Of a DNA stretch of 64,000 nt, positions 1-64,000 are shown one piece after another (the stretch's first letter is position 1; every line of letters begins with the position of its first letter). The notes beneath the pieces were generated by a model. The model was not told where the DNA came from. It was given only the letters and a program-made list of their open reading frames with translations, and ran no database searches. Both the position numbers and the translations under genes were made by a program. The DNA is from an uncultured bacterium (GTDB taxonomy: Bacteria; Acidobacteriota; Thermoanaerobaculia; Multivoradales; JAHZIX01), in contig CBDUPA010000011.1 in the NCBI GenBank assembly GCA_965368975.1, positions 160,001-224,000 on the forward strand. Direction: 5' to 3'.

Positions 1-57
1 AAGTCCCCGAGAAACAGTCCCTCGTGCTGTTTGGGAAGTCACTTGGAGAAACCCTAC

Positions 58-2373
58 ATGCAACCGCTTCACGCCCTGCTGCAAGGGCTCATAGACTACG
101 CTGGTCTGTTTCCGCCGGCCCGGCTGGACATGGAAGCGACCGTCCACAACTACGCTGCCTACAGCCGTGGTCCGCGCGCGTGGATGCTGGGACGCTTGAT
201 TGTGCCGGTCGCGCGTCTGGAGGAGTTCGAGGCTGCCGCGGCAGAGCTGTTGCCGGGGCCCACCGAGGTACCTTGGCGTCTCAGTGTGCTGCCTACGTCC
301 GACCTACGCGCCTCGCGCGAAGCGATTCGCGCTTTCGGTGAGCGTCACCGCCATGGCGTGTTGATCGATGCGGTCGAGCTACTGGCGCCCGACCCTGAGC
401 GCATTCGCGAGGCTCTGGAGGTCTTGCCGCGCGATTTGCAGCTCTTCTTCGAGCTATCGTTGGACAGCGAGCGCGATTGGCCCGCGTTGCTAGACGCTCT
501 CCGGCAAGCTCGCTCCGAGACGAGCGGAGCCGGGCTGGGGGGCGAACGGGTGCACGCCAAAGCACGCACTGGTGGCGTCACCGAGGACGCGCTGCCCTCC
601 TCAGCGAAGGTGGCGCGTTTTCTGCTGGCGGTCCACCGAGCGGGCGTCCCTTTCAAGGCGACGGCTGGCCTGCACCACGCTCTGCGTGGCAAGTACAGGC
701 TGACCTACGAGCCGGACAGCCCTCACGGCACCATGCACGGCTTTCTCAATCTCTTCCTTGCCGCCCTCCTGATCCGGGCCGGTAAGCTGCAGACCGAGGA
801 CGCGGCCGTGAGCCTGCTCGAAACGCGGGACGCCGAAGGCCTGGAACTGACAGCCGAGGGTCTGAGCTGGAACGGCTTGCAGCTGAGCAACGCCGACCTG
901 GAGGCCGGTCGTGGTGCTTTCGCCATTTCCTACGGCTCCTGCTCCTTCGAGGAGCCACTCGACGATTTGGAACATCTCAACTTGCTTATCGGAGGTCCCG
1001 TGGAATCCTCTTCTTCCGCCACACATGCCAGTGAACAGTCCCGGCTCGATGCGAGCCATGACGCCGCCCGCCGCAGCTGGGTCGAGAGTGCCAACGCGCC
1101 CGGTACCGACTTTCCGCTGCAGAATCTGCCGTTCGGCGTCTTTCGTCACGACGATGGGCCGGTGCCGCACATCGGCGTGGCGATCGGGGACCAGGTGCTG
1201 GATCTGCAAGTCTGTTTCCGCCTCGGGCTGTTCGAGGGCCTACCGGCAGCGCGCGCGGTCGACGGCTACACCAGCCTCAACTTCCTGATGAGCCTGCCGC
1301 GCGAAGAGCGCCTGCCGCTGCGGCACCGCTTGTTCGAGTTGCTCGCCACCGATGCCACACCGCAGCTGCGCGACACAGTTGCCCGCGCGCTCTACCCGCT
1401 GGCCGAGGTCGAGCTGGTGATGCCGGTGCAGATCGGTGACTACACCGACTTCTATGCTTCCGTGCACCATGCGACCAACGTCGGCTCGATGTTCCGGCCC
1501 GACAATCCGCTGTTGCCCAACTACAAGTACATCCCGGTCGGCTACCACGGCCGCGCCTCGTCGGTCGTGGTCAGTGGCACCCCCGTGCGGCGCCCATTGG
1601 GGCAGCGCCGTCCCGATCCGGACGCTCCGCCCAGCTTCGGTCCCAGCCGGCTACTCGACTATGAGCTGGAGGTTGGCCTGCTGGTTGGCCCTGGCAATGG
1701 CCGCGGCCGCTATATCGGTATCGATGGTGCCGAGGAGCACCTGTTCGGCCTCACGCTGGTCAACGATTGGTCAGCCCGCGACCTGCAAGCCTGGGAGTAT
1801 CAGCCGCTCGGCCCCTTCCTGGCCAAGAGCTTCGCCACCAGCATGTCCCCCTGGGTCGTCACTACCGAAGCGCTGGCGCCCTTCCGTGTATCGGCATTCG
1901 AGCGTCCCGAGGGGGATCCGGCGCCACTGCAGCACTTGCACAGCGAGCACGACCAGCAGGCCGGTGCCTTCGACGTCCAGCTCGAGGTCTACCTGCTCAC
2001 TCCGCGCATGCGACAAGAGGGCCTGGACCCCGCTCGCCTCAGTCGCGGGAACTTCCGCCACATGTACTGGACCCCAGCGCAGATGATCACGCACCACACT
2101 TCCAACGGCTGCAACCTGCAGGCCGGTGACCTGCTGGCCAGCGGTACCGTCTCGGGCCCGGACAAGGACAGCCGTGGCTGCCTGTTGGAATTGACCTGGC
2201 GTGGCAAAGAGCCGATCCAGCTACCCAACGGTGAAGAGCGCAAGTTCCTACAGGACGGTGACGAGCTGATCCTGCGTGGCTATTGCGAGCGCGAAGGTTT
2301 CACGCGCATCGGCTTCGGTGAATGTCGAGGGAAAGTCGAGGCGGCTCCCCAGCATCCCCACTCGGAGAATTGA
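58..2373 (+). CDS. fahA: Fumarylacetoacetase with ~310-aa N-terminal uncharacterised domain (fusion)
   Basis: C-terminal part has FAH motifs (FPLQNLPFG, GDYTDFYAS, YHGRASS, LDYELE, NDWSARDLQAWEYQPLGPF). N-terminal part has LIDYAGLFPPA, FKATAGLHH and YGSCSFEEP. ATG 58 follows GGAGA. Confidence 0.9.
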   Translation: MQPLHALLQGLIDYAGLFPPARLDMEATVHNYAAYSRGPRAWMLGRLIVPVARLEEFEAAAAELLPGPTEVPWRLSVLPTSDLRASREAIRAFGERHRHGVLIDAVELLAPDPERIREALEVLPRDLQLFFELSLDSERDWPALLDALRQARSETSGAGLGGERVHAKARTGGVTEDALPSSAKVARFLLAVHRAGVPFKATAGLHHALRGKYRLTYEPDSPHGTMHGFLNLFLAALLIRAGKLQTEDAAVSLLETRDAEGLELTAEGLSWNGLQLSNADLEAGRGAFAISYGSCSFEEPLDDLEHLNLLIGGPVESSSSATHASEQSRLDASHDAARRSWVESANAPGTDFPLQNLPFGVFRHDDGPVPHIGVAIGDQVLDLQVCFRLGLFEGLPAARAVDGYTSLNFLMSLPREERLPLRHRLFELLATDATPQLRDTVARALYPLAEVELVMPVQIGDYTDFYASVHHATNVGSMFRPDNPLLPNYKYIPVGYHGRASSVVVSGTPVRRPLGQRRPDPDAPPSFGPSRLLDYELEVGLLVGPGNGRGRYIGIDGAEEHLFGLTLVNDWSARDLQAWEYQPLGPFLAKSFATSMSPWVVTTEALAPFRVSAFERPEGDPAPLQHLHSEHDQQAGAFDVQLEVYLLTPRMRQEGLDPARLSRGNFRHMYWTPAQMITHHTSNGCNLQAGDLLASGTVSGPDKDSRGCLLELTWRGKEPIQLPNGEERKFLQDGDELILRGYCEREGFTRIGFGECRGKVEAAPQHPHSEN

Positions 2374-2418
2374 GATGGATGCGGCTGACGCCCCGGGTGG
2401 TGGGAGCTTCTCGCAGAT

Positions 2419-3183
2419 CTACCCCATCTTGCCGAGCACCCACTCGGCCCAGGAGCGGGGTAAGCGATAGAGAAAGCCCACCAGCCCCCAGCGCCACTGC
2501 CAAGGGAACACCACCTCCGCCTTGCGCTTGGCAATCGAGTCGGCGATCACGCGCACGGCCTTGTCTGTGGGCCACAGGAACGGCGTCTTGAAACTGAGAT
2601 CCTCGGTCATCTCGCTCTCGATGAAGCCCGGGCAGATCGTCGTTACCGCGACATTCCTTCTCTTGTAGGTACCCCGCAGTGCCTGCAGGTGCACGCGCAT
2701 CGCCGCCTTGGAACCGCAATACGATGTGAAGTTGGGCATGCCGAGGTACGAGGCCACGGAGGCGACGCCGACAATGTGGCCGGATCGGCGCTCGGCGAAG
2801 CGTGGCAAGGCCCAGTCCACCGTGTGGACGAAGCCCATGAGGTTGACGTCGTAGATCTTGGCCGCGCGTCCCGAGGTGAACTTGCGGGCGGTTTCCAGGC
2901 GGCTGAAGCCGGCGTTGGCGATGACGATATCGACGCCGCCCAGCTCCTGGTCGAGCTGGTCCATGGCCGCGTGCAGACCGGCCTCGTCGCTCACATCCGC
3001 CGCTGCCCAGGCGGCCGTGCCGCCCTCGCTCCGGATGGCTTCGGTCGCTTCCCGCAGCCGGTCTTCCCGCCGCGCCAGCAGGCCGACCTTGGCGCCGCGG
3101 CGCGCCAGTTCACGACCCAACTCGGCACCGATACCGGACGAGCCGCCCGTGATCAGGACGACCTTGCCGTCGTAGTACCCCAT
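2419..3183 (-). CDS. Short-chain dehydrogenase/reductase
   Basis: TGGSSGIG, NAG and YCGSK motifs. Confidence 0.92.
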   Translation of the reverse strand: MGYYDGKVVLITGGSSGIGAELGRELARRGAKVGLLARREDRLREATEAIRSEGGTAAWAAADVSDEAGLHAAMDQLDQELGGVDIVIANAGFSRLETARKFTSGRAAKIYDVNLMGFVHTVDWALPRFAERRSGHIVGVASVASYLGMPNFTSYCGSKAAMRVHLQALRGTYKRRNVAVTTICPGFIESEMTEDLSFKTPFLWPTDKAVRVIADSIAKRKAEVVFPWQWRWGLVGFLYRLPRSWAEWVLGKMG

Positions 3184-3193
3184 CTCGCGGGGC

Positions 3194-3589
3194 TCAGCTG
3201 TCGGCCGCAGCTTCGCGGCGCTTGCGGATCTGGATGAACGAGTTGATGCACAGAGCGACGAACACCACCGACAGCACAGCCATCACGGACTGCGAGATCA
3301 CCGCCGCGGGACGTTCCATTTCGGTGCCGGTGAGCATCGAGATGCCCTTGAGCAAGCCCTTGGCGGTGCCGAAGATGCCAAGCAAGCCCAGCATCGCCGC
3401 CGCGTGCATGGCATGGCGCATCAGGTGTTCCTTGAGGGCGATCAGGCCGCAGATCAGGAGCGCGATGCCGAAGAAGGCGGGGATCAGGGCGGTGACGCTC
3501 TGCTGTCCGGTCGCGTAGTAGCCGATGGCGCCCAGCAGGACTAGCAGCAGGGCGTAGACGATGGTGACTTGAGGCATGCGGTCGGTCAT
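3194..3589 (-). CDS. Small 4-TM membrane protein (TMEM14-like)
   Basis: Four hydrophobic segments, SVTALIPAFFG, GGAG SD upstream. Confidence 0.7.
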   Translation of the reverse strand: MTDRMPQVTIVYALLLVLLGAIGYYATGQQSVTALIPAFFGIALLICGLIALKEHLMRHAMHAAAMLGLLGIFGTAKGLLKGISMLTGTEMERPAAVISQSVMAVLSVVFVALCINSFIQIRKRREAAADS

Positions 3590-3644
3590 GGGGATCTATC
3601 TCCTCGGAAGGGGTGTTTCTGCGATGAGGCCCATCTTATCCGGC

Positions 3645-5462
<1,818 letters not shown>

Positions 5463-5525
5463 GGTTTTGTGGGCCTTCGGTTACAGGGATTGTAGGGTGA
5501 TCAGCAAGCAGACTGGACTCCCCAT

Positions 5526-5789
5526 CTATTTGTCGTTGAACTTTTCGAAGGAAGGCTCGCCACTCTGCGGCTCAGACTCAGCCGTTGCATCTCGGTTTAT
5601 TAGATGCTCGACAGAGCGCCGATCCTCTGGATCCAGTTGATCGATGTAGACAGGCAAGGCCTGCCGAATGACCTTTCCGTAATCCCAATCGAACCATTGA
5701 GCTATGGCCTTAAGTTGCTTGTGTGCCGGTGGGCTGAGAGAGATTGTTGTTCGACCGTTCTTGGGATACTCGCCTCTTGGGTAGCGCAT
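5526..5789 (-). CDS. Putative ribbon-helix-helix DNA-binding protein
   Basis: RTTISLS strand followed by two helices (HKQLKAIA; GKVIRQAL); divergent from 5971 ORF. Confidence 0.5.
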   Translation of the reverse strand: MRYPRGEYPKNGRTTISLSPPAHKQLKAIAQWFDWDYGKVIRQALPVYIDQLDPEDRRSVEHLINRDATAESEPQSGEPSFEKFNDK

Positions 5790-5970
5790 GGCTACTCATT
5801 GTACCCGCAACCGCTGACCCAGTTCATGCTTAAAATGCTTGAGATGTTTTGGAAGCTTGAAACGCTTGGCGCGTGATTGGCGACGCTATTGTAGGGGCCA
5901 TTGGGGACGACATTGATACGGCGCGTTAGTTGTAGTATCGTGGCGAAGTCAACTTGATGGAGGATTCCAG

Positions 5971-6507
5971 ATGGGCTTTGAGACATTCGATCGGACCACT
6001 GCCAGCAGGACTACTGAGCCAACCCTGACTGTTCAGCGGAAGGGCGTGATTAGTCTTAGCGGACCTGCCATGCGATTGCTTATGGGTGACGACGTAGAGA
6101 TCCCCCGGGTCATCAAGATAGATCTTCTCTATGATCCCGAGAATAAGATCGTCGGAATTCGACAGGCAGCCCCAAATGCCATGAACCCGCATCTACTTCG
6201 GCAGCAGCGAGGCTCCGAGGTGTACCTTGTCTCTGGCCGACTGTTTGTTCAGCACTATGGGATTGATGCTGCGGTCGCACGCCGCTATCGGGCTAAGAAC
6301 TACGGTCATGGCATTGTTGGTGCCTGCTTAGCTGACCCGTGCGTCCGTGTAGGCAGGAAATATAAGCCGCGATCCAAGACCCGAGACGAAGAGAGCGGAG
6401 ATGAACACTGGAACGCATCCCATGCAACCACCTCGGCTGAGAGTGTAGACATCGGACCGAGTGAATCTTCCAATAGCCAAAGAAGTTTTGAGCCACTCCA
6501 TGACTGA
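5971..6507 (+). CDS. Hypothetical protein (possible AbrB-like N-terminus)
   Basis: GGAGG SD, 178-aa ORF, PTLTVQRKGVISLS...LLYDPE. Confidence 0.6.
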   Translation: MGFETFDRTTASRTTEPTLTVQRKGVISLSGPAMRLLMGDDVEIPRVIKIDLLYDPENKIVGIRQAAPNAMNPHLLRQQRGSEVYLVSGRLFVQHYGIDAAVARRYRAKNYGHGIVGACLADPCVRVGRKYKPRSKTRDEESGDEHWNASHATTSAESVDIGPSESSNSQRSFEPLHD

Positions 6508-6733
6508 ACCTTGGAGGGAACAATGCCTTTAGTCTCTGCGGCTCCTCATGTGGCGGCGGTGAGGAGCCGGTAGAAAGGAAAGCCCGTGTTCTGGCAGCTT
6601 GAAGGGTACCAAGAACACGGGCTAAGTCGCACTGGTCATAACCCTGGGGGGTTCATACAGTGCTCTAGCACCGTACCACTGAATCCCCTTTAGTCTCAAC
6701 ACCTATGCCGCGCAGTGCGCGGAAGGGGAAACT

Positions 6734-6910
6734 ATGGAATACAGAAAGCGTATTGGATCTGATACTTGGCACTTCTGCAAGAACTGCTCGAGCTGGCCAG
6801 TTGGGCGTCCAGGAATCGACTACATTTCTCGTAGTACAAGGCCGACTTCGGGAGAGTTCGATAACGAGTGTCAGGCTAAGTCAAGTGCTGGGGTCTGCAA
6901 GCACGGCTAA
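6734..6910 (+). CDS. 58-aa Cys/His-containing small protein (MEYRKRIGSDTWHFCKNCSSWP...NECQAK...VCKHG), not in ORF track
   Basis: Manual translation; GGAAGGGG SD; HxCxxC...C...C pattern. Confidence 0.6.
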   Translation: MEYRKRIGSDTWHFCKNCSSWPVGRPGIDYISRSTRPTSGEFDNECQAKSSAGVCKHG

Positions 6911-6962
6911 CGAGGTCGTGATCTGTTGAGCGGTAGTATGCATGTAGCACCTCCGCTAGGTT

Positions 6963-6998
6963 GAGCAGGGCGGGTCAGGGCCCTGGCCCGCTCTGCTG
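6963..6998 (+). terminator. GC-rich hairpin downstream of the 58-aa ORF
   Basis: agcagggcgggtcagg...cctggcccgctctgct imperfect inverted repeat; no clear U-tract. Confidence 0.4.
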
Positions 6999-7424
6999 CT
7001 AGATGCACACCCTGTGCGGCTGCTGCACTGGGCGCGGCAAGAGCTGCCTTGTCCTGGTATTTGAATCTCTCGCAAAGGGCGCTTCTAAGCGCGCAGAGCG
7101 TAGGTCAGAGCGCTGACTGGCCTTATGGTCTAGGTCGGCAGCAAGGGCTTGATCTTTGCGCTCGGCCCTATTCCTCGCGCCCAGCCTTAGAGTACGTATT
7201 GACCCAAGTGCGCCTACAGACGCGCTCCAGACTTGTGGGTTCTCTACGTGCTCTAACAGCAGAGCTACCATTCGCAGAGTCGAGACCTGCTCAGGGGGGG
7301 CTCGAGAGAGGGCGAGTTGCCTCCGTTCGTGGTTTAGATGCTCTGAGTTTCTAGAATGGGTGGTACATGACGGGCGGGCAACTGTTGGGTATACAATGAG
7401 CTAGAAGATTAGAAGAGACAACTT

Positions 7425-7694
7425 ATGAGCACCCTGACCATCGAATACCCATCCGAGATCCTTTGGGCCTTGCAGCAAGAGCCTGAGGAGTTCCGTGAAC
7501 AAGCGCGGCTCATGCTCGCCCTGAAGCTCTACGAGACCGGCAAGCTTTCCACGGGCTTGGCTGCCAAGCTCGCGGGGGTACCGCGAGTCACATTCCTCTT
7601 CCTCCTGGGGCAACACGGCCTGTCCCCTTTCTCGGAAGAGCCTTCCGAGCTAACCCAGGACCTGGAAGATGCCCGTAGGGTCAGTCAGCCGTAA
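7425..7694 (+). CDS. UPF0175 family antitoxin
   Basis: LALKLYETGKLSTGLAAKLAGV..FLFLL signature. Confidence 0.88.
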   Translation: MSTLTIEYPSEILWALQQEPEEFREQARLMLALKLYETGKLSTGLAAKLAGVPRVTFLFLLGQHGLSPFSEEPSELTQDLEDARRVSQP

Positions 7695-8184
7695 GCCAGT
7701 CATCAGCAACAACACACCGCTGGTGGCGTTGTGGGTGCTGCGCCGCCTAGATCTCTTACGCGACCTCTACGGCACAGTACTCATTCCAGCTGCGGTTCAT
7801 TCCGAGTTTGTCGCCACCGAATCACAGGTCCGGCAGGCTGCTCTCGATCAGGCTTCTTGGATCGAGATCCGCGAGCTGAAGTACCCGAGACGGATTCTCG
7901 CTTACACGGGCCTGGATGAGGGAGAAGCGGCAGTCTTGGCTTTGGCCGAGGAAGTTGATGCCGGTCTGGTTCTGCTAGACGAACGGAAGGCTCGACGATT
8001 TGCTCGGCGTCTTGAGCTCCCGATAACCGGCACGGTCGGCATCCTCCTGCTGGGCAAGGAGAGAGGCAAGATTCACTCGGTAGGACATTGCCTTGCCGCT
8101 CTGGATGAAGCTGGCCTGCACTTGGGACGAGAGCTTGTGCACGAAGCGCTTCGGCTCGCTGGGGAAGCAGACTTGGACGCCTGA
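7669..8184 (+). CDS. DUF3368 / PIN-domain toxin (VapC-like)
   Basis: VISNNTPL, LDEGEAAVLALA, LLDERKAR, GTVGIL; overlaps antitoxin. Confidence 0.88.
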   Translation: MPVGSVSRKPVISNNTPLVALWVLRRLDLLRDLYGTVLIPAAVHSEFVATESQVRQAALDQASWIEIRELKYPRRILAYTGLDEGEAAVLALAEEVDAGLVLLDERKARRFARRLELPITGTVGILLLGKERGKIHSVGHCLAALDEAGLHLGRELVHEALRLAGEADLDA

Positions 8185-8300
8185 TCGGCAGCCAGCGTCG
8201 GATTTCCCCTGTCCCCCTCCCCGTTGTAAACTCGACCCCTCACCACGCTGCCAGCCGGCGGCAGTCTCCCCGAACAAGACGGGCAGGAAAAGGACGCGCG

Positions 8301-9575
8301 ATGAACGCATACCAGGAGTTTGCATGGAGAGGTCTGGTCTACGACGCCACCGAAGGCTTGGAAGAAGCCATCACGAGCGGTGAGATGCGGACGTTCTATG
8401 TGGGCTTTGATCCGACAGCCGCGAGTTTGCATGTCGGCAACCTGCAGCCAATGATGGCGATGGCGCGCTTGCAGCGGGCGGGACATCGGCCCCTGGGGCT
8501 GGTCGGCGGCGCGACCGGAATGGTGGGGGATCCAAGTGGTAAGAGCAAGGAGCGCGTGCTGCTCGACCGCGACAGGATCGAGGAAAACCTCGCGGGGATT
8601 CGCGGGCAGATCGAAGCTATCCTGGACTTTGACTGTGGCAAGAATTCGGCCCAGATGGTCAACAATCTGGACTGGATGGGCGAGATGGGATTCATGGAGT
8701 TCCTGCGCGACGTGGGCAAGAACTTCTCGGTCAACGCGATGATGGCGAAAGAGTCGGTCAAGCGGCGCCTGGCGAGTGAGGACGGGATCTCCTACACGGA
8801 GTTCAGCTACATGCTGCTGCAGGCGTACGACTTCCTGGTGCTGCACGACCGCTACGAGTGCACCCTGCAGGCGGGTGGGAGTGACCAGTGGGGCAACATC
8901 GTGGCCGGTATCGATCTGATCCGGCGCATGCGCTCGCAGCGCGCGTATGGCATGGTGGTACCGCTGGTGACGACCTCGACGGGTGAGAAGTTCGGCAAGT
9001 CGGAAGCGGGTGCGGTGTGGCTGGACCCAGAGCTGACGTCGCCATTCCGCTTCTACCAGTTCTGGGTCAACACGGACGATCGTGACGTCGGCAAGTACCT
9101 GCGCTACTTCACATGGCTGACGCAGCCGGAAGTCGAGGAGCTCGACGCGCTGGTAGAGTCGGAGCCGCAGCGGCGCGAAGCACAGAAGCGGCTGGCCAAG
9201 GAAGTGACGGGGATGATTCACGGTGCGGACGGGTTGGCGAGTGCCGAGCGGGCGACGCAGGTGCTGTTTGGCGGCGAGATGGACGACATGCCGGTAGCCG
9301 AGTTGCTCGACGTCTTCAGCGACGTGCCTTCGACGGAACTGGCGAAGGATCGTTTCGAGGGAGACGGCATGGGTCTGATCGACGTGCTCGCCGAGACGGG
9401 CGTGGCGGCGTCGAAGGGGGAGGCCCGGCGCTCGCTGCGCGGCGGAGGCATGTACGTCAACAACCGGCGCGCGGCGGACGAACGGCAGTTCCTGACGCTG
9501 GACGACACGGTCGAAGGGCAGCTCCTGGTGCTGCGCAAGGGCAAGAAGAACTATCACCTGGTGCGGCTGGTCTGA
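8301..9575 (+). CDS. tyrS: Tyrosyl-tRNA synthetase
   Basis: YVGFDPTAASLHVGN, QAYDF, GGSDQWGNI, KFGKS, C-terminal S4. Confidence 0.98.
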   Translation: MNAYQEFAWRGLVYDATEGLEEAITSGEMRTFYVGFDPTAASLHVGNLQPMMAMARLQRAGHRPLGLVGGATGMVGDPSGKSKERVLLDRDRIEENLAGIRGQIEAILDFDCGKNSAQMVNNLDWMGEMGFMEFLRDVGKNFSVNAMMAKESVKRRLASEDGISYTEFSYMLLQAYDFLVLHDRYECTLQAGGSDQWGNIVAGIDLIRRMRSQRAYGMVVPLVTTSTGEKFGKSEAGAVWLDPELTSPFRFYQFWVNTDDRDVGKYLRYFTWLTQPEVEELDALVESEPQRREAQKRLAKEVTGMIHGADGLASAERATQVLFGGEMDDMPVAELLDVFSDVPSTELAKDRFEGDGMGLIDVLAETGVAASKGEARRSLRGGGMYVNNRRAADERQFLTLDDTVEGQLLVLRKGKKNYHLVRLV

Positions 9576-9606
9576 TTCGGACCTCCGCGCGCAGGACTCG
9601 GAGCAC

Positions 9607-10827
9607 ATGGCTATGGATGCAGGATACGAGCGGTACCAGCGCTTCTTTGAGCGCCCTCCCCAACTGGTAGTGGAGTGGCACGACTCGGAGACGGACGCGG
9701 TCGGCTGGTTGGCGATCAACTCGCTGCTCAACGGGGCGGCTGGGGGCGGCACGCGCATGAAGAAGGGCGCGACCCGCGACGAGGCTGTGTTTTTGGCCAA
9801 GACCATGGAAATCAAGTTCCGGGTTTGTGGGCCAGTGATGGGCGGAGCCAAGTCGGTGATCGACTTCGATCCTGGGGATCCGCGCAAGGAAGGCGTGCTG
9901 CGACGCTGGTTCCGCAGTATCGGGCCTTACCTGAAGTTGTGCTATGGCACGGCGGGTGACCTGGGCGTCGACGAGATCACCGAGGTCATTCCGCTGACCA
10001 CCGTCGAGCTGCAGCTGCAGCATCCGCAGGAGGGCGTGGTACGCGGCCTGGCCAGTGGCGAGGACGTGACGGTGGTACTCGAACGCATGAAGCAGGGCAT
10101 CGAGCTGGACGTACCTCTGAGCGACATGCCGAACGCGCAGTTCAAGCTGGCCGACCTGATCACCGGCTATGGTCTGGCCGCCTCGATTGACGCGTATTTC
10201 CAGCATGCTGGCGACAGCCTGCGCGGTAAGCGGGTGGCGATCGAGGGCTTCGGTGCGGTGGGTGGTTCGGGAGCCTACTATCTGCAGAAGCTGGGCGCTA
10301 CGACGGTCGCCGCGGTGACGCGAAGCCGTGACACGGGTCTGTTCCGCTGGCAGGTGGACCCACGGGGACTCGATGTGGCCGACCTGATGCAGCGGCGCGA
10401 GCTCGCCGGCCTCCCCTCGGGTAGCCCGGAGGGCGACAACGCGGATCCGTTCTGGGCCGCCGAGGCGGATGTCTTCGTGCCCGCTGCGACCTCGCACTCG
10501 CTGAACCCGGATCGCTTGGAGACCCTGCAGCGCAACGGCGTCAAGGTGATTGCCTGCGGTGCCAACAATCCCTTCGACGCCGAACTCGGGAAGACAGAGA
10601 TCCAGCGTCAGGCCGACGAGAGCTTCGCAGTCATCCCGGACTTCATCGCCAACAGCGGCATCGCTCGCGCCTTTGCCTACCTGATGACCGAAGGTGCCCG
10701 CACGGATGCCGAGGCGATCTTCGACGATGTCGACCGGCATCTGCGTGCTGCGGTGGCCAAGCTGTTGGCCGAGGGGCCGGCGGATCGGGGACTGTTGGGG
10801 CGGGCATACGGTATGTACGTGCCCTAG
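9607..10827 (+). CDS. Glu/Leu/Phe/Val dehydrogenase family protein
   Basis: GGGTRM, GGAKS, EGFGAVG, GANNP, PDFIANSG. Confidence 0.88.
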   Translation: MAMDAGYERYQRFFERPPQLVVEWHDSETDAVGWLAINSLLNGAAGGGTRMKKGATRDEAVFLAKTMEIKFRVCGPVMGGAKSVIDFDPGDPRKEGVLRRWFRSIGPYLKLCYGTAGDLGVDEITEVIPLTTVELQLQHPQEGVVRGLASGEDVTVVLERMKQGIELDVPLSDMPNAQFKLADLITGYGLAASIDAYFQHAGDSLRGKRVAIEGFGAVGGSGAYYLQKLGATTVAAVTRSRDTGLFRWQVDPRGLDVADLMQRRELAGLPSGSPEGDNADPFWAAEADVFVPAATSHSLNPDRLETLQRNGVKVIACGANNPFDAELGKTEIQRQADESFAVIPDFIANSGIARAFAYLMTEGARTDAEAIFDDVDRHLRAAVAKLLAEGPADRGLLGRAYGMYVP

Positions 10828-10867
10828 CGTTGGTCACAATATTCGCAGGCAGGGTTTTTCTGGGTCG

Positions 10868-12049
10868 TCACCACCCCACCGTCATCCCCAACGCTCCCTC
10901 TTCTCGGTACACCACCCGGTACTGCTTGCCCGCCGCCTTCTCGGCCTCGAAGTAGCCGTCCAGCCGACTCTCACGATACGTCAGGTGCAGCGTGAACTCG
11001 GCGTCGCCACGTGCTGCGGACAGTAGTTCGAAGGTGTGCAGCTCCGGGTTGTGGTGACGGCCATCGCCGGAGACGACGTAGTGGTCGGCGGTGATGCGCT
11101 GGAAGAAGTCGAGATCGACGTTGCGATCGCTCCCGTGGTGGGGCAGTTTGAGCAGGTCGACGTGGATCTTGCCGCCCGCTTCGACGAGCTTGGCGTTCTC
11201 CAGCCCTTCGAGGACGTCGTCGCCGCGCGCGTCGCCGGTCAGGAGGAGACGCCGCGGCACCCCTTCGACCTCGGCCTCGGCGAGCACGACGATGCTGGCC
11301 AGGTTGAAGGCGCTCTTGTCGATGTAAGCGGCAGCCTGGGCACGCTCGCTCGTAGTGCCGAGTTCGAGACGCTTCAGTTCCTTGTCCCACCTGCGCTGCA
11401 GTTCCTCGACGCGCTGCAGGCGCGGACCGAGCACGACGAACTCGAGGCCGTCACCCCAATCGACCCGAAAGGCTTCTCGCGGGGGCGCGACGACCAGGTC
11501 GTCGAACGGGGTGTTGATCTCGATCGCCAGGGCCATGGCTTGCTGTTGCAGCTTGCGGCCCTGGCGCACGCTGGCGACCACCAAGGAGGTTGGCTGGCTG
11601 AGCGGGAAGTCGGCGGGCATGTTCCCTTCGGCTGCTGCTGCGATGGCTTCGCCGGTTGCGTCGCCGACCGCTTCGTACAGACTCTCGACGCGGTTGTCGA
11701 TGACGTCGTCGAAGGCGTTGTGCCACAGGGTGAGGATGTCGAACGGCGGTTCGCGTGTCTCGTCGGCACGGGCCTCGTCGAGGTCTTCGAACAGGTCGAG
11801 GACGCCGTTGATGTGGTCGTCATCAATGTGACTGACCATCAGTAGCTCGATCGGCAAGGGTGCATCGGGACGGCTCCCGGCCCGCTGGTTGTACTCGTCT
11901 CGCAGCTCTTCCAGGCGCGGGCGCAGGGCCTCTTCGTAGATGCGGCCGGGACCCCCGTCGATGACGATCAGCTTGGGGTCGTCGGGATCGCCGTAGTGCA
12001 GCAGCAGGGCGTCGCCATACCGTGCGGCGAGGGCTTCGAGTTGCAGCAT
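10868..12049 (-). CDS. ComEC/Rec2-type metallo-beta-lactamase-fold hydrolase
   Basis: GDALLL, IDGGP, SHIDDDH, LLTGDA, KLPHHGS, HHNP; likely ATG at 12049 with GAGGAGG SD (track ORF over-extended). Confidence 0.85.
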   Translation of the reverse strand: MLQLEALAARYGDALLLHYGDPDDPKLIVIDGGPGRIYEEALRPRLEELRDEYNQRAGSRPDAPLPIELLMVSHIDDDHINGVLDLFEDLDEARADETREPPFDILTLWHNAFDDVIDNRVESLYEAVGDATGEAIAAAAEGNMPADFPLSQPTSLVVASVRQGRKLQQQAMALAIEINTPFDDLVVAPPREAFRVDWGDGLEFVVLGPRLQRVEELQRRWDKELKRLELGTTSERAQAAAYIDKSAFNLASIVVLAEAEVEGVPRRLLLTGDARGDDVLEGLENAKLVEAGGKIHVDLLKLPHHGSDRNVDLDFFQRITADHYVVSGDGRHHNPELHTFELLSAARGDAEFTLHLTYRESRLDGYFEAEKAAGKQYRVVYREEGALGMTVGW

Positions 12050-12066
12050 CTTGGCCTCCTCGGGGT

Positions 12067-14136
12067 CTACACGGATTGCAGGGCGCGCAGGATGTCGAGC
12101 ATGCCGGCACCCTGGAAGTAACGCTCGCGCCCGAGGTCGGTGGCGGTCGAGCACAGGATGTGCTTGATCTTCTCGGGCTCGCCGACCAGCTCCTTGTGCC
12201 GTGCCATTAGCAATGCGGCGGCGCCACTGACGTGCGGTGCGGCCATGGAAGTGCCGTCCTTGCGGCCGGTGCCTTTGTCCGGGATCGGTGCCACGACCTT
12301 CTCGCCGGGGGCCACGAGGTCCGGCTTCAGCCGGCCGTCGCCGGTGGGGCCGCGGCTGGAGAAGTAGCTGACGCCGTAGGTGTGCGGACGGTAGCGGTGG
12401 GTGGCGCCGACGGTGATGGCACAGTCGGCGTTGCCGGGATCGGTGATGCTGATGCTGTGGTAGCCGTCGAGGATGCCGCTGAGCGTCTGGTACTGCTGGT
12501 AGCCGGCGTTGCCGGCGGCAGCGACGACCACGATGCCGGCACCGAACAGGCGGTCGCACTCCTCACACACCGGTGTGCGACCGCAGGCGAAGTTGGCCAC
12601 CGCGTGCGGAATCGAGAAGCTGAGGTTGACGCCCTGGACGACCATGTAGTCCTTGTGGGCATTCAGGTAGCGCACGAACTGGAGTGCTGCCATGACGCCG
12701 AACTCGTCACCGTTGCCGTCGTCGTCGAGGACGCGCAGGTCGTATAGCTTCAGATCTGGACACACACCCTGCAGGTCACTGTCGCGCAACGGCGGTGCGC
12801 CGATTCTTGGCGTCAGCTCGCCGTCCTTCTGCTGCCAGTCAGCGGCAAGGATCCCGGCAACGTGGGTCCCATGTTCGTGGCGCGGTGGCTTGTAGACGTT
12901 CTGCCCGCCGCTGGGATCGGTATAGCGGTGCGGGATCTCCAGGAACGGCTTGAGCAGTTCCCAGTCGATGTCGCGTCCGCTCTGTAGGCTGCGCCGGAGG
13001 TCCTGGGCCTGTCGCCGGCTGAGCCGGTCCTCTTCGAAGCGCTCGCGCAGGCCTTGGGGCAGGCGATCGAGGTCCGGGCCGCCAGGCCGTAGCAGGTCGC
13101 GCACGCGGGTGAAGTCATAGCTGCCGACGATGCGCGTGTGGTTGTGCCAGCGTCGACCGTGCTCGTCCTTGGCAAAGGCCTCTGCTTGCAGGCACTCGTC
13201 GCCGGAACGGGCGCGGAAGGCAGGATGGGTGGCATCAATGCCGCTGTCGAGGACCGCCCAGGTGAGGCTCGAGCAGCCGATGTCGAAGACGCGGCGGGCC
13301 GCGTCGGCCTTGATCGTACTCACCGAGTGCGAGATCGCCGGTGCAGCCCGCCGGTTGCAGTTGAGCAGCCAGATCAGGCGTCCGACTTCGTCGGGGTCCA
13401 CGGTCAGGGGTTGCTGCTCACTTCGACCCTCGGTGGTGTCGTCTTGGGTGTCGCCATCGCGCCACGGCAGGGGATCCTGCAGCAGCAGGAGCAGCTCCTG
13501 GAGGATCTCGTCCAGGTTCTCGCGCACGTCCTGCGGCGTTTGTAGATGGCTTCGGTCTGGACTCACGAAAGCGAAATTCAGCGTACCGACGACCAGGGTC
13601 ATCCACAGCAGGTCGGGTGGAATCGCCTTGTCCTGATCGTCCCGCATCAGTACCTGGTTCTGGCCGCTCAGTAGATCCGACAGCGCTTTGCGGAAGGGGC
13701 GCCAAAGGAGGGCTGCCTCCAGATCTCGGTGATACCGCCGCACGTAGCGATGCCACCACGACGACATCGGCAAAACGATGCGCACCACCTCGTCGAAGTA
13801 GAGACGAGCTACGACGATGGCCTGGTTGAAGGCGACGTCCGGCATGCGATCTCGCACCAGGACCTTGCTGTGCATCTCTTGCCAGCGCTCGCGGCTACGC
13901 TCGACCTCGAGTGCCTGCTGCAACAGCGTCGCGACGCGCGCCGGGTAGGAGGCCCGGTGTGGCGTAATCAACAGGTCGATCGGTTCTCGCTTGCTGGTTC
14001 GCGCGTCTTTGTCGGCCAGGACCTGCCGCGCGAAGGCGAGCCAGACATCGGGCAGGACAGGCGAGTCTTGGGTGTAGCGGCGATCGCTCCGGTTGCCGAA
14101 GATCAGCTTCTTGATCAGCTCTTCTTGCACGTACAC
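12067..14136 (-). CDS. S8 subtilase-family serine protease, no signal peptide
   Basis: Triad VLDSGID / HGTHVAGI / GTSMAAPHV, AAGN oxyanion motif; GTG start with GGGAGA SD. Confidence 0.92.
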   Translation of the reverse strand: MYVQEELIKKLIFGNRSDRRYTQDSPVLPDVWLAFARQVLADKDARTSKREPIDLLITPHRASYPARVATLLQQALEVERSRERWQEMHSKVLVRDRMPDVAFNQAIVVARLYFDEVVRIVLPMSSWWHRYVRRYHRDLEAALLWRPFRKALSDLLSGQNQVLMRDDQDKAIPPDLLWMTLVVGTLNFAFVSPDRSHLQTPQDVRENLDEILQELLLLLQDPLPWRDGDTQDDTTEGRSEQQPLTVDPDEVGRLIWLLNCNRRAAPAISHSVSTIKADAARRVFDIGCSSLTWAVLDSGIDATHPAFRARSGDECLQAEAFAKDEHGRRWHNHTRIVGSYDFTRVRDLLRPGGPDLDRLPQGLRERFEEDRLSRRQAQDLRRSLQSGRDIDWELLKPFLEIPHRYTDPSGGQNVYKPPRHEHGTHVAGILAADWQQKDGELTPRIGAPPLRDSDLQGVCPDLKLYDLRVLDDDGNGDEFGVMAALQFVRYLNAHKDYMVVQGVNLSFSIPHAVANFACGRTPVCEECDRLFGAGIVVVAAAGNAGYQQYQTLSGILDGYHSISITDPGNADCAITVGATHRYRPHTYGVSYFSSRGPTGDGRLKPDLVAPGEKVVAPIPDKGTGRKDGTSMAAPHVSGAAALLMARHKELVGEPEKIKHILCSTATDLGRERYFQGAGMLDILRALQSV

Positions 14137-14277
14137 GCCATGTCTCCCGAGGATGCGGTGCTTCGAATGAGATTTCTTGAGGGCATCCTACACTACGTGT
14201 CGCCGCTGGCTCGGTGAATCTCCGGTCGCCCTGCCGAGGCCACTTGCGCTGGGCAGTTCGGTTAGACTCGTGCGTCG

Positions 14278-16431
14278 ATGTCTTCTTCCACTCTCGAAGC
14301 AACTCTAGCCCGCGTCTTCGGTCACGATCGCTTCCGTCCCGGCCAGCGCGAGTCCGCGCAAGCCGTGCTCGACGGTCGCGAGCTGGTGGCCGTCATGCCG
14401 ACGGGTGCCGGCAAGTCGCTGTGCTACCAGCTGCCGGCCATGCTGCTCGAGGGTGTCACCGTCGTGGTGTCGCCGCTGATCGCGCTGATGAAGGACCAGG
14501 TCGACGCGCTACGGCGGTACAAGGTGCCGGCGGCGGCGATCCACTCGGGCATGTCGCGGGTGGAGCGGGCGGCGGCTGAGAACGACTTGCGCGCCGGCCG
14601 GCTGCGACTGATCTACGTGGCGCCGGAACGGCTGGCGAATCCATACTTCGTGCGGCAATTGCAGCAGACACGCGTGGCGCGACTGGTGGTCGACGAGGCG
14701 CACTGTATCAGCCAGTGGGGCCACGATTTCCGGCCCGACTATCGGCGCCTCGGCAAGCTGCGGGCCGAACTCGGTGTGCCGTCCGCGGCCTTCACCGCCA
14801 CCGCGACGCCGGAGGTGCGGGTCGATATCGGGCGTCAGCTGGGGCTCGAGGATCCGTTGCAGCTGGTCACCGGCTTCGAGCGGCCAAACCTGACGCTGGC
14901 GGTCGAAGAATGCCGCGGCAAGGCAGCCAAGCTGCAAGCTCTGCGGCGCGTGGTGGCGGAGGTGGGTGCGCCGGGTATCGTCTACGCGGCGACGCGGCGC
15001 GGCGTCGAGGCCTGGGGTGCCGCGCTGCGCGAGCTCGGACTGAAGGCCGGTTGCTATCACGCCGGCATCTCGGACAGGGAGCGGCACCGCGTCCAGGACG
15101 CCTTTCTCGGTGGCGAGCTGGAGGCCATCGCCGCCACGAATGCGTTTGGCATGGGCGTCGACAAGGCCAACATCCGCTTCGTCGTCCACGCCGACCTGCC
15201 CGGTAGTCTGGAGGCCTACTACCAGGAGGCCGGTCGTGCCGGCCGCGATGGCGAACCGGCGCGCTGTGCCTTGCTCTATGCGCCGGTCGACATTCGCACG
15301 CAGGAGTTCTTTCTCCACGGCTCGAACCCTCCCGCGACTGCTTTCCGGGTGGTGTGGGAGCTGCTCGGCCGCGGTGCCGGCGAGGGCGAGATCGAGGCCG
15401 CCGCTGGCAACGATGCCGCGTCGCGCATGGCGTACCAGACGGCCGCGCGCCTGTTGCTGCAGGCGGCGGAAACCCGCGGTATCCGTCCGGGTGGCGGCGC
15501 CCCCGGTGCTGAGGAGCTGCCCGTCGATCTGAGCGCCGTGCGGGAGAAGGCGCGCCGGGATCGCGAGCGCTTGACGACGATGGTGCGCTACGCCGCCGAA
15601 CGCGACACCTGTCGAACCCGTGCCATTTACTTCTACTTCGCGGGCGACGAAGCGCGCGAGGAGGACGCTCCGACGTGCGGGACCTGCGACGTGTGCCAAG
15701 GTTGGCACGAGGTGCGGGGACGGCCGCTGGACGACGACGAGGTACTGGCCACGCGCATCGCGCTCTCCGGCGTCGCCCGTCTGGACCGTCGCTTCGGGGT
15801 CGAGCGCATCGCCCAGATGCTGGTCGGCAGCCGCAACCAGGAAGTTCTGCGCCGCGGTCTCGACAAGTTGCCGACCTACGGCAAGCTGAGCCGCTTCAGC
15901 CAGGCCGTGGTCAAGGAGCTGCTCGGCGTGCTGCTGGACGCCCGCCTGATCGACCGTACCGAAGTGCACGGCGGCGGCCCGGGTGCCTTCGTGCTCACCC
16001 TCACCGACGAGGGGCGAGCGGTGATGCGTGGCGACATACGGCCCGAGCTGCCACTGCCCCCTCGGCGTGGCTCTTCGGTCTCCTCGTCACCGCGGCCCTC
16101 GCACACGGGCCGGGCTTCTGGGCCCGCCGTTGAGCCCGGAATGGCCCCCGAGTTGCGCGCTCCCAACTTGGCCGTTCTCGGCCGCGCCGGGGACGATGCA
16201 GCGGACGCCGATCCCGACCTGGTGATGCGCCTCAAGGAGTGGCGCACGGAGGAAGCTCGGGACCAGGGCAAGCCACCCTATGTCGTCTTCCACGACAAGA
16301 CCCTGGTCGCCATCGCCGCCCAGCGCCCCGACGACCTGGACGCCCTGGCTCAGGTCAAAGGTGTCGGCCCGGCCAAGCTGGAGAAGTACGGAGAAGTGGT
16401 CTTAGAACTCATAGGTTCGACCTTGCTCTAG
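14278..16431 (+). CDS. recQ: ATP-dependent DNA helicase RecQ
   Basis: MPTGAGKSLCYQ, DEAHCISQWGHDFRP, QEAGRAGRDG, Zn-binding CxxCDxC, RQC, HRDC. Confidence 0.95.
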   Translation: MSSSTLEATLARVFGHDRFRPGQRESAQAVLDGRELVAVMPTGAGKSLCYQLPAMLLEGVTVVVSPLIALMKDQVDALRRYKVPAAAIHSGMSRVERAAAENDLRAGRLRLIYVAPERLANPYFVRQLQQTRVARLVVDEAHCISQWGHDFRPDYRRLGKLRAELGVPSAAFTATATPEVRVDIGRQLGLEDPLQLVTGFERPNLTLAVEECRGKAAKLQALRRVVAEVGAPGIVYAATRRGVEAWGAALRELGLKAGCYHAGISDRERHRVQDAFLGGELEAIAATNAFGMGVDKANIRFVVHADLPGSLEAYYQEAGRAGRDGEPARCALLYAPVDIRTQEFFLHGSNPPATAFRVVWELLGRGAGEGEIEAAAGNDAASRMAYQTAARLLLQAAETRGIRPGGGAPGAEELPVDLSAVREKARRDRERLTTMVRYAAERDTCRTRAIYFYFAGDEAREEDAPTCGTCDVCQGWHEVRGRPLDDDEVLATRIALSGVARLDRRFGVERIAQMLVGSRNQEVLRRGLDKLPTYGKLSRFSQAVVKELLGVLLDARLIDRTEVHGGGPGAFVLTLTDEGRAVMRGDIRPELPLPPRRGSSVSSSPRPSHTGRASGPAVEPGMAPELRAPNLAVLGRAGDDAADADPDLVMRLKEWRTEEARDQGKPPYVVFHDKTLVAIAAQRPDDLDALAQVKGVGPAKLEKYGEVVLELIGSTLL

Positions 16432-17163
16432 GAAGCTCAAGTCCGGGTTGTTCAGCGCCGCGACCTCTTGGTGGATCTTCTCGATACACGGCGGCTTCAG
16501 GTGGTGGAGCAGGATCGGGACGCGCCGTTCGAGCTTCTGCAACTCTTGCTGCAGCGAGTGCGGTGTCAGGTGTAGCGAAACGTCCGCCACCTGCTGCATC
16601 GAGTTGTCGAAGCTGGTGTCGACGCAGATCGCTTTCAGGTTCGGCGTCCGGTTGGCCAGCTCCCACAGCCGGTGCGTGGGGCCGGTGTCGCTGGACCACA
16701 GCACCGCGCTGCTACCTTCCTCGATCAGGTAGCCGAAGGTCGGGATGACGTGGTCGACGGCAACCGGAGTGAAGCGGACGCCATCAATGATGACCGGCAC
16801 TTCCTCGTGCAGGTCTAGGAAGCGCACCGAAGGTAGCAGGTGGTTGGGCAGGCGCGAGAAGTCAGGCCACACCTCGTTGTTGAACAGGTACTTGCGAATC
16901 GCGTAGATGGTGGCTGGCGAGGCGTGGATGTCGATCGCGCCGTCACGCTTGCCGAAGACGTTCTCGATGAAGAACGGCAGCGCGTTGGTGTGGTCCATGT
17001 GCGAGTGGGTGAGCACGATGGAGTGCACGCGCACCTGCTCTTCCACGGACAATGCCTGGGTCAACGAGCCGGCGTCCAGTGCGATGCGGTCGTTGATCAG
17101 AAGGCATGTCATCCGAGTGTTGAGACTCTCGCCGCCGTAACCACCTAATACTCGAATGCGCAT
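16402..17163 (-). CDS. Class II 3',5'-cyclic nucleotide phosphodiesterase (MBL fold)
   Basis: VLGGYGG, LDAGS, THSHMDH, FNNEVWPDF, SDTGPT, HLTP, HLKP. Confidence 0.85.
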   Translation of the reverse strand: MRIRVLGGYGGESLNTRMTCLLINDRIALDAGSLTQALSVEEQVRVHSIVLTHSHMDHTNALPFFIENVFGKRDGAIDIHASPATIYAIRKYLFNNEVWPDFSRLPNHLLPSVRFLDLHEEVPVIIDGVRFTPVAVDHVIPTFGYLIEEGSSAVLWSSDTGPTHRLWELANRTPNLKAICVDTSFDNSMQQVADVSLHLTPHSLQQELQKLERRVPILLHHLKPPCIEKIHQEVAALNNPDLSFLEQGRTYEF

Positions 17164-17290
17164 AAGTTGACCGATTCTATGCGGGATAGATCAACGGGCA
17201 CAACCCAGGACCATGAAAGTGGGGTCGTACGACTTGGGTCAAGTGGGGTCCATCCCTGGGGCGATTGTACGCTTTCGGCGCAGGAAACGA

Positions 17291-17326
17291 AAACGGCGCG
17301 GCTGGCCTGTGCCCGCCGCGCCGTTT
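17291..17326. terminator. Intrinsic terminator-like hairpin after the Omp85 gene
   Basis: aaacggcgcggc...gccgcgccgttt 12-bp stem with T/A runs on both sides. Confidence 0.7.
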
Positions 17327-17347
17327 CTTGTCTCCGTCAGGCAGCGA

Positions 17348-20272
17348 TCAGAAGCGCGCGCCGATGTAGAAGTCGGTGCGGAAGCTACTGCCACTGTCCT
17401 TGAAGTCCCATTCCTTGGAGAAGTCCCAGTTGAGGTTGAGACCCAGGAAGTTGACGCTGACACCGAAGCCGTAGGCGGCTAGGGCATCTTCCAGGCGGCT
17501 TTCGTCGCTGTTCCAGAAGTCGAAGTCTTCAGCGTCGTTGTACCAGGCGCCACCGATGTCCAGGAAGACACGGCCGCGGATACCCTGGAAGACCAGAACC
17601 GGCGTGGCCAGCAGGTCGATCAGAGGGAAGCGGTACTCAATGTTGGCGAAGAAAACACGATCTCCGGTCAGCTCGCGGTACTCGAAGCCGCGCAAAGTAT
17701 CGAGACCACCAATCGCCAGAATCACCGGCGTGTTGCCTTCGGCTGCCGCAGCGTAGAGCCGCAGAGCAACGTTGCTGCGCTGGCTGACGCTGAAGTACTT
17801 GCGGGCGTCGAGGGCGACGTAGCTGGTCAGTGTGCCGCTGTCGTCGAGGTCCGGAGCGTAGCTGACGTCGGCGCGGATCAGGTTACCGCTGACCGGTCCG
17901 TACGGTGCGTAGACCGCGTTGTCGTGCACCAGGCTGGTGCGCACGAACGGGTAGTCGTCCTCGACATCGACGAAGTTGAATTCGAGGAAGCCGCTGTCGG
18001 GGTTGAAGTTCGGGACCTGGAAGCGGAACTGGCGGTAGATATACCCAACTCCGGCCTCGAAACGGGTGTTGAAGGAGAGGGGGTAGATCAGCGACCCTTC
18101 GAGGCCGGTCAGCTGGTAGGCCTCTTCGCTGCGATTGATCTCGTTGCGTCGACTGTCGAAGGTTGTGTAGAAGTATCGATCGTCGAACAGGTGCACCTGC
18201 CACTGCAGGCGATTCTCCAGGTTGAGGTAGTAGATATCGAAGTTGGACAGGCTGTTCTGGGAGTCGAAGACGCCGATGATGCGGCGATCGCCAAGGTAGT
18301 CAGAGAACGTCAGGATCACCTGGCCGAGGAAATCCTGGTTGTCGGTGACACCGATGAAGGCGTCGGCGTTCTCGAGGAAGAACTTGCCGCCGCCGTAGCC
18401 TTCTTTATTGGCGTCATCCAGGGCAACCTGGATATCCGGCTCGAACTGCGGTAGGTCGGCCATGGTGACCGGCTCGGTGTCGAGCTCTTCGCGCGTCGGT
18501 TCGCCGACCGGTTCTTCGAGCTCGTTGACGAACAGCTCGAAACGGTTCTTCCAGTAGCCGACATAAACCAACTCATCCTTGCCTTCGTTGTCGGACAGCA
18601 CGGTGGGCATGAAGCAGCCGGTGACGACATCGGTGTACTGGCGGATGTCGCCTTCGCCCAGGTCGAGGCTGTAGATATTGTCGATGCCGTTGCCGCGGTC
18701 GGAGGCGAAGTAGAGCGTCTGGCCATCGCTGCTGAAGGTGGCGTCCTTGTCGTTGGCGTCGCCGTAGGTCAGCTGGAAGCGGCGGTCCGGGTTGCCCCAT
18801 TCGAGGCTGAACAGCTTGGCGTAGTCCCCCACGACCGAGCTGTAGACCAGCCGCTCGCCGTCCGGGGAGAAGGTCGGGGCGGCGTCGTAGAGCGCATCGT
18901 TGGTGACGTTGCGCACTTCCAGCGTCTCGAGGTCGATGGCGAAGATGTCGAACGAGCCGTTCTGGTTGCCGCCGAAGGCGATGGTGCGGCCGTCGGGATG
19001 CCAGGTGGGCGAGAACGGCTGCTCGACGTCGAGGTCGATGATCTGGCGAATCCCGCCTTTGATCACGTCGATCAGCACCAGCGAGCGGCCGCGCTCGCGC
19101 TTGGCGAAGGTGGCCAGGGTGTTGCCGTCAGGTGAGAAGGTGAGGTCGCGGCCCATGCCCGGCGGCGAGGCGACGAACTTGGCCGCGATGTACTGGTACT
19201 CGGTTTCGAAGCCGCGCGTCAGGTTGCGCAGGAAGCGGCGCTTGCGGGCGTCGAAGAGGATGACGTCCAGTTGCCCGGCCTTGTAGGTCGAGAGCGCCGC
19301 CACCAAGTCACCGGACGGTGAGGCAACAGGCGAGATGTCCGAGCTATAAGGGGCGTCCTCGATGCGGAACGGCCGGCCGAAGTCGCCGGGCTCGCCGGTC
19401 TCGACCAGCTGCGGCAGGTACTTCTGGCGTAGCCAGCGGCGGAACTCGCGGTCGAAGTCCTCGGAGTCCATCTTGAAGGTGCGCTCGACGGCACGGCCGA
19501 CGCGCGAGCCGATGGTGTTGCGGAACTCATAGATGAAGTCCAGGAAGCCGTCCTGCCCCCAGCGCTCTTCGATGAAGTCGAACACCGCGTGGCCGAAGCG
19601 GTAGGCGAAGAAGCCGCCGATGTTGCTCTGTGTGATCGGCGGGATGTTGTCGTTGACCACCATGTCGCGCAGGAACATGCGATCAGTGGTCTGCTCGTCC
19701 TTGGCCATGTAGCTGGCCATACCCTCGGTGAGCCACAGTGGGGCATTGTTCGCCAGGCCCTTGGCCAGGCTGCCCTGGTACAGCATGTAGTACTGGAAGA
19801 TGTGGGTCAGCTCGTGCTTGATCAGACCCAGCAGCTCGGGATCCGGCATGTCGACCGGCAGCACCATGCGGTAGCGCACTGGCGAGGCGAAGGCACCGAC
19901 ACCCTCGGGGATGAAGTTGAGGATGATGTTGTTCTGCTCGAAGGCAGAGTGTGTTTCGTAGAAGATCAGCGGCGTCGGGTCCTGGATCTGGTAGTCCAGG
20001 GCCTGCGACAGCTCGTCATAGGCGCTCTCGGCGAAGGAGACCACCTTCTCCAGCAACGCATCTTGTTCGGTGTAGTAGTACACGTCGAAGTGCGGCGAGT
20101 GGTAGATCTGCCAGTCGAAGTCTCGGTACTGGATCTTGTTCTTGCCGAAGCTGTTGTAGTACTGGGCTTCGAGGGTCACCGGAAGCAGGGTGGCAACCAG
20201 CAGCGAGAGGGCGAGACCCACGGCCACGCGTGCTGCCAGGGTGGGAGCTTTGGGAGTCTGGGCGGTCAACAC
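17348..20272 (-). CDS. Omp85/BamA-family barrel protein with N-terminal gluzincin-like domain and PD40/TolB beta-propeller
   Basis: Signal peptide; HELTH...WLTEGMA; SPSG/FSPDG/WHPDG repeats; LRGF motif; C-terminal Phe. Confidence 0.85.
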   Translation of the reverse strand: MLTAQTPKAPTLAARVAVGLALSLLVATLLPVTLEAQYYNSFGKNKIQYRDFDWQIYHSPHFDVYYYTEQDALLEKVVSFAESAYDELSQALDYQIQDPTPLIFYETHSAFEQNNIILNFIPEGVGAFASPVRYRMVLPVDMPDPELLGLIKHELTHIFQYYMLYQGSLAKGLANNAPLWLTEGMASYMAKDEQTTDRMFLRDMVVNDNIPPITQSNIGGFFAYRFGHAVFDFIEERWGQDGFLDFIYEFRNTIGSRVGRAVERTFKMDSEDFDREFRRWLRQKYLPQLVETGEPGDFGRPFRIEDAPYSSDISPVASPSGDLVAALSTYKAGQLDVILFDARKRRFLRNLTRGFETEYQYIAAKFVASPPGMGRDLTFSPDGNTLATFAKRERGRSLVLIDVIKGGIRQIIDLDVEQPFSPTWHPDGRTIAFGGNQNGSFDIFAIDLETLEVRNVTNDALYDAAPTFSPDGERLVYSSVVGDYAKLFSLEWGNPDRRFQLTYGDANDKDATFSSDGQTLYFASDRGNGIDNIYSLDLGEGDIRQYTDVVTGCFMPTVLSDNEGKDELVYVGYWKNRFELFVNELEEPVGEPTREELDTEPVTMADLPQFEPDIQVALDDANKEGYGGGKFFLENADAFIGVTDNQDFLGQVILTFSDYLGDRRIIGVFDSQNSLSNFDIYYLNLENRLQWQVHLFDDRYFYTTFDSRRNEINRSEEAYQLTGLEGSLIYPLSFNTRFEAGVGYIYRQFRFQVPNFNPDSGFLEFNFVDVEDDYPFVRTSLVHDNAVYAPYGPVSGNLIRADVSYAPDLDDSGTLTSYVALDARKYFSVSQRSNVALRLYAAAAEGNTPVILAIGGLDTLRGFEYRELTGDRVFFANIEYRFPLIDLLATPVLVFQGIRGRVFLDIGGAWYNDAEDFDFWNSDESRLEDALAAYGFGVSVNFLGLNLNWDFSKEWDFKDSGSSFRTDFYIGARF

Positions 20273-20315
20273 GAGGTCTCCTCCGAGCTACACCTTCGAT
20301 GATCGAGGTGACGAG

Positions 20316-21104
20316 TTACTTGGTGAACAGAATACGGCTGGCCTCGATGGTCTTCTCGGTGAACAATCCGAGAATGCGGTCCTCGAGGGCATAGAGGTTC
20401 TCGAACATGCCGCGCAGCGGGTCGGCTTCCTCGCCTTCGTAGCTCTGGAAGTCTTTGAAGTTGTCGGAGTACATCAGCTCGCCGTTGCGACCGTCGTAGA
20501 CCTGCATCAAGATGTCGTACTCGAAGCCGGTCTGCTCGACCAGCACCTGCCGGTAGTAGGTGCGACCGTTGTAGGGCGACACGTATGGCTCTGTGCGGTA
20601 CCCGGTGCGATCCTGGATGTCGAAGTCGAGGCTGCCGGCGACGATCAGGTCGGCCTGGGTGCGCTCGCCGATGACGCTCCAGAAGTCGGTCTCGCGGCCC
20701 AGTGCCTCGACATCGTAGGTCGGGTAGTCGATCGGGCCGCTCTCGATCACCTTGAGTTCGGTCTCGCGCCGCATCACCTTCTCGAGATAGCGCTCGAACT
20801 CGCTCTGGACATCGATATTGCGACCGCCGCGCGACTGTTGCTCGCCCTCGCGGCTGACCACCAGGAAGGGCGCGATGACGATAGTCTCGCGGTCCTTGAG
20901 GTCGAGCTTGGACTTCTGCGGCAGTTCCAGGCGCACCTCGACGGAGGCGGCGTGGACAGGCTGGCTGACGCCGGGCAGCACCAGCAAGCCGAGCGCGAGA
21001 GCAGCGCCGAGTGCCGATGCGACGACGGGTGCTAGAGCGGGCTCGACGGCCGAAGGAGTTCGGCGCTGGTGCTCAGGAATGGATCGAGCTGGATGCGGGC
21101 TCAT
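20316..21104 (-). CDS. Exported hypothetical protein (CsgG/TolB-N-like)
   Basis: Signal-like segment; QADLIVAGSL; ATGA-coupled to upstream TPR gene. Confidence 0.6.
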   Translation of the reverse strand: MSPHPARSIPEHQRRTPSAVEPALAPVVASALGAALALGLLVLPGVSQPVHAASVEVRLELPQKSKLDLKDRETIVIAPFLVVSREGEQQSRGGRNIDVQSEFERYLEKVMRRETELKVIESGPIDYPTYDVEALGRETDFWSVIGERTQADLIVAGSLDFDIQDRTGYRTEPYVSPYNGRTYYRQVLVEQTGFEYDILMQVYDGRNGELMYSDNFKDFQSYEGEEADPLRGMFENLYALEDRILGLFTEKTIEASRILFTK

Positions 21105-21595
21105 GGCGACTCTCCTTCTTCTTCCGCGGGGGTGAAGCCGCGGTAGAACTCGACGAAGCGGGCGTAGTTCTTCTTCAGCTCCTGGTTGCCGGGCTCTCGG
21201 CGCAGCGCTTCCTTGTAGTACTCCAGGGCTTTGTCGAACTGACCGGTCGCTTCGCAGGCGACCGCCAGGTTGTTGTAGACACGCGGATTGCTCGGGTCCA
21301 TGCGCTGAGCTTGTTCGAAGCGGAACAACGCCTCGTTCCACAGCTGGCGTCGGGCCATCTCGACGCCGAAGGCGATCTGGTCTTCGGCCTTGGCGGTCGA
21401 CACCGCGCTCGAGGCGTTGCCGCTGCAGGCTGCCGTCCCCAAGAGCAGCGGCCCCAGTAGCAGTGGCCCCAGCAGCAGTGGCCCGAACAGCAAAGGCCTG
21501 AGCAGTGCAGTTCCCGCCATGGCGGTGAGCCGCTGCCGCAGCGAGAGAGAGAGTCGGAGGACCGGTGGGTGGTCCGGATTGGGGCGTTTGGTCAT
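21101..21595 (-). CDS. TPR lipoprotein
   Basis: Lipobox TAAC, TPR (NNLAVACEATGQFDKALEYYKEAL), GAGGAG SD. Confidence 0.8.
   Translation of the reverse strand: MTKRPNPDHPPVLRLSLSLRQRLTAMAGTALLRPLLFGPLLLGPLLLGPLLLGTAACSGNASSAVSTAKAEDQIAFGVEMARRQLWNEALFRFEQAQRMDPSNPRVYNNLAVACEATGQFDKALEYYKEALRREPGNQELKKNYARFVEFYRGFTPAEEEGESP
21438..21497 (-). repeat. 4 x 15-nt tandem repeat encoding PLL[FL]G in the lipoprotein signal
   Basis: cccaagagcagcggc / cccagtagcagtggc / cccagcagcagtggc / ccgaacagcaaaggc. Confidence 0.8.
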
Positions 21596-21960
21596 CGGGC
21601 TAGACTCCTCGACGGCTGGTCCTGTGACGACGGGCCCCGCTATCCGGGTCGTACGGCTCGATCCCCCGCTGACGGGGGCCCCGATAGCCGTGCTGCGGGG
21701 CTTCGGCTCGTTATCCCTTCGGCGTTCTTTCCTGGCAGGATCCTGCAAGATCCCCTTCAGAGGGTCCCTACGACGAGGGCTGGTCTTCGGATGCTCCGGA
21801 AGTGAAAAACCCGGCTTGGGTGTACTATACACGAGACCTAAACGTCTACCTCGGAGCTGTTATTCCGCTGGCTGCAGCGCGGGCGTTCCGCGCGCCGGCA
21901 TCGTGAATCTCCCGCGCGGGCGGGCGGGGTACTCGGGAGTCTCGTATCCGTCCTCAAGAC

Positions 21961-23133
21961 TTGTTGATCGCGCTCAATGCCGAGCTCAAACTGTCGCGGG
22001 CAGCGCTGTGCCGGCTGGCTCAGGAGTTGGACGCCTGGTGGCCAGCCGTGCGCACGGCCAACAATGCTTCCGTGGCGGCAATGGCCGTACGGATCGGTGT
22101 GCCGGTAGCCCAGTTGCGCCGGGCGCGCGACGTGGCAGGGGATGCCGAGCGCCGGGTCGAGCAGGAACGAAGGAGTGCTGAGCACCAGGAGGCCGAGATC
22201 GTCACCTGGCTGGACGAGACCTACCCGCCGGCCTTGCACGACTTACACCTGCCGCCGCCGGTGCTCTACTTGCGGGGCTACTGGCCGCGGTCGTGTCTGC
22301 GCGGCGGTCCCGTCTTGTCGGTCGTGGGTTCTCGACGCGCCTCGGACTACGGCCGGGAGGCCGCGCGGCACCTGGCTGGCGCGGTTGCCGCGGAGGGGGT
22401 GGTGATCGTCTCTGGCTTCGCCGTTGGTATCGACGCGGTGGCCCACGAGGCCGCCCTGGACGCTGATGGACAAACGGTGGCGGTGCTCGGCTGCGGCGTC
22501 GACGTGCCGTACCCGAAACCTCATCAGCGGCTGCGCGACAAGCTGCTGGCAGCGACGGACTGTGCGCTGGTCAGCGAGTTCCCGCTGGGCATGGAGCCGC
22601 GACCCTGGAGCTTTCCGGTGCGCAATCGCGTCATCGCGGCACTCGGGCAAGGGACGCTGGTCGTGCAGGCTGCGGCGAAGTCGGGCTCGCTGATCACGGC
22701 GCACCAGGCATTGGAGCTGGGGCGCGAGGTACTGGCGGTGCCGGGCGGCATCTTTGATCCTGGGGCGGTCGGGCCGAATGCGCTGATTCGCGACGGTGCG
22801 ACGCCGGTGCAGGACGCGCGCGACATTCTGGACGCTCTCGGGCTGGCCCCGGCTGGGCAGCAGCGGCAGCTGTTCGAGAGCCCGGCCACTGGGTCTGCTG
22901 GCGCGTCCGCGGAGGAGTCGTCTGCAGCGGCCGGCACCGGTGCCAGCCGCCTCCTGCCAGACGGACTCGCCGGCCGTCTCGTGCAGGCTCTGCCGGTGGG
23001 TGCCGAGCTGACCGCGGATGACTTGGTGGCGGCCAGTGGCAGTACCACGGACGCTGTGCTCGGGGCCCTATTGGAGCTGGAACTGAACGGCTGGGTGCAA
23101 CGTTTGCCCGGCCAGCTGTATCGCCGCGGGTAA
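21961..23133 (+). CDS. dprA: DNA-processing protein DprA
   Basis: VVGSR, VSGFAVGIDAVAH, FPVRNRVIA, SGSLITA. Confidence 0.95.
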   Translation: MLIALNAELKLSRAALCRLAQELDAWWPAVRTANNASVAAMAVRIGVPVAQLRRARDVAGDAERRVEQERRSAEHQEAEIVTWLDETYPPALHDLHLPPPVLYLRGYWPRSCLRGGPVLSVVGSRRASDYGREAARHLAGAVAAEGVVIVSGFAVGIDAVAHEAALDADGQTVAVLGCGVDVPYPKPHQRLRDKLLAATDCALVSEFPLGMEPRPWSFPVRNRVIAALGQGTLVVQAAAKSGSLITAHQALELGREVLAVPGGIFDPGAVGPNALIRDGATPVQDARDILDALGLAPAGQQRQLFESPATGSAGASAEESSAAAGTGASRLLPDGLAGRLVQALPVGAELTADDLVAASGSTTDAVLGALLELELNGWVQRLPGQLYRRG

Positions 23134-23176
23134 TCGATCGCGCAGGTGAGCCAGCCAGGCAGATGACCTGGACGAG

Positions 23177-23800
23177 CTAGAACAGATCGCGGGCGCGCAA
23201 GTGGTCCAGCATGCTACGGTGCAGCTCCTGTGGCGGCACGCTGCTATCGACTTCCACCAGGATCGGATCTCGCTGGCACAGCTGCCGGAAGATACGGCGC
23301 GACACTTCCAGCGCCTCCTGACGCTCGAAGCTATTGGGTGCACTGTCGCGGACGGTGACGCGGCGCACTGCGGTTTCCGGATCCAAGTCGAGCACGAAGA
23401 CGATATCGGGTTCCGGCGCGAGGGCCTTCATCTGCGTCTCCAGCTCGTCTAGATCCGCACCACGGGCGCCCTGGTAGGCAATGGTGGAATAGAAGTAGCG
23501 GTCGAGGATGACGACCTTGCCGGCCTCCAGCGATGGCCGGATCAGCGTCGCGACGTGCTGGCGCCGATCCTCCACGAAGGCTTCCAGCTCCTCGTGCAGG
23601 GGGAGTCGGCCGCGGCTCGCCGACTCGCGAATCTTGCGTCCCCAAGGACCATCGGTGGGTTCTTTGGAGGTCACCACGTCGTGACCCTCGGCGCGCAGGG
23701 CGTCGGCGAGCAGGTGCACTTGCGTGGTCTTGCCAGCACCGTCGATACCTTCGACGGCGATCAGGATTCCGCGTCTTTCCGTGCTGGTTGGTCCGTCCAT
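23177..23800 (-). CDS. tmk: Thymidylate kinase
   Basis: EGIDGAGKTT, KEP, LDRYFYSTIAYQG. Confidence 0.93.
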   Translation of the reverse strand: MDGPTSTERRGILIAVEGIDGAGKTTQVHLLADALRAEGHDVVTSKEPTDGPWGRKIRESASRGRLPLHEELEAFVEDRRQHVATLIRPSLEAGKVVILDRYFYSTIAYQGARGADLDELETQMKALAPEPDIVFVLDLDPETAVRRVTVRDSAPNSFERQEALEVSRRIFRQLCQRDPILVEVDSSVPPQELHRSMLDHLRARDLF

Positions 23801-23838
23801 CGCCGCGCAGGATACCACTGGGCGTATAGACTCGCGGC

Positions 23839-25230
23839 ATGCAGACTCATGGCATGCGAGATCATTCCGATTCACCTCCCGTCCATGTCGTCGGTGCCGG
23901 CCTGGCAGGCTCCGAGTGCGCCTATCAGCTGGCGCGCCGCGGGTTTGACGTCGTGTTACACGAGATGCGCCCCGAGCGCTCGACGCCGGCGCACAAGTCC
24001 GGTGACTTCGCGGAGCTGGTGTGCAGCAACTCGCTGCGCAGTGACGATCCGCACCACGCCGCGGGCTTGCTCAAGCGCGAGATGGAAGCTTTCGGTTCGC
24101 TGATCATCGCCACCGCTCGCCGTCATGCGGTACCTGCTGGCGGCGCTCTGGCGGTCGACCGCGACAATTTCGCCGCGGCGGTCACCGAAGCGCTTGCCCA
24201 GCATCCGCGCATCGAGCTGCGCCGTGGCGAGGTGACGGAGTTGCCCGAGGGTGATGCGGTGCTGGCCACCGGGCCGTTGACCTCGGACGCGCTGGCTGCG
24301 CGGCTGCAAGCGCTGCTGGGGAACGACTACCTTTACTTCTATGACGCCATCGCGCCGATCGTCGACGCCGAGAGCCTGGACATGTCCAAACTGTTCGCCG
24401 GCTCGCGCTACGACAAAGGCGACGGCGACGACTACCTCAACGCGCCGATGACGCCCGAGCAGTACCAGGTGTTCTACGAAGCGCTGACCAGTGCCGAGCT
24501 AGCACCCTTGCCCGCCTTCGATGAACTACCGGATGACGGCAGCAAGCGCAAGAATCCCTTCTTCGAAGGCTGCCTGCCGGTCGAGGAGATGGCGCGCCGC
24601 GGTGTCGACACCCTGCGCTTCGGCCCGATGAAGCCCGTCGGTCTGAGGCCGCCGGACGGCTCCAGGCCACACGCCGTTGTGCAGCTGCGGCAAGAGAACC
24701 TTGCGCGCAGTCACTACAACCTGGTGGGTTTCCAGTCGCGTCTCAAGTGGGGCGACCAGAAGCGCGTGCTGCGGCTGATTCCCGGTCTCGAGAACGCCGA
24801 CTTCGTGCGTCTCGGGCAGGTGCACCGCAACACTTTCATCAATGCGCCGCAATACCTGTTGCCGACCTACCAGCTACGGCCGCGGCCGAACCTGCGCCTG
24901 GGCGGTCAGATCACTGGCGTCGAGGGCTATCTGGAATCCGCTGCCACCGGTTTGGCGATCGCGCTCTACTTGATGCTGGAACGGCGCGGCGTCGACTTCG
25001 AGCCCTTCCCGGCGACCACGGCTTTCGGCGCCATGAACCGGCACCTGGTCGAGTCGATGGCCAAGCACTTCCAGCCCGCCAACATCAACTACGGCCTGTT
25101 CCTGTCGCTCGAAGGTCGCGTACCACGCAAGAGCCGCAAGCAGGCCTACGCCGAGCGGGCGCATGCCGAGTTGCTGGCTTGGGCGCAGCGCCACGGCGTC
25201 GACCTCGAAGCAGATCTGTGCGCGGCCTGA
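23839..25230 (+). CDS. trmFO: tRNA (uracil-54)-methyltransferase TrmFO
   Basis: GAGLAGSE, ELVCSNS, GQITGVEGY; start may be 23854. Confidence 0.96.
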   Translation: MQTHGMRDHSDSPPVHVVGAGLAGSECAYQLARRGFDVVLHEMRPERSTPAHKSGDFAELVCSNSLRSDDPHHAAGLLKREMEAFGSLIIATARRHAVPAGGALAVDRDNFAAAVTEALAQHPRIELRRGEVTELPEGDAVLATGPLTSDALAARLQALLGNDYLYFYDAIAPIVDAESLDMSKLFAGSRYDKGDGDDYLNAPMTPEQYQVFYEALTSAELAPLPAFDELPDDGSKRKNPFFEGCLPVEEMARRGVDTLRFGPMKPVGLRPPDGSRPHAVVQLRQENLARSHYNLVGFQSRLKWGDQKRVLRLIPGLENADFVRLGQVHRNTFINAPQYLLPTYQLRPRPNLRLGGQITGVEGYLESAATGLAIALYLMLERRGVDFEPFPATTAFGAMNRHLVESMAKHFQPANINYGLFLSLEGRVPRKSRKQAYAERAHAELLAWAQRHGVDLEADLCAA

Positions 25231-26153
25231 TCGACGACTTTCTCGACCACCTGCGCCACGAGCGGCGCTTGTCGGAGCACACGGTGCGCGCCTATGGCGG
25301 TGACCTGCGGCGTTTTCTCGACTTCTTGGCCGGTGAGTACTTGGGGGTCGAGGTCGCCGATGCCGCGGCGGCGGATGTCGATGCCGCGGCGGTGCGGGCC
25401 TACCTGGCGCACCTGGCGCGCGGCAAGCGCAGCGCGCGCACACAGGCACGAGCGCTGGCAGCGGTCCGCAGCTGCTTACGTCACGGCTGCCGCCTCGGCA
25501 TCGTGGACGCCAATGCCGCCGAGGCGGTCAGAACGCCGAAGCTGCCCAAGAAGCTACCGCGGCAGTTGCGTCCGGCCGAGATCGAGACGCTGCTCGCGGC
25601 GGTGGACGGTGAGGACGAGTTGTCGCTGCGCGACCGGGCGCTGCTCGAACTGCTCTACGCCACCGGCCTGCGCGTGGGAGAGTTGGTCAGCCTCGACTGG
25701 CGCGACCTCGACCTCGACGGGCGCCGTCTACGCGTGGTTGGCAAGGGCAGCAAAGAGCGGCAGGTCCACTTCGGCCGGCCGGCGGCGCAGACGCTGAGTC
25801 GCTGGCTCGACGTCTGGGACCAGGTGCGCCAGCGTCGCGCGCAGGATCTGCCCGAGGACGGGGATCCACTGTTCCTGCATCACCGCGGTGGCCGCCTGAG
25901 CGACCGTTCGGTACGCCGCGTGCTGGACAAACGGGTGCAGGAAGCGGCACTGACCGCCGGTGTGCATCCGCACGCGCTGCGCCACACCTTCGCCACCCAC
26001 TTGCTGGAGGCAGGAGCCGACCTGCGCACCATCCAGGAACTGCTGGGCCACAGCTCGCTGTCCACCACGCAGCGCTACACCCACCTGGATCTGGACCGTC
26101 TGTTGGGCGTTTACCGCGAAGCCCATCCCCGTGCCCGCCGCGGTTCCTCGTGA
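25218..26153 (+). CDS. xerC: Tyrosine recombinase XerC
   Basis: LYATGLRVGE, GKGSKER, HPHALRHTFATH, LLGH, TTQRY; GTG overlapping trmFO stop. Confidence 0.92.
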   Translation: MRGLIDDFLDHLRHERRLSEHTVRAYGGDLRRFLDFLAGEYLGVEVADAAAADVDAAAVRAYLAHLARGKRSARTQARALAAVRSCLRHGCRLGIVDANAAEAVRTPKLPKKLPRQLRPAEIETLLAAVDGEDELSLRDRALLELLYATGLRVGELVSLDWRDLDLDGRRLRVVGKGSKERQVHFGRPAAQTLSRWLDVWDQVRQRRAQDLPEDGDPLFLHHRGGRLSDRSVRRVLDKRVQEAALTAGVHPHALRHTFATHLLEAGADLRTIQELLGHSSLSTTQRYTHLDLDRLLGVYREAHPRARRGSS

Positions 26154-26773
26154 GCTGCTACAATCCGGCCTCTATGCACTACAATGCCCGACCTATGCAG
26201 GCGCAAGACGCAGATCAGCAGGACCGCCCTTTCTACCCTCGAACCCGCGCCACGACCGTGCTGGTCGTGCGTCGCGACGGTCGATTGTGTATGGCCAGCG
26301 ATGGCCAGGTGACCCTCGGCGATACGGTCGCCAAGAGTTCGGCCGCCAAGGTCAAGCGCGTTGGCAAGGACAACGATGTCCTGGTCGGCTTCGCCGGCGG
26401 TGCCGCCGACGGCCTGGCGCTCATCGACCGCTTCGAAGAGAAGTTGGGAGAGTTTGTCGGCAATGTCGAGCGCGCCGTTGTCGAACTGTCGCGCGACTGG
26501 CGGATGGACCGCGCGCTGCGCCAGCTACAAGCGCTGATCGTGGTCGCTGACCGGCGCCAGAGTTTCTTCGTCTCCGGCAACGGTGACCTGATGCAGCCGG
26601 ACGAGGATGGCATCATGGCTATCGGTTCCGGCGGCAACTACGCGCTGTCGGCAGCGCGAGCTCTGGTCCGTCATACTGATCTCAGCGCCCGGCAGGTGGT
26701 GGAAGAAGCGATGAAGATCGCTGCCAGTATCTGCATCTACACCAACGATCACTTGACTATCGAGGAGCTCTGA
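26150..26773 (+). CDS. hslV: ATP-dependent protease subunit HslV
   Basis: ATTVL, DGQVTLG, IGSGG, ICIYTN; start uncertain. Confidence 0.95.
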
Positions 26774-26775
26774 GC

Positions 26776-28186
<1,411 letters not shown>

Positions 28187-28197
<11 letters not shown>

Positions 28198-29293
28198 CAC
28201 CTCTCCGCGTCGCGCCCTGTTGTTCGTTCTGCCGCTGGCGTTGCCGCTGCTGTTGACAGCCTGCGGCAAGAAGGGAGATCCGCGGCCCCCGATCCGTGCC
28301 GTACCGGCCGCCGTGCAGGATCTGGCCGTGCGCCAGCAGGGGCAGGATTTCCTGCTCGAGATGAGCTACCCGAAGGTCACCACCAGCGGCATGGCATTGC
28401 CCGCGCTTGATCGTGTCGAGGTGCTGCAACTGCTGCGTCCTGCGCCCGCCGAGGGTTTCCAGCCCGAGGTCGACGCGCTCGAGTTCAACACCAGTGCCGA
28501 GGTGCTGCGCGTGTTGGGCGGCAATGACCTGAGCCTGGCCACCAGCGGCGACCGCCTCTACGTGCGCTTGCCTGTGCCCGCACTTGCGGCGCCACCGACC
28601 GCGTCCGATGAAGGTGCTGCAGCGATGCCGCAGCAGCACGCTTTCGCTGTGCGCTCGATCACCGGTGCTGGTGAGGAGTCGGCGCTGTCGAACTTCGCTC
28701 TCCTGGTGCCGACGACGGCGCCGGAACCGCCCACCGGCATCAACCTGGTGCCGGGGCCCGAAGGTATCGAGATCACCTGGACCCCCCCCGCGGATGAGGT
28801 CGAGGGCTTCCACGTCTATCGTCGCGACGCTCGCAGCCGTGCCTATCCGCGCACGCCGATCCGCGTCGAGGGTGATCAGCCCAAGGCGATGGATACCTCG
28901 GCCCGCTTCGGCAACCGCTACATCTACACCGTGACCACCGTGACGCAGCGCACACCACTGATCGAGAGCCGCCTATCCGGCGAAGCCGAGGTCAGCTACC
29001 AGGACCGCTTCCCGCCCGCGGTGCCCGGCGGCTTGGTGGTGCTGGCCGAGATCGGCCGCGTGCGTTTGACCTGGGACCGCAGCCCGTCCGCTGACGTCGC
29101 CGGCTACTACGTCTACCGGCGTGGTGGCGGAGAAGGCGACTTCCGACGGCTCAACGCCGAGTCGCAGACGCGCCGAGAGCTGGTCGACGAAGACGTCACC
29201 TCCGGCCGCACGTACACCTACCGCATCACGGCGGTCGACGCTCTGGGCAACGAGAGCGCGCCCAGCAACGAGGTCTTGACCACCGTCCGCTGA
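28187..29293 (+). CDS. Lipoprotein with fibronectin type III domains
   Basis: [10 protein letters not shown] lipobox; W...GYYVYR...[13 protein letters not shown]. Confidence 0.85.
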
Positions 29294-29322
29294 GCCCGGT
29301 GGGTCAACGCTGCCGAAACAGA

Positions 29323-30210
29323 ATGAGCCGGTTCTTCAAGGTCTCCGGTGGTGGCAACGACTTCCTTGCCCTACCGGAGCCGGACACTCGTCCCAGCCCG
29401 AGCACCATTCGGGCCTGGTGCCAACGCGGTCACTCGCTGGGTGCTGACGGCATTTTCCTGCTGCAGCGGGCGGCGCCCGCGACCGACGGCGTATCTGTCG
29501 TCACCATGGAGTACGTCAACGCTGACGGTAGCAGTGGCGAATTGTGTCTCAACGGCACCCGCTGCGCCGCCCGCCTGGCCTTCCACCTGCGCTGGGCGGA
29601 GTCCGAGGTCGAGGTGCGTACCGGCGCAGGTCCGATCCGAGCCCAGGCGGCGGCCGGCGGCCTGATCGCCTTGACCATCCCGCCGCTGCAAACGACGCTG
29701 CAGCAGGTGAGTGCAGCCGTCACCTCGGCTGGAGCGCACGGAGCGACCGAGTACCAGGGCTGGCATCTCGATGTCGGCGTGCCGCATTTCGTCCTCCTAT
29801 GGCCGCACGATCTGGAGACCGCGCCGGTTCACGATCTCGGTCAGCGCCTGGTGCACCATCCGGTCTTCGCCACGGCTGGCGCCAACATCGACTTCGTGCG
29901 CTACCCCCGCCGCGATTTGATCGAGATTCGTTCGTTCGAGCGAGGCGTCAATGCGGAGACCCTGGCCTGTGGCACCGGGGCTATCGCGGCCGCTGCCGTG
30001 GGGCTTCACCTGGACGCCCTCGACTTGCCTGCCCTCGACGTCAGTGTCGACGTCCACACGCGCGGCGGTTTCCCGATGCGGGTCGCCGCGGCTACCGCAG
30101 ACCAGCGTCGAGTGACCCGCTGGTCTCTCACCGGTGATGCTCGCTTGCTGGCCACCGGCACCTTGCTACCCGAGGCCGCGGACGCCAATGAGCGCCCGCG
30201 GTGGGGTTGA
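29323..30210 (+). CDS. dapF: Diaminopimelate epimerase
   Basis: GNDF, GADG, NADGS..LCLNG, GVPH, ERGV..ETLACGTG. Confidence 0.9.
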   Translation: MSRFFKVSGGGNDFLALPEPDTRPSPSTIRAWCQRGHSLGADGIFLLQRAAPATDGVSVVTMEYVNADGSSGELCLNGTRCAARLAFHLRWAESEVEVRTGAGPIRAQAAAGGLIALTIPPLQTTLQQVSAAVTSAGAHGATEYQGWHLDVGVPHFVLLWPHDLETAPVHDLGQRLVHHPVFATAGANIDFVRYPRRDLIEIRSFERGVNAETLACGTGAIAAAAVGLHLDALDLPALDVSVDVHTRGGFPMRVAAATADQRRVTRWSLTGDARLLATGTLLPEAADANERPRWG

Positions 30211-30238
30211 CGGTCAGGAACGCGATAGGATCCACTCT

Positions 30239-31255
30239 ATGTGGATCACCAGTCTGTTACTCCAATTCGTGCTGCCGTCCCTGGTGGCACAGGCACCCGC
30301 AGAGCCCGTACGCATGGCGACCCGGGCTTTCGACTCCCGAGTCGAACTCGAAGTGCGCGATCTGCCGAGCACGGACGCCGAAGCGGCGATCCACGCGGCG
30401 ATCGCGGAAATTCATCAGGTGCAGTACCTGGTGGACCCGGAGCGGCGAGTAGAAGGCAGCCTGGGCTGGCTCAATGGTCATGCGGGTGACGGTGCCCAGC
30501 GGGTGGATCCGCGCCTGCGCGCCATGCTGGAGCGTGGCTGGCACTTTTGCGTTTGGTCCCGCAACGCGCACGGGCCCCTGGCGGGGGAACTCTACGAGCT
30601 GTGGGGGCTGCGCAAGGATCGCTTGACGCGCCACCCGCGGCCGAGCAAGGTCTTCGAGAGCACCCGCCGGGCGGCGTGCAATCGCCTGCGGATCAACCTC
30701 AACGAAGGCACCGTGATCCTGGAAGAGGAGAGCCAGCTCGACCTCTGGGGCTTTGCCAGCGGCTACGCGGTGGATCGCGCGGTCGATGTGCTGCGCGACC
30801 ACGGTGTGACCAATGCCTGGGTCGAAATCGGCCGTGTGCGCCGAGCGCTGGGCAGTGGTCCGGAAGGCCGCGGCTGGCCGGTGCTGCTGCCGGTACTGCC
30901 GGGCACCACCGAACCGCTGGACGAGATCTACCTGCAGGATCGCAGTCTGGTGACCCTGATGAACGACGACTTCCTGTTCGAGGTCGGCGACGACGCCTAC
31001 CCGGCCTTCATCGACCAGCGCTCGGGCCAGCCGGCGCAGGGCGTCCAGGGAGTGCTGGTGGTCACCGATCTGGCGGCGGACGCCGAACCGCTGGCAGTGT
31101 CCATGTTGATCACCGGGTACCGCGAGGGGCAGATGCGCCTCGGTGGTCTCAAGCCGACCCCGGCGGTGCTCTGGTTCTTGGGCAGTGAGCAAGGTTCGCC
31201 GCTATTGGCCAGCTACCACTGGTCGAGCTTGGTGACGGGCGTCGTACCGCACTGA
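30239..31255 (+). CDS. apbE: FAD:protein FMN transferase (ApbE family), degenerate motifs
   Basis: LDLWGFASGYAVD, IDQRSGQP, signal peptide. Confidence 0.75.
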   Translation: MWITSLLLQFVLPSLVAQAPAEPVRMATRAFDSRVELEVRDLPSTDAEAAIHAAIAEIHQVQYLVDPERRVEGSLGWLNGHAGDGAQRVDPRLRAMLERGWHFCVWSRNAHGPLAGELYELWGLRKDRLTRHPRPSKVFESTRRAACNRLRINLNEGTVILEEESQLDLWGFASGYAVDRAVDVLRDHGVTNAWVEIGRVRRALGSGPEGRGWPVLLPVLPGTTEPLDEIYLQDRSLVTLMNDDFLFEVGDDAYPAFIDQRSGQPAQGVQGVLVVTDLAADAEPLAVSMLITGYREGQMRLGGLKPTPAVLWFLGSEQGSPLLASYHWSSLVTGVVPH

Positions 31256-31261
31256 ACCTGC

Positions 31262-31759
31262 CTAGTTGGTCGCCGTACCCGTTGCCGTCTGGGCCTGCGA
31301 ACGAGGCTCCGAACGAGCACGTTGCAGCCGCTTGGCCGCGTTCTGCGCCATCGACACCATGCTGGTCAAGCCCATGCTCTTGCCCATCGACAACTCGTTG
31401 CCGAAGATTTCGTAGACCACGTCCGCCGACACCTGCTCGACCTGTTCCAGCGGCGTCCCGGAGAGGCTCTCTTCCAGGATCACCGCCATCGCCTTGGCCG
31501 AAATCCCCTGCGGATTCTCGACCGCGAAATGGAAGGCGAGGGTGCCGTCCGGGCGCGGCACCGCCCACATGTAGGCCTCCGATTCGCAAGCCGGCACCCG
31601 ATTGTCAGCGCTGAAGGGTGGCTTGGCGATGCTGTCGGGTACGCACCGGAAGCGTTCCGCGATGCCGATCAGCATCTGGATGCGATCCGCGCGGTCGGGA
31701 AACAGCGCCAGCGTGTCCAGCACTTCTTGTAGCTTCTCCGGGTGCTGCTTCTCGCTCAT
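31262..31759 (-). CDS. sufE: SufE family sulfur acceptor
   Basis: RVPACES motif; downstream of sulfurtransferase. Confidence 0.8.
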   Translation of the reverse strand: MSEKQHPEKLQEVLDTLALFPDRADRIQMLIGIAERFRCVPDSIAKPPFSADNRVPACESEAYMWAVPRPDGTLAFHFAVENPQGISAKAMAVILEESLSGTPLEQVEQVSADVVYEIFGNELSMGKSMGLTSMVSMAQNAAKRLQRARSEPRSQAQTATGTATN

Positions 31760-31793
31760 CTTCGACCCTCGCTCATCATGATTCGATCGGCGG

Positions 31794-32657
31794 TCATTTC
31801 TCGATTGGGACGCCCACAAGGTTGCCCCACTCGGTCCAGCTACCGTCATAGTTGCGCACCCGAGGGTATCCCAGCAGGTAGCTGAGCACGAACCAGCTGT
31901 GACTGCTGCGCTCGCCGATGCGGCAATAGACGACCACGTCATCGTCGGGGGCCAGGCCTTGCTCCTGCTCGTAGATGGCACGCAACTCGTCGGCGTTCTT
32001 GAACGTGCCGTCGTCGCTGTTCACTGCTCTGCCCCACGGGACGTTGCGCGCGCCGGGGATGTGCCCGCCACGCAGGGCACCCTCGTTGGGATACGCCTCC
32101 ATGTGCAGCCGCTGGCCGCTGTACTCCTCCGGACTCCGCACGTCGACCAGCGGTAGACTGCGGTCAACGTGTCCGAGCACGTCGTCCCGGAACACCCGCA
32201 CTTTGGAATCGTTGCGTTCCGGTGCTGCGTAGTCGGTCGTAGCGTAGGCCGGTACTTCCTGGGTCAGCTCGCGCCCCTCTAGGTGCCACTTCAACCGCCC
32301 GCCGTCCATCACCTTGACCTTGTCGTGGCCGAACAGCTGGAAGACCCACAGGGCATAGGTCGCCCACCAGTTGTTCTTGTCGCCGTAGAAGATAACCGTC
32401 GTGTCGGTGCCGATGCCGATGCGTCGCGCCAGCGCCTCGAAAGCGTCGCGACCGAGATAGTCCCGGCGTAGCGGGTCGTTGAGGTCACGCGTCCAGTCCA
32501 CTTCCACCGCGCCGGGGATGTGCCCGGACGGGTAGAGCAGTGGATCCTCGTTGGATTCGACCAGTCGTACGTTTGGGTCGTCGAGGTGCTCGGCGACCCA
32601 CTCGGTGGAGACCAGGACGTCCGGCTGGCTATAGCCGCGGTGTGCAATATCGCTCAT
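31794..32657 (-). CDS. Two-domain rhodanese sulfurtransferase
   Basis: GHIPGA x2, [16 protein letters not shown]. Confidence 0.93.
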
Positions 32658-32944
32658 AGGATTCAACCTTCCTTGGATTCTCGGATTCGCTGCGGTTCGT
32701 TCCGCGTGTGGACCGGCCGACAAGTAGAATACTTGATCAAACTAGTCATGAATAGTCCAATTCCTGGGTCACGAGCACGGCGGCAACACTCATGGCAATT
32801 CTGTGAACGCCGGGGTCGGGTGCTGCGAAGTCCGCGGTTTTGCAGGTACACTGTAAGGGTGGCTCACCCATAAAGACCTCCTGATAACTGGAGTACACCA
32901 GGATTCTACGAGCTCAAGAGCGAAGCCAAGAGGAACAAGTCGTC

Positions 32945-33805
32945 ATGCAAGCCCACGCCGCCGCGCCCTCCAAGCCAGAGCCCTCGCAAACGGACGACGA
33001 GCTGACCGCGATCGAGGCGGGTTACCCGTGCTGTCCGGAGCAAGTTCCAGAAACGACGCTCGAACAAGGTCGCTATCTACTGCGGTTCGCCCGCACGCCC
33101 GCGGAGGTGCGGACCGTCCTGCATCTGCGCTTCCAGGTGTTCAACCTCGAGCTTGGTGAGGGCCTGGAGTCGTCGCGCGATTTGGGCCTTGATGTGGATG
33201 GTTTCGACGCCGTCTGCCATCACCTGATGGTGCAGGACAAGACCACTGGTGAGATCGTCGGTACGTACCGCCTGCAGACCCACGACATGGCGGCCGCGCA
33301 CAAGGGGTTCTACTCCTCGGGAGAGTTCGATCTGTCCGTGCTTCCCGCTGACATCGCGGGGGAGTGTGTCGAGCTGGGGCGTGCCTGCATCGCCCTGTCG
33401 CACCGCAACCGGCAGGTTCTGTTCCTGCTGTGGAAGGGGCTGGCGCTGTACTTGACCTGGAACCGCAAGCGCTATTTGTTCGGCTGTTCCTCCTTGACCA
33501 GCCAAGATCCCCGGGACGGGCTGGAAATGCTACAGTACCTGTCCGATCGCGGCCACTTGCACCCGACGCTGGTCGTGCCGCCGTTACCCGGGTTCGAATG
33601 CGAACTACCCGCCGACGCTCCGCCGATCGTCTCTGACGACGTCGAGGTCCCCGGGTTGTTCCGCAGCTACCTGCGCTACGGTGCCAAGATCTGTGGTGCA
33701 CCGGCTATCGATCGCGAGTTCAAGACCATCGATTTCTTCATGCTGTTCGACCTCGGTGGCCTCGACGACCGGCGATACCAGATCTACTTCGACGCACAGC
33801 GCTGA
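32945..33805 (+). CDS. GNAT N-acyltransferase (OlsB-like, acyl-ACP:amino acid)
   Basis: LRFQVF, DGFDAVCHHL, VGTYRL, ELGRAC, YLRYGA...DREF. Confidence 0.85.
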   Translation: MQAHAAAPSKPEPSQTDDELTAIEAGYPCCPEQVPETTLEQGRYLLRFARTPAEVRTVLHLRFQVFNLELGEGLESSRDLGLDVDGFDAVCHHLMVQDKTTGEIVGTYRLQTHDMAAAHKGFYSSGEFDLSVLPADIAGECVELGRACIALSHRNRQVLFLLWKGLALYLTWNRKRYLFGCSSLTSQDPRDGLEMLQYLSDRGHLHPTLVVPPLPGFECELPADAPPIVSDDVEVPGLFRSYLRYGAKICGAPAIDREFKTIDFFMLFDLGGLDDRRYQIYFDAQR

Positions 33806-33897
33806 GTTTCGGCGACCGCGGAGGAGGTCGCCGTTGTGGCCCGTTTGCCGGCCTTCGAGGTCAGTCTATCGGACGTCTCGTGTAACCGGCGCCTTCC

Positions 33898-34689
33898 ATG
33901 ACCTGGCTGCTCCTCGCCCTACGCGTTGTCTTGGTACTTTCCTACACACTCGGCTGTTACCTGACGCTGATCGTAGGACGTGCCCTGCTATGGCTCGTGC
34001 GGCGCTCGTCGCAGCATTGGTCCGACGAGATCTATCGCCTTTGGGGCGCTGGCATGACGCGTCTGTTGGGGATCCGTGTCGACGTGCGTGGTCCCACGCC
34101 ACCCAGACCATTTCTGCTCGTCTCCAACCACCTGAGCTATGTCGACATCTTCTTGCTCGCCGGCCTGTTCGGCTGTGTCTTTGTCGCCAAGTCGGAGATC
34201 GCGCGCTGGCCGCTGATCGGCCACCTGTGTCGCGCCGTTGGCACCATCTTCGTCGACCGTCAGAGCCGCCGCGATGCACTGCGCGTCGGCACGCAGATCC
34301 ACGAAACGCTGGCTGCTGGGCGCAGCGTGGTGGTCTTTCCCGAGGGAACGACCTCCGGCGGCGAAACCGTGGAGCCGTTCAAGGCGTCGTTGCTCGCTCC
34401 CGCGGCCGCGCAAGAGGTGCCGGTCTACGGCGCGGCTCTCAGTTATCAGACCCCGGCGGACGTCCCGCCGGCTCGCCTCTCCGTGTGCTGGTGGGCAGAT
34501 ATGCAGCTGGTTCCGCACCTGTTCGGCCTTTTCCGCTTGCCATCGTTCTGTGCTAGCGTCAACTTTGCCGAAGCACCGATCCAAGATTCGGATCGCAAGC
34601 GACTTGCTCGCCGTTTGCACACGGCAATTCTCGCCAAGTTCACCCCGGTGACCGGGTCGGAGGACGGATGCAACCTCAAGAACTCTTGA
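33898..34689 (+). CDS. PlsC/OlsA-like lysolipid acyltransferase
   Basis: NHLSYVD, FVAK, FPEGT. Confidence 0.9.
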   Translation: MTWLLLALRVVLVLSYTLGCYLTLIVGRALLWLVRRSSQHWSDEIYRLWGAGMTRLLGIRVDVRGPTPPRPFLLVSNHLSYVDIFLLAGLFGCVFVAKSEIARWPLIGHLCRAVGTIFVDRQSRRDALRVGTQIHETLAAGRSVVVFPEGTTSGGETVEPFKASLLAPAAAQEVPVYGAALSYQTPADVPPARLSVCWWADMQLVPHLFGLFRLPSFCASVNFAEAPIQDSDRKRLARRLHTAILAKFTPVTGSEDGCNLKNS

Positions 34690-35201
34690 CGTTGAAGAAT
34701 ATCGAGTTTCTCAAGCAGGGCTCTGCCCTGATCGAACAGTTGGATGACGAGGTGTACTCTGCCCCGACACCCCCTCTCGGCAACAGCGGCGTCGGCGCAC
34801 ACTTCCGGCACTGCCTCGACTACTATCGCTGCTTCCTCTACGGTGTCGATAGTGGCAAAGTCGACTACGACGCGCGTCACCGCGACCCACGGGTCGAGGT
34901 GGATCGCCGGCATGCCCAAGCGTGCATCGATGATTTGATCGAACGTCTCCGAGCCGTGTCGAGGCTCGATGCCGCTCAGGAGCTGGAAGTCAGCGTCGAC
35001 AGCCCGGAGCGTGAGCTGCGCCATCTGCAGTGGAGCCGTTCGACCCTACTGCGTGAACTGCAGATGCTGGTGAGCCACACCGTGCACCACTATGCTCTGA
35101 TTGCCGTTCTGCTGCGTTCCCGAGGCCTCGATCCAGGTGCGGAGTTCGGCGTCGCACCCTCCACCCTCGACCATTGGCAGCAGACCGCCGCAGCCTCCTG
35201 A
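34668..35201 (+). CDS. DinB family protein
   Basis: GAHFRH, YDARHRD, SHTVHH, FGVAPST. Confidence 0.85.
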   Translation: MQPQELLTLKNIEFLKQGSALIEQLDDEVYSAPTPPLGNSGVGAHFRHCLDYYRCFLYGVDSGKVDYDARHRDPRVEVDRRHAQACIDDLIERLRAVSRLDAAQELEVSVDSPERELRHLQWSRSTLLRELQMLVSHTVHHYALIAVLLRSRGLDPGAEFGVAPSTLDHWQQTAAAS

Positions 35202-35263
35202 CGCTGGCAGTTTTAGCGCCCGGCGTCTTCTGACCCGCGTCCCCTGCCGAGCCGTCCGCGATC

Positions 35264-37903
35264 GTGTCGACCAAGCTTCGCGCCCTGCTCGTTGTCTACT
35301 TGCTGCTGCTGGGGGCGTCGCACGTGGTGCGGTTGCTGTTCCCGCAGCCCGGACCCGAACGGCCGCCGATCCAGCTCCCCGGGCACGCGGTTCTGCAAGC
35401 CGCTGCCGTCGACGACACCGATCTGCTGCCCCGCAAGCAGGTACGTCTGGCCTACCGCTACTGGCGTGCGGAGGAGGCCTCGCCTGCAGCCGATATCGAC
35501 GCCAGCGCCGAGCGTCCTACCGTCCTGCTGATCCACGGCAGTCCAGGCGGCGCCAGTAACTTCGATGGCATGGTGCCCGACCTGCGGCGTCGCTACGATG
35601 TCCTGGTGCCGGACCTGCCCGGCTTCGGTGACTCGCAGCTCGACATTCCGGACTACTCCTTCCGCGCGCATGCGCGCTACTGCCTGCAGCTGCTCGATGA
35701 CCTCGGCATCGAGCAGGTCCATGCCGTCGGTTTCAGCATGGGCGGTGGGGTGGTCCTGGAGCTGGCCGAGCAGCGTCCCGACGCTATCGCCTCTCTGACC
35801 CTCTTGGCCGCTATCGGGGTGCAGGAGATGGAGCTGCTGGGCAACTACCAGCTCAACCACGTCGTGCATGGGCTGCAAGTCGGTTTTCTCTGGCTCTTGG
35901 GCGAGGGAGTGCCGCACTTTGGTGCCTGGGATGGTGCCTTTTTCGGCATCCCCTACGCTCGCAACTTCTACGACAGCGACCAGCGTCCGCTACGAGGCTA
36001 CTTGCAGCGCTACGACAGACCGATGCTGATCGTGCACGGCCAGGACGACATGCTGGTGCCGGTCGGGGCAGCGATCGAGCACGCACGCCTGGTGCCGCAG
36101 AGCGAGCTGCAGCTGCTCGACCGCAATCACTTCTTCGTCTTCTCGGAAGGGCCGCGGCTGGCTGCTACCTTCGAAGCCTTCTTCCAGCGTGTTGATGCCA
36201 GCGACGTCGCCACCCGTGCCACTGCAGCACCCGAACGGATCGCGCGAGCCACCGCACCCTTTCGTCCCGAAGACCTTCCGCCGCTCGACGGTTTCGCACT
36301 GGTCATGCTGCTCTTCGTCATCGCTGTTTCCACCCTGGTCAGCGAAGACCTCACCTGCATCGCCACTGGCCTGCTCGTCGCCGCCGGCCGTATCTCCTTC
36401 CTGCCCGGCACCCTGGCCTGCCTGGTCGGCATCTTCGTCGGAGATATGTTGCTCTATGCCGCCGGCCGCTTCATTGGGCGCCCTGCCCTCCTCCGTGCTC
36501 CCCTGAAATGGATGCTGCGTCCAGCCGATGTCGAACGCAGCTCCAAGTGGTTCGAGGAGAAAGGCCCCACCGTCATCATCCTCAGCCGCTTCGTGCCCGG
36601 CACCCGCTTGCCTACCTACTTCGCCGCCGGCCTCTTCCGTACGCACGCCCTGCGCTTCGTCTTCTACTTCCTGCTCGCTTGCATCGCCTGGACACCGGTG
36701 CTGGTGGGTCTAGCCATGTGGTTGGGAGCAGAGATGTGGCACTACTTCGAGCTCTTCGAAGACTACGTCTGGGTCGCGGGGGTGGGCTTGGTGCTGTTGA
36801 TCCTGATCGGTACTCGCATCCTGCTCCCCGCCGCCACCTGGCGCGGTCGCCGCCTGCTGCGCGGGTCGCTGCGTCGCAAACTGCGCTGGGAGTACTGGCC
36901 ACCCTGGGTTTTCTACCCACCGCTGGTTCTCTGGATCCTCTGGCTCGGTATGCGCTTCCGTGGCTTCACCCTGTTTACCGCCGCCAATCCGGGCATTCCG
37001 GCCGGCGGAGGGATGGTCGGTGAGTCCAAGTCACAGATCATGCAGGGCCTGTGCGGCGGCGTTGAGCAACCGCAACCTCCGGAGCTGGCCCGCTTCGACG
37101 TACTGCAAGCCACGGCATCGACAGATGCCCGCGTCGAGCAGTTGGAGGCCTTCCTACAGCGGATCGATTCCGTTTACCCTGTCGTCCTCAAGCCGGACAC
37201 CGGTGAGCGGGGTGCCGGCGTCCAGGTGGTGGCGTCGCGGCAGCAGGCCTCCGAGTATCTCGAAGCTGAGCCTGATCCGGTCATCGTTCAGGAGTACATC
37301 CCCGGCCGCGAGTTCGGTGTCTTCTACATGCGTCTACCGCAAGAAGAGAGGGGCTTCGTCTTCTCGATCACCGACAAACGCCTACCGTCCATCGTCGGCG
37401 ATGGGGAACGCACCGTCGAGGAGCTGATCCTGGCCGATAAGGATCTTCTGGCCATGGCGCGCTACTACCTACGCGTCCAGGAAGCACGCGTCGACGAGGT
37501 GTTGCCGGCCGGCGAGGAGCTGACCCTGGTACAACTCGGTACCCACTGCCGCGGCGCCGTCTTTCTAAGAGGAAGCCACCTGATCACCCCGGACCTAGAA
37601 ACCGCCATCGACCGTGTCAGTCAGCGCTTCGAAGGCTTCTACTTCGGGCGCTACGATGTGCGCACTCCGTCGGAGGAAGACTTGCGTCAGGGGCGCTTCA
37701 GAGTCCTGGAACTGAACGGCATCACGTCGGAGTCGACGGACATCTACGATCCGCAGAACTCGCTGTGGGAAGCGTACCTAGTGCTGTTCCGGCAGTGGCG
37801 GTATGCCTTCGAGATCGGGCGGCAGAACCGGGATGCGGGGGAGCAGGTGATGTCGTTGGGGGCGTTCTTGGGAATGGTGGGGCGGCACTTTCTGAGCCGG
37901 TAG
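35264..37903 (+). CDS. Alpha/beta hydrolase - DedA/VTT - ATP-grasp fusion
   Basis: HGSPG, GFSMGG; SEDL, SRFVPGTR; KPDTGERG, QEY, GRYDVR, LELNG. Confidence 0.88.
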   Translation: MSTKLRALLVVYLLLLGASHVVRLLFPQPGPERPPIQLPGHAVLQAAAVDDTDLLPRKQVRLAYRYWRAEEASPAADIDASAERPTVLLIHGSPGGASNFDGMVPDLRRRYDVLVPDLPGFGDSQLDIPDYSFRAHARYCLQLLDDLGIEQVHAVGFSMGGGVVLELAEQRPDAIASLTLLAAIGVQEMELLGNYQLNHVVHGLQVGFLWLLGEGVPHFGAWDGAFFGIPYARNFYDSDQRPLRGYLQRYDRPMLIVHGQDDMLVPVGAAIEHARLVPQSELQLLDRNHFFVFSEGPRLAATFEAFFQRVDASDVATRATAAPERIARATAPFRPEDLPPLDGFALVMLLFVIAVSTLVSEDLTCIATGLLVAAGRISFLPGTLACLVGIFVGDMLLYAAGRFIGRPALLRAPLKWMLRPADVERSSKWFEEKGPTVIILSRFVPGTRLPTYFAAGLFRTHALRFVFYFLLACIAWTPVLVGLAMWLGAEMWHYFELFEDYVWVAGVGLVLLILIGTRILLPAATWRGRRLLRGSLRRKLRWEYWPPWVFYPPLVLWILWLGMRFRGFTLFTAANPGIPAGGGMVGESKSQIMQGLCGGVEQPQPPELARFDVLQATASTDARVEQLEAFLQRIDSVYPVVLKPDTGERGAGVQVVASRQQASEYLEAEPDPVIVQEYIPGREFGVFYMRLPQEERGFVFSITDKRLPSIVGDGERTVEELILADKDLLAMARYYLRVQEARVDEVLPAGEELTLVQLGTHCRGAVFLRGSHLITPDLETAIDRVSQRFEGFYFGRYDVRTPSEEDLRQGRFRVLELNGITSESTDIYDPQNSLWEAYLVLFRQWRYAFEIGRQNRDAGEQVMSLGAFLGMVGRHFLSR

Positions 37904-37989
37904 TGTCACGAAAGACGCGGGCCACAGCACTCCTAGGATGGTGCGGCGGCGCTCTGCTCGTGCCAATTTATGCAGCATAGGAGGAATCA

Positions 37990-38178
37990 ATGATTCGGCG
38001 AAGTCGCAAGAAGCGCTTGAAGCTGCACCGGGAGATGCTCGGCTCTTTGGTGGAACAAGAGCTAGGCCAGGCGAAGGGTGGAAGTACCGTGCTTTGTACC
38101 CAAAGCGGTTCCTCCCAGGCCATCGAATCTTGTCCAGCCCTATTCTCGGGCTGTTGTCCCATTGCTGAGGGGCGTTAA
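37990..38178 (+). CDS. Precursor-like peptide P1: MIRRSRKKRLKLHREMLGSLVEQELGQAKGG|STVLCTQSGSSQAIESCPALFSGCCPIAEGR
   Basis: GGAGGA SD; conserved leader; double-Gly; Ser/Thr/Cys core. Confidence 0.85.
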   Translation: MIRRSRKKRLKLHREMLGSLVEQELGQAKGGSTVLCTQSGSSQAIESCPALFSGCCPIAEGR

Positions 38179-38224
38179 ATGCAAAAAAATCGTATTTATG
38201 CGCAATTACGGAAGGAAGTCGTAG

Positions 38225-38395
38225 ATGAAGCGCAAAGTAACCGAAAAGCGCACTTTGAGGTTGGTTCGTGAGACCCTCAAGGCACTCGAGAGCGCTGACT
38301 TGCCCAAGGTGCGTGGCGCTTACCACAGCTCACAGTTGTCTATCCCTACCATCGACGACGGTGACTCTTGTACTTGCTTCAGTCTGGGTATTTGA
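38225..38395 (+). CDS. Precursor-like peptide P2: MKRKVTEKRTLRLVRETLKALESADLPKVRGA|YHSSQLSIPTIDDGDSCTCFSLGI (not in ORF track)
   Basis: Manual translation, 56 aa; GGAAGG SD; same leader. Confidence 0.85.
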   Translation: MKRKVTEKRTLRLVRETLKALESADLPKVRGAYHSSQLSIPTIDDGDSCTCFSLGI

Positions 38396-38430
38396 AACCT
38401 GTTACGCACTATGCCCGAAGGCCGGCCGAC

Positions 38431-38563
38431 TCACCGCCAGTCTCCATGGACCTGGAACGCTGCCCAAAGCAAACTGCGTCCGCGACGCTTCCCCAGCGGT
38501 ACCACGCAGCAACTCAAATTTGTGCCTGGCGTAGGGCCGTGGCCCTGGGCAGTCCTGCTGTCC
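38431..38563 (-). pseudogene. Relic of the 3' end of a TPR-CHAT gene
   Basis: Aligns by eye to 42527-42658; with frameshifts reads AGLPRATALRQAQI/ELLRGTAGEASRTQFA/WAAFQVHGDWR*. Confidence 0.88.
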
Positions 38564-38624
38564 CCAAGAGACGCAAACGCAAGCGATGCCTGCCCCGTTT
38601 CTGTCCATAGCCTTAGAGGCCGGG

Positions 38625-38893
38625 GAGTATCTGGCCGCCAAGCCCGGTCCGATCATTGCTCAGGAGTACGTCTCCGGCCGCGATTCCTGGAACTGAACGC
38701 CACTACGTCCGAGTTGGCGGACATCCACCATCCGCAGAATTCGCAGTGGGAAGCGTACCGAGTGCTCTTCCGCCAGTGGCGGGTTGCCTTTGAGATTGTG
38801 TGGCAGAATCGGGAAATGGGCGTCGAGGTGATGTCCTGGGAGCGCCCCTGAAGATGGTGGCGCTGTACTTTCTGGGGCGGCAGTGTCACGAAA
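38625..38893 (+). pseudogene. Degraded duplicate of the 3' end of the hydrolase-DedA-ATP-grasp gene, with internal deletion
   Basis: Matches ~37253-37316 joined to ~37704-37913 (LELN...PQNSQWEAYRVLFRQWR; ends agtgtcacgaaa in both copies). Confidence 0.88.
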
Positions 38894-38980
38894 TGTCGAA
38901 TTTCCGCACTCCTCGGTTGAGCGAGCTTTGCACTTCGTGCCGGAGCGCAACTTCTATTGCTTCGCGGTTCTGGAGGAGCT

Positions 38981-39140
38981 ATGCGCAACCTGAAACGGCT
39001 TGAGCAGCGTCTTCACCTGAGCAAGGAAACCTTGAAAAGGCTAGAAGCCCCCGATCTCCAGTTGGCTGTAGGTGGCAGTGTCAACAAATAGTGGTGCTTG
39101 GGTTTCCTGCCCCTCGTGTCCCACTTCTGCCTTGATGTGA
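38981..39140 (+). pseudogene. Precursor-like peptide P3, frameshifted: MRNLKRLEQRLHLSKETLKRLEAPDLQLAVGG|SVNK* (stop 39091); removing one A gives core SVNNSGAWVSCPSCPTSALM
   Basis: GGAGGAG SD; exact LxLxKx5L leader; repaired core carries the family SCP motif. Confidence 0.75.
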
Positions 39141-39226
39141 AGTGAAGAAATTGAGGTGCTCCCGGCTTCTACAGTGCCGGTATCTTGGGCAACAAATGGC
39201 TGCCATCAACGAATAGGAAGTGAATC

Positions 39227-39394
39227 ATGAAAAAGAACAAGTTCAGCGAAAAACTCGTGTTGCACCGTGACACGCTAGTTCAACTAGAGAATGGGAGACT
39301 AGTTACGGCCGTGAAAGGCGGGGGAGAAGAGTCGACAATAACAAGGAGCGCTGGCACTATGTCGTGTACGTCTGTTTGTATTGGTGCTATTTAG
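39227..39394 (+). CDS. Precursor-like peptide P4: MKKNKFSEKLVLHRDTLVQLENGRLVTAVKGG|GEESTITRSAGTMSCTSVCIGAI (not in ORF track)
   Basis: Manual translation, 55 aa; AGGAAG SD; same leader. Confidence 0.85.
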   Translation: MKKNKFSEKLVLHRDTLVQLENGRLVTAVKGGGEESTITRSAGTMSCTSVCIGAI

Positions 39395-39422
39395 CTCGCG
39401 CTGGCGTGGCGAATATTCCTTT

Positions 39423-42395
39423 TTAAGCGTAGTTTCCGTAAAACAGAAATGCTCCCCATGCATAGGGGGCAGAGAGTTCTGGATCCCCGCTGCCTATCAT
39501 CTCGATCTGTACCTGTTGGAGAGCAAGGATCGGCGGTGTTCCCGAAGCGAGTTTTTTATAAAACCTTGTCATTATTACGGCCGTCGATCTGTCAGCAATC
39601 GGCCATAAGGAACCGATCACTGCGCGGGCACCCACTACCTGAAACGCTAGAGCTAGACTGAGGGGCCCGTCGCCTCGCATTTCTCTGCCTAGAGCACTTT
39701 CGCAAGATGACAGCACAACAAGGTCTGTTCCTTGCAGACGGGTCTCGCTGAGAATCTCCCTCATCTCAAGAATGCCGTTATCTTTGCCAACTTCGACTTG
39801 CTCGGGTAGTGAGAGTAAGAGCGCTGGATGCAGTGGCCATTGTGAATCCGATAACGTGTGAGTTGCAAAATGCAGATACCGAGTTCGAAGGGTACCCTTG
39901 GCACGCTCTTCGATGGCGTCAGGTCCAAAGAAAATGCGACTTCTAGAACCGAAGAGCGCTCCGACCTGTTCGACTTCTGCCTGACTAAATGGCAGTTGGC
40001 GCAGCTTGAAGCCGCGATTCAGGGCGGCAAATACTTGCCCGTTGTCCATTAGCTGACCGTCGGCGGACTCAAGATGGATGGGAAACGACGGATTGCCGAA
40101 TGCCGTAAACTCTACCGGTGGTAACTCTGATGAGCTTCTTGATCTCAGCTCTGAATAGGACGATCCAGACAGGCCGAAGAAAAGGGCAACTTTCTCGATC
40201 AGGTAGTGGTCGTCAGTGCGTAGAGTGGACCAAGGCAGGGAATGCAAAGCTCCGTCAGGGAGGATCAGCAGTCTTTCGAAATCGCTTAGTGAGTGCCGCA
40301 ACGCGGGTGGAAAGAGAGCGATGAAGAGGTCTCGACCAACGACGCGAAGTCTGTCGAGTTTCTGTTGCCACTGCGGATGTTGCGGGTGCGCGCTGAGTAT
40401 GAGAGATCGTATTTGTTGAACTTTTCTCTGTACTTCGCCTTGGTTGATTGGCAGTGAATAGGTTGCCAGTTCCTGTCTGTTGCCGAGAGTAAAGACGAAG
40501 GACTCTTGCTCCGCAACGAAGAATGAAACCAAGAGCGTCTCTTGGTCGAGGGAACTCTGCATATCGCTGACTTGCTTGCCTTGATCTTGGGCACTGCTAC
40601 GGGGGCTGAGTTGTAAGGGCCGTACAGTGAACTGGCGAAGAAGTTTCTCGTAATCAAGCTTTGCCTGGAATAGCTCATCCCTGAGAGACTGTTCTTGCTG
40701 CCCTTGGTTCTGAGTTCTACCGACTAGGAGTTCGAATCGAAGCGAGTTCAGTTGCTCTTCCAACTTGAGTTTCAGGTGCTGAACAGTGGCAGGAACATCC
40801 ATTAGCTCCTTTGAAGCTTCATGCTCTGCTCGCATGATTCGGAAGCCCTGGGCTCTAGATCGCTCCAAAGTCTCAAATGCTTTGGTTGGCTGCCCTCCCC
40901 GAATAAGGGCTAGAACCAGATGCTGATAATAGTCATGGTGCCATGAACGATAGTCGACCCTCGATTGCGCCAGATGAGAGATCTGATGCTCTAGTGTGTT
41001 AACTGCATCTTGTAGCCATCTCAAGCTAGCGGTAGGGTTTCCGCCGTTGGCCTCTAGGAGTCCTCGATCTCTTTGAAACTCTGCTAGCCACAAGGTTTCT
41101 GAGGCTAGCTCCTGCACGATCTCAATGCCACGATCAGAGGCTTTCCGGGCTTCGGTAAGTTCTCCAGATTCCCACAAAATCTTGGCGAGCTGATTTTCCG
41201 TCTCGGCGGTCCAATACGAGTTTCGACTTTCCTGAAGTCGGATCTCGCGAGCCTGAAGAATCAGGGCTCTTGCCATCTCCAAGTTACCTTGAGCTTGATG
41301 CAGTCGAGCCAGTAAGACGAGTGTGTTAGCAATACGCGGTGATTCTGTTGTACCTTCCGACCTTCTACTTAGAGCCAGTGATGCAGTCGCAAGGCGGATA
41401 CCTTCTTCGATAGTGTTGGTTAATAGACAGATTCTAGCGGAGCGCATTAGTAGCTCGGCTGTTCGGTGGCTTTCTGGGTGGTGTTGCTGCAGGATCCTTA
41501 GTGCAGTTGTGTAGTGTGACGAAGCTGAAACCGGCCTTCTTCGCCATTCGTCCAATTTTCCTAGTTGCCGGAAAGTCTCTGCAAGTAAGACTGGACGGGC
41601 GTTGCCCGCTTGAAAGTTACGAAGAGCCCTCTGAAGCCAATACTCGGCTCGGTCGTGCTCTGCTTGCATGCGAGCAGTGACGCCCAGTTGAAGGTAAGTA
41701 CCTCCGAGTAGATAACTCTTCGGTGCCCTAGTCTCAAGGATGTCTTGCGCATATTCTAGATATGTCTGTGACTCTTCTAATGCGAGTTCTTGTCCCAAGA
41801 TGAGTCCCAGGCAGCCGAGGGTGTAAGCTTTCTCAACGCTATCTACTTTGACCTGTTGAATGGACTGTAGTGCGCGCCGGCAGAGAGCTTCACCTTGATT
41901 CCAGTCTTCCTGCAGGAAGAGGATGATACCAAGTCGAAAGTATGCTCTTGATCTTAGTCTTGGTTCTTCTTGCCTCTCAGAGAGCAGCACAGCTTGCTCG
42001 TAGTACCAGCGTGCACCTGTGAAGTCATCGCGATCTTCTGCTAGGTTGCCGAGGGCAATTTGTACTTCCGCCTTCTCTGATGGGTAGACGGTCCAGTTTA
42101 GAGTCGTGCGAAGTACCCGCTCGGCCAGTTGATATTCACTTTCTGCATTCGTCCATTCTTCAGGGTGCAGTATTTCCTGTGCTTGGTTCCACAATGCTTG
42201 AGCCAGCGGTAGGCTAAAACTGGCTCGCGTATAGAGTGGAGACAGCTCCTGCCAAGGCACTACAGCTTCTGCTCCTTGTGCTGCTGTGAATCCCTGTGAT
42301 GTTCCTCGCTTCAGCAATAACGACAAAAAGAGGAGACAGATCAAGCCCAGGTCAGGGAACCTTGGGTGCTTGGACATCATGCAGGGCTGCTTCAT
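39423..42395 (-). CDS. TPR-CHAT (caspase-like) protein 1 with N-terminal hydrophobic segment
   Basis: TPR array; ERSRAQ; ILPDGALHSLPW; HFATHT and VLSSC (His/Cys dyad); SLWPI; WGAF. Confidence 0.92.
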   Translation of the reverse strand: MKQPCMMSKHPRFPDLGLICLLFLSLLLKRGTSQGFTAAQGAEAVVPWQELSPLYTRASFSLPLAQALWNQAQEILHPEEWTNAESEYQLAERVLRTTLNWTVYPSEKAEVQIALGNLAEDRDDFTGARWYYEQAVLLSERQEEPRLRSRAYFRLGIILFLQEDWNQGEALCRRALQSIQQVKVDSVEKAYTLGCLGLILGQELALEESQTYLEYAQDILETRAPKSYLLGGTYLQLGVTARMQAEHDRAEYWLQRALRNFQAGNARPVLLAETFRQLGKLDEWRRRPVSASSHYTTALRILQQHHPESHRTAELLMRSARICLLTNTIEEGIRLATASLALSRRSEGTTESPRIANTLVLLARLHQAQGNLEMARALILQAREIRLQESRNSYWTAETENQLAKILWESGELTEARKASDRGIEIVQELASETLWLAEFQRDRGLLEANGGNPTASLRWLQDAVNTLEHQISHLAQSRVDYRSWHHDYYQHLVLALIRGGQPTKAFETLERSRAQGFRIMRAEHEASKELMDVPATVQHLKLKLEEQLNSLRFELLVGRTQNQGQQEQSLRDELFQAKLDYEKLLRQFTVRPLQLSPRSSAQDQGKQVSDMQSSLDQETLLVSFFVAEQESFVFTLGNRQELATYSLPINQGEVQRKVQQIRSLILSAHPQHPQWQQKLDRLRVVGRDLFIALFPPALRHSLSDFERLLILPDGALHSLPWSTLRTDDHYLIEKVALFFGLSGSSYSELRSRSSSELPPVEFTAFGNPSFPIHLESADGQLMDNGQVFAALNRGFKLRQLPFSQAEVEQVGALFGSRSRIFFGPDAIEERAKGTLRTRYLHFATHTLSDSQWPLHPALLLSLPEQVEVGKDNGILEMREILSETRLQGTDLVVLSSCESALGREMRGDGPLSLALAFQVVGARAVIGSLWPIADRSTAVIMTRFYKKLASGTPPILALQQVQIEMIGSGDPELSAPYAWGAFLFYGNYA

Positions 42396-42526
42396 TCGTT
42401 TCCTAAACCGACACCGCTAGTCGTCGTAACCTGAAGCGACACGCCAGTGTGCCTTTCATTCCTAGAGATGGGCTAGGGCCGGGCGTGAGCAGTTGGCGAT
42501 AGTCGACGTGTTCAGACGGTGTCAGC

Positions 42527-45505
42527 TCACCGCCAGTCCCCATAAACCTGAAAGGCAGCCCAAGCAAACGGCGTCCGCGACGCTTCCCCAGCGTCGCCAC
42601 GCAGCAACTCGATCTGTGCCTGACGCAGAGCCTCGGCCTTGGGCAGCCCTGCGTCCAGGTGCTGGTAGAAGCGCCGCATCAGTTCTGCCGTCGAGTCGTC
42701 CTGCACGTTCCACAGGGATGCAACGACCGAGCGCGCGCCGGCGATGTGGAAGGCTCGTGTGAGCCCCATCATGCCTTCGCCGCTCAGCTCCTTGCCGAGG
42801 GCAGACTTACAGGACGACAGCACCACTAACTCGGTGCTCTTGAGCTGGATGCCCTCGAGGATTTCCCATACCTCCAGCAGGCCGTTCTCCTGCCCATCCT
42901 CTAACTGCTCCGGAATGCTCAGTGCCAGGGCAGAGTGCAGGGGCATGCGGGAATCGACGATGGCGTGCGTGGCGAAGTGGAGATAGCGTGCCTGTGTCGT
43001 CAGTTTGGCTTGCTCCTCGGTCGCTGCTGCACCGAGGTAGGCACGCGAGCGGCTGCCGAAGAGGCGGGAGATGCCTTCCACTTCCAGCTCACTGTAGGGC
43101 AACAGCTGCAGCGCGAAGCTGCGCTCGACCACGGAGCGCAGCTGAGGGTTGCGGAGGCTGTTGCTGTCGGTATCCATGAGCCGTTGTGGATACTCAGGAC
43201 CACCGAAAGCGGCCAGCATGACGGGAGTCGCTGTTGGACGATGGCGGTTCTTCAGCTGCGCGTAGGCGGAGGCGGACGGGGCGATGTGGAGCTGCTTGTC
43301 TTGGATCAGGAAGTGATCTTCCGAGGACTGCAGAGCTGACCAGGGGAGCTCGTGCAGCTGACCGTCGGGCACGATCAGGATGCGCCGCGCGGTATCGATA
43401 CGTGGCTGCAGTGGCCCGAGCAGGGCTTGATAGAGACGCAAAGCTTCCGGGCCCAGATTGCGCAGGGCCTGCTGCTGTCGTGGCATGCTTGTGCGGGCCT
43501 CGGAAATCTGCTTGTGGAAGGCGTCGACTCGATCTTCTATCTCCTCGGAACCTATCTCGAGGGTGTGGACGTCGAGACCTTCGTCTCGGCTGACGGAGAA
43601 GACGAGGGTTTTGTGCGTCAGCGTGCTGAAGGAGATCAGCAGAGTGCCTGGGTCCAGAGAGTGGCGCACCGCGGTCAGGTCGAGCACGGGAGCCTGAGTA
43701 TCCAGGATGGTCTGCTGCCGGTGTTCTCGAACCCGCCGCTGAAAGCTCTCGTACTCGAGCAGGGCGTCGACCGTCTCGTCTTCGTAGTGTGCGATGGCGT
43801 CCGTGTCGTTGCGCCGCTTGGCGTCCAGCAGGTCGTACTGGATCCGGTCGCGGTACTGCTGTAGCTCTTCCTTGCGTGCGTGTAGCGCGGGTGGCAGCCT
43901 GTCGCCGGAGACGGCTGCATGCTCGGCGACAATGGCCCGGAAGCTCTGTGCGAGCGAACGTTCGAGCGTCAGGAAAGCGCTCTCCTGCGCACCGAGTTCG
44001 AGCTGTGTCTCCAAGATGTGGTGGTAGACACTGTGGAACTCGGAGCGGAAGCCAGCCTGGATCTGGCGAGAGCCCCCCAGTTCGGCGGTCTGGATCTCCA
44101 GCATGTCCGCGGCTTCCTGCAGCCATTGCAGGCTGACTAGGGGCCGGCCGGCTTTGGCTTCCAACAGACCGCGTTCGGAGAGACCTTCGATCAACCAGAA
44201 GCTCGTGCGCCTGTCGCGGCGATAGTGGGCGAGTGCCTGATCCGAAGCTTGGCGGGCTGCCTCGAAGTTTCCAAGGTCCGCCTGCACGCGGGCAATGGCC
44301 CCTTGGGTGTACCCGATCCAGAAGTCGTCTGCATGCTCCCGCAGGACCTCCAGCGCCAAGCTGTACTCGGCGAGCGCGTCCCGCGGCTGCCCCTTCTGCT
44401 CGTAGTAGTTGCCGAGCAGGGCTCGGCTGTTGGCCGTCGCTCCGAGATCCCCGTCGACCCTGACCTGCTCCTCGCGCAGGCGCAGAGCTGCCTGTGCTTG
44501 CTGATGCCCCGTTTCGAAGTCGCCACTCTCTAGAGCCATCTTGCCGAGTCGTTCGTGCAAGGCTGCCAGTTGCGCCGTGCCCGCACGAGCCTGTTGATAG
44601 CTTTTCAGGGCTTGTTGAAAGTAGTCCGTTGCACTGTCGAAGTCACGCGCCCAATGTGCGTTTTTGCCGCGCTGAACCAGCGCGAAGGCACGATCCGGCA
44701 AGGGGGCCTGGTTGTCTTCGAAGATCTCGAGAGCACGTTCCAAGAGACGGTCCGCGGTCTCGTAGGCACGCTGCATGCGGTAGACGACACCCAGCTGAAT
44801 GTAGGAATGGGCCAGTGCTCTGCCGTCGCCCAGGCGTTGCTGAAGCTTGATTGCGGACTCCAGCAGTGCCCGCGCCTCCTCGAGTTCGGGCTTCTGACCG
44901 AGAATCAACCCAAGGCAGTTCAGCGTTTCCGCCTCCTCGAGGCCGCCGGCTGGTTGCAGCGTCCGCTGGGTGGCCAGTGCCCTGCGACACAGGAGTTCTC
45001 CTTCCTGCCACTTGCCGACCGCGAAGCGGACTGATCCCTGGCGGGCCCAGGCCTGGGCCAGCAGCCACGGATCGTCAGCGTCATTGAGGAGGCTCACCGC
45101 AGTGTCGTAGTGGTCAGCTGCGGGACCGAAGCGCCGGTTCTTCTGCTGAACTCGCCCGAGTGTGAGGTGGAGGAGGGCCCGGGTCTGGGGAGCACTGCTA
45201 TAGCGGAGAGCGGCCAACAGCGCCTGTTCTACCGCTGGATCCGCAGTGCCCGGAGGCAAGGTCTCGAGCTGCTCGGCATGCTGCCAGAGAGCTGCGGCGA
45301 TCCGCGAATCAAAACGGCTGTCCGGTTGGGAGGCTGCCGTAATGGAGCTGGTAGAAACATTTGGTATTGTGCATGCGTCAAATTGCCTGCTCGCCAAGCC
45401 AGAGGCCAGGAGCAGTGCTGTCGAAAGGAGGGTCCAAACCGTAAGGCGTCTGGCAATCTGAAAGGAGTTTGCAATGCGCAAGCGAAGTTCCCGTTCTAAG
45501 TCCAA
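42527..45505 (-). CDS. TPR-CHAT (caspase-like) protein 2 with N-terminal hydrophobic segment
   Basis: TPR array; IVPDGQLHELPW; HFATHA and VLSSC; SLWNV; WAAF; TTG start with GGAG 7 nt upstream. Confidence 0.92.
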   Translation of the reverse strand: MDLERELRLRIANSFQIARRLTVWTLLSTALLLASGLASRQFDACTIPNVSTSSITAASQPDSRFDSRIAAALWQHAEQLETLPPGTADPAVEQALLAALRYSSAPQTRALLHLTLGRVQQKNRRFGPAADHYDTAVSLLNDADDPWLLAQAWARQGSVRFAVGKWQEGELLCRRALATQRTLQPAGGLEEAETLNCLGLILGQKPELEEARALLESAIKLQQRLGDGRALAHSYIQLGVVYRMQRAYETADRLLERALEIFEDNQAPLPDRAFALVQRGKNAHWARDFDSATDYFQQALKSYQQARAGTAQLAALHERLGKMALESGDFETGHQQAQAALRLREEQVRVDGDLGATANSRALLGNYYEQKGQPRDALAEYSLALEVLREHADDFWIGYTQGAIARVQADLGNFEAARQASDQALAHYRRDRRTSFWLIEGLSERGLLEAKAGRPLVSLQWLQEAADMLEIQTAELGGSRQIQAGFRSEFHSVYHHILETQLELGAQESAFLTLERSLAQSFRAIVAEHAAVSGDRLPPALHARKEELQQYRDRIQYDLLDAKRRNDTDAIAHYEDETVDALLEYESFQRRVREHRQQTILDTQAPVLDLTAVRHSLDPGTLLISFSTLTHKTLVFSVSRDEGLDVHTLEIGSEEIEDRVDAFHKQISEARTSMPRQQQALRNLGPEALRLYQALLGPLQPRIDTARRILIVPDGQLHELPWSALQSSEDHFLIQDKQLHIAPSASAYAQLKNRHRPTATPVMLAAFGGPEYPQRLMDTDSNSLRNPQLRSVVERSFALQLLPYSELEVEGISRLFGSRSRAYLGAAATEEQAKLTTQARYLHFATHAIVDSRMPLHSALALSIPEQLEDGQENGLLEVWEILEGIQLKSTELVVLSSCKSALGKELSGEGMMGLTRAFHIAGARSVVASLWNVQDDSTAELMRRFYQHLDAGLPKAEALRQAQIELLRGDAGEASRTPFAWAAFQVYGDWR

Positions 45506-45650
45506 GTTACAACTCCATCGAGAATGGCTGACGCTTCTAGACGCTCAGCAGCTGACTGCGGCTACGGCTGCAGCTACGCAGGATCCGTCTTCCACGGCGA
45601 TCTTTTCCTGTCCGCAATGTGGGATGAATACATTTCCCATCGACGTCTAA
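45474..45650 (+). CDS. Precursor-like peptide P5: MRKRSSRSKSKLQLHREWLTLLDAQQLTAATAA|ATQDPSSTAIFSCPQCGMNTFPIDV (not in ORF track; leader/core junction inferred)
   Basis: Manual translation, 58 aa; AAAGGAG SD at 45461-45467; LQLHRE leader; SCPQC core. Confidence 0.82.
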   Translation: MRKRSSRSKSKLQLHREWLTLLDAQQLTAATAAATQDPSSTAIFSCPQCGMNTFPIDV

Positions 45651-45779
45651 TCGGTGCGTCGGCCGCTGGTTTTCGTGTTCGGGCCAGTGGCTGCCTTACA
45701 AGTAGACGCGCAATCTGGGGCAGGAAGTGTCAGACAAGGAGCACAAACATATGGATGCATGTATCCAAGAGGTGTCACA

Positions 45780-45944
45780 ATGCGAAGATTCACGAAGAAG
45801 CGCTATTCGATTCGACTGCACCGAGAGACCTTGGTGCGGCTCGAGGACGCTCACCTGAAGCAGGTTGCCGCGGCAAGTATCAAGGCATCGTGTCCGCTGA
45901 CCGACACGGGAGCCCCTGCGGTCAGCCCGGGGAGCTGCTGCTAG
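45780..45944 (+). CDS. Precursor-like peptide P6: MRRFTKKRYSIRLHRETLVRLEDAHLKQVAAA|SIKASCPLTDTGAPAVSPGSCC
   Basis: GAGGTG SD; likely start is internal to track ORF 45654..45944. Confidence 0.85.
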   Translation: MRRFTKKRYSIRLHRETLVRLEDAHLKQVAAASIKASCPLTDTGAPAVSPGSCC

Positions 45945-45948
45945 AAAC

Positions 45949-45972
45949 AAAAAAAGCGTCCTTGTGGACGCT
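45949..45972 (-). terminator. Rho-independent terminator for the kinase operon
   Basis: agcgtcc-ttgt-ggacgct hairpin preceded by A7 (U-tract on minus strand). Confidence 0.75.
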
Positions 45973-46106
45973 GGGGAGCAGAAGTACCTTGTTGTCCGAC
46001 CCTTCTGAGTCGCGGAGCACCACGTGAGTGGCGGCTCTGTACTTAGACGCGCAAGCAGCGCGGAAAAGTGTCAAACGCGGCGCAGAAATTTTTCGAGGTC
46101 GGCACT

Positions 46107-48743
46107 TTAGCGTTCCTGTTCCGGGCTCTGGGGCTCCAGCTTCTGTAAGCGCTGCCAGGCTCTTCGAGTCTTGGGAGCGTCGGGCCCCAGAGCCTGGAGC
46201 AGGCTTTCGTAGCCTTGTCGGAGCAACAGGGTCGCGGCTTCGGTGTCGCCCAGCGCCAGCAAACAAGCTCCCAGGACGCTATCGACTTCCGCCAATGACA
46301 CCTGAGGGTGTTTGTAGACCTCTTCCAGGGTCTGCCTGGCCAGCCGCGCTTGCTGTAGGGCCTCGTCCAATCTTCCTTGCGCGAGCAAGATTTCGGCATA
46401 GTTGCGCAGGAATGCGCCAAGGTTCGGTCTGCCGATTCTCTGTTGGGACCGCTGAATCCGCAGAGCCTCCTCGAGGTGAGCCTGCGCACCGGCCAGATCC
46501 TGTCTCAGGAAGAGGACGTAGCCCAAGTTGTTGTGTGCGGGGGCCAGTTTCCTATGGAGCGGTTGCTTCTCGTAGACCTTCTGTCGCAGTTCGAGGCTCC
46601 TTCGCAGTTCTTCCTCTGCCGCTGCCAGCCGTCCCTGGTATTGCAGGATCCGACCTAGATTGCTGTGCGTCGTGGCAAGCGCCGTCGGGGAAACCTGGAG
46701 GTCGATTCTCGTCTCGAGCGCTTTGCGGCCCAGGGCCTCGGCCTCCTCGAGCTGGCCGAGTTCGAGGAGCAAGGTAGAGAGGTTGTGCCGAACAGTCGCG
46801 ATGAACTCGGCATCCACGTCGGCTTCTGCGAGTCCGAATTCTAGGGCTTTGCGAAAATTGACTTCAGCCTTGCTCGGCGGCCCAATACGGCGGCGGATAC
46901 CGCCGAGGTGGTTGAAGGCTTCGGCGAACTGCGCGCGACTTCCGTGATGCTTCTCGAGCAGTTCGATGGCTTCGAGGATGTACGGTTCGCCGGCTTTGTG
47001 GTCACCGAAGTAACTCAGGTTGCCTCCCAGGTTGAGCAGCGTTTCGGCCAGCTGGTGCGGCTGGTCCAGCTGACGTCCCAGGTTGACGGCCTCGCGGTAG
47101 AGAGGCAGGACTTCTTCGGCGCCCCGGCCCAGGTCTTTGAGAAGTCTGCCAACTTCGTCGAGCAGGTGAACGCGGATCTCCGGGTCCTCGCCCAGCATTT
47201 CTGGGAGTTCGTCCAGGACCTGCTGGATCAGCTCACCGACGGTGAGTCCTGGGTCGCCGGTGTCCGGGCTGGCGCCTTCAAGGATCCGCGTGGTGATGTT
47301 CAGGGCGCCCCTGGCGACCCGCTGTTCCGTTTGCGCTTGCACGGCAGCCTTGCGGGCTCGCTGTCGCAAGACTTCCGCGTAGACGCTGAAGCTGGTGAGC
47401 AGGAAGATGAAGGTTGCCGCTGCGGCCACAGCCAGGGCGTTTCTGCGCACAAACTTCCAGGCTCTGTAGATGGGCGTGCTCTGGTGCGCCCTGACCGGCA
47501 GGCCTTGGAGGTAGTTCTGCACATCCTCGCTCAGCTGCTCGACGGAGGCGTAGCGCCGGACGGGCTTCTTCTCTAGCGCCATGAGCACGATGCTGTCGAG
47601 ATCGCCACTCAGCCGCCGCCGCAGGCTGGGGGCGTCGAGGTCACGGCTGGTGCTGACCGACGCGGGATCGAGATGCAGCACCGAGCCGTCCGCACGCTCG
47701 CGTGTCTCGTCACGATCGATCGCCTGGCTCGGAGGTTCCGGTTCCTCGTTGCACAGGCGCTCGAGCTTGGCGGGCAGAGACGTGGTGGGACGGTGTGGAC
47801 GGTGTCCGGAGAGCAGCTCGTAGAGCAAGACGCCAAGGGCGTAGACATCGCTCGCCGTGGTCACCGCCTCACCCCGCAGCTGTTCGGGACTGGCGTAGTC
47901 GAGGGTCAGGGGGGCGGGACCGCCGGTATGCAGAGCGGTCGGAGCCATGGTCCGGTCGGGTACGTCGCCGGCCAGCAACTTGGCGACCCCGAAGTCGAGG
48001 AGTTTCGGTTCGCCCTCGGCCGTGATCAGGATATTGCTCGGCTTGAGGTCGCGGTGCAGAACCAGGCTCTGGTGGAAAAAGTGAACGGCGGAGCAGATCT
48101 TGCGGAACAGGTGCAGCCGCTGCGTGATGCTCAGACGGTGGCGGTCGCAGTACTGGTCTATCGGTTCGCCCTCGATATGTTCCATGACCAGGTAGGGACG
48201 GCCGTCCTCGGTGCTGCCACCGTCGAGCAGGCGGGCGATGTTCGGGTGGTTGAGCTGGGCCAGGATCCGCCGCTCCTGCTGGAAACGCAGCACGGTCTGT
48301 TGGGCGCTGGCGCCGTGCAGGAGCTTCAGGGCTCCCTTCTGTATGAAATCCTCATGGATCCGCTCGGCGAGGTAGACCGTCCCCATTCCCCCGCGCCCCA
48401 ATTCGTGTAGGACGCGCCAGCCCGCGACTTGGGTTCCGGAGGCCAGTTCCGGCACCAGGGCGCCTCCCTCGAGGCTCACCTCCCCGCGAGGCGCGCCGGC
48501 GACCGCCGGCTGTTCCAAGAACTCGCCCATGTCACCGTGGGAAGCGACCAGCGACGAGACTTCACGGAACAGGTCTTCATCTTCGGCGCAGGCGCTGCGC
48601 AGCCAGCCGAGCCGTTGGTTGGTGTCGACATCGAGCGCTCGGTTGAGTAGGTCCTCAATGTGCAGCCAGCGTTCCGGCGTCATCGGGGTCGAACCGGTTC
48701 CAGCGTCTGGTGTGGGAGCTGGATTGTCGCATTCCGGGGGCAT
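46107..48743 (-). CDS. Membrane Ser/Thr protein kinase with C-terminal TPR domain
   Basis: GRGGMGTVY, HRDLKPSN, DFG, YASPEQ, one TM, TPRs. Confidence 0.95.
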   Translation of the reverse strand: MPPECDNPAPTPDAGTGSTPMTPERWLHIEDLLNRALDVDTNQRLGWLRSACAEDEDLFREVSSLVASHGDMGEFLEQPAVAGAPRGEVSLEGGALVPELASGTQVAGWRVLHELGRGGMGTVYLAERIHEDFIQKGALKLLHGASAQQTVLRFQQERRILAQLNHPNIARLLDGGSTEDGRPYLVMEHIEGEPIDQYCDRHRLSITQRLHLFRKICSAVHFFHQSLVLHRDLKPSNILITAEGEPKLLDFGVAKLLAGDVPDRTMAPTALHTGGPAPLTLDYASPEQLRGEAVTTASDVYALGVLLYELLSGHRPHRPTTSLPAKLERLCNEEPEPPSQAIDRDETRERADGSVLHLDPASVSTSRDLDAPSLRRRLSGDLDSIVLMALEKKPVRRYASVEQLSEDVQNYLQGLPVRAHQSTPIYRAWKFVRRNALAVAAAATFIFLLTSFSVYAEVLRQRARKAAVQAQTEQRVARGALNITTRILEGASPDTGDPGLTVGELIQQVLDELPEMLGEDPEIRVHLLDEVGRLLKDLGRGAEEVLPLYREAVNLGRQLDQPHQLAETLLNLGGNLSYFGDHKAGEPYILEAIELLEKHHGSRAQFAEAFNHLGGIRRRIGPPSKAEVNFRKALEFGLAEADVDAEFIATVRHNLSTLLLELGQLEEAEALGRKALETRIDLQVSPTALATTHSNLGRILQYQGRLAAAEEELRRSLELRQKVYEKQPLHRKLAPAHNNLGYVLFLRQDLAGAQAHLEEALRIQRSQQRIGRPNLGAFLRNYAEILLAQGRLDEALQQARLARQTLEEVYKHPQVSLAEVDSVLGACLLALGDTEAATLLLRQGYESLLQALGPDAPKTRRAWQRLQKLEPQSPEQER

Positions 48744-48755
48744 CGCGGAGCCTCC

Positions 48756-49388
48756 TCAGGACGGCTGCAGCGCACGGTGCAGCCAGCTCTTGGCTGCCCG
48801 CCACTTGTAGCGGACGGTCGAGGTGGAGATATTCAGTACGGTAGCGATCTCGTCATGGGTGAGGCCGGCGAAAAAACGCATCTCGACGATTCGACTGCCT
48901 TCGGGGTTGAAGCGTGCTAGGTCTTCGAGCGCGACGTCGAGGCGCAGTAGCTCGTGGTCGCTCATCTCGGCTTGCAGCAAGACGCCATCGTCAGCCAAGG
49001 CGTCCAGCGAAATCGGCACGTTGTCACCGCCGCGCTTGACGGCGGTGCGCCGGCGTGCGTGGTCGACCAGGATGCGCCGCATCTGCCGTGCCGCAAAGCC
49101 GAAGAATTGGGCACGGTCATGCCACTGTACGCGGCGCCGGTTCATCAGGTCGAGGAAGAGCTCGTTGACCACCGCAGTCGGTTGCAGGGTATGGCTCTGG
49201 TTCTCGCGCACGAAGTACCCACGCGCGATCCGCTGCAGCTGGTCGTAAACCAGTGGCGTCAACCGCTCCAGGGCGTCGGGTTTGCCGTCGCTCCAGGCGT
49301 GTAGCAGGACGGTGATGTCCCCGCGTGGCGAACTGCCGGTTCTTTCCGGTGTGGCGTCGCGGGATGGAGCTGGGGTGTCGTCGTCCAT
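48756..49388 (-). CDS. ECF sigma factor, TIGR02999/ECF43-like (kinase-associated)
   Basis: ITVLLHAW, LVYDQL, HTLQPTAVVNE, MRRILVDHAR, VEMRFFAGLT. Confidence 0.92.
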   Translation of the reverse strand: MDDDTPAPSRDATPERTGSSPRGDITVLLHAWSDGKPDALERLTPLVYDQLQRIARGYFVRENQSHTLQPTAVVNELFLDLMNRRRVQWHDRAQFFGFAARQMRRILVDHARRRTAVKRGGDNVPISLDALADDGVLLQAEMSDHELLRLDVALEDLARFNPEGSRIVEMRFFAGLTHDEIATVLNISTSTVRYKWRAAKSWLHRALQPS

Positions 49389-49391
49389 AGG

Positions 49392-51587
49392 CTACTCCGT
49401 GGAGGGGGCGATCAGCTCGAGGTCGTAGGTGGCGGTGCGCGTGGCGTCGCGTAATCGAAAGACCTGCAACTCGAGGCGGGTCCCCGGTTCGACGCCAGTG
49501 AGTCTGAAGAGGATCTCTGCATGCCCGTCCGATACCGCGTGCAACCGCTCCTGGCGTTTGTGCTTTGCGTCAACCAGGTCGATGCGATAGGGCTCGCTAG
49601 CTTCTTCGACCTTGATGCTCAGAGTCAGTTCGCCCTGACGGACTACGACCGGGAACGTGTCATCGAGACTCCTGGTCACTGAAGGCAACGGTAAGTCCGT
49701 GCGCTCGAGACCGTATATGGCCATGGCATCGCCGGTGCTCTGGAGCCACCGATGGCGCAGCTCTCCGAGCTGGTTGTGCTGCCCGATCACCGTGCTCAGC
49801 AGGCCGAGGCTGACGGTGAGTAGCACGGCTGCAGCCCAGGCCAGGCGTTGTTGCCAGGCGCGCGAGCCTTGCGCGGCCGTTTTGCTCGGTGCGGGGAACG
49901 GATGGACCGTTGCCGAAGCGCCGACCGCTCGCTCGAGCGCGGCACGGGCTGGCAGCACGGCGTCGGAAAGCCAGAAGTCAACTTCTGGGTCCGCGTTCGG
50001 GACGTCTTCATTGCCGTGGCTCCTGCTGGCCCGCCAACACGCCCGCACGCGCTCGAGGTGAGCGGGCTCGAGCGTAGCGTAGCGATGTTCAGCCGACAGC
50101 GCCTGGGAAGGCACCTGGAGCGCCAGGCCGCAGCGCAGTGTCATCGGGCCGCCTTCGGAGGCGGGGATGTCGACGTCAGCCGAAGTGAACAAGGGCGCAT
50201 CGTCAACGGGTACCAGCCACAGAGTCTCCACACCTGCCTCTTCAGCGTGCAGCACCAGCCAGTCGACACCGAGGGTGGCCGTCTCGGGGCGTCGTAAGAG
50301 GTCGCCGGTCTCCAGTGGGCGCGCAGCCCCCTCTTGGGCATCCCCCTCAGCCAGAAAGCGCTGGTGTCGAAGGATCGCAGCCCTGTTGAGGTGAGCACTG
50401 AGGCTTGCGAGCTTCGTTTCGTCGTCGACCATCGTCGAGCCTTTCTGAGCGGCCTCGTCGGGAGGTTCGGGTGCCGTGGTCGCTTCGCCACTTTCTTGAC
50501 ACAGGCGGCTGAACTCTCGCAGCTGATCGTACAGGGCTCCCATGGAGTTGCGCGGAATCCCCAGCTGTTCCGCCAGCGCGCGGCGCGACGGTACCTTCCG
50601 CGTCTCTGGATGGCTCGCGTACAGGCTCAGGAACTGCCAGAGCCTCTCTAGGTGTTCACGCACTTTGGGCTTCAAGTCGGCAGCCGCCAGGTGCTGGTCG
50701 ACGCAGCGCAGCAGGAACGCGAAGCTTTCACGCTCGGCCAGCGAAGTGTCGGGTTGCACGCGCCGGACCAGGCGCAGGAGGCCGGGTTCTTCACCCTCCT
50801 CGAAGGCGCTCTCGCCCTGCTCGGTGTCGAAGAGAGCGCCCCAACGGTGGCGAACGTCCAGCTTGATCGGCTCTATCAGGTCGCGGAAGCGGAACAATGC
50901 GACGTGCTGTTGGGGAAGCTGCTGGAACAGGCCGCGAGCCGTTTCCTGCAGTTCGACCAGGCCACGGCCTTGTGCCGTCAGCAAGTCCGGCAGTAGCTGG
51001 TCGTTCCAGGCCGGCACGAGTTCGGTAAGGCGCGCGCGAATCTCTGCCTCTTCTGCTTCGGTGGGGCCGTCGATCGCAGGGTCGAAACCCACCAGCGTGA
51101 TGTTGCGCAGGCGCTCGTCACCATCGAGCACGAAGAGTCGACCGGTGTTGATCAGCTCCAGCGCCGCCTTGCGCAACACACTGAAGACGCGGAAGCCGAG
51201 AGGGTCGTGCTTCTTCTGGGTGTCGTGCACGAAGTTGCGCACGTTGCGCCGCACCAGGCCTTCCACATTGGCTCCGGCCTGCAACTGGCGCACGAGGTAG
51301 GCATAGCGGTCCAAGAAGATGTACCGGAAGCACTCGGCGACCAGTTCCCAGGCCTCGCTGCGGAAGATGTCCGGAGGTTGCGTCGCTTGCGACCACGAGG
51401 AAACCCCGTACACCCCTAAGTATCCCGGTTGCCGGAGCCACAAGCCGCGCCGCCGGAGCTCCGCTTGGATCAGACGCCAAAGCGCAGTCAGGACAGCCTC
51501 GACCCGCTGGTCCGGTGGAGGTTCGTTCGAAACGGCCAAGGCCTCTAAGTAGTCGGTGAAGTGTCCTTCGCCGGAACCGCGATACAT
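49392..51587 (-). CDS. Hypothetical 731-aa protein: sigma-like/HTH N-terminal half, middle domain, TM helix, extracytoplasmic tail
   Basis: HTH-like PSRRALAEQLGIPRNSM; TM LAWAAAVLLTVSLGLL; 3 nt from ECF start. Confidence 0.7.
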   Translation of the reverse strand: MYRGSGEGHFTDYLEALAVSNEPPPDQRVEAVLTALWRLIQAELRRRGLWLRQPGYLGVYGVSSWSQATQPPDIFRSEAWELVAECFRYIFLDRYAYLVRQLQAGANVEGLVRRNVRNFVHDTQKKHDPLGFRVFSVLRKAALELINTGRLFVLDGDERLRNITLVGFDPAIDGPTEAEEAEIRARLTELVPAWNDQLLPDLLTAQGRGLVELQETARGLFQQLPQQHVALFRFRDLIEPIKLDVRHRWGALFDTEQGESAFEEGEEPGLLRLVRRVQPDTSLAERESFAFLLRCVDQHLAAADLKPKVREHLERLWQFLSLYASHPETRKVPSRRALAEQLGIPRNSMGALYDQLREFSRLCQESGEATTAPEPPDEAAQKGSTMVDDETKLASLSAHLNRAAILRHQRFLAEGDAQEGAARPLETGDLLRRPETATLGVDWLVLHAEEAGVETLWLVPVDDAPLFTSADVDIPASEGGPMTLRCGLALQVPSQALSAEHRYATLEPAHLERVRACWRASRSHGNEDVPNADPEVDFWLSDAVLPARAALERAVGASATVHPFPAPSKTAAQGSRAWQQRLAWAAAVLLTVSLGLLSTVIGQHNQLGELRHRWLQSTGDAMAIYGLERTDLPLPSVTRSLDDTFPVVVRQGELTLSIKVEEASEPYRIDLVDAKHKRQERLHAVSDGHAEILFRLTGVEPGTRLELQVFRLRDATRTATYDLELIAPSTE

Positions 51588-51904
51588 GCGTTTGTGCCCC
51601 CGTAGATTAAATCTCAGCTCAGCAATCTTTGGCTTAAGGATTCTAGCAGTCCACTCGGTTCCTGTTGGAACCTCGAACGAACATCGTCCCCGTGACCCTT
51701 TTTTGATCTTTCCGTGCCACTCGCAGAATGCCGTTTGTTAGTTCTCTACAACGGGCCGGATCCTGCCCCCGAATTCCCAGCCCACGCTGCTACCCCCCCT
51801 GAGTATCGGCCTTTGTGCCGGCCGGACGGCGTGTGCTGAAACGTCGAACAACGGATGGTTTGGAGGGGTCGCTCTGTCCATCCGGACACGAAGGAGTCAG
51901 GATT

Positions 51905-52993
51905 ATGAAGTTGCGAAACGCAGCTGCTGTTGGATCGATGATTGTTGTCTTGATTGGATTGTCGGTGATCGATGTCATGGGTGCGGAGAGTGCCCGAGGA
52001 GTTGTGACGGAACACATATCTCTCACGGACGCGAGCTACACCCTCCGGGCCAGTTCGTCGACCACGTTGATCCTCGAGGCCGAGCGGCGAGAGGTTGTGG
52101 TGGTAGAGCTTTCGGGGCGCACACCCGAGACCATCGCGAGACTGCGTGCGGACTCTCTGCCAGAAGTCGAGGTGCTGGAAGCGTCGCTGGGAAGGTGGCT
52201 CGTCGCACTGCCGCAGGCGGGAGACTACGAGCTCCTGGTGGAGGCCTCTGGCCCGTTCGAGGTTCGAATCGAAGCCTTTCGAGGGCGCACGGTGCAGCCG
52301 TGGTTCGCGGAGAGCGCGCTGAACGCACCAGAGTCGCCGACGGCGCTGCCGCCCACGGAGCCCGCCGTAGAGCCAACCGTAGAAGAACCCGTCGATGGCT
52401 CCCTGGAGCCGACCTCGCCGGACAGTGGAGAGCAGTCGGGTGGTGGCACCAGTGAAACCTACAATGAGGATCCAGTCACCGTGCGCTGGGTACCGAATCA
52501 GCCGGAGGGTCAACCGGGGACGCAGTCTGCGACAGTGCACCTACACAACGTTCTCGTCGAACTTCCCGAGGCGGGTATTTGGATGCGCGTCGAGCAGCAG
52601 GGGGCCTTGCGTTTACCGTTCTCGTCACAGGCCCGTGTCTATGCCCTCTGCGATAGCTCGACGTCTCTACTGCATCTGTGTGCGGCACCGATGGTTCAGG
52701 GAGGTTCGACGCAAGGAGACTTGCGCCCTGCAGACGAGCGGCGCCTCCACGCGTTCACGCTCGCGGCGCCTGCTCATATCGTCCTGGAAGGTACCGGAGA
52801 ACCGGATCTGCGCGGCCGTCTGTACGAGGCCACCGGTCGCATGCTGGCGATGGACGACGATGGCGGACCCGCGCTCGGCTTCCGTTTCGAGCGTCAGCTA
52901 CCCGCGGGACGCTATGTGCTGGAGGTTGATGCCGTAGCTGGCGGGGTCGGTCGCTACACACTTCACTTGGAGACGACCGACACTCAGCCGTAA
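51905..52993 (+). CDS. Exported protein with Pro/Glu linker and PPC-like (pre-peptidase C-terminal) domains
   Basis: AAGGAG SD, signal peptide, LAMDDDGG..FRFERQLPAGRYVLEV..GRYTL. Confidence 0.7.
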   Translation: MKLRNAAAVGSMIVVLIGLSVIDVMGAESARGVVTEHISLTDASYTLRASSSTTLILEAERREVVVVELSGRTPETIARLRADSLPEVEVLEASLGRWLVALPQAGDYELLVEASGPFEVRIEAFRGRTVQPWFAESALNAPESPTALPPTEPAVEPTVEEPVDGSLEPTSPDSGEQSGGGTSETYNEDPVTVRWVPNQPEGQPGTQSATVHLHNVLVELPEAGIWMRVEQQGALRLPFSSQARVYALCDSSTSLLHLCAAPMVQGGSTQGDLRPADERRLHAFTLAAPAHIVLEGTGEPDLRGRLYEATGRMLAMDDDGGPALGFRFERQLPAGRYVLEVDAVAGGVGRYTLHLETTDTQP

Positions 52994-53032
52994 GCGCCAC
53001 AGTGGCGCCTGGAGCCGATAGAGTCGGCCGTC

Positions 53033-53962
53033 ATGACGACGGTCGACCCTTCCGCCACCGACGATTCCCCTGCCGGCACTACCGGTGAGCCGCGACCCTC
53101 AGCGTCCGGAGCGCAGCAACTGCGCTATTGGACCTGGGGGTTGCCGCTCTTCGCTGTCGTCTGGCTACTCGGCTATCTCTGGTGGTTTCCGGATCCCGTT
53201 GCCCTGGCCCAGCAGAATTGGCCCCTGATCCTCGTCGGCTTCGTGGGTGCCCTGCTGGGCAACGCGACGGCGGTTGGCGGTGGCTTGGTCTTTGTACCGG
53301 TGATGATCTTGGTCTATCACCTGGGGGCCGTGCCGGCGCTCAAGCTGGCGCTGGCGAGCCAGGCGTTCGGCATGACCAGCGGTGCCTTCGGCTGGCTGCG
53401 CCGAGGGGTCGTCCCCTTTGGCCTGGTTCGCCTGACCTTGCTACCAACGCTGGTTGGCTGCACGTTCGGGACGGTGGTGGTGCAGCCGAGTTCCCTTCTC
53501 GTCAAGGGACTGTTCGGCCCGACCTCGATCCTGGTCGGCCTCTCGATGCTGTGGTTGCTGCGGCACAGCTTCAATGCCGACGACATTCCGCGTCAGGCAC
53601 GGTTGTCCACGGCACTGGTCGCGGTGCTGGGCGGCGTGCTGACCGCCTGGGTCGCGGTCGGCATCGGGGAGGTCATCGCGGCCTACCTGATGCTGCGCTA
53701 CCGGCTGCGTCCGGACCGCGCGATCGGGTTGGGTGTCGTTCTGCTGGCGGTCAGCTCCATCTATCTGACCCTGTTGCACCAACTGCTCGCGGGCGACATC
53801 CCTTGGGATCTGGCGGTATTCACGATCCTGGGCTGTGTTTTCGGTGCACGCCTGGGGCCCTACCTGAGTCAATGGGTGAGCCCCAAGCGCCTGAAGTTGA
53901 CCTTCGCGGCCATCGCCATCGTTGATGGCGGGATCTTCCTGGTGCAGTTCCTGCTGCGCTAG
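53033..53962 (+). CDS. TauE/SafE family sulfite exporter-like membrane protein
   Basis: AVGGGLVFVP, GARLG, multiple TMs. Confidence 0.82.
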   Translation: MTTVDPSATDDSPAGTTGEPRPSASGAQQLRYWTWGLPLFAVVWLLGYLWWFPDPVALAQQNWPLILVGFVGALLGNATAVGGGLVFVPVMILVYHLGAVPALKLALASQAFGMTSGAFGWLRRGVVPFGLVRLTLLPTLVGCTFGTVVVQPSSLLVKGLFGPTSILVGLSMLWLLRHSFNADDIPRQARLSTALVAVLGGVLTAWVAVGIGEVIAAYLMLRYRLRPDRAIGLGVVLLAVSSIYLTLLHQLLAGDIPWDLAVFTILGCVFGARLGPYLSQWVSPKRLKLTFAAIAIVDGGIFLVQFLLR

Positions 53963-54756
53963 CGGACGATGACCGTGACCGTGTCGAGACCAGTGTTGCC
54001 GTTCTCCGCCTGGTAGGCGTAGACGGTGACCTCGTAGACACCACCCTCGCTGGCTTGCAGCTGGCCGCTGAACTGGCTAGCGCTGCCGGCATAGGTGAGA
54101 TCGAAGTCGAGAGCGGGCTTGCGCTCGCCATTGTGCTTGACGCGGGCACGCACCTCGAAGGTCTCGGTGTCCCACAGCCCACCCGGTGTCAGCGGGCAGC
54201 CGCACATCATCGTGACGTTGGCGTCGACCTGCAGCATCAGCGGACCTTCTTCGGTACTGGACGTCGCGTGCACCGAGTGAGCCGCGGGTGCCAGTACGTC
54301 GACAACCAGGCCTGGTAGTTCGAGCAGGAAGCCGTCGCCGCCGTTGATCGGTTTGCCCGGCACCACCCACTGCGTCGCACTGACGGTCACCGCCGCCTGA
54401 CGTTGCCCGAGCGGACCGAAGGCGGTGACTTCGAGGTGCACCGGGTCGTCGATGTCCAGGGTGGCAGTGAACTGGGCCGAGCCCTCTGTCGCACGCACAC
54501 CGTGGCGGTCGTGACGGTCGATCATGATGCGTTGGGTGTTGCCGGTGGCGCCGGCGGTGACGCCCTCGGCCAGCAATTCACCCGTGTCCGCGTTGCGCAG
54601 GGTGATGAGCACACCGCCCATCGACGTGCCGACGAACTTGGCACCCTTGCTGAGCACACGCACCGTGACATCGGTGGGTTCGGCCAGGGAAGGAGTTGTC
54701 AGGGTGGGTACAGTGAGCAGGAGCACGAGGCTCCCGAGTAGAAATCTGCGTAGCAT
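53959..54756 (-). CDS. Secreted hypothetical protein
   Basis: Signal peptide, GAKFVGTSMGG, MMCGCP..GGLWD; GAGGAG SD. Confidence 0.75.
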   Translation of the reverse strand: MLRRFLLGSLVLLLTVPTLTTPSLAEPTDVTVRVLSKGAKFVGTSMGGVLITLRNADTGELLAEGVTAGATGNTQRIMIDRHDRHGVRATEGSAQFTATLDIDDPVHLEVTAFGPLGQRQAAVTVSATQWVVPGKPINGGDGFLLELPGLVVDVLAPAAHSVHATSSTEEGPLMLQVDANVTMMCGCPLTPGGLWDTETFEVRARVKHNGERKPALDFDLTYAGSASQFSGQLQASEGGVYEVTVYAYQAENGNTGLDTVTVIVR

Positions 54757-54815
54757 GGTGAGTTCTCCTCGGAGTGGTTCAGACGGCTCGATACAGCCAG
54801 GTGGATACAGCCAGG

Positions 54816-55784
54816 TCAATGTAGCCAGGGAAGGTGCCCCAGGTCGACGTTGCCGCCGGACAAGATGATACCCACACGCTTGCCGTGCACGTCCAGTTTG
54901 CCCGCGAACACAGCCGCCAACGGCACCGCGGCGGAACTCTCGATCACCAGCTTCATCCGCTCCCAGAGCAGCCTCATGGCAGCCACCACCGCGTCGTCAT
55001 CAATGGTGACAATGCCGCTGACGTGACGGCGGGCGATGCCGAAGGTCAGCTCGCTCATCGAGGTCCGTAAGCCATCGCAGATCGTGTCGACCTGTTCATT
55101 GCCGACCCGCCGGTTCAGCTGCCACGAGCGGTAGGCGTCGTCGGCACCTTCGGGCTCCGTGCCCCACACCTCGGTATGCGCAGACAGGTAGTAGCAGCCG
55201 AGCGCGGTGCCGCTGAGCAGGCCGCCGCCGCCGACCGGTGCCAGCACCAGATCGAGGTCGTCGACTTGGTCGAGCAGTTCTTGGACAGCAGTGGATTGAC
55301 CAGCGATGATGCGCGGATCGTCGAAGGGGTGCACCAGGGTACCGCCAGTTTCCTCCACCGCTGCCGCCGCTGCGGCTTCACGCGCTTGCTGCGTCGGTTC
55401 GCACAGCCGGACTTCCGCCCCATAACCACGAACGGCGTCCAGCTTGACGCGCGGTGCGTCGCTCGGCATCACGATCACCGCCCGTGTGCCGCACGCTGCC
55501 GCGGCGCACGCCAGGGCCTGCGCGTGGTTGCCCGACGAGTGGGTCACCACGCCGCGCTCCAAGGCCTCAGTGGGCAAGGAGCGCACGGCATTGGTGGCGC
55601 CGCGGTACTTGAAGGCACCCACCTTCTGCAGGTTCTCGCACTTGAAGAACAGGCGCGCACCGGTGAGGTCGTCGAAGGTGGAGCAGGTGAGCACCGGCGT
55701 CCGGTGCACGTGCCCCTCCACCCGCTGCCGGGCTGCCAGCAGGTCGTCGCGCGAAGGTACGGAAGGGGTCGCGATCGTCGCCAT
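54816..55784 (-). CDS. PLP-dependent serine/threonine dehydratase / serine racemase family
   Basis: ENLQKVGAFKYRGA, SSGNHA, PVGGGGL, LSGGN; TGATG-coupled to upstream gene. Confidence 0.92.
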   Translation of the reverse strand: MATIATPSVPSRDDLLAARQRVEGHVHRTPVLTCSTFDDLTGARLFFKCENLQKVGAFKYRGATNAVRSLPTEALERGVVTHSSGNHAQALACAAAACGTRAVIVMPSDAPRVKLDAVRGYGAEVRLCEPTQQAREAAAAAAVEETGGTLVHPFDDPRIIAGQSTAVQELLDQVDDLDLVLAPVGGGGLLSGTALGCYYLSAHTEVWGTEPEGADDAYRSWQLNRRVGNEQVDTICDGLRTSMSELTFGIARRHVSGIVTIDDDAVVAAMRLLWERMKLVIESSAAVPLAAVFAGKLDVHGKRVGIILSGGNVDLGHLPWLH

Positions 55785-56602
55785 CAGTTGACCCATGGTC
55801 CCTGTCGCAGGTTGTCGTCGTCTCCACCTCCGGGCCAGCGCCGTGGTCCAGTGGAGCCGGAGTGCCGTCGATCCTGCAGGCTTCGTAGCTTCCCCTGGTA
55901 GACGCGGTACTTCAAACGTAGCCAGCCACGCTTGAGTTCCTGCAAGGGACCGCCCGGCTGCAGTGACGCATAGGTGAAGCCCACCGCTGCACACACCCCC
56001 AGGAAACCGGCGAAGTCCTTGCTGGAGAGGAACGCGAGGAAAGCGAAGAGAATCTCGAGCCACAGGAACCAGCGGGCCTTCACCGGCAGCACGAAGAACA
56101 GGTAGATCGTCGCATGCTGGTGCAGGGTCGCGAAGGCGGCGATCAGGATCACCAGCAGCGTGTGCTGCCCCTGCAGGATGAGGAAGGGCGGTAACAGTGG
56201 GGGCAGATGCGGGTTGGATCCCAGGCCCACAAGGTAGCCGAGGACGGCAACGGCTCCCGCGACCAGGGCCGCCGAGCTCAGCAGCCGCCAGAAACGGCGC
56301 CGACCGAGGGCCCAGAACACGTCGCGGCTGAACCAGAAGAGGATCAACAAGTTGAACAGGAACCACAGGTCTGGACTGCCGAAGCCGATGAAGGGGTAGG
56401 TGATCAGCTGCCACAGCTGGCCGTGCTCGACGACCCCCGGCGTCAAGCGTAGCCAGTAGAGAAGCTGCGCTGTGGCGTCGAAGAACTGCATTGAGAAGGT
56501 CGCGAAGACCACGGCCAGCAGCACCCAGATATCGAGGCTCAGGGGGGCTTCGCTGCCGAAGCTGATCGTGCGCATCATGCGGGGTTCACGGCTATACATC
56601 AC
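55784..56602 (-). CDS. Rhomboid-like membrane protein
   Basis: QLWQLITYPF, FNLLILFWF, multiple TMs; catalytic Ser/His not evident. Confidence 0.65.
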   Translation of the reverse strand: MMYSREPRMMRTISFGSEAPLSLDIWVLLAVVFATFSMQFFDATAQLLYWLRLTPGVVEHGQLWQLITYPFIGFGSPDLWFLFNLLILFWFSRDVFWALGRRRFWRLLSSAALVAGAVAVLGYLVGLGSNPHLPPLLPPFLILQGQHTLLVILIAAFATLHQHATIYLFFVLPVKARWFLWLEILFAFLAFLSSKDFAGFLGVCAAVGFTYASLQPGGPLQELKRGWLRLKYRVYQGKLRSLQDRRHSGSTGPRRWPGGGDDDNLRQGPWVN

Positions 56603-56709
56603 GGTTGCATTCTACCCCGGCGCCGTCGTCTCCGCGCTGCTCGGACCCGCGTCGTGTCCAAGGGCGCTCTTGCAGATCGGGCCGTCATCCCTTAGCGTGT
56701 GGAGCCATC

Positions 56710-57960
56710 ATGGAAAACAACGCGACGCTACCCTGGTATCAGCAACTTCACTGGCAGATTTTCATCGCGATGGCTCTGGGCATCATCGCGGGCGTCGCTG
56801 GTGGCGAGTGGATCGTGCCCAAGGTGTCCTGGTTGGGCACGCTGTTCGTGACCTTGCTCAAGATGATCATCGTGCCGCTGGTCTTCACCTCGATCATCAC
56901 GGGCGTGGCATCGGTCGGCGGCGGTCGTGGCGTCGGACGCCTGTTCAGCAAGACGATCGGCTACTACGTGCTCACCAGCACGCTAGCAATCCTGGTGGGG
57001 CTGCTTCTGGTCAACGTCATTCGCCCGGGTGAAGGCGCGGACATCGTCAACGCGAAGAGTGCTGAGCTGCCCGACCTGCAGCAACCTAGCTCGGTGGCGG
57101 ACCTCTTGCTTTCCATGGTGCCCGAGAACGTCCTCGCCGCCGCCGCCAAGCCGGACATGCTATCCCTGATCGTCTTCTGCATCCTCTTCGGCATCGCCAT
57201 CGCCGGCCTACCGCGCCGTCCGAGACGTGTCCTCTTGCACGTCTTCGACGCCGCCTTCAAGGCCATGATGCGCTTGACCCAGGGAGTGATCCGCGTCGCT
57301 CCGATCGGAGTCTTCGGCCTGATCACCACCGCCGTTGGTACTTCGGGGATCGAAGTCTTCAAGCCGATGGCCGTCTACATGGTGACGATCGCCTTGGGCT
57401 TGGCCATCCACGTCCTGGTGACGCTGCCGCTCCTGCTCTATTTCCTCGGCGGCATCAACCCGCGCATTCACTTCCGCAACATGATCGAGCCGCTGACCAT
57501 GGCCTTCTCCACGTCGTCCTCCGGCGCCACGCTGCCCGTGACCATGCGCGCGGTCGAGGAGAAAGCCGGTGTCTCGAACCGGGTGTCGTCCTTCGTGCTG
57601 CCCATGGGCGCCACCGTCAACATGGACGGCACTGCCCTCTACGAATGCGCCGGCGTCCTGTTCATCGCCCAAGCCATCGGCTTCCAGCTCGACTTCACCG
57701 CCCAGCTCACCGTCGTCATCACCGCCCTCCTGGCTTCGATCGGTGCCGCCGCGGTTCCGTCTGCCGGCTTGGTGATCATCTTCCTGGTGCTCGAAGCCGT
57801 CGGCATGCGCGGCGACCAGGTCACCGCCATGGTCGGCCTCATGCTCGCCGTCGATCGCCCGCTCGACATGCTGCGCACCGCCACGAATGTCTTCAGTGAC
57901 TCCTGTGGTGCCGCGATCATCGCGCGGTCAGAGGGGGAGAAGGACGTCGACGCGGAGTAG
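56710..57960 (+). CDS. Dicarboxylate/amino acid:cation symporter (GltP family)
   Basis: FSTSSSGATLP, GATVNMDGT, DRPLDMLRT. Confidence 0.95.
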   Translation: MENNATLPWYQQLHWQIFIAMALGIIAGVAGGEWIVPKVSWLGTLFVTLLKMIIVPLVFTSIITGVASVGGGRGVGRLFSKTIGYYVLTSTLAILVGLLLVNVIRPGEGADIVNAKSAELPDLQQPSSVADLLLSMVPENVLAAAAKPDMLSLIVFCILFGIAIAGLPRRPRRVLLHVFDAAFKAMMRLTQGVIRVAPIGVFGLITTAVGTSGIEVFKPMAVYMVTIALGLAIHVLVTLPLLLYFLGGINPRIHFRNMIEPLTMAFSTSSSGATLPVTMRAVEEKAGVSNRVSSFVLPMGATVNMDGTALYECAGVLFIAQAIGFQLDFTAQLTVVITALLASIGAAAVPSAGLVIIFLVLEAVGMRGDQVTAMVGLMLAVDRPLDMLRTATNVFSDSCGAAIIARSEGEKDVDAE

Positions 57961-58011
57961 ATGTAGACAAAGATTCGCTCTCGACAATCGTCAGACTTAC
58001 AAGAGGTAGAC

Positions 58012-58458
58012 ATGATGCTCAAGCGTTCTTGGTTACTGCTTCCGCGCGCTGCCTTGCTACTGTTACTTCTAGTCAGCTTGCCTGCATGGGCTGTCTCCTA
58101 TCCTCAAGGTTGCACAGGAACAGGTAGTCATGGTTCAGGTGCATCTCCTCAAACCGAAGATTCCGACAACGATGGTGGGAAGGACCGGTGTCATGGAAAG
58201 GCAGGCGATGAAGGCACTTGTCTGAAGTCGGAGTCTGGGTACTCACTGGTTGTGACTTGCTTCTCCACGGTGGAAACAGGAACTCTCCGCGAGGCCTGTT
58301 CTGCACAGACGACCTGCCCTCGAGGGTCCATTGGGTGCGGCAACGGCACGGTCAAAGAGGCATGGGCTGGCTACGTGTACGACAATGGAGGGAACATCAT
58401 CAAGAGCTATGTACAGTGTCGAGATGCGAGTGGTGTCGTGAGTGCGACGGATTGCTGA
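58012..58458 (+). CDS. Secreted Cys-rich small protein (9 Cys)
   Basis: GAGG SD, signal peptide ending AWA, C-terminal Cys. Confidence 0.7.
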   Translation: MMLKRSWLLLPRAALLLLLLVSLPAWAVSYPQGCTGTGSHGSGASPQTEDSDNDGGKDRCHGKAGDEGTCLKSESGYSLVVTCFSTVETGTLREACSAQTTCPRGSIGCGNGTVKEAWAGYVYDNGGNIIKSYVQCRDASGVVSATDC

Positions 58459-61399
58459 ATCCTTGGCAGTGATCACTTGGTGGCGGGGGCTTGCCGCCGC
58501 CTTGTATCTCGGACTCGCCTGCGTGGTAGTGGTGAGTGCGGAGGTTCGCATCCAGGTACCTCTGGTAGGGCCAGCTGAAGACGTTCATTTACAGCTGATG
58601 CCCTTGACGCCTGATGGATCGGCCAGAGACGTCACTAGAGAATTGGCTCATGCGCACATTCTACGCAGTGGCCGTGGCGAGACCGTGACTCTCACTGCTC
58701 CAGAGGCTGGCATGTGGGCTGTTCGGGTGGAGGCTGTCGGCATCGCACCGAGCCTCTTTCGACTCGCGCCGCTAGTCTCTTCGGTGGAGTTGCCCGCACT
58801 GGACTTCAAGCCAGCTGCGCGCTTGAGCCTCAGGTTGGTGAACTCGCAGGGGCAGCCAATTGTTGGAGCCCAGGTTCTTGCCACCGCGAGCGAGAGCAGC
58901 GGGTGGACCGTCGCTGATCAAGTGGAGATCTCCAATACAGGTGGTTTTGCCGAGATCCTGCTTCGCGAGAACGAGGCGGCGGACCTGACGATTGTGGCGG
59001 ATGGTTACGCCATGAAGACGGTTGAACATGTCCCCGCTGGAGAGAAAGTCATCTCGCTCGACGCAGCGATGGGGTACCGACTCCGTTTCGACAATGAGGA
59101 CCAAGGCAACGTACCGAAGGGCGTGTACGCTCGTGCGATCGGCCATGGTGGAACGGTTGCCAGTAGCGACAAGTCTGGAGAAATGCAGCTCTTCTTGCGC
59201 GGGGACGAGCAATTGATCCTGGAAAGTACCAGTGGTTCGTGCCTGCAACTAGCAGCAGCGGATCTGGATGCATCGAAGATCAATCGAGTCGTCCTGCCGG
59301 GACGGAGTGTGGTTTACGGCGAAGTCTTGGATTTCGAGACCCGTCAGCCTGTCGCAGGTGCCCTAGTTTGGCCAGTGCGCAAAGAGGATCGCTTCGTCCA
59401 GACCAATGAGCGCGGTGAGTATGCATGGAACCGGTGCCTGGAGCAGGAGTGGCCACTAGTGGCTGTGGCACCAGGGTATTCCCAAGCAAGAGCGGTCTTC
59501 CGAGACACGGAAGACCGCCAGGGTCCAACTTTGGTGCTCAGGTCGGCAGAGAAGAACTTGACTGGACGGGTTGTGGATTGGCAAGGGGAGCCAGTGGTAG
59601 GGGTCCAGATCCGCTTGGAAATGCACCTTGTCTCCAGGGTTGCTACGAGTGGGTCTGATGGCCGCTATGCGTTCACAGGGCTGCCTGGTCTAGGTACCGC
59701 CACTTTGAGAGCGAATCCGGAAGGCTTCCGTAGGATCTTGCGCAATGTCGATGTTGCCAGTGCCGAGTCGGATTCACTCATCCTGGTAGCTGAGCCGCTC
59801 TTCGAAATTCGAGGTCAGTTGAGAGGGAATGATGGGGCTCCGCTGCCAACCGCCGCCGTGCAGTTGAAAAGTGGCAACACTGAAATCGCCGTCGGGAAGA
59901 CGAGCGATTCAGGAGAATTCTCATTTACCAGCGTAGCAGTGGACGGGGGGACGCTGCATGTTGCGGAGCCCGGCTTTGCCGAGATCGACTACAGATTCCG
60001 GGCACCGCGAGGGGAACTGCTGGATATTGGTGAACTCAGGCTTGAGGAGGAAGCCTTGTTGACCGGCTTCGTTCTCGATGAAGTAGGGCAACCCGCGGAA
60101 GGAGCGGAGATTTTTGCTTGGAGAACCGGGAGTAGCGTTTCCTACGATGGCAGCGGCTATCCGCAGCAGGCCGTGGATGCGGTGAGCGCTGCGGACGGTA
60201 GTTTCACGGTCCGAGGATTGCTTCCCGGAACGGTGCTCGATCTGGATGTTCGCTGTCGCGGTTACTTCCAGAAGCAGCTGACGGGCTTTGCCGGCCCGTT
60301 CGATGAGCCGTTGGCTCTCACCTTGACCCGTACGACCCGGATCGCTGGTGAGGTTGTCGATCAGAAGGGCAGACCGGTCGAGCATGCAAGAGTTCTGGCC
60401 CGCGAGATCGGGGAACCAGAGGACCCCTTGCCTCCGCTCCGAAGGCAGTTGCCTCCGAGTACGAGGACGGACGAAGCGGGTCGATTCGTCCTGCACGATG
60501 TGAGAGTCGGGAAGGTACGGCTGGAAGCCACCGGGTTTGGATTCCTGAAGGCTGAATCCGAGTTCCAAGCGAGAGAAGACAACGTTGCCGAAGAAGTGAG
60601 ACTCGTCTTGCCAGCTGCTGCCGTTGTCGAAGGCCGAGTTCTGGACGGATCAGGAGATCCAGCGGTCCTGGCGTCTATCCGAACATTTGCACTTTCTGAA
60701 CAAGAGTGGGCGGAACGGAATCTCCACTACGAGTCCACTGACGGCGACGGATACTTCCGCATCCAAGGCGTGCGACCCGGAACTCAGCTGATCGAAGTCA
60801 ACCTGGTTGACCATCCGCGCCTGCTCCAGAGGATTGAAGTCCAGCCCGGTGACAATTGGATCGACCTACAGCTGGATTCGCAGGAGCTGCAAGATGTCTT
60901 CGGCTACGTCGTCGACCAGGACGGAACCCCGCTGTCTGGTGTTGCCTTGACGTTGACAGCCCATGGACGTCCGATTGTCCCGCGCCAGACACAGACCCAT
61001 GTCGACGGCTCCTTTGCCTTCTCCGAAGTTGCCGCGGCCGGGTACCTGCTTTACGCCGATTTTGAAGGCTACCTCCAGCCGCAGCTGGAGGTCCAGGTGA
61101 CGGTCGGCATGGACGAGCTGACTCTCGAGCTGATCCGGGCTGCGAGCCTCTCGGGCCGCATCTCTGGACTCACGATACCGGAGCTGCGGCGCCTGCAACT
61201 CGCCTTGACGCGTGATAACGGAGAGACGAGTGGAGCTCGCGTACACGAGGATGGCACCTTCGAGAGTGCCAGTCTGCTGCCCGGAATCTGGACGTTAACT
61301 GCCATCCTTCTCGGAGCGTCGGACTGGCCAGCTGTCGAGGAAACGGTGGTCATCGACCACGCCGGACAAGAGGTGCGCGTCGACTTGAGCTTTCCATAG
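58442..61399 (+). CDS. Exported protein with repeated carboxypeptidase-regulatory-like beta-sandwich domains
   Basis: Repeated G.V.D..G.P..GA.V...TD..G.F motif. Confidence 0.82.
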   Translation: MRRIAESLAVITWWRGLAAALYLGLACVVVVSAEVRIQVPLVGPAEDVHLQLMPLTPDGSARDVTRELAHAHILRSGRGETVTLTAPEAGMWAVRVEAVGIAPSLFRLAPLVSSVELPALDFKPAARLSLRLVNSQGQPIVGAQVLATASESSGWTVADQVEISNTGGFAEILLRENEAADLTIVADGYAMKTVEHVPAGEKVISLDAAMGYRLRFDNEDQGNVPKGVYARAIGHGGTVASSDKSGEMQLFLRGDEQLILESTSGSCLQLAAADLDASKINRVVLPGRSVVYGEVLDFETRQPVAGALVWPVRKEDRFVQTNERGEYAWNRCLEQEWPLVAVAPGYSQARAVFRDTEDRQGPTLVLRSAEKNLTGRVVDWQGEPVVGVQIRLEMHLVSRVATSGSDGRYAFTGLPGLGTATLRANPEGFRRILRNVDVASAESDSLILVAEPLFEIRGQLRGNDGAPLPTAAVQLKSGNTEIAVGKTSDSGEFSFTSVAVDGGTLHVAEPGFAEIDYRFRAPRGELLDIGELRLEEEALLTGFVLDEVGQPAEGAEIFAWRTGSSVSYDGSGYPQQAVDAVSAADGSFTVRGLLPGTVLDLDVRCRGYFQKQLTGFAGPFDEPLALTLTRTTRIAGEVVDQKGRPVEHARVLAREIGEPEDPLPPLRRQLPPSTRTDEAGRFVLHDVRVGKVRLEATGFGFLKAESEFQAREDNVAEEVRLVLPAAAVVEGRVLDGSGDPAVLASIRTFALSEQEWAERNLHYESTDGDGYFRIQGVRPGTQLIEVNLVDHPRLLQRIEVQPGDNWIDLQLDSQELQDVFGYVVDQDGTPLSGVALTLTAHGRPIVPRQTQTHVDGSFAFSEVAAAGYLLYADFEGYLQPQLEVQVTVGMDELTLELIRAASLSGRISGLTIPELRRLQLALTRDNGETSGARVHEDGTFESASLLPGIWTLTAILLGASDWPAVEETVVIDHAGQEVRVDLSFP

Positions 61400-61458
61400 C
61401 TCGGGGAACAAGCGCCGTTCGGGACCGACGGGGCTCGACGACAAGCAGCGCAAGAACC

Positions 61459-61488
61459 AACAGCCCGGTGGACCTCCACCGGGCTGTT
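61459..61488. terminator. Hairpin between convergent genes
   Basis: aacagcccggtgg-acct-ccaccgggctgtt perfect 13-bp stem. Confidence 0.75.
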
Positions 61489-61534
61489 GCTGCTCAGAGG
61501 GTCGCAACCCTCATCTCAGTGATGCCGCCGAGGC

Positions 61535-63724
61535 TCAGGCCGCGACGGACAGCGAGCGGGCCATGAGGCCGGCGATGGCTTTGTTGAAGCGCACCTGATC
61601 TTCTAGCTCGGAACCCTCGGCGAGCAAGCCGTAGCCGAACAGCAGTTGGGCGTAGTCCTCAATCGCCGGATCCTCCTTGTCCTTGTCGTAGACCCTCTGC
61701 AGGCCTTGCAGGATCGGATGTTCCGGGTTGATCTCGAGGATGCGACGTTGCTTGGGGCCGCCGCCCTTGCCCTTTTGCAGCAGCTTCTCGAGCTGCGGGC
61801 TGTAGTCGTGGTCAGCGCCGACCAGGCACACCGGCGAGCTGGTGAGGCGGTTGGTGAGGCGGACTTGCTTGACCCAGTCGTCGAGCTTGACCTGCATCGC
61901 ATCGAGCAGGTCGCGAACGGTCTTTTCCTTCTCTTCGAGGGTCTTCTTCTGTTCCTCGCGCTCTTCCTCGGTACCCAGGTTGACGGTACCCTTGGCGATT
62001 GGCTTGAGGTGCTTACCCTCGTACTCGGTGAAGGTCTGGGTCATCAGTTCGTCGACCGGATCGACGAAGTAGAGGACCTCGATGCCCTTCTCGGTGAACG
62101 CTTCGAGGTGTGGTGAGCCTTCGGCCTGGGCGCGCGACTCGGCGGTGAGGTAGAAGATCTCCTTCTGATCCTCCTGCATACGCTCCACGTACTCCTTGAG
62201 CGTGGTGGGCTTCTCGGCGTCGTGCGAGGACTCGAAGAGCAGTAGCTCGACGATCTTGTCGCGGTTGTCGTAGTCGGCGCTGACGCCTTCCTTGATAGCG
62301 CGGCCGAACTGCTCCCAGAACTTGCCGTAGTCCTCGGGCTTGTCCTCTTTCATCTCGGTGAGCGCGTCGAGCACCTTCTTGGTCAGCCAGCGGCGGATCT
62401 GGGTGATGTGACGGTCTTCCTGCAGGCGCTGACGGGAGATGTTCAGCGGCAGGTCGGCGGAGTCGACGACGCCCTTGACGAAGCGCAGGTAGTGCGGGAT
62501 CAGGTCCTCGCACTTGTCCATGATCATCACCCGCCGCACGTAGAGTTGCAGACCGTACTCGTAGGCGACGTAGTACAGGTCGTAGGGTGCGGTGGAGGGG
62601 ATGAACAGCAGGCTCTGGTACTCGATGCGGCCCTCGGCACGGAACGACAGCTGGGTCAGCGGATCGTTCCAGTCGTGCGAGATGTGCTTGTAGAACTCTT
62701 TGTACTCGTCTTCGGTGACCTCGGACGCCGGCTTGGTCCAGATCGGCTTCTGCGAGTTGAGTGTCTTGTACTCGATCACCCGATTGGTTTTGCCGTCCTT
62801 CTTCGGCATGCCGTTTTCGTCTTGCTCGATCTCGTCACGTTCGTCCTTGAAGATGATCGGGTAGTTGACGAAGTCGGAGTACTGCTTGACCACCTTGCTG
62901 ACCGGGTAGTACTCGGTCCAGTCTTCGATGCCGGCTTCGTTGTCGACTGGCTTGAGGTGCAGGGTGATCGAGGTGCCGCGGCCGTCGCGCTTGGTCTCTT
63001 CCAGGACGTAGCTGCCATCACCGATCGACTCCCAGCGGACGGCGGTCTCCTCGCCGGCGCGTTGGGTGGTCAAGGTGACCTTGTCGGCGACCATGAAGGC
63101 GGAGTAGAAGCCGACACCGAACTGACCGATCAGCTGCGCGGCCGCCTCGGGCGACTTGGACTTCTTGATCTTGTCGACCAGCTCGCGGGTGCCGGACTTG
63201 GCGATGGTGCCGATGTTGCTGATCACCTCGTCGCGGCTCATGCCGATGCCGTTGTCGTGAATGGTCAGCGTGCGCTCTTCCTTGTTGCTCTCGAGGCGGA
63301 TCTCGAGTTTCTCGTCGCCGTCGAGCAGGCTCTTCTTGGTCAGTGCCTCGAAGCGCAGGCGGTCGAGGGCGTCGGACGAGTTGGAAATCAGTTCGCGCAG
63401 GAAGATCTCCTTGTTGGTGTACAAGGAGTGAATCATCAGGTCGAGCAGCTGGCGCGTCTCGGCCTTGAACTCGAAGGCCTCGCCGGTGCTCGACACGGTG
63501 GGCTTCTTGGGCGCGGCGGCCTTCTTGGCAGTTGCCGGCTTCTTCGTAGCCGCTGGCTTCTTGGTCGCTGCCTTCTTGGCGGGCTCCTTCTTGGCGGTCG
63601 AAGCGGCGGCTTTGGCTGCTGGTTTCTTGGCTGCTGGCTTCTTGGCTGCTGGCTTCTTGGTGGGCGGCTTCTTGTCCGCGGCCGCGGGCTCGTCAGCCGC
63701 TGGCTTCTTGGTGCTGGTGCTCAT
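61535..63724 (-). CDS. htpG: Chaperone HtpG (Hsp90) with Lys/Ala/Pro-rich N-terminal extension
   Basis: LYTNKEIFLRELISN, DNGIGM, IGQFGVGFYS, LNISR. Confidence 0.97.
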   Translation of the reverse strand: MSTSTKKPAADEPAAADKKPPTKKPAAKKPAAKKPAAKAAASTAKKEPAKKAATKKPAATKKPATAKKAAAPKKPTVSSTGEAFEFKAETRQLLDLMIHSLYTNKEIFLRELISNSSDALDRLRFEALTKKSLLDGDEKLEIRLESNKEERTLTIHDNGIGMSRDEVISNIGTIAKSGTRELVDKIKKSKSPEAAAQLIGQFGVGFYSAFMVADKVTLTTQRAGEETAVRWESIGDGSYVLEETKRDGRGTSITLHLKPVDNEAGIEDWTEYYPVSKVVKQYSDFVNYPIIFKDERDEIEQDENGMPKKDGKTNRVIEYKTLNSQKPIWTKPASEVTEDEYKEFYKHISHDWNDPLTQLSFRAEGRIEYQSLLFIPSTAPYDLYYVAYEYGLQLYVRRVMIMDKCEDLIPHYLRFVKGVVDSADLPLNISRQRLQEDRHITQIRRWLTKKVLDALTEMKEDKPEDYGKFWEQFGRAIKEGVSADYDNRDKIVELLLFESSHDAEKPTTLKEYVERMQEDQKEIFYLTAESRAQAEGSPHLEAFTEKGIEVLYFVDPVDELMTQTFTEYEGKHLKPIAKGTVNLGTEEEREEQKKTLEEKEKTVRDLLDAMQVKLDDWVKQVRLTNRLTSSPVCLVGADHDYSPQLEKLLQKGKGGGPKQRRILEINPEHPILQGLQRVYDKDKEDPAIEDYAQLLFGYGLLAEGSELEDQVRFNKAIAGLMARSLSVAA
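63500..63709 (-). repeat. KKPAA/KKPAT low-complexity repeat in htpG 5' region
   Basis: Repeated ggcttcttggctgct units. Confidence 0.85.
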
Positions 63725-64000
63725 CGGGGTGGTCTCCTCGGCTGGTGAATCCGCGGACGCGCACTTCGGGGTCCGCGGTGCGTCGTGCTTGACGTTGTGG
63801 ACTCAATGGGGGAGATCTGCAGGCTAGATGTGCAGGTCTCAAGGAGGTTAGTGTACAAGACTACAGTGGGCGACGCAAGGGTTGAGTGTTTGTGCATCAG
63901 GTTGTTGTTTTGGGCCCTTTATGCTGCTCGGTTTCGCGCCACGCACCGAGTGATAGCCTTGCGCCGACTAGCTCACCTGATAGCTCTCTTGAGGAGATTC

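Follow-up and report, generated by a model that had tools for sequence, protein, structure and literature searches.

Lanthipeptide-type precursor peptides and a TPR-CHAT, kinase and ECF sigma neighbourhood in an acidobacterial genome: probably two unrelated things

The region that we analysed, part of a DNA stretch of 64,000 nucleotides (hereafter the window) from an acidobacterial genome of ~7.1 Mb (Acidobacteriota, Thermoanaerobaculia), probably contains two unrelated things that overlap, i.e. dispersed precursor peptides and a separate envelope-signalling module. As part of the same explanation, which we consider probable as a whole, the peptides P1-P6 would be ordinary members of a lanthipeptide-type precursor family of ~50 copies, lying beside the signalling module by happenstance. 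The features described in an earlier note on this DNA are real (six ORFs preceded by Shine-Dalgarno sites, two TPR-CHAT proteins, a TPR kinase, an ECF sigma factor, a 731-aa protein and a PPC-like protein). The peptide-CHAT system that it proposed is not supported by the leader homologues, which are scattered and associated with LanB/LanC rather than with CHAT or TPR genes. The features are the following (position in the window, strand, description).

35264-37903, +, 879-aa fusion protein (alpha/beta hydrolase, VTT/DedA membrane domain, ATP-grasp-like C-terminus); flanking gene, 3' end duplicated downstream
37990-38178, +, P1, 62-aa precursor peptide; leader end GG; 31-aa core with 4 Cys and 8 Ser/Thr
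38225-38395, +, P2, 56-aa precursor peptide; leader end GA; core with 2 Cys; best full-length match P6
38430-38515, -, copy of the CHAT2 3' end, ~90 bp, 84-90% identical to 42526-42610 (repeats D5, D6)
38617-38893, +, copy of the 3' end of the 879-aa gene in two pieces, 77-81% identical (repeats D1, D3, D4)
38981-39091, +, P3, leader plus 4-residue core; an in-frame TAG cuts the ORF
39227-39394, +, P4, 55-aa precursor peptide; leader end GG; core with 2 Cys and 8 Ser/Thr; NF038153 score 19.4 bits
39423-42395, -, CHAT1, predicted exported TPR-CHAT caspase-like protease; TPR and PF12770 (E 8e-62); signal-like N-terminus
42527-45505, -, CHAT2, predicted TPR-CHAT protease; TPR and PF12770 (E 6e-75); N-terminal membrane helix
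45474-45650, +, P5, 58-aa precursor peptide; P1 paralogue; leader end AA
45780-45944, +, P6, 54-aa precursor peptide; P2 paralogue; leader end AA; core with 3 Cys
45955-45972, -, terminator-like hairpin with T-run, downstream of the kinase gene (by consensus scan only)
46107-48743, -, Hanks-type Ser/Thr kinase; Pkinase 6.1e-40, TPR_12 5.2e-32; membrane helix ~436-454; C-terminal TPR, predicted periplasmic from hydropathy
48756-49388, -, ECF sigma factor; PF07638 3.3e-49, TIGR02999 2.5e-55
49392-51587, -, X731 (the 731-aa protein), predicted to span the membrane once; its family is uncharacterised; anchors the conserved neighbourhood
51815-52993, +, PPC-like exported protein, divergent from X731; hydrophobic segment 37-55

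A dispersed family of precursor peptides

The six window peptides are encoded by small ORFs on the + strand, each with a GGAGG-like Shine-Dalgarno site 6-9 nt ahead of its ATG. A common leader had been claimed for them, and we found it in all six: a basic N-terminus, an LxLx(K/R)x5L motif and a leader end of GG, GA or AA. Reading through the TAG of P3 would give a Cys-containing core, and P3 is probably a disabled copy.

The genome has 53 leader peptides at 36 places. Across this family the leader is conserved and the cores are variable (median 29 aa, 3 Cys and 6 Ser/Thr; Cys in 52 of the 53 cores), and strong Shine-Dalgarno sites precede nearly all the 53 ORFs. Leader ends, in the 49 peptides whose leader was aligned over its full length, were GG in 29, GA in 13 and AA in 4 cases. 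Judged by its sequence, this leader is of the LxLxKx5L...GG type of class I lanthipeptides (NF038153), and the same motif with a GG end is given for the Bacteroidetes class I LanA leader in passages of PMC7268733.

NF038153 ('class I lanthipeptide' leader) was the only or the best NCBIfam match for five of the six window peptides, with scores of 12-19 bits (14.4 for P1). Its cut-off of 22 bits was passed by 16 same-genome paralogues, one of them between LanB and LanC, and none of 14 control genomes had a match. An HMM built from the six window peptides retrieved these paralogues as well. Two points count against the lanthipeptide reading: all six window peptides stay under this cut-off, P2 being without any match, and the AA leader end of P5 and P6 is a minority type (4/49).

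The window (C11:160001-224000) gave no matches to LanC, LanB, C39 peptidase, radical SAM or YcaO, which confirms what the earlier note had stated for these families. At C13:45-52 kb we found a LanB of 1159 aa (Lant_dehydr_N 2.4e-167, Lant_dehydr_C 7.6e-66), two precursors and two LanC. LanB or LanC genes lie less than 500 bp from 5 of the 53 family peptides, the remaining 48 being far from any of them, and three C39 peptidase-ABC transporter ORFs (762-812 aa) are located elsewhere in the genome. LanC also adjoins members of the same peptide family in other genomes; among relatives it was found at 5 of 20 peptide places.

In our explanation, P1, P2, P4, P5 and P6 would be orphan members of a dispersed class I lanthipeptide-type precursor family with hypervariable Cys/Ser/Thr cores. 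They would be dehydrated and cyclised in trans by the single full-length LanB of the genome and its LanC partners, encoded on another contig, and as they leave the cell, one of the three C39 peptidase-ABC exporters would cleave off the leader at its GG-type site.

Prochlorosins of marine cyanobacteria combine one LanM with dozens of dispersed ProcA precursors, which have one conserved leader and hypervariable cores. Here too there are dozens of precursors with a conserved leader and hypervariable cores, mostly far from the enzymes, and one machinery may serve many substrates. The leader, however, is of class I type and not of Nif11 type, LanB and LanC are separate proteins in place of LanM, and a single LanB, or a single enzyme set, for ~50 substrates is proposed by analogy. 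Most prochlorosin precursors are encoded far from their synthetase, according to passages of PMC7268733. Class I lanthipeptide precursors of the Bacteroidetes type (pinensin family; NF038153; passages of PMC7268733) resemble our peptides in the leader motif, the GG-type end and the Cys/Ser/Thr cores, with LanB, LanC and C39-ABC encoded in the same genome here. They differ in that our family belongs to the Acidobacteriota (Thermoanaerobaculia), its six window copies are under the cut-off and 48 of its 53 members are far from LanB/LanC.

Local duplication and rearrangement

The peptide cores had been described as unrelated, which does not hold for all of them. In fact, P1/P5 (46% over 57 aa, E 9e-8) and P2/P6 (47% over 45 aa) are best full-length matches, the closest full-length paralogues of P1 being P5 and a peptide at C7:256563. 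As judged by these alignments, P5/P6 duplicate P1/P2 and the 'interleaved' layout of peptides and CHATs is a local rearrangement; the three peptide 'pairs' would derive from local duplication and rearrangement of one two-peptide cassette.

What had been taken for the relic of a decayed CHAT gene is the ~90 bp copy of the CHAT2 3' end, followed by the copy of the 3' end of the 879-aa gene. Precisely, a - strand ORF (38402-38656) resembles the CHAT2 C-terminus and another ORF (38411-38851) the C-terminus of the 879-aa protein, whose copied 3' end has an internal deletion of ~390 bp. The 879-aa protein matched the Pfam families Abhydrolase_1 (8.5e-33) and VTT_dom (1.2e-17) and, weakly, RimK/ATP-grasp. 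P5 and CHAT2, on opposite strands, overlap at the TTG called as the CHAT2 start, and in the GC profile CHAT1 lies inside a low-GC island (50-53% GC).

By arithmetic from the place counts, ~1.4 pairs of peptide places at most 8 kb apart are expected, given 36 places in 7.1 Mb, and on this basis the pattern of the window peptides is no greater than expected from chance plus duplication. What counts against our explanation is that 6 of the 53 family peptides (11%), duplicates retained, are inside 8 kb around the CHAT genes.

A putative envelope-signalling neighbourhood

The ECF gene lies 12 nt ahead of the kinase start and 3 nt past the X731 stop, and the hairpin at 45955-45972 would stop the X731/ECF/kinase transcript ahead of CHAT2. 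X731 has no Pfam match; its own family numbers 2419 representatives at E <= 0.001. The X731 model (pLDDT 78.4) starts with a helical domain of high confidence (10-370), after which come a beta domain (420-555), a membrane helix (~578-622) and, as a small tail, a beta-sandwich; no PDB fold matched it at E <= 0.001. A weak helix-turn-helix signal at ~330-400 (NCBIfam MocR-like 1.3e-4, PDB GntR 0.037) is under the curated cut-offs. As regards the PPC label, it finds no Pfam or NCBIfam match to back it, but 29 of 30 language-model look-alikes (Atlas features, score 0.93) are of PPC families.

CHAT1 and CHAT2 are 37% identical and both keep the His/Cys dyad (His846/Cys898 and His847/Cys899, respectively), as previously noted, in columns invariant in all 72 aligned CHAT domains. 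The CHAT2 model (pLDDT 88.5) consists of a helix (2-44), a TPR region (63-603) and a CHAT domain (~620-990), and its Foldseek matches include Csx29 (8eey_B, 4.6e-16), separase (~1e-15) and DdvA (8rot_A, 1.5e-14). Because both proteins have an N-terminal signal or membrane segment, according to hydropathy and the CHAT2 model, they are predicted to act outside the cytoplasm.

Among 74 X731 loci of other Acidobacteriota genomes, an ECF gene was present in 39-40, CHAT in 34, a kinase in 32 and a PPC-like gene in 19. Directly downstream of X731 there was a CHAT gene in 18/58 loci and an ECF gene in 11/58, and a PPC-like gene was divergent upstream, as in the window, in 15 of the 66 loci with room upstream. 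In this genome, a CHAT gene lies ~1.06 kb from two of the three other X731 paralogues. These data support CHAT, kinase, ECF, X731 and PPC-like genes as a recurrent envelope-signalling neighbourhood that has not been described; DdvA/DdvS and kinase-activated ECFs come nearest to it. The earlier claim of an undescribed system is supported for these genes, which belong together, and is not supported for the leader peptides as a part of it. In our explanation, X731, ECF and kinase, with the two exported TPR-CHATs and the PPC-like protein, would form a separate envelope-signalling module recurring across Thermoanaerobaculia, in which periplasmic TPR, CHAT and PPC parts may sense a cue, the kinase may activate the ECF sigma factor and CHAT may be a regulated protease, as proposed for DdvA.

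DdvA-DdvS of Myxococcus xanthus pairs, in passages of PMC11506125, an ECF sigma factor with its anti-sigma factor, a transmembrane protein that has a TPR-CHAT in the periplasm, and DdvA-like proteins are reported there only in Myxococcota and one Comamonas. The likeness extends to a membrane-anchored or exported TPR-CHAT of ~990 aa, the His-Cys dyad, an ECF sigma factor in the locus and the match of the CHAT2 model to DdvA, whereas CHAT1 and CHAT2 lack the cytoplasmic zinc-binding anti-sigma domain and the ECF here is paired with a Hanks kinase and X731. In Craspase (the TPR-CHAT Csx29 with Cas7-11, Csx30 and RpoE), a caspase-like protease is likewise linked to an ECF-type sigma factor, and no structure matched the CHAT2 model better than Csx29; Csx29, however, is cytoplasmic and RNA-guided, CHAT1 and CHAT2 are predicted to be exported, and the score with the NCBIfam Csx29 model was 24 bits, where the cut-off is 300. 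CBASS or CRISPR genes were absent from the annotated ORFs of the window past its first 28 kb. By gene context, the module resembles kinase-activated ECFs (ECF43-like; EcfK/PknS, EcfP/PknT), in which an ECF with no obvious anti-sigma factor adjoins a transmembrane Hanks kinase, and differs from them by the additional conserved neighbours X731, TPR-CHAT and PPC-like. Kinase-associated groups are listed in the ECF classification (PMC7826278), the main text of which has no occurrence of 'CHAT', and EcfK/PknS (PMC13147305) serves as the comparison for kinase-activated ECFs.

Relation between the peptides and the module

Of the 34 peptide places that lie elsewhere in the genome, none was within 3 kb of a CHAT gene (0.59 expected by permutation), 3.2 kb being the shortest distance between CHAT and any non-window family peptide, and these places showed no enrichment near the kinase, ECF or X731 families. 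In the 59 nearest neighbours of 31 peptide places there are 98 Pfam families, tRNA synthetases and methylmalonyl-CoA mutase among them. In relatives, no CHAT, kinase, ECF or X731 family gene occurred within 1.5 kb of 20 peptide places. None of 29 CHAT2-homologue loci had a leader, and in five relatives that have leaders, none of the 8 X731 loci was within 10 kb of an NF038153 match. No ECF-type or other common motif was found upstream of 47 peptide genes (best 6-mer p 4.6e-5 against 4096 tests). Genome-wide and in relatives, therefore, leader homologues were scattered with no CHAT link, the outcome that the earlier note had itself named as speaking against its core claim.

Leader peptides occurred in 8 of the 74 X731 loci, six of which belong to one 9-row clade (SH-aLRT 100, quick tree). 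In 6 of the 9 loci of this clade the peptide genes have a Pkinase-PD40 kinase on one side and a short X731 on the other, while the flanks differ, which suggests a real peptide-kinase/X731 link in that one lineage. Adjacency of peptides to X731-associated kinases was seen 5-6 times against ~1 expected, by rough arithmetic that ignores kinship.

Exported mature peptides could be periplasmic cues for the TPR of the kinase and/or the TPR-CHATs, with output via X731 and ECF, i.e. lanthipeptide autoinduction with a Hanks kinase and an ECF replacing LanRK. This clade favours such peptide-ligand signalling, as do the duplicated peptide pairs flanking the module in the window and the predicted extracytoplasmic position of all the sensor parts, where an exported peptide would be. 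We consider it unlikely for the window, given the missing enrichment at the 34 other places, the 0/20 count in relatives and the lack of a common upstream motif. Moreover, the window X731 is outside the leader-bearing clade, which has a PD40 and not a TPR kinase sensor and no CHAT. Because one X731 clade keeps leaders beside the kinase, the idea is weakened for the window but may hold elsewhere.

Local regulators occur in many bacteriocin loci, and the module, or X731 alone, might act on the adjacent peptide genes at the level of transcription and sense no peptides. At L137, L141 and L169 the peptide genes are directly upstream of a short X731 on the same strand (gaps of 4-94 bp), and the helix-turn-helix signal of X731 points the same way. 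That signal is nevertheless below any curated cut-off, the X731 model matches no DNA-binding fold, the 47 upstream regions share no motif, and the window peptides are on the strand opposite to X731 and 4-11 kb off, so that we hold such regulation to be quite improbable.

That CHAT1/CHAT2 cut the leaders at the GG/GA/AA site, as also proposed earlier, is very improbable and close to refuted by distribution: the intact dyad, the end of P4 29 bp from the CHAT1 stop and the lack of another peptidase gene within 64 kb would suit it, but CHAT is lacking near the 47 other peptides that have this leader, and the conserved partner of CHAT is X731. It is also topologically unlikely because each CHAT starts with a signal or membrane segment and hence would lie outside the cytoplasm, whereas GG-type leaders are normally cut inside it by the C39 domain of the exporter (passages of PMC7268733), and the genome has three C39 ORFs. 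A reading of the small ORFs as unexpressed, with a chance likeness to a leader, is hardly credible, considering their Shine-Dalgarno sites, the conserved leader against variable cores, the 16 paralogues recognised by the curated NF038153 against 0/14 control genomes, and the LanC genes that adjoin the same family in other genomes.

Six putative lanthipeptide precursors and their family

The genome studied (G000) comprises 7.1 Mb in 59 contigs, and its nearest public relatives belong to the class Thermoanaerobaculia of the Acidobacteriota. All the six small ORFs claimed by the earlier note, whose observation was largely right, were present as described once two coordinates had been corrected.

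Genes of the window considered here (P1 to P6 are leader-peptide ORFs, each with a GGAGG-like site before its ATG)
37990-38178, + strand: P1, small ORF
38225-38395, + strand: P2, small ORF
38981-39091, + strand: P3, small ORF
39227-39394, + strand: P4, small ORF
39423-42395, - strand: CHAT1, TPR-CHAT protein (PF12770, 8e-62)
42527-45505, - strand: CHAT2, TPR-CHAT protein (PF12770, 6e-75)
45474-45650, + strand: P5, small ORF
45780-45944, + strand: P6, small ORF
46107-48743, - strand: Hanks kinase with TPR repeats (domain search)
48756-49388, - strand: ECF sigma factor of the PF07638/TIGR02999 type
49392-51587, - strand: X731, membrane protein of 731 aa without any Pfam match
51815-52993, + strand: PPC-like protein of 392 aa

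The flanks of this locus carry housekeeping genes (DAP epimerase, ApbE, SufE, a rhodanese, a PLP enzyme and a symporter). An unusual fusion gene of 879 aa (35264-37903), joining an alpha/beta hydrolase, a VTT/DedA membrane domain and an ATP-grasp-like C-terminus, stops 87 bp 5′ of P1; an alpha/beta hydrolase also adjoins two other places of G000, that is genomic sites with at least one leader peptide (C18:54 kb and C8:157 kb, where C is a contig). No match to LanC, LanB, C39 peptidase, radical SAM or YcaO was found within the 64-kb window, which for these enzymes bears out what had been read from the sequence.

The only or best NCBIfam match for five of the six peptides was NF038153 (lant_leader_L1a, "class I lanthipeptide"), with 14.4 bits for P1, 13.4 for P3, 19.4 for P4, 13.1 for P5, 12.1 for P6 and no match for P2, none of the six reaching the curated cut-off of 22 bits. 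A Pfam search of the six gave nothing of note, and neither Nif11 nor NHLP was matched in Pfam (E ≤ 10) or NCBIfam (E ≤ 1). All six translations contain LxLx(K/R)x5L, with Ile at the first Leu in P6, and their leaders end in GG (P1, P3, P4), GA (P2) or AA (P5, P6); five of them have cores that combine 2-4 Cys with 6-8 Ser/Thr, whereas P3 is truncated. The motif and the GG-type end are as in the class I LanA of Bacteroidetes, the leaders of which are described by Walker et al. as often Gly-Gly ended and accompanied by a C39 protease (PMC7268733).

An HMM of the six leaders was run against all the six-frame ORFs of G000, in which it matched 48 ORFs at E ≤ 0.5 and, after two rounds, 53 peptides at E ≤ 0.01 in 36 places. 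The curated NF038153 model gave 28 matches at E ≤ 0.1, of which 16 above the cut-off, and these 16 paralogues were grouped with P1-P6 by one HMM; the curated model had no match in 14 control genomes. The family cores are hypervariable (median 29 aa, 3 Cys and 6 Ser/Thr over 53 peptides) and all of them contain Cys except that of the truncated P3 (52/53), while the leaders, in the 49 peptides with full leader alignment, end in GG (29), GA (13), AA (4), AG (2) or EG (1). Nearly all the 53 ORFs have a strong Shine-Dalgarno site. No shared promoter motif was found upstream of 47 peptide genes after correction (the best upstream 6-mer was seen 8 times against 1.3 expected, p 4.6e-5, 4096 tests), and a sigma-70 scan of 37800-46300 returned 0 sites. 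On the evidence of their sequences, the window peptides are putative class I lanthipeptide-type precursors, a known type, in an unusually large dispersed family.

On one strand of contig 13 there are a full-length LanB (Lant_dehydr_N 2.4e-167, Lant_dehydr_C 7.6e-66), the sole one of G000, two family peptides and two LanC genes, and two more peptides are directly upstream of lone LanC genes. In all, five of the 53 peptides are within 500 bp of LanB or LanC, the remaining 48 being farther, and a C39 peptidase domain occurs in three ORFs of 762-812 aa. Since LanB, LanC and C39 ORFs are all present elsewhere in the genome, every class I maturation step is encoded in trans, and we infer that the contig-13 enzymes act on P1-P6. 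The pattern in G000, with many precursors that share a leader, have variable cores and mostly lie far from the synthetase, is that of the prochlorosins, but these have a Nif11/NHLP leader and LanM whereas the enzymes adjacent to members of the family described here are LanB and LanC; one LanB with many precursors would be the class I counterpart of the prochlorosin strategy. As for natural products, G000 (about 50 precursors by the leader HMM, 21 NF038153 matches) and at least five other Thermoanaerobaculia genomes appear to be rich in predicted class I-type precursors, and mining tools looking only around a synthetase would miss most such peptides.

Some further places were noted. In a relative, six tandem leader peptides are flanked by LanC and a C39-ABC gene (G007:C7:27577-28991; loci L086, L092, L097, L102 and L107), and this array forms a compact family cluster. 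At C11:154508-154654, 5.3 kb before the window, a 444-aa frame weakly matches LANC_like, with 24 bits and over model positions 3-48 only. The region C27:29146-39829 holds the only YcaO of G000, 7 kb from the leader peptide at C27:37436-37717, and a radical SAM 1.6 kb from it, and some family peptides may feed such other RiPP enzymes. MacB/FtsX-type permeases of 830-900 aa near three places (C14:189593-192094, C23:15532-18183, C5:66710-69412) could be immunity or export genes, or just members of an abundant acidobacterial family. Mutually similar ORFs, the largest of about 8,950 aa, are within 7 kb of five places (C12:193716-220574, C17:35197-43662, C18:45538-49809, C3:8822-10186, C5:260679-276665).

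Peptides, CHAT genes and the interleaved layout

The earlier note had proposed a peptide/TPR-CHAT receptor system or, alternatively, CHAT as the leader peptidase. G000 has 23 CHAT matches, and the nearest of them to the peptides outside the window are at 3.2, 4.4, 7.7 and 8.5 kb. We shuffled the peptide places 1000 times, considering the 34 places outside the window. A CHAT paralogue was within 3 kb of none of them (expected 0.59) and within 10 kb of 2 (1.3 expected, p 0.39); one of the 85 kinase paralogues was within 1 kb of 3 (1.8 expected, p 0.27), and ECF and X731 were not enriched near these places. Only TPR-kinase-like ORFs gave a nominal signal (within 10 kb, 6 against 2.6; uncorrected p 0.04). 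Over 31 places, the 59 nearest neighbours held 98 Pfam families (Pkinase 3, LanC 2, LanB 1), and among the other neighbours there were a sulfatase, MacB/FtsX permeases, an M12 peptidase, a NACHT protein, a class I tRNA synthetase and a methylmalonyl-CoA mutase.

The relatives covered were 41 genomes (G000 included), 5 further genomes and 74 loci with an X731 relative. NF038153 matches were present in 8 of the 41 genomes, G000 counted, and in none of the five genomes of the same family. Around the 20 distinct peptide places taken from other genomes (1.5-kb flanks) we found no relative of CHAT, kinase, ECF or X731, and LanC at 5, in 2 of which there was a strong C39-ABC match too; conversely, no leader ORF was found in the CHAT2-homologue loci of 29 relatives (0/29; 1.5-kb flanks, the upstream side of some genes being uncovered). 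In five leader-bearing relatives, the eight X731 loci were all more than 10 kb from any NF038153 match, the smallest distance being 15.5 kb. The leaders are hence scattered, with LanC and not CHAT beside them in relatives, and the proposed tie of the peptides to the CHAT module is not supported; the earlier note had itself given such a distribution as grounds for refutation. The literature searched described no peptide-CHAT system, and dealt with lanthipeptides of Thermoanaerobaculia only as other clusters.

The local pattern has traces of its own history. P5 is a paralogue of P1 (46% over 57 aa) and P6 of P2 (47% over 45 aa), therefore one two-peptide cassette was duplicated. Between P2 and P3 (38402-38893) there is a copy of the last ~90 bp of CHAT2 (84-90% identical), followed by two fragments copied from the 3′ end of the 879-aa gene that precedes P1 (77-81% identical, ~390 bp missing), the two gene-end copies standing back-to-back. 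These copies are junction scars of rearrangement, and what had been called a CHAT relic is the copied CHAT2 3′ end and no decayed CHAT gene. The peptide DNA between these conserved flanks is unalignable, as if the cassette had been exchanged, and the three peptide-pair regions are too diverged for a readable DNA alignment. GC content falls to 50-53% over 38.9-42.5 kb (P3, P4 and CHAT1), from 60-66% in the adjoining DNA on both sides, and changes abruptly at the CHAT1/CHAT2 boundary. This low GC, together with the 37% identity of CHAT1 to CHAT2, suggests a separate origin of the P3-P4-CHAT1 stretch, and 38900-42500 may be an acquired segment. P3 itself is cut after a 4-residue core by an in-frame TAG (39090-39092), past which the frame stays open for 17 more residues, two of them Cys. 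For 36 places in 7.1 Mb, the expected number of pairs within 8 kb is about 1.4, and more such pairs occur in G000; duplication in a dispersed gene family can yield a striking local pattern.

The CHAT, kinase and ECF genes around X731

The earlier note had also sensed an undescribed CHAT/kinase/ECF module, and this does recur around X731 in other genomes. With the window proteins as queries of local searches, the 74 X731 loci of other genomes showed ECF in 39-40, CHAT in 34, kinase in 32 and a PPC-like gene in 19; at least one of the four was in 63 loci, and ECF and CHAT together in 20. The next gene 3′ of X731 on the same strand was CHAT in 18 and ECF in 11 of the 58 loci with room, and a divergent PPC-like gene was upstream in 15 of 66. 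G000 has three other X731 paralogues, two of them about 1.06 kb from a CHAT gene. In the window, the gaps are 3 nt between X731 and ECF and 12 nt between ECF and kinase, with a terminator-like hairpin 3′ of the kinase gene; a membrane helix separates the kinase and TPR parts of the kinase, and the PPC-like protein has a hydrophobic segment at its N-terminus.

None of the 23 word-index homologues of X731 has a Pfam domain and no Pfam model exists for the family, which counts 2419 representatives at E ≤ 0.001 in a large library, in a long (~700-800 aa) and a short form (~360-420 aa). In many genomes X731 is split into a gene for the N-domain and one for the middle domain and membrane part, and wide conservation is limited to residues up to ~610, the periplasmic tail being variable. 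In the predicted structure (pLDDT 78.4), a helical N-domain, modelled with confidence, is followed by a beta middle domain, a single membrane helix and a tail that forms a small beta-sandwich, and the domains gave no fold match in the PDB at E ≤ 0.001. The middle domain is faintly like MazF-type barrels (TM 0.64-0.66 of target, E 0.03-0.13) and the tail faintly like FN3 and RsgI4 sensor domains (E 0.03-0.1), both of which we take as leads only. A diverged sigma factor was considered and rejected as unsupported: the profile-profile comparison with the 39 neighbouring ECFs gave 0.4% probability (E 0.14) and overlapped over a 13-column HTH-like stretch only, with no sigma fold among the Foldseek matches. 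Co-folding of X731 residues 1-580 with the ECF, both as alignments, returned "no answer" (score 0.00), which is uninformative either way.

For CHAT2, a sequence search against PDB chains gave kinesin-light-chain TPRs only, and a fold search was therefore needed. Its model (pLDDT 88.5, pTM 0.85), in which a TPR superhelix and a CHAT domain come after an N-terminal helix, matched Csx29 (4.6e-16), human separase (~1e-15) and the anti-sigma factor DdvA (1.5e-14) in Foldseek. The His and Cys dyad residues, correctly read as kept in both CHATs, are in columns invariant in 72/72 aligned CHAT domains. CHAT1 and CHAT2 are TPR-CHAT proteins of the separase/craspase/DdvA fold, the TPR superhelix being followed by a CHAT domain that has the His-Cys dyad. 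The match to the model of Csx29, the type III-E craspase (NF041237), is 24.1 bits against a cut-off of 300. DdvA has a cytoplasmic zinc-binding anti-sigma domain before its membrane helix, which CHAT1 and CHAT2 lack: the hydrophobic segment of CHAT2 starts after about 20 residues, CHAT1 begins with a signal-like segment, and no Pfam anti-sigma domain was matched in either. As regards a DdvA-like pairing, export of the CHATs is predicted and the ECF is 3.3 kb away, inside a separate tight X731-ECF-kinase unit. RRNPP receptors have a cytoplasmic TPR and a re-imported peptide, whereas here a signal or membrane segment comes before the TPR domains, and neither an HTH nor a phosphatase domain, as for RRNPP output, was found by Pfam in CHAT1, CHAT2 or the kinase. 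The arrangement of the genes is like that of kinase-activated ECFs (ECF43-like), the window ECF adjoining a Hanks kinase without an anti-sigma gene, unless X731 is one; kinase-associated ECF groups exist (PMC7826278). In PADLOC, the kinase was matched by generic kinase models alone, and X731, ECF and the PPC-like protein had no match.

Together, the module genes make up an uncharacterised variant of TPR-CHAT/ECF and kinase/ECF signalling. Its periplasmic TPR, CHAT and PPC parts would probably sense an envelope cue, with the kinase activating the ECF, as has been shown for other adjoining kinase-ECF pairs (PMC13147305), and the exported CHAT would be a regulated protease, as proposed for DdvA (PMC11506125), possibly cutting X731. 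That TPR-CHAT, ECF, Hanks kinase and PPC-like genes keep company with X731 suggests an unstudied coupling of a caspase-like protease to a sigma factor, which would stand outside CRISPR and outside Myxococcota.

Leader peptides at X731 loci

A leader ORF (E ≤ 0.01) was found in 8 of the 74 X731 loci. Six of these (L137, L141, L145, L148, L150 and L169) are in one clade of nine rows, together with L142, L154 and L172, with an SH-aLRT of 100 in a maximum-likelihood tree built quickly from 74 N-domains (no row dropped, several long branches, a careful search being unfinished); the other two are singletons. In the clade, the peptide genes are between a Pkinase-PD40 kinase and a short X731, three on the same strand, 4-94 bp upstream, and three on the opposite strand (6/9 loci), and the flanking genes are unrelated. 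This order of kinase, peptide and X731, a single arrangement that has been retained, hints at a functional link within that lineage; the window X731 falls outside the clade. No LanB or LanC was found within 10 kb of the clade peptide loci. The kinases beside peptide-bearing X731 loci were also considered as class III/IV lanthipeptide synthetases and rejected, being Pkinase plus PD40 without a LanC part. The five genomes with peptide-bearing X731 loci, chosen because of their matches, have 18-32 NF038153 matches each, therefore chance adjacency is not rare.

A broader reading, to which we give a low probability, is that X731 anchors an undescribed envelope signalling system of Thermoanaerobaculia, in which an exported TPR-CHAT caspase-like protease, a sensor Hanks kinase carrying TPR or PD40 and a PPC-like protein would control the ECF via X731 and secreted lanthipeptide-type peptides would be a cue or a regulated output in at least one clade, possibly also in the window. 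Compared with DdvA/DdvS, the X731 system would be a split, kinase-coupled counterpart. As a minor observation, an NRPS module adjoins the peptide-bearing locus L141 in its genome.

Follow-up and report, generated by a model that had tools for sequence, protein, structure and literature searches.

Six candidate class I lanthipeptide precursors at a rearranged locus belong to a dispersed family of about 55 members

Results

Organization of the locus

The window is a stretch of 64,000 nucleotides, and its positions 37990–45944 contain six small ORFs (P1–P6), all on the plus strand. ORF finding reproduces the six leader cores and the places given for them in a preliminary description of this DNA. 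All six have the K/R-rich N-terminus described, together with a leader of the motif LxLx[R/K][E/D]xL and a Cys/Ser/Thr-rich core. The longer motif L-x-L-x-[K/R]-x5-L follows the basic N-terminus in 6/6 ORFs, with Ile at the first position in P6. A cut-off of 60 aa leaves out P2–P5, in agreement with the four hidden ORFs described.

P1 (37990–38178, plus strand) encodes 62 aa. Its leader ends in GG, and its core, STVLCTQSGSSQAIESCPALFSGCCPIAEGR, contains 4 Cys and 8 Ser/Thr. P2 (38225–38395, plus strand) encodes 56 aa, with a leader ending in GA and a core of 2 Cys and 7 Ser/Thr. P3 (38981–39140, plus strand) is disrupted by a 1-nt frameshift. Its leader (38981–39079) is intact and ends in GG, a stop follows four residues later (in-frame ORF 38981–39091), and the Cys/Ser/Thr-rich core, with 2 Cys, resumes in the +1 frame at 39072–39140, reading VAVSTNSGAWVSCPSCPTSALM*. 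Either P3 is a pseudogene with a frameshift or the break is an artefact of the assembly. The ORF finder places its start at 38957, and the family alignment prefers the ATG at 38981. P4 (39227–39394, plus strand; 55 aa) has a leader ending in KGG and a core with 2 Cys and 8 Ser/Thr; a terminator-like hairpin lies after it at 39399–39411.

P5 (45474–45650, plus strand; 58 aa) has AA instead of GG where its leader ends, and its core contains 2 Cys and 6 Ser/Thr. A hairpin is present at its 3′ end (45649–45671). P6 (45780–45944, plus strand; 54 aa) also has a leader ending in AA, and its core contains 3 Cys and 6 Ser/Thr, with a terminal CC. For P6, the ORF finder gives a 96-aa form from GTG 45654, and the family alignment prefers ATG 45780. 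The Cys counts of the cores (4, 2, 2, 2, 2, and 3 for P1–P6) match the two to four described, P3 being counted in the +1 frame. The Cys and Ser/Thr contents of five cores (2–4 and 6–8, respectively) are suited to thioether rings; that of P3 is so only in the +1 frame.

A Shine-Dalgarno site had been assigned to every gene. A strict site (GGAG/GAGG within 20 nt of the start) is indeed present in P1 (AGGAGG), P3, P5, and P6 (GAGG), whereas P2 and P4 have only the weaker AGGAAG. The public protein collection lacks an exact match for four of the six; the P2 sequence is there in identical form, and P2 and P3 are singletons.

Two large genes on the minus strand encode TPR-CHAT proteins. CHAT1 (39423–42395; 990 aa; Pfam CHAT, 8e-62, plus TPR) has a hydrophobic N-terminus and is convergent on P4. 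CHAT2 (42527–45505; 992 aa; Pfam CHAT, 6e-75) is 36% identical to CHAT1 by BLASTP and divergent from P5. Because the listed TTG start of CHAT2 overlaps P5, its start is probably further in. A CHAT remnant comprising the last ~30 codons (38402–38520, minus strand) is convergent on P2 and aligns with the C-terminus of CHAT2 (BLASTP, 19/39 identities, E = 9e-7). Direct repeats at 38430–38515 and 42526–42610 are 84–90% identical. Another remnant (38617–38893, plus strand) is a piece of the upstream hydrolase-DedA-ATP-grasp gene, namely its 3′ end shortened by a deletion inside it (BLASTP, 37/54 identities, E = 2e-20), and the repeats D1, D3, and D5 are 77–81% identical with a spacing of ~981 nt. 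A low-GC block (38900–42500) holds P3, P4, and CHAT1, with a GC content of 0.50–0.53 compared with 0.60–0.66 in the flanks. The locus, which bears the two gene remnants and the low-GC block, is rearranged.

A leader family at 36 loci of the genome

A profile built from the six retrieves 43 ORFs at E < 0.1 and 53 after iteration. A genome search with the leader profile yields 55 members, and the family occupies 36 loci. The family is thus far larger than the six members described, with ~47 further leader copies. Members are cleanly set apart from noise in the profile search. Run against the genome's 133,041 six-frame ORFs, the family profile detects P1–P6 with E-values of 3.9e-10 to 6.7e-9 (P1, 6.1e-10; P2, 2.2e-9; P3, 6.7e-9; P4, 4.8e-9; P5, 6.3e-10; P6, 3.9e-10), and the next-best ORF of the window has an E-value of 200. 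On these E-values, a chance origin of the six matches is excluded.

The family genes carry translation signals. The start codon is ATG in 50/52 genes, and a strict Shine-Dalgarno site precedes 51/53, compared with 11.8% of random ATGs; by inspection, the two exceptions are P2 and P4. The leaders are conserved at the protein level. Synonymous codons vary at conserved leader residues (Leu: CTC 21, CTG 14, TTG 9; Arg: CGC 19, CGT 14, CGG 8, CGA 4; Glu: GAA 25, GAG 23). Between the six leaders and the rest of the family, pS is 0.73 and pN is 0.47; among the six, pS is saturated (0.72–0.84) while pN is 0.39–0.49. The six are more divergent than the other members, with a leader identity to the rest of 0.40, compared with 0.47 among the rest.

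GG or GA occupies the cleavage position in 44/53 members. The cores contain 11.8% Cys, 11.2% Thr, and 8.4% Ser, whereas Cys makes up 0.1% of leader residues. Cys is present in 52/53 cores, eight of which have a single Cys, and Ser plus Thr equal or exceed Cys in 51/52. Even Cys numbers are found in 25 cores and odd ones in 27, with no bias toward even numbers.

Match to a known lanthipeptide leader

The NCBIfam model NF038153 (lant_leader_L1a) describes a class I lanthipeptide leader and has a curated cut-off of 22 bits. Five of the six match it at E < 1, all below the cut-off (P1, 14.4 bits; P3, 13.4; P4, 19.4, the best of the six; P5, 13.1; P6, 12.1), and P2 gives no match at E ≤ 1. Among the 47 other paralogues, 27 match at E ≤ 0.01 and 14 reach the cut-off. 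The paralogues that pass join the six in one profile, with the six at E ~1e-9 to 1e-10. We identify the family as the class I lanthipeptide leader already known as NF038153, of which the six are new members. The NCBI name "class I lanthipeptide" is attached to 3/38 database relatives. The profile built here also detects precursors located beside LanB in a Pedobacter locus (one) and a Saprospiraceae locus (four).

The preliminary description named LxLxKx5L as a class I lanthipeptide leader motif and GG/GA as the C39 cleavage site. Both are borne out by Walker et al. 2020 (PMC7268733), who report this motif from Bacteroidetes class I LanAs and state that many such leaders end in Gly-Gly, often with a C39 protease in the cluster.

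Other leader types were rejected. TIGR04149, the model for rSAM-modified GG-leader RiPPs (cut-off 25 bits), matches none of the six and gives 16.6 bits for one paralogue. The Nif11 and nitrile-hydratase leaders of prochlorosin-type class II precursors are likewise unmatched among the six in Pfam and NCBIfam.

Candidate enzymes and their co-occurrence with the leader

No LanB, LanC, or PCAT (C39 exporter) gene is located inside the window; the nearest are on another contig. Searching the genome for these enzymes, as had been proposed, finds all of them. The sole full LanB of the genome is on contig C13, together with two LanCs and beside two family members; it is on a different contig from the six and at least 87 kb away. 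LanA–LanC pairs without LanB are present at C1:561252 and C13:186160, and three PCATs are encoded with HlyD. The C13 LanB is 30–36% identical to the LanBs of the Pedobacter and Saprospiraceae loci, and its best relatives point to an Acidobacteriota host.

The proposed search for LanM also finds one gene, at C18:296–3793. We rejected LanM as the partner enzyme, as no homologue was found in two family-bearing genomes, G011 (38 family copies) and G007 (7 copies).

In 175 other genomes, the leader is found only together with this type of LanB. In the order sample, the leader is present in 5/30 genomes, which are exactly the five with a LanB homologue of at least 48% identity. In the phylum sample, it is present in 4/150 (one of them, G172, an unpublished genome), all four of which have a LanB homologue; six genomes have LanB without the leader, and 140 have neither. 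Overall, 9/9 leader-bearing genomes have this LanB type, and the leader occurs in 0/160 genomes without a LanB match. The leader family is absent from same-family genomes (0/5). Expansions of similar size (55, 38, and 31 copies) recur in three or more lineages of a single order.

The predicted complex of LanB residues 1–830 with P1 residues 1–34 scores 0.51 (runs, 0.49, 0.51, and 0.54), and the best of three controls scores 0.16. The runs share at least 71% of contacts, with a partner pLDDT of at least 49. The mark for such scores is reached by 58/80 solved complexes and 2/110 mismatched pairs, and with scores up to 0.60 it is reached by only 7 of the 80 solved complexes and by both mismatched pairs. 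A solved complex of like kind is NisB with the nisin leader. Because that complex is similar, the passing of the mark by the present prediction may reflect likeness only. The prediction gives weak support to the class I explanation.

Discussion

With a probability of roughly 70%, we consider P1, P2, P4, P5, and P6 to be translated class I LanA precursors and P3 a frameshifted copy; the six belong to a family of ~55 at 36 loci. Most likely, the six are orphan precursors modified in trans. The prochlorosin-like arrangement proposed in the preliminary description fits the LanB, LanC, and PCATs of the genome, the extra leader copies (two of which adjoin LanB/LanC), and the co-occurrence with LanB. 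The leader of 30–33 residues (MKKxxRKLxLxRETLxxL...GG) would dock on the LanB dehydratase encoded on the other contig. LanB would glutamylate core Ser/Thr and then eliminate the glutamate, producing dehydro-residues, to which one of the LanC cyclases would add core Cys to form thioether rings. Cleavage behind GG/GA and export of a possibly bioactive product would fall to a C39-peptidase ABC exporter and its HlyD partner. Least certain is the processing of P5 and P6, whose leaders carry AA at the cleavage site. Points against this reading are the NF038153 scores of the six, which stay under the cut-off, with P2 unmatched, the divergent leaders, the lack of LanB, LanC, and PCAT genes in the window, the AA of P5 and P6, the broken P3, the rearranged locus, the absence of the family from the same-family genomes (0/5), and the singleton status of P2 and P3.

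Alternatively, the peptides may be exported double-glycine-leader peptides that are cut by a PCAT and stay undehydrated, with disulfides or free thiols, as Cys-rich bacteriocin-like, signalling, or metal-binding peptides. The three PCAT-HlyD exporters are in line with such peptides, as are the distance of the six from any LanB/LanC and the great excess of precursors over enzymes. GG-ending leaders of this type are also found on unmodified bacteriocins (PMC7268733). We nevertheless regard this explanation, which takes in the unmodified disulfide or metal-binding peptides of the preliminary description, as unlikely. Among the genomes searched, the family occurs only alongside this LanB type, the Cys numbers are split nearly equally between even and odd, eight cores have a single Cys, Ser/Thr account for 20% of core residues, and no bacteriocin family in Pfam or NCBIfam matches any of the six.

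The six could also be, for the most part, decaying copies in a rearranged island that are neither made nor processed any longer. Several observations point this way: all six score under the NF038153 cut-off, P3 is broken, GG is lost in P5 and P6, the Shine-Dalgarno sites of P2 and P4 are weak, and gene remnants are interspersed among the six. We find decay improbable all the same, since five ORFs still begin with ATG and stay open, preserving the complete LxLx[RK][ED]xL motif as well as a Cys/Ser/Thr-rich core up to the stop, their leaders have saturated pS and a lower pN, and their family-profile E-values lie inside the range of other members.

Finally, the peptides could form a locus-specific module with the neighbouring exported, caspase-like TPR-CHAT proteins as processing proteases or receptors. 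In its favour, P1–P2 lie by the CHAT remnant, P3–P4 by CHAT1 in one common low-GC block, and P5–P6 by CHAT2, and in G011 a 1173-aa CHAT ORF has a family peptide ~800 nt upstream in divergent orientation. We regard such a module as very improbable: the three units could be copies of a single event, only 1/34 other peptide loci of this genome is near CHAT (C18:53976, with a CHAT-FGE fusion at a distance of 3 kb), peptide and CHAT match share a contig in 0/31 cases in G030, 0/7 in G007, 0/3 in G020, and 0/1 in G010, CHAT is abundant (23 matches here, 9–31 in relatives), and PADLOC returns nothing specific.

The class I precursors proposed here resemble the pinensin-type LxLxKx5L precursors of Bacteroidota (Walker et al. 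2020, PMC7268733) in leader architecture and motif, in the GG/GA end of most members (AA in P5 and P6), and in the Cys/Ser/Thr-rich cores. They differ in that Arg mostly replaces Lys (RETL), that the host is probably an acidobacterium, that the six are unclustered with LanB, LanC, or PCAT, and that the genome has ~55 copies at 36 loci. The chemistry proposed, in which LanB glutamylates a leader-bearing precursor and eliminates the glutamate before LanC cyclises the product, is that of the nisin type (NisA/NisB/NisC/NisT/NisP). In contrast to the nisin type, which has an FNLD box leader removed by a subtilisin-like LanP and keeps precursor and enzymes in one operon, the leader here has an LxLxRETL motif and, in most members, a GG or GA end, and the C39 exporter is the likely protease. 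As with prochlorosins and SyncA, many scattered precursors share a conserved leader, have hypervariable cores, and face one candidate trans-acting synthetase set per genome. Those systems are class II, however, with Nif11/nitrile-hydratase leaders and a LanM (ProcM/SyncM) serving tens of precursors, where here LanB and LanC would act.

Descriptions of class I lanthipeptide enzymes usually involve a single clustered substrate or a few, and the well-known many-substrate enzymes ProcM and SyncM are class II. In literature searches covering the main texts of open papers, we found no account of an expansion of the present kind for class I or for Acidobacteriota. It is conceivable, at slightly less than even odds, that a single LanB and a few LanCs mature at least 50 dispersed hypervariable precursors, as a class I parallel to the prochlorosins, with the six of the window as divergent members travelling with TPR-CHAT genes. 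Some 55 very different cores for one LanB would be demanding for a class I enzyme.

The six themselves are of a known kind, and the interest lies in the at least 50 dispersed copies per LanB. Genome mining bound to clusters, together with the curated leader model, misses most precursors of such genomes. If ~55 scattered precursors of one leader type are indeed matched by a single LanB, peptide engineering would gain from this genome a LanB/LanC pair with natural tolerance for substrates, along with a large untried set of ring topologies.

Six small genes with a common leader

Six small ORFs (P1–P6) are called on the plus strand of the window at 37990–45944. Their products are alignable over the first ~33 residues, in which an N-terminal Met is followed by a Lys/Arg run and the motif L-x-L-x-[R/K]-[E/D]-x-L-x-x-L, and a second conserved Leu stands ~8 residues past the motif. 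Past the leader the products are unalignable, yet Cys/Ser/Thr-rich throughout. The family alignment sets the starts of P3 and P6 at 38981 and 45780, which differ from the first start codons listed by the ORF finder. P3 stops four residues after its GG. Its +1 frame reads VAVSTNSGAWVSCPSCPTSALM from 39072 to a stop codon and is closed just upstream (39069–39071). P1–P6 are real genes and P3 is broken; in this draft genome of 59 contigs, an assembly error may be the alternative to a true break.

The preliminary description spoke of a family of six and called for a search for further copies. A profile of the six leaders was run on 133,041 stop-to-stop frames of at least 25 aa from the whole genome. 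The first pass gives 43 ORFs at E < 0.1, and two iterations give 53 at E ≤ 0.01, spread over 36 loci. The scores are bimodal: 50 matches reach E ≤ 1e-6, and relaxing the threshold to 0.01 and then to 1 raises the count only to 53 and 56. P1–P6 score E = 3.9e-10 to 6.7e-9, and the next-best ORF of the window scores E = 200. A genome search with an alignment of 52 members gives 55 matches, so that the family numbers 53–55 rather than six. P1–P6 do not form a local clade, as their similarity to one another is no higher than to the rest of the family.

No Pfam model matches P1–P6. The top match for all five of the six that match any model is NCBIfam NF038153 ('lant_leader_L1a, class I lanthipeptide'), at 12.1–19.4 bits, all below the 22-bit cut-off; P2 has no match. 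Among 47 paralogues elsewhere in the genome, 27 match this model at E ≤ 0.01 and 14 exceed the cut-off. The family profile also finds LanB-adjacent peptides in three loci: one peptide in a Pedobacter locus, four in a Saprospiraceae locus (with a C39-peptidase ABC exporter, PCAT), and one in an Acidobacteria MAG. P1–P6 are divergent members of the known leader family of class I lanthipeptides. This family has many members, and annotation pipelines already recognise it: a collection of 5.8 billion proteins holds 38 relatives at E ≤ 1e-5, three of which, from Acidobacteriota or Thermoanaerobaculia MAGs, are named 'class I lanthipeptide' by NCBI, and HMMER, run in full on 1.84 billion representatives, returns 13,249 proteins at E ≤ 0.001. 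Passages of Walker et al. 2020 (PMC7268733) describe LxLxKx5L in place of the FxLD box in some class I LanAs of Bacteroidetes, a Gly-Gly end on many such leaders, and a C39 protease often within the cluster. The two points that the preliminary description gave as established, LxLxKx5L as a class I leader motif and GG/GA as the C39 site, stand because they agree with these passages.

Translation signals, conservation, and core composition

The start codon is ATG in 50 of 52 motif-bearing members. GGAG or GAGG lies 3–20 nt upstream in 51 of 53 members, compared with 11.8% of random ATGs of the genome. By inspection, the two exceptions are P2 and P4. A Shine-Dalgarno site had been claimed for each of the six genes; the claim holds for P1, P3, P5, and P6, whereas P2 and P4 carry AGGAAG only. 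A k-mer search for a promoter motif shared by the 200-nt upstream regions of the 53 genes returns the Shine-Dalgarno site only, and a sigma-70 scan gives 0 sites in both sub-loci of P1–P6.

Many different synonymous codons encode the conserved residues of the leader: CTC 21, CTG 14, TTG 9, and CTA 3 for the first Leu; CGC 19, CGT 14, CGG 8, and CGA 4 for Arg; GAA 25 and GAG 23 for Glu; ACC 32, ACG 13, ACT 3, and ACA 2 for Thr. Therefore, the peptide is conserved, not the DNA. Between the leaders of the six and those of the other members, pS is saturated at 0.73 and pN is held at 0.47.

Leaders end in GG (30), GA (14), AA (3, including P5 and P6), AG (2), or otherwise (4). Cys, Thr, and Ser make up 11.8, 11.2, and 8.4% of core residues, and Cys makes up 0.1% of leader residues. 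All cores contain Cys (52 of 53) except that of the truncated P3. Disulfide pairing is the alternative to thioether chemistry. An even number of Cys is found in 25 cores and an odd number in 27, eight cores carry just one Cys, and Ser plus Thr equal or exceed Cys in 51 of 52; this pattern fits thioethers better than disulfides. In two paralogue pairs (G000:C21:93195–93924 and G000:C7:124161–124772; G000, source genome), the C-terminal core halves are identical and the leaders differ, which is opposite to the usual case, where the leader is conserved and the core varies.

Modification and export genes elsewhere in the genome

The only full-length LanB of the genome (1159 aa, Lant_dehydr_N plus Lant_dehydr_C) is encoded on another contig (C13:48593–52069). 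It adjoins two family precursors with 7-Cys cores (C13:47892–48437) and two LanC genes (C13:45159–47667). No transporter or protease gene lies beside this class I lanthipeptide cluster (G000:C13:45159–52069; L073 5160–12070). In two mini-operons (G000:C1:561252–562875, L025; G000:C13:186160–187701, L043), LanC directly follows a family precursor and no LanB is nearby, which implies a LanB acting at a distance. The genome also encodes three C39-ABC exporters; all of them have HlyD-type partners, and an outer-membrane factor accompanies one.

Other candidate enzymes are one LanM, two kinase-LanC fusions, two HopA1-LanC genes with APH-type kinases, and further LanB-like genes on contigs C9 and C12; no family precursor lies beside any of them. 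One HopA1-like-LanC fusion (G000:C11:154106–156449, L068) lies outside the window next to its APH-type kinase gene, 43 kb upstream of P1; the LANC_like match of this fusion spans only the first ~48 model positions. The other adjoins its kinase gene at G000:C1:735541–738955 (L070). The pairing looks like split kinase/lyase/cyclase lanthipeptide machinery, recalling class IV/V.

Among 30 relatives, the leader family is found in 0/5 same-family and 5/25 same-order genomes, at 7, 1, 38, 3, and 31 copies; the same five, and no others, carry a homologue of the C13 LanB at 48–55% identity. Two other relatives have LanB homologues of only 38 and 32% identity and no leaders. In a phylum sample of 150 further genomes at least 90% complete, the leader occurs in four at E ≤ 1e-7 (1, 2, 6, and 1 copies), or in 3/149 without the unpublished genome G172, and all four have a LanB homologue 2–8 kb from a leader gene. 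Six others have a LanB homologue without leaders, and 140 have neither. The relatives are not independent; the nine genomes with the leader represent at least seven families. No LanM homologue was found in the same-order genome with 38 copies (G011) or in G007. The leader family thus travels with LanB.

We also folded LanB residues 1–830 with P1 residues 1–34, both supplied as alignments. The model scores 0.51 (runs, 0.49, 0.51, and 0.54) against 0.16 for the best of three controls; of 80 solved complexes, 58 reach the mark, as do 2 of 110 mismatches; among scores at ≤ 0.60, only 7 of the 80 solved complexes and both mismatches reach it. The runs share at least 71% of contacts, and the partner pLDDT is at least 49. 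Because a LanB–leader complex has already been solved, the model suggests at most a likeness to that complex, as weak support for docking of the P1 leader.

In line with one of the two readings in the preliminary description, P1–P6 are most likely processed in trans by LanB, LanC, and PCAT genes encoded elsewhere. This reading draws on the genes found in the genome, the precursor–LanC pairs without LanB, and the co-occurrence of the family with LanB.

Neighbors of the peptide genes

Scanning 184 ORFs around the 34 other loci gives unrelated housekeeping genes (e.g., rpoC, IleRS, HisRS, and GroES/EL), NRPS genes, and transporters. The precursors are true orphans. In the window, each peptide pair adjoins a CHAT gene or remnant, including two exported TPR-CHAT proteins with 36% mutual identity, which is suggestive of a link to the peptides. 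However, CHAT genes are common (23 matches in the source genome, 9–31 in relatives), and only one further instance of the pairing was seen, in G011, with none in G030, G007, G020, or G010. PADLOC returns nothing specific for the CHAT proteins. The neighboring 879-aa hydrolase-DedA-ATP-grasp fusion is rejected as a partner, as its orthologues are present in genomes that gave no match to the peptide family. The Ser/Thr kinase-TPR gene is rejected since it is paired with an ECF sigma factor (PF07638) gene directly upstream (the two together at 46110–49388).

Large FGE-sulfatase (formylglycine-generating-enzyme-like) proteins are encoded a few kb from three other peptide loci (L038:1185–4517, L041:6457–8973, and L047:7342–9384); one has no other recognised domain, one has a Ser/Thr kinase, and one has a CHAT domain. 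Possible modifying or processing genes are an MbnB/TglH/ChrH-family gene 2 kb from the C27 peptide, a radical SAM gene adjoining the C10:200822 peptide, and S9 prolyl oligopeptidases adjoining two peptide loci (L053:1137–2174; L037:3745–4758; L022:1498–3669; L031:2542–4956).

History of the locus

Two remnants lie between P2 and P3, namely the final ~30 codons of a CHAT gene (38402–38520) and a copy, with an internal deletion, of the 3′ end of the ATP-grasp gene (38617–38893). The 146-aa and 84-aa frames called there are pseudogene debris. The block 38900–42500 (P3, P4, and the first CHAT gene) has 50–53% GC, against 60–66% around it, with sharp edges, and is probably foreign or recombination-acquired DNA. 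The repeated flanks are ~80% identical, while alignment of the enclosed peptide genes is near random and their synonymous sites are saturated, so a simple tandem duplication of ~981 nt is rejected as the source of P1/P3 and P2/P4. As the six are also not mutually closer, the locus seems to have gone through repeated recombination or acquisition at a single site rather than a recent tandem duplication of the peptide genes. No tRNA genes or Rfam families are found in the window. Orthologues of the ATP-grasp fusion (53–57% identity) occur in 4/5 same-family genomes; synteny there gives no match downstream of this gene that would mark the island borders. The kinase-TPR is useless as a synteny marker, as its paralogues number up to 70 per genome in relatives.

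Scale of the expansion

The copies are scattered in other genomes of the order too, with 38 on at least 28 contigs in G011 and 31 on 21 contigs in G030; in both, the LanB homologue is on a contig without any family member. No description of such an expansion was found in the openly accessible article texts searched. What is unusual is the scale: for a single matching LanB there are ~55 dispersed precursors, and similar expansions occur in two other genomes of the same order.
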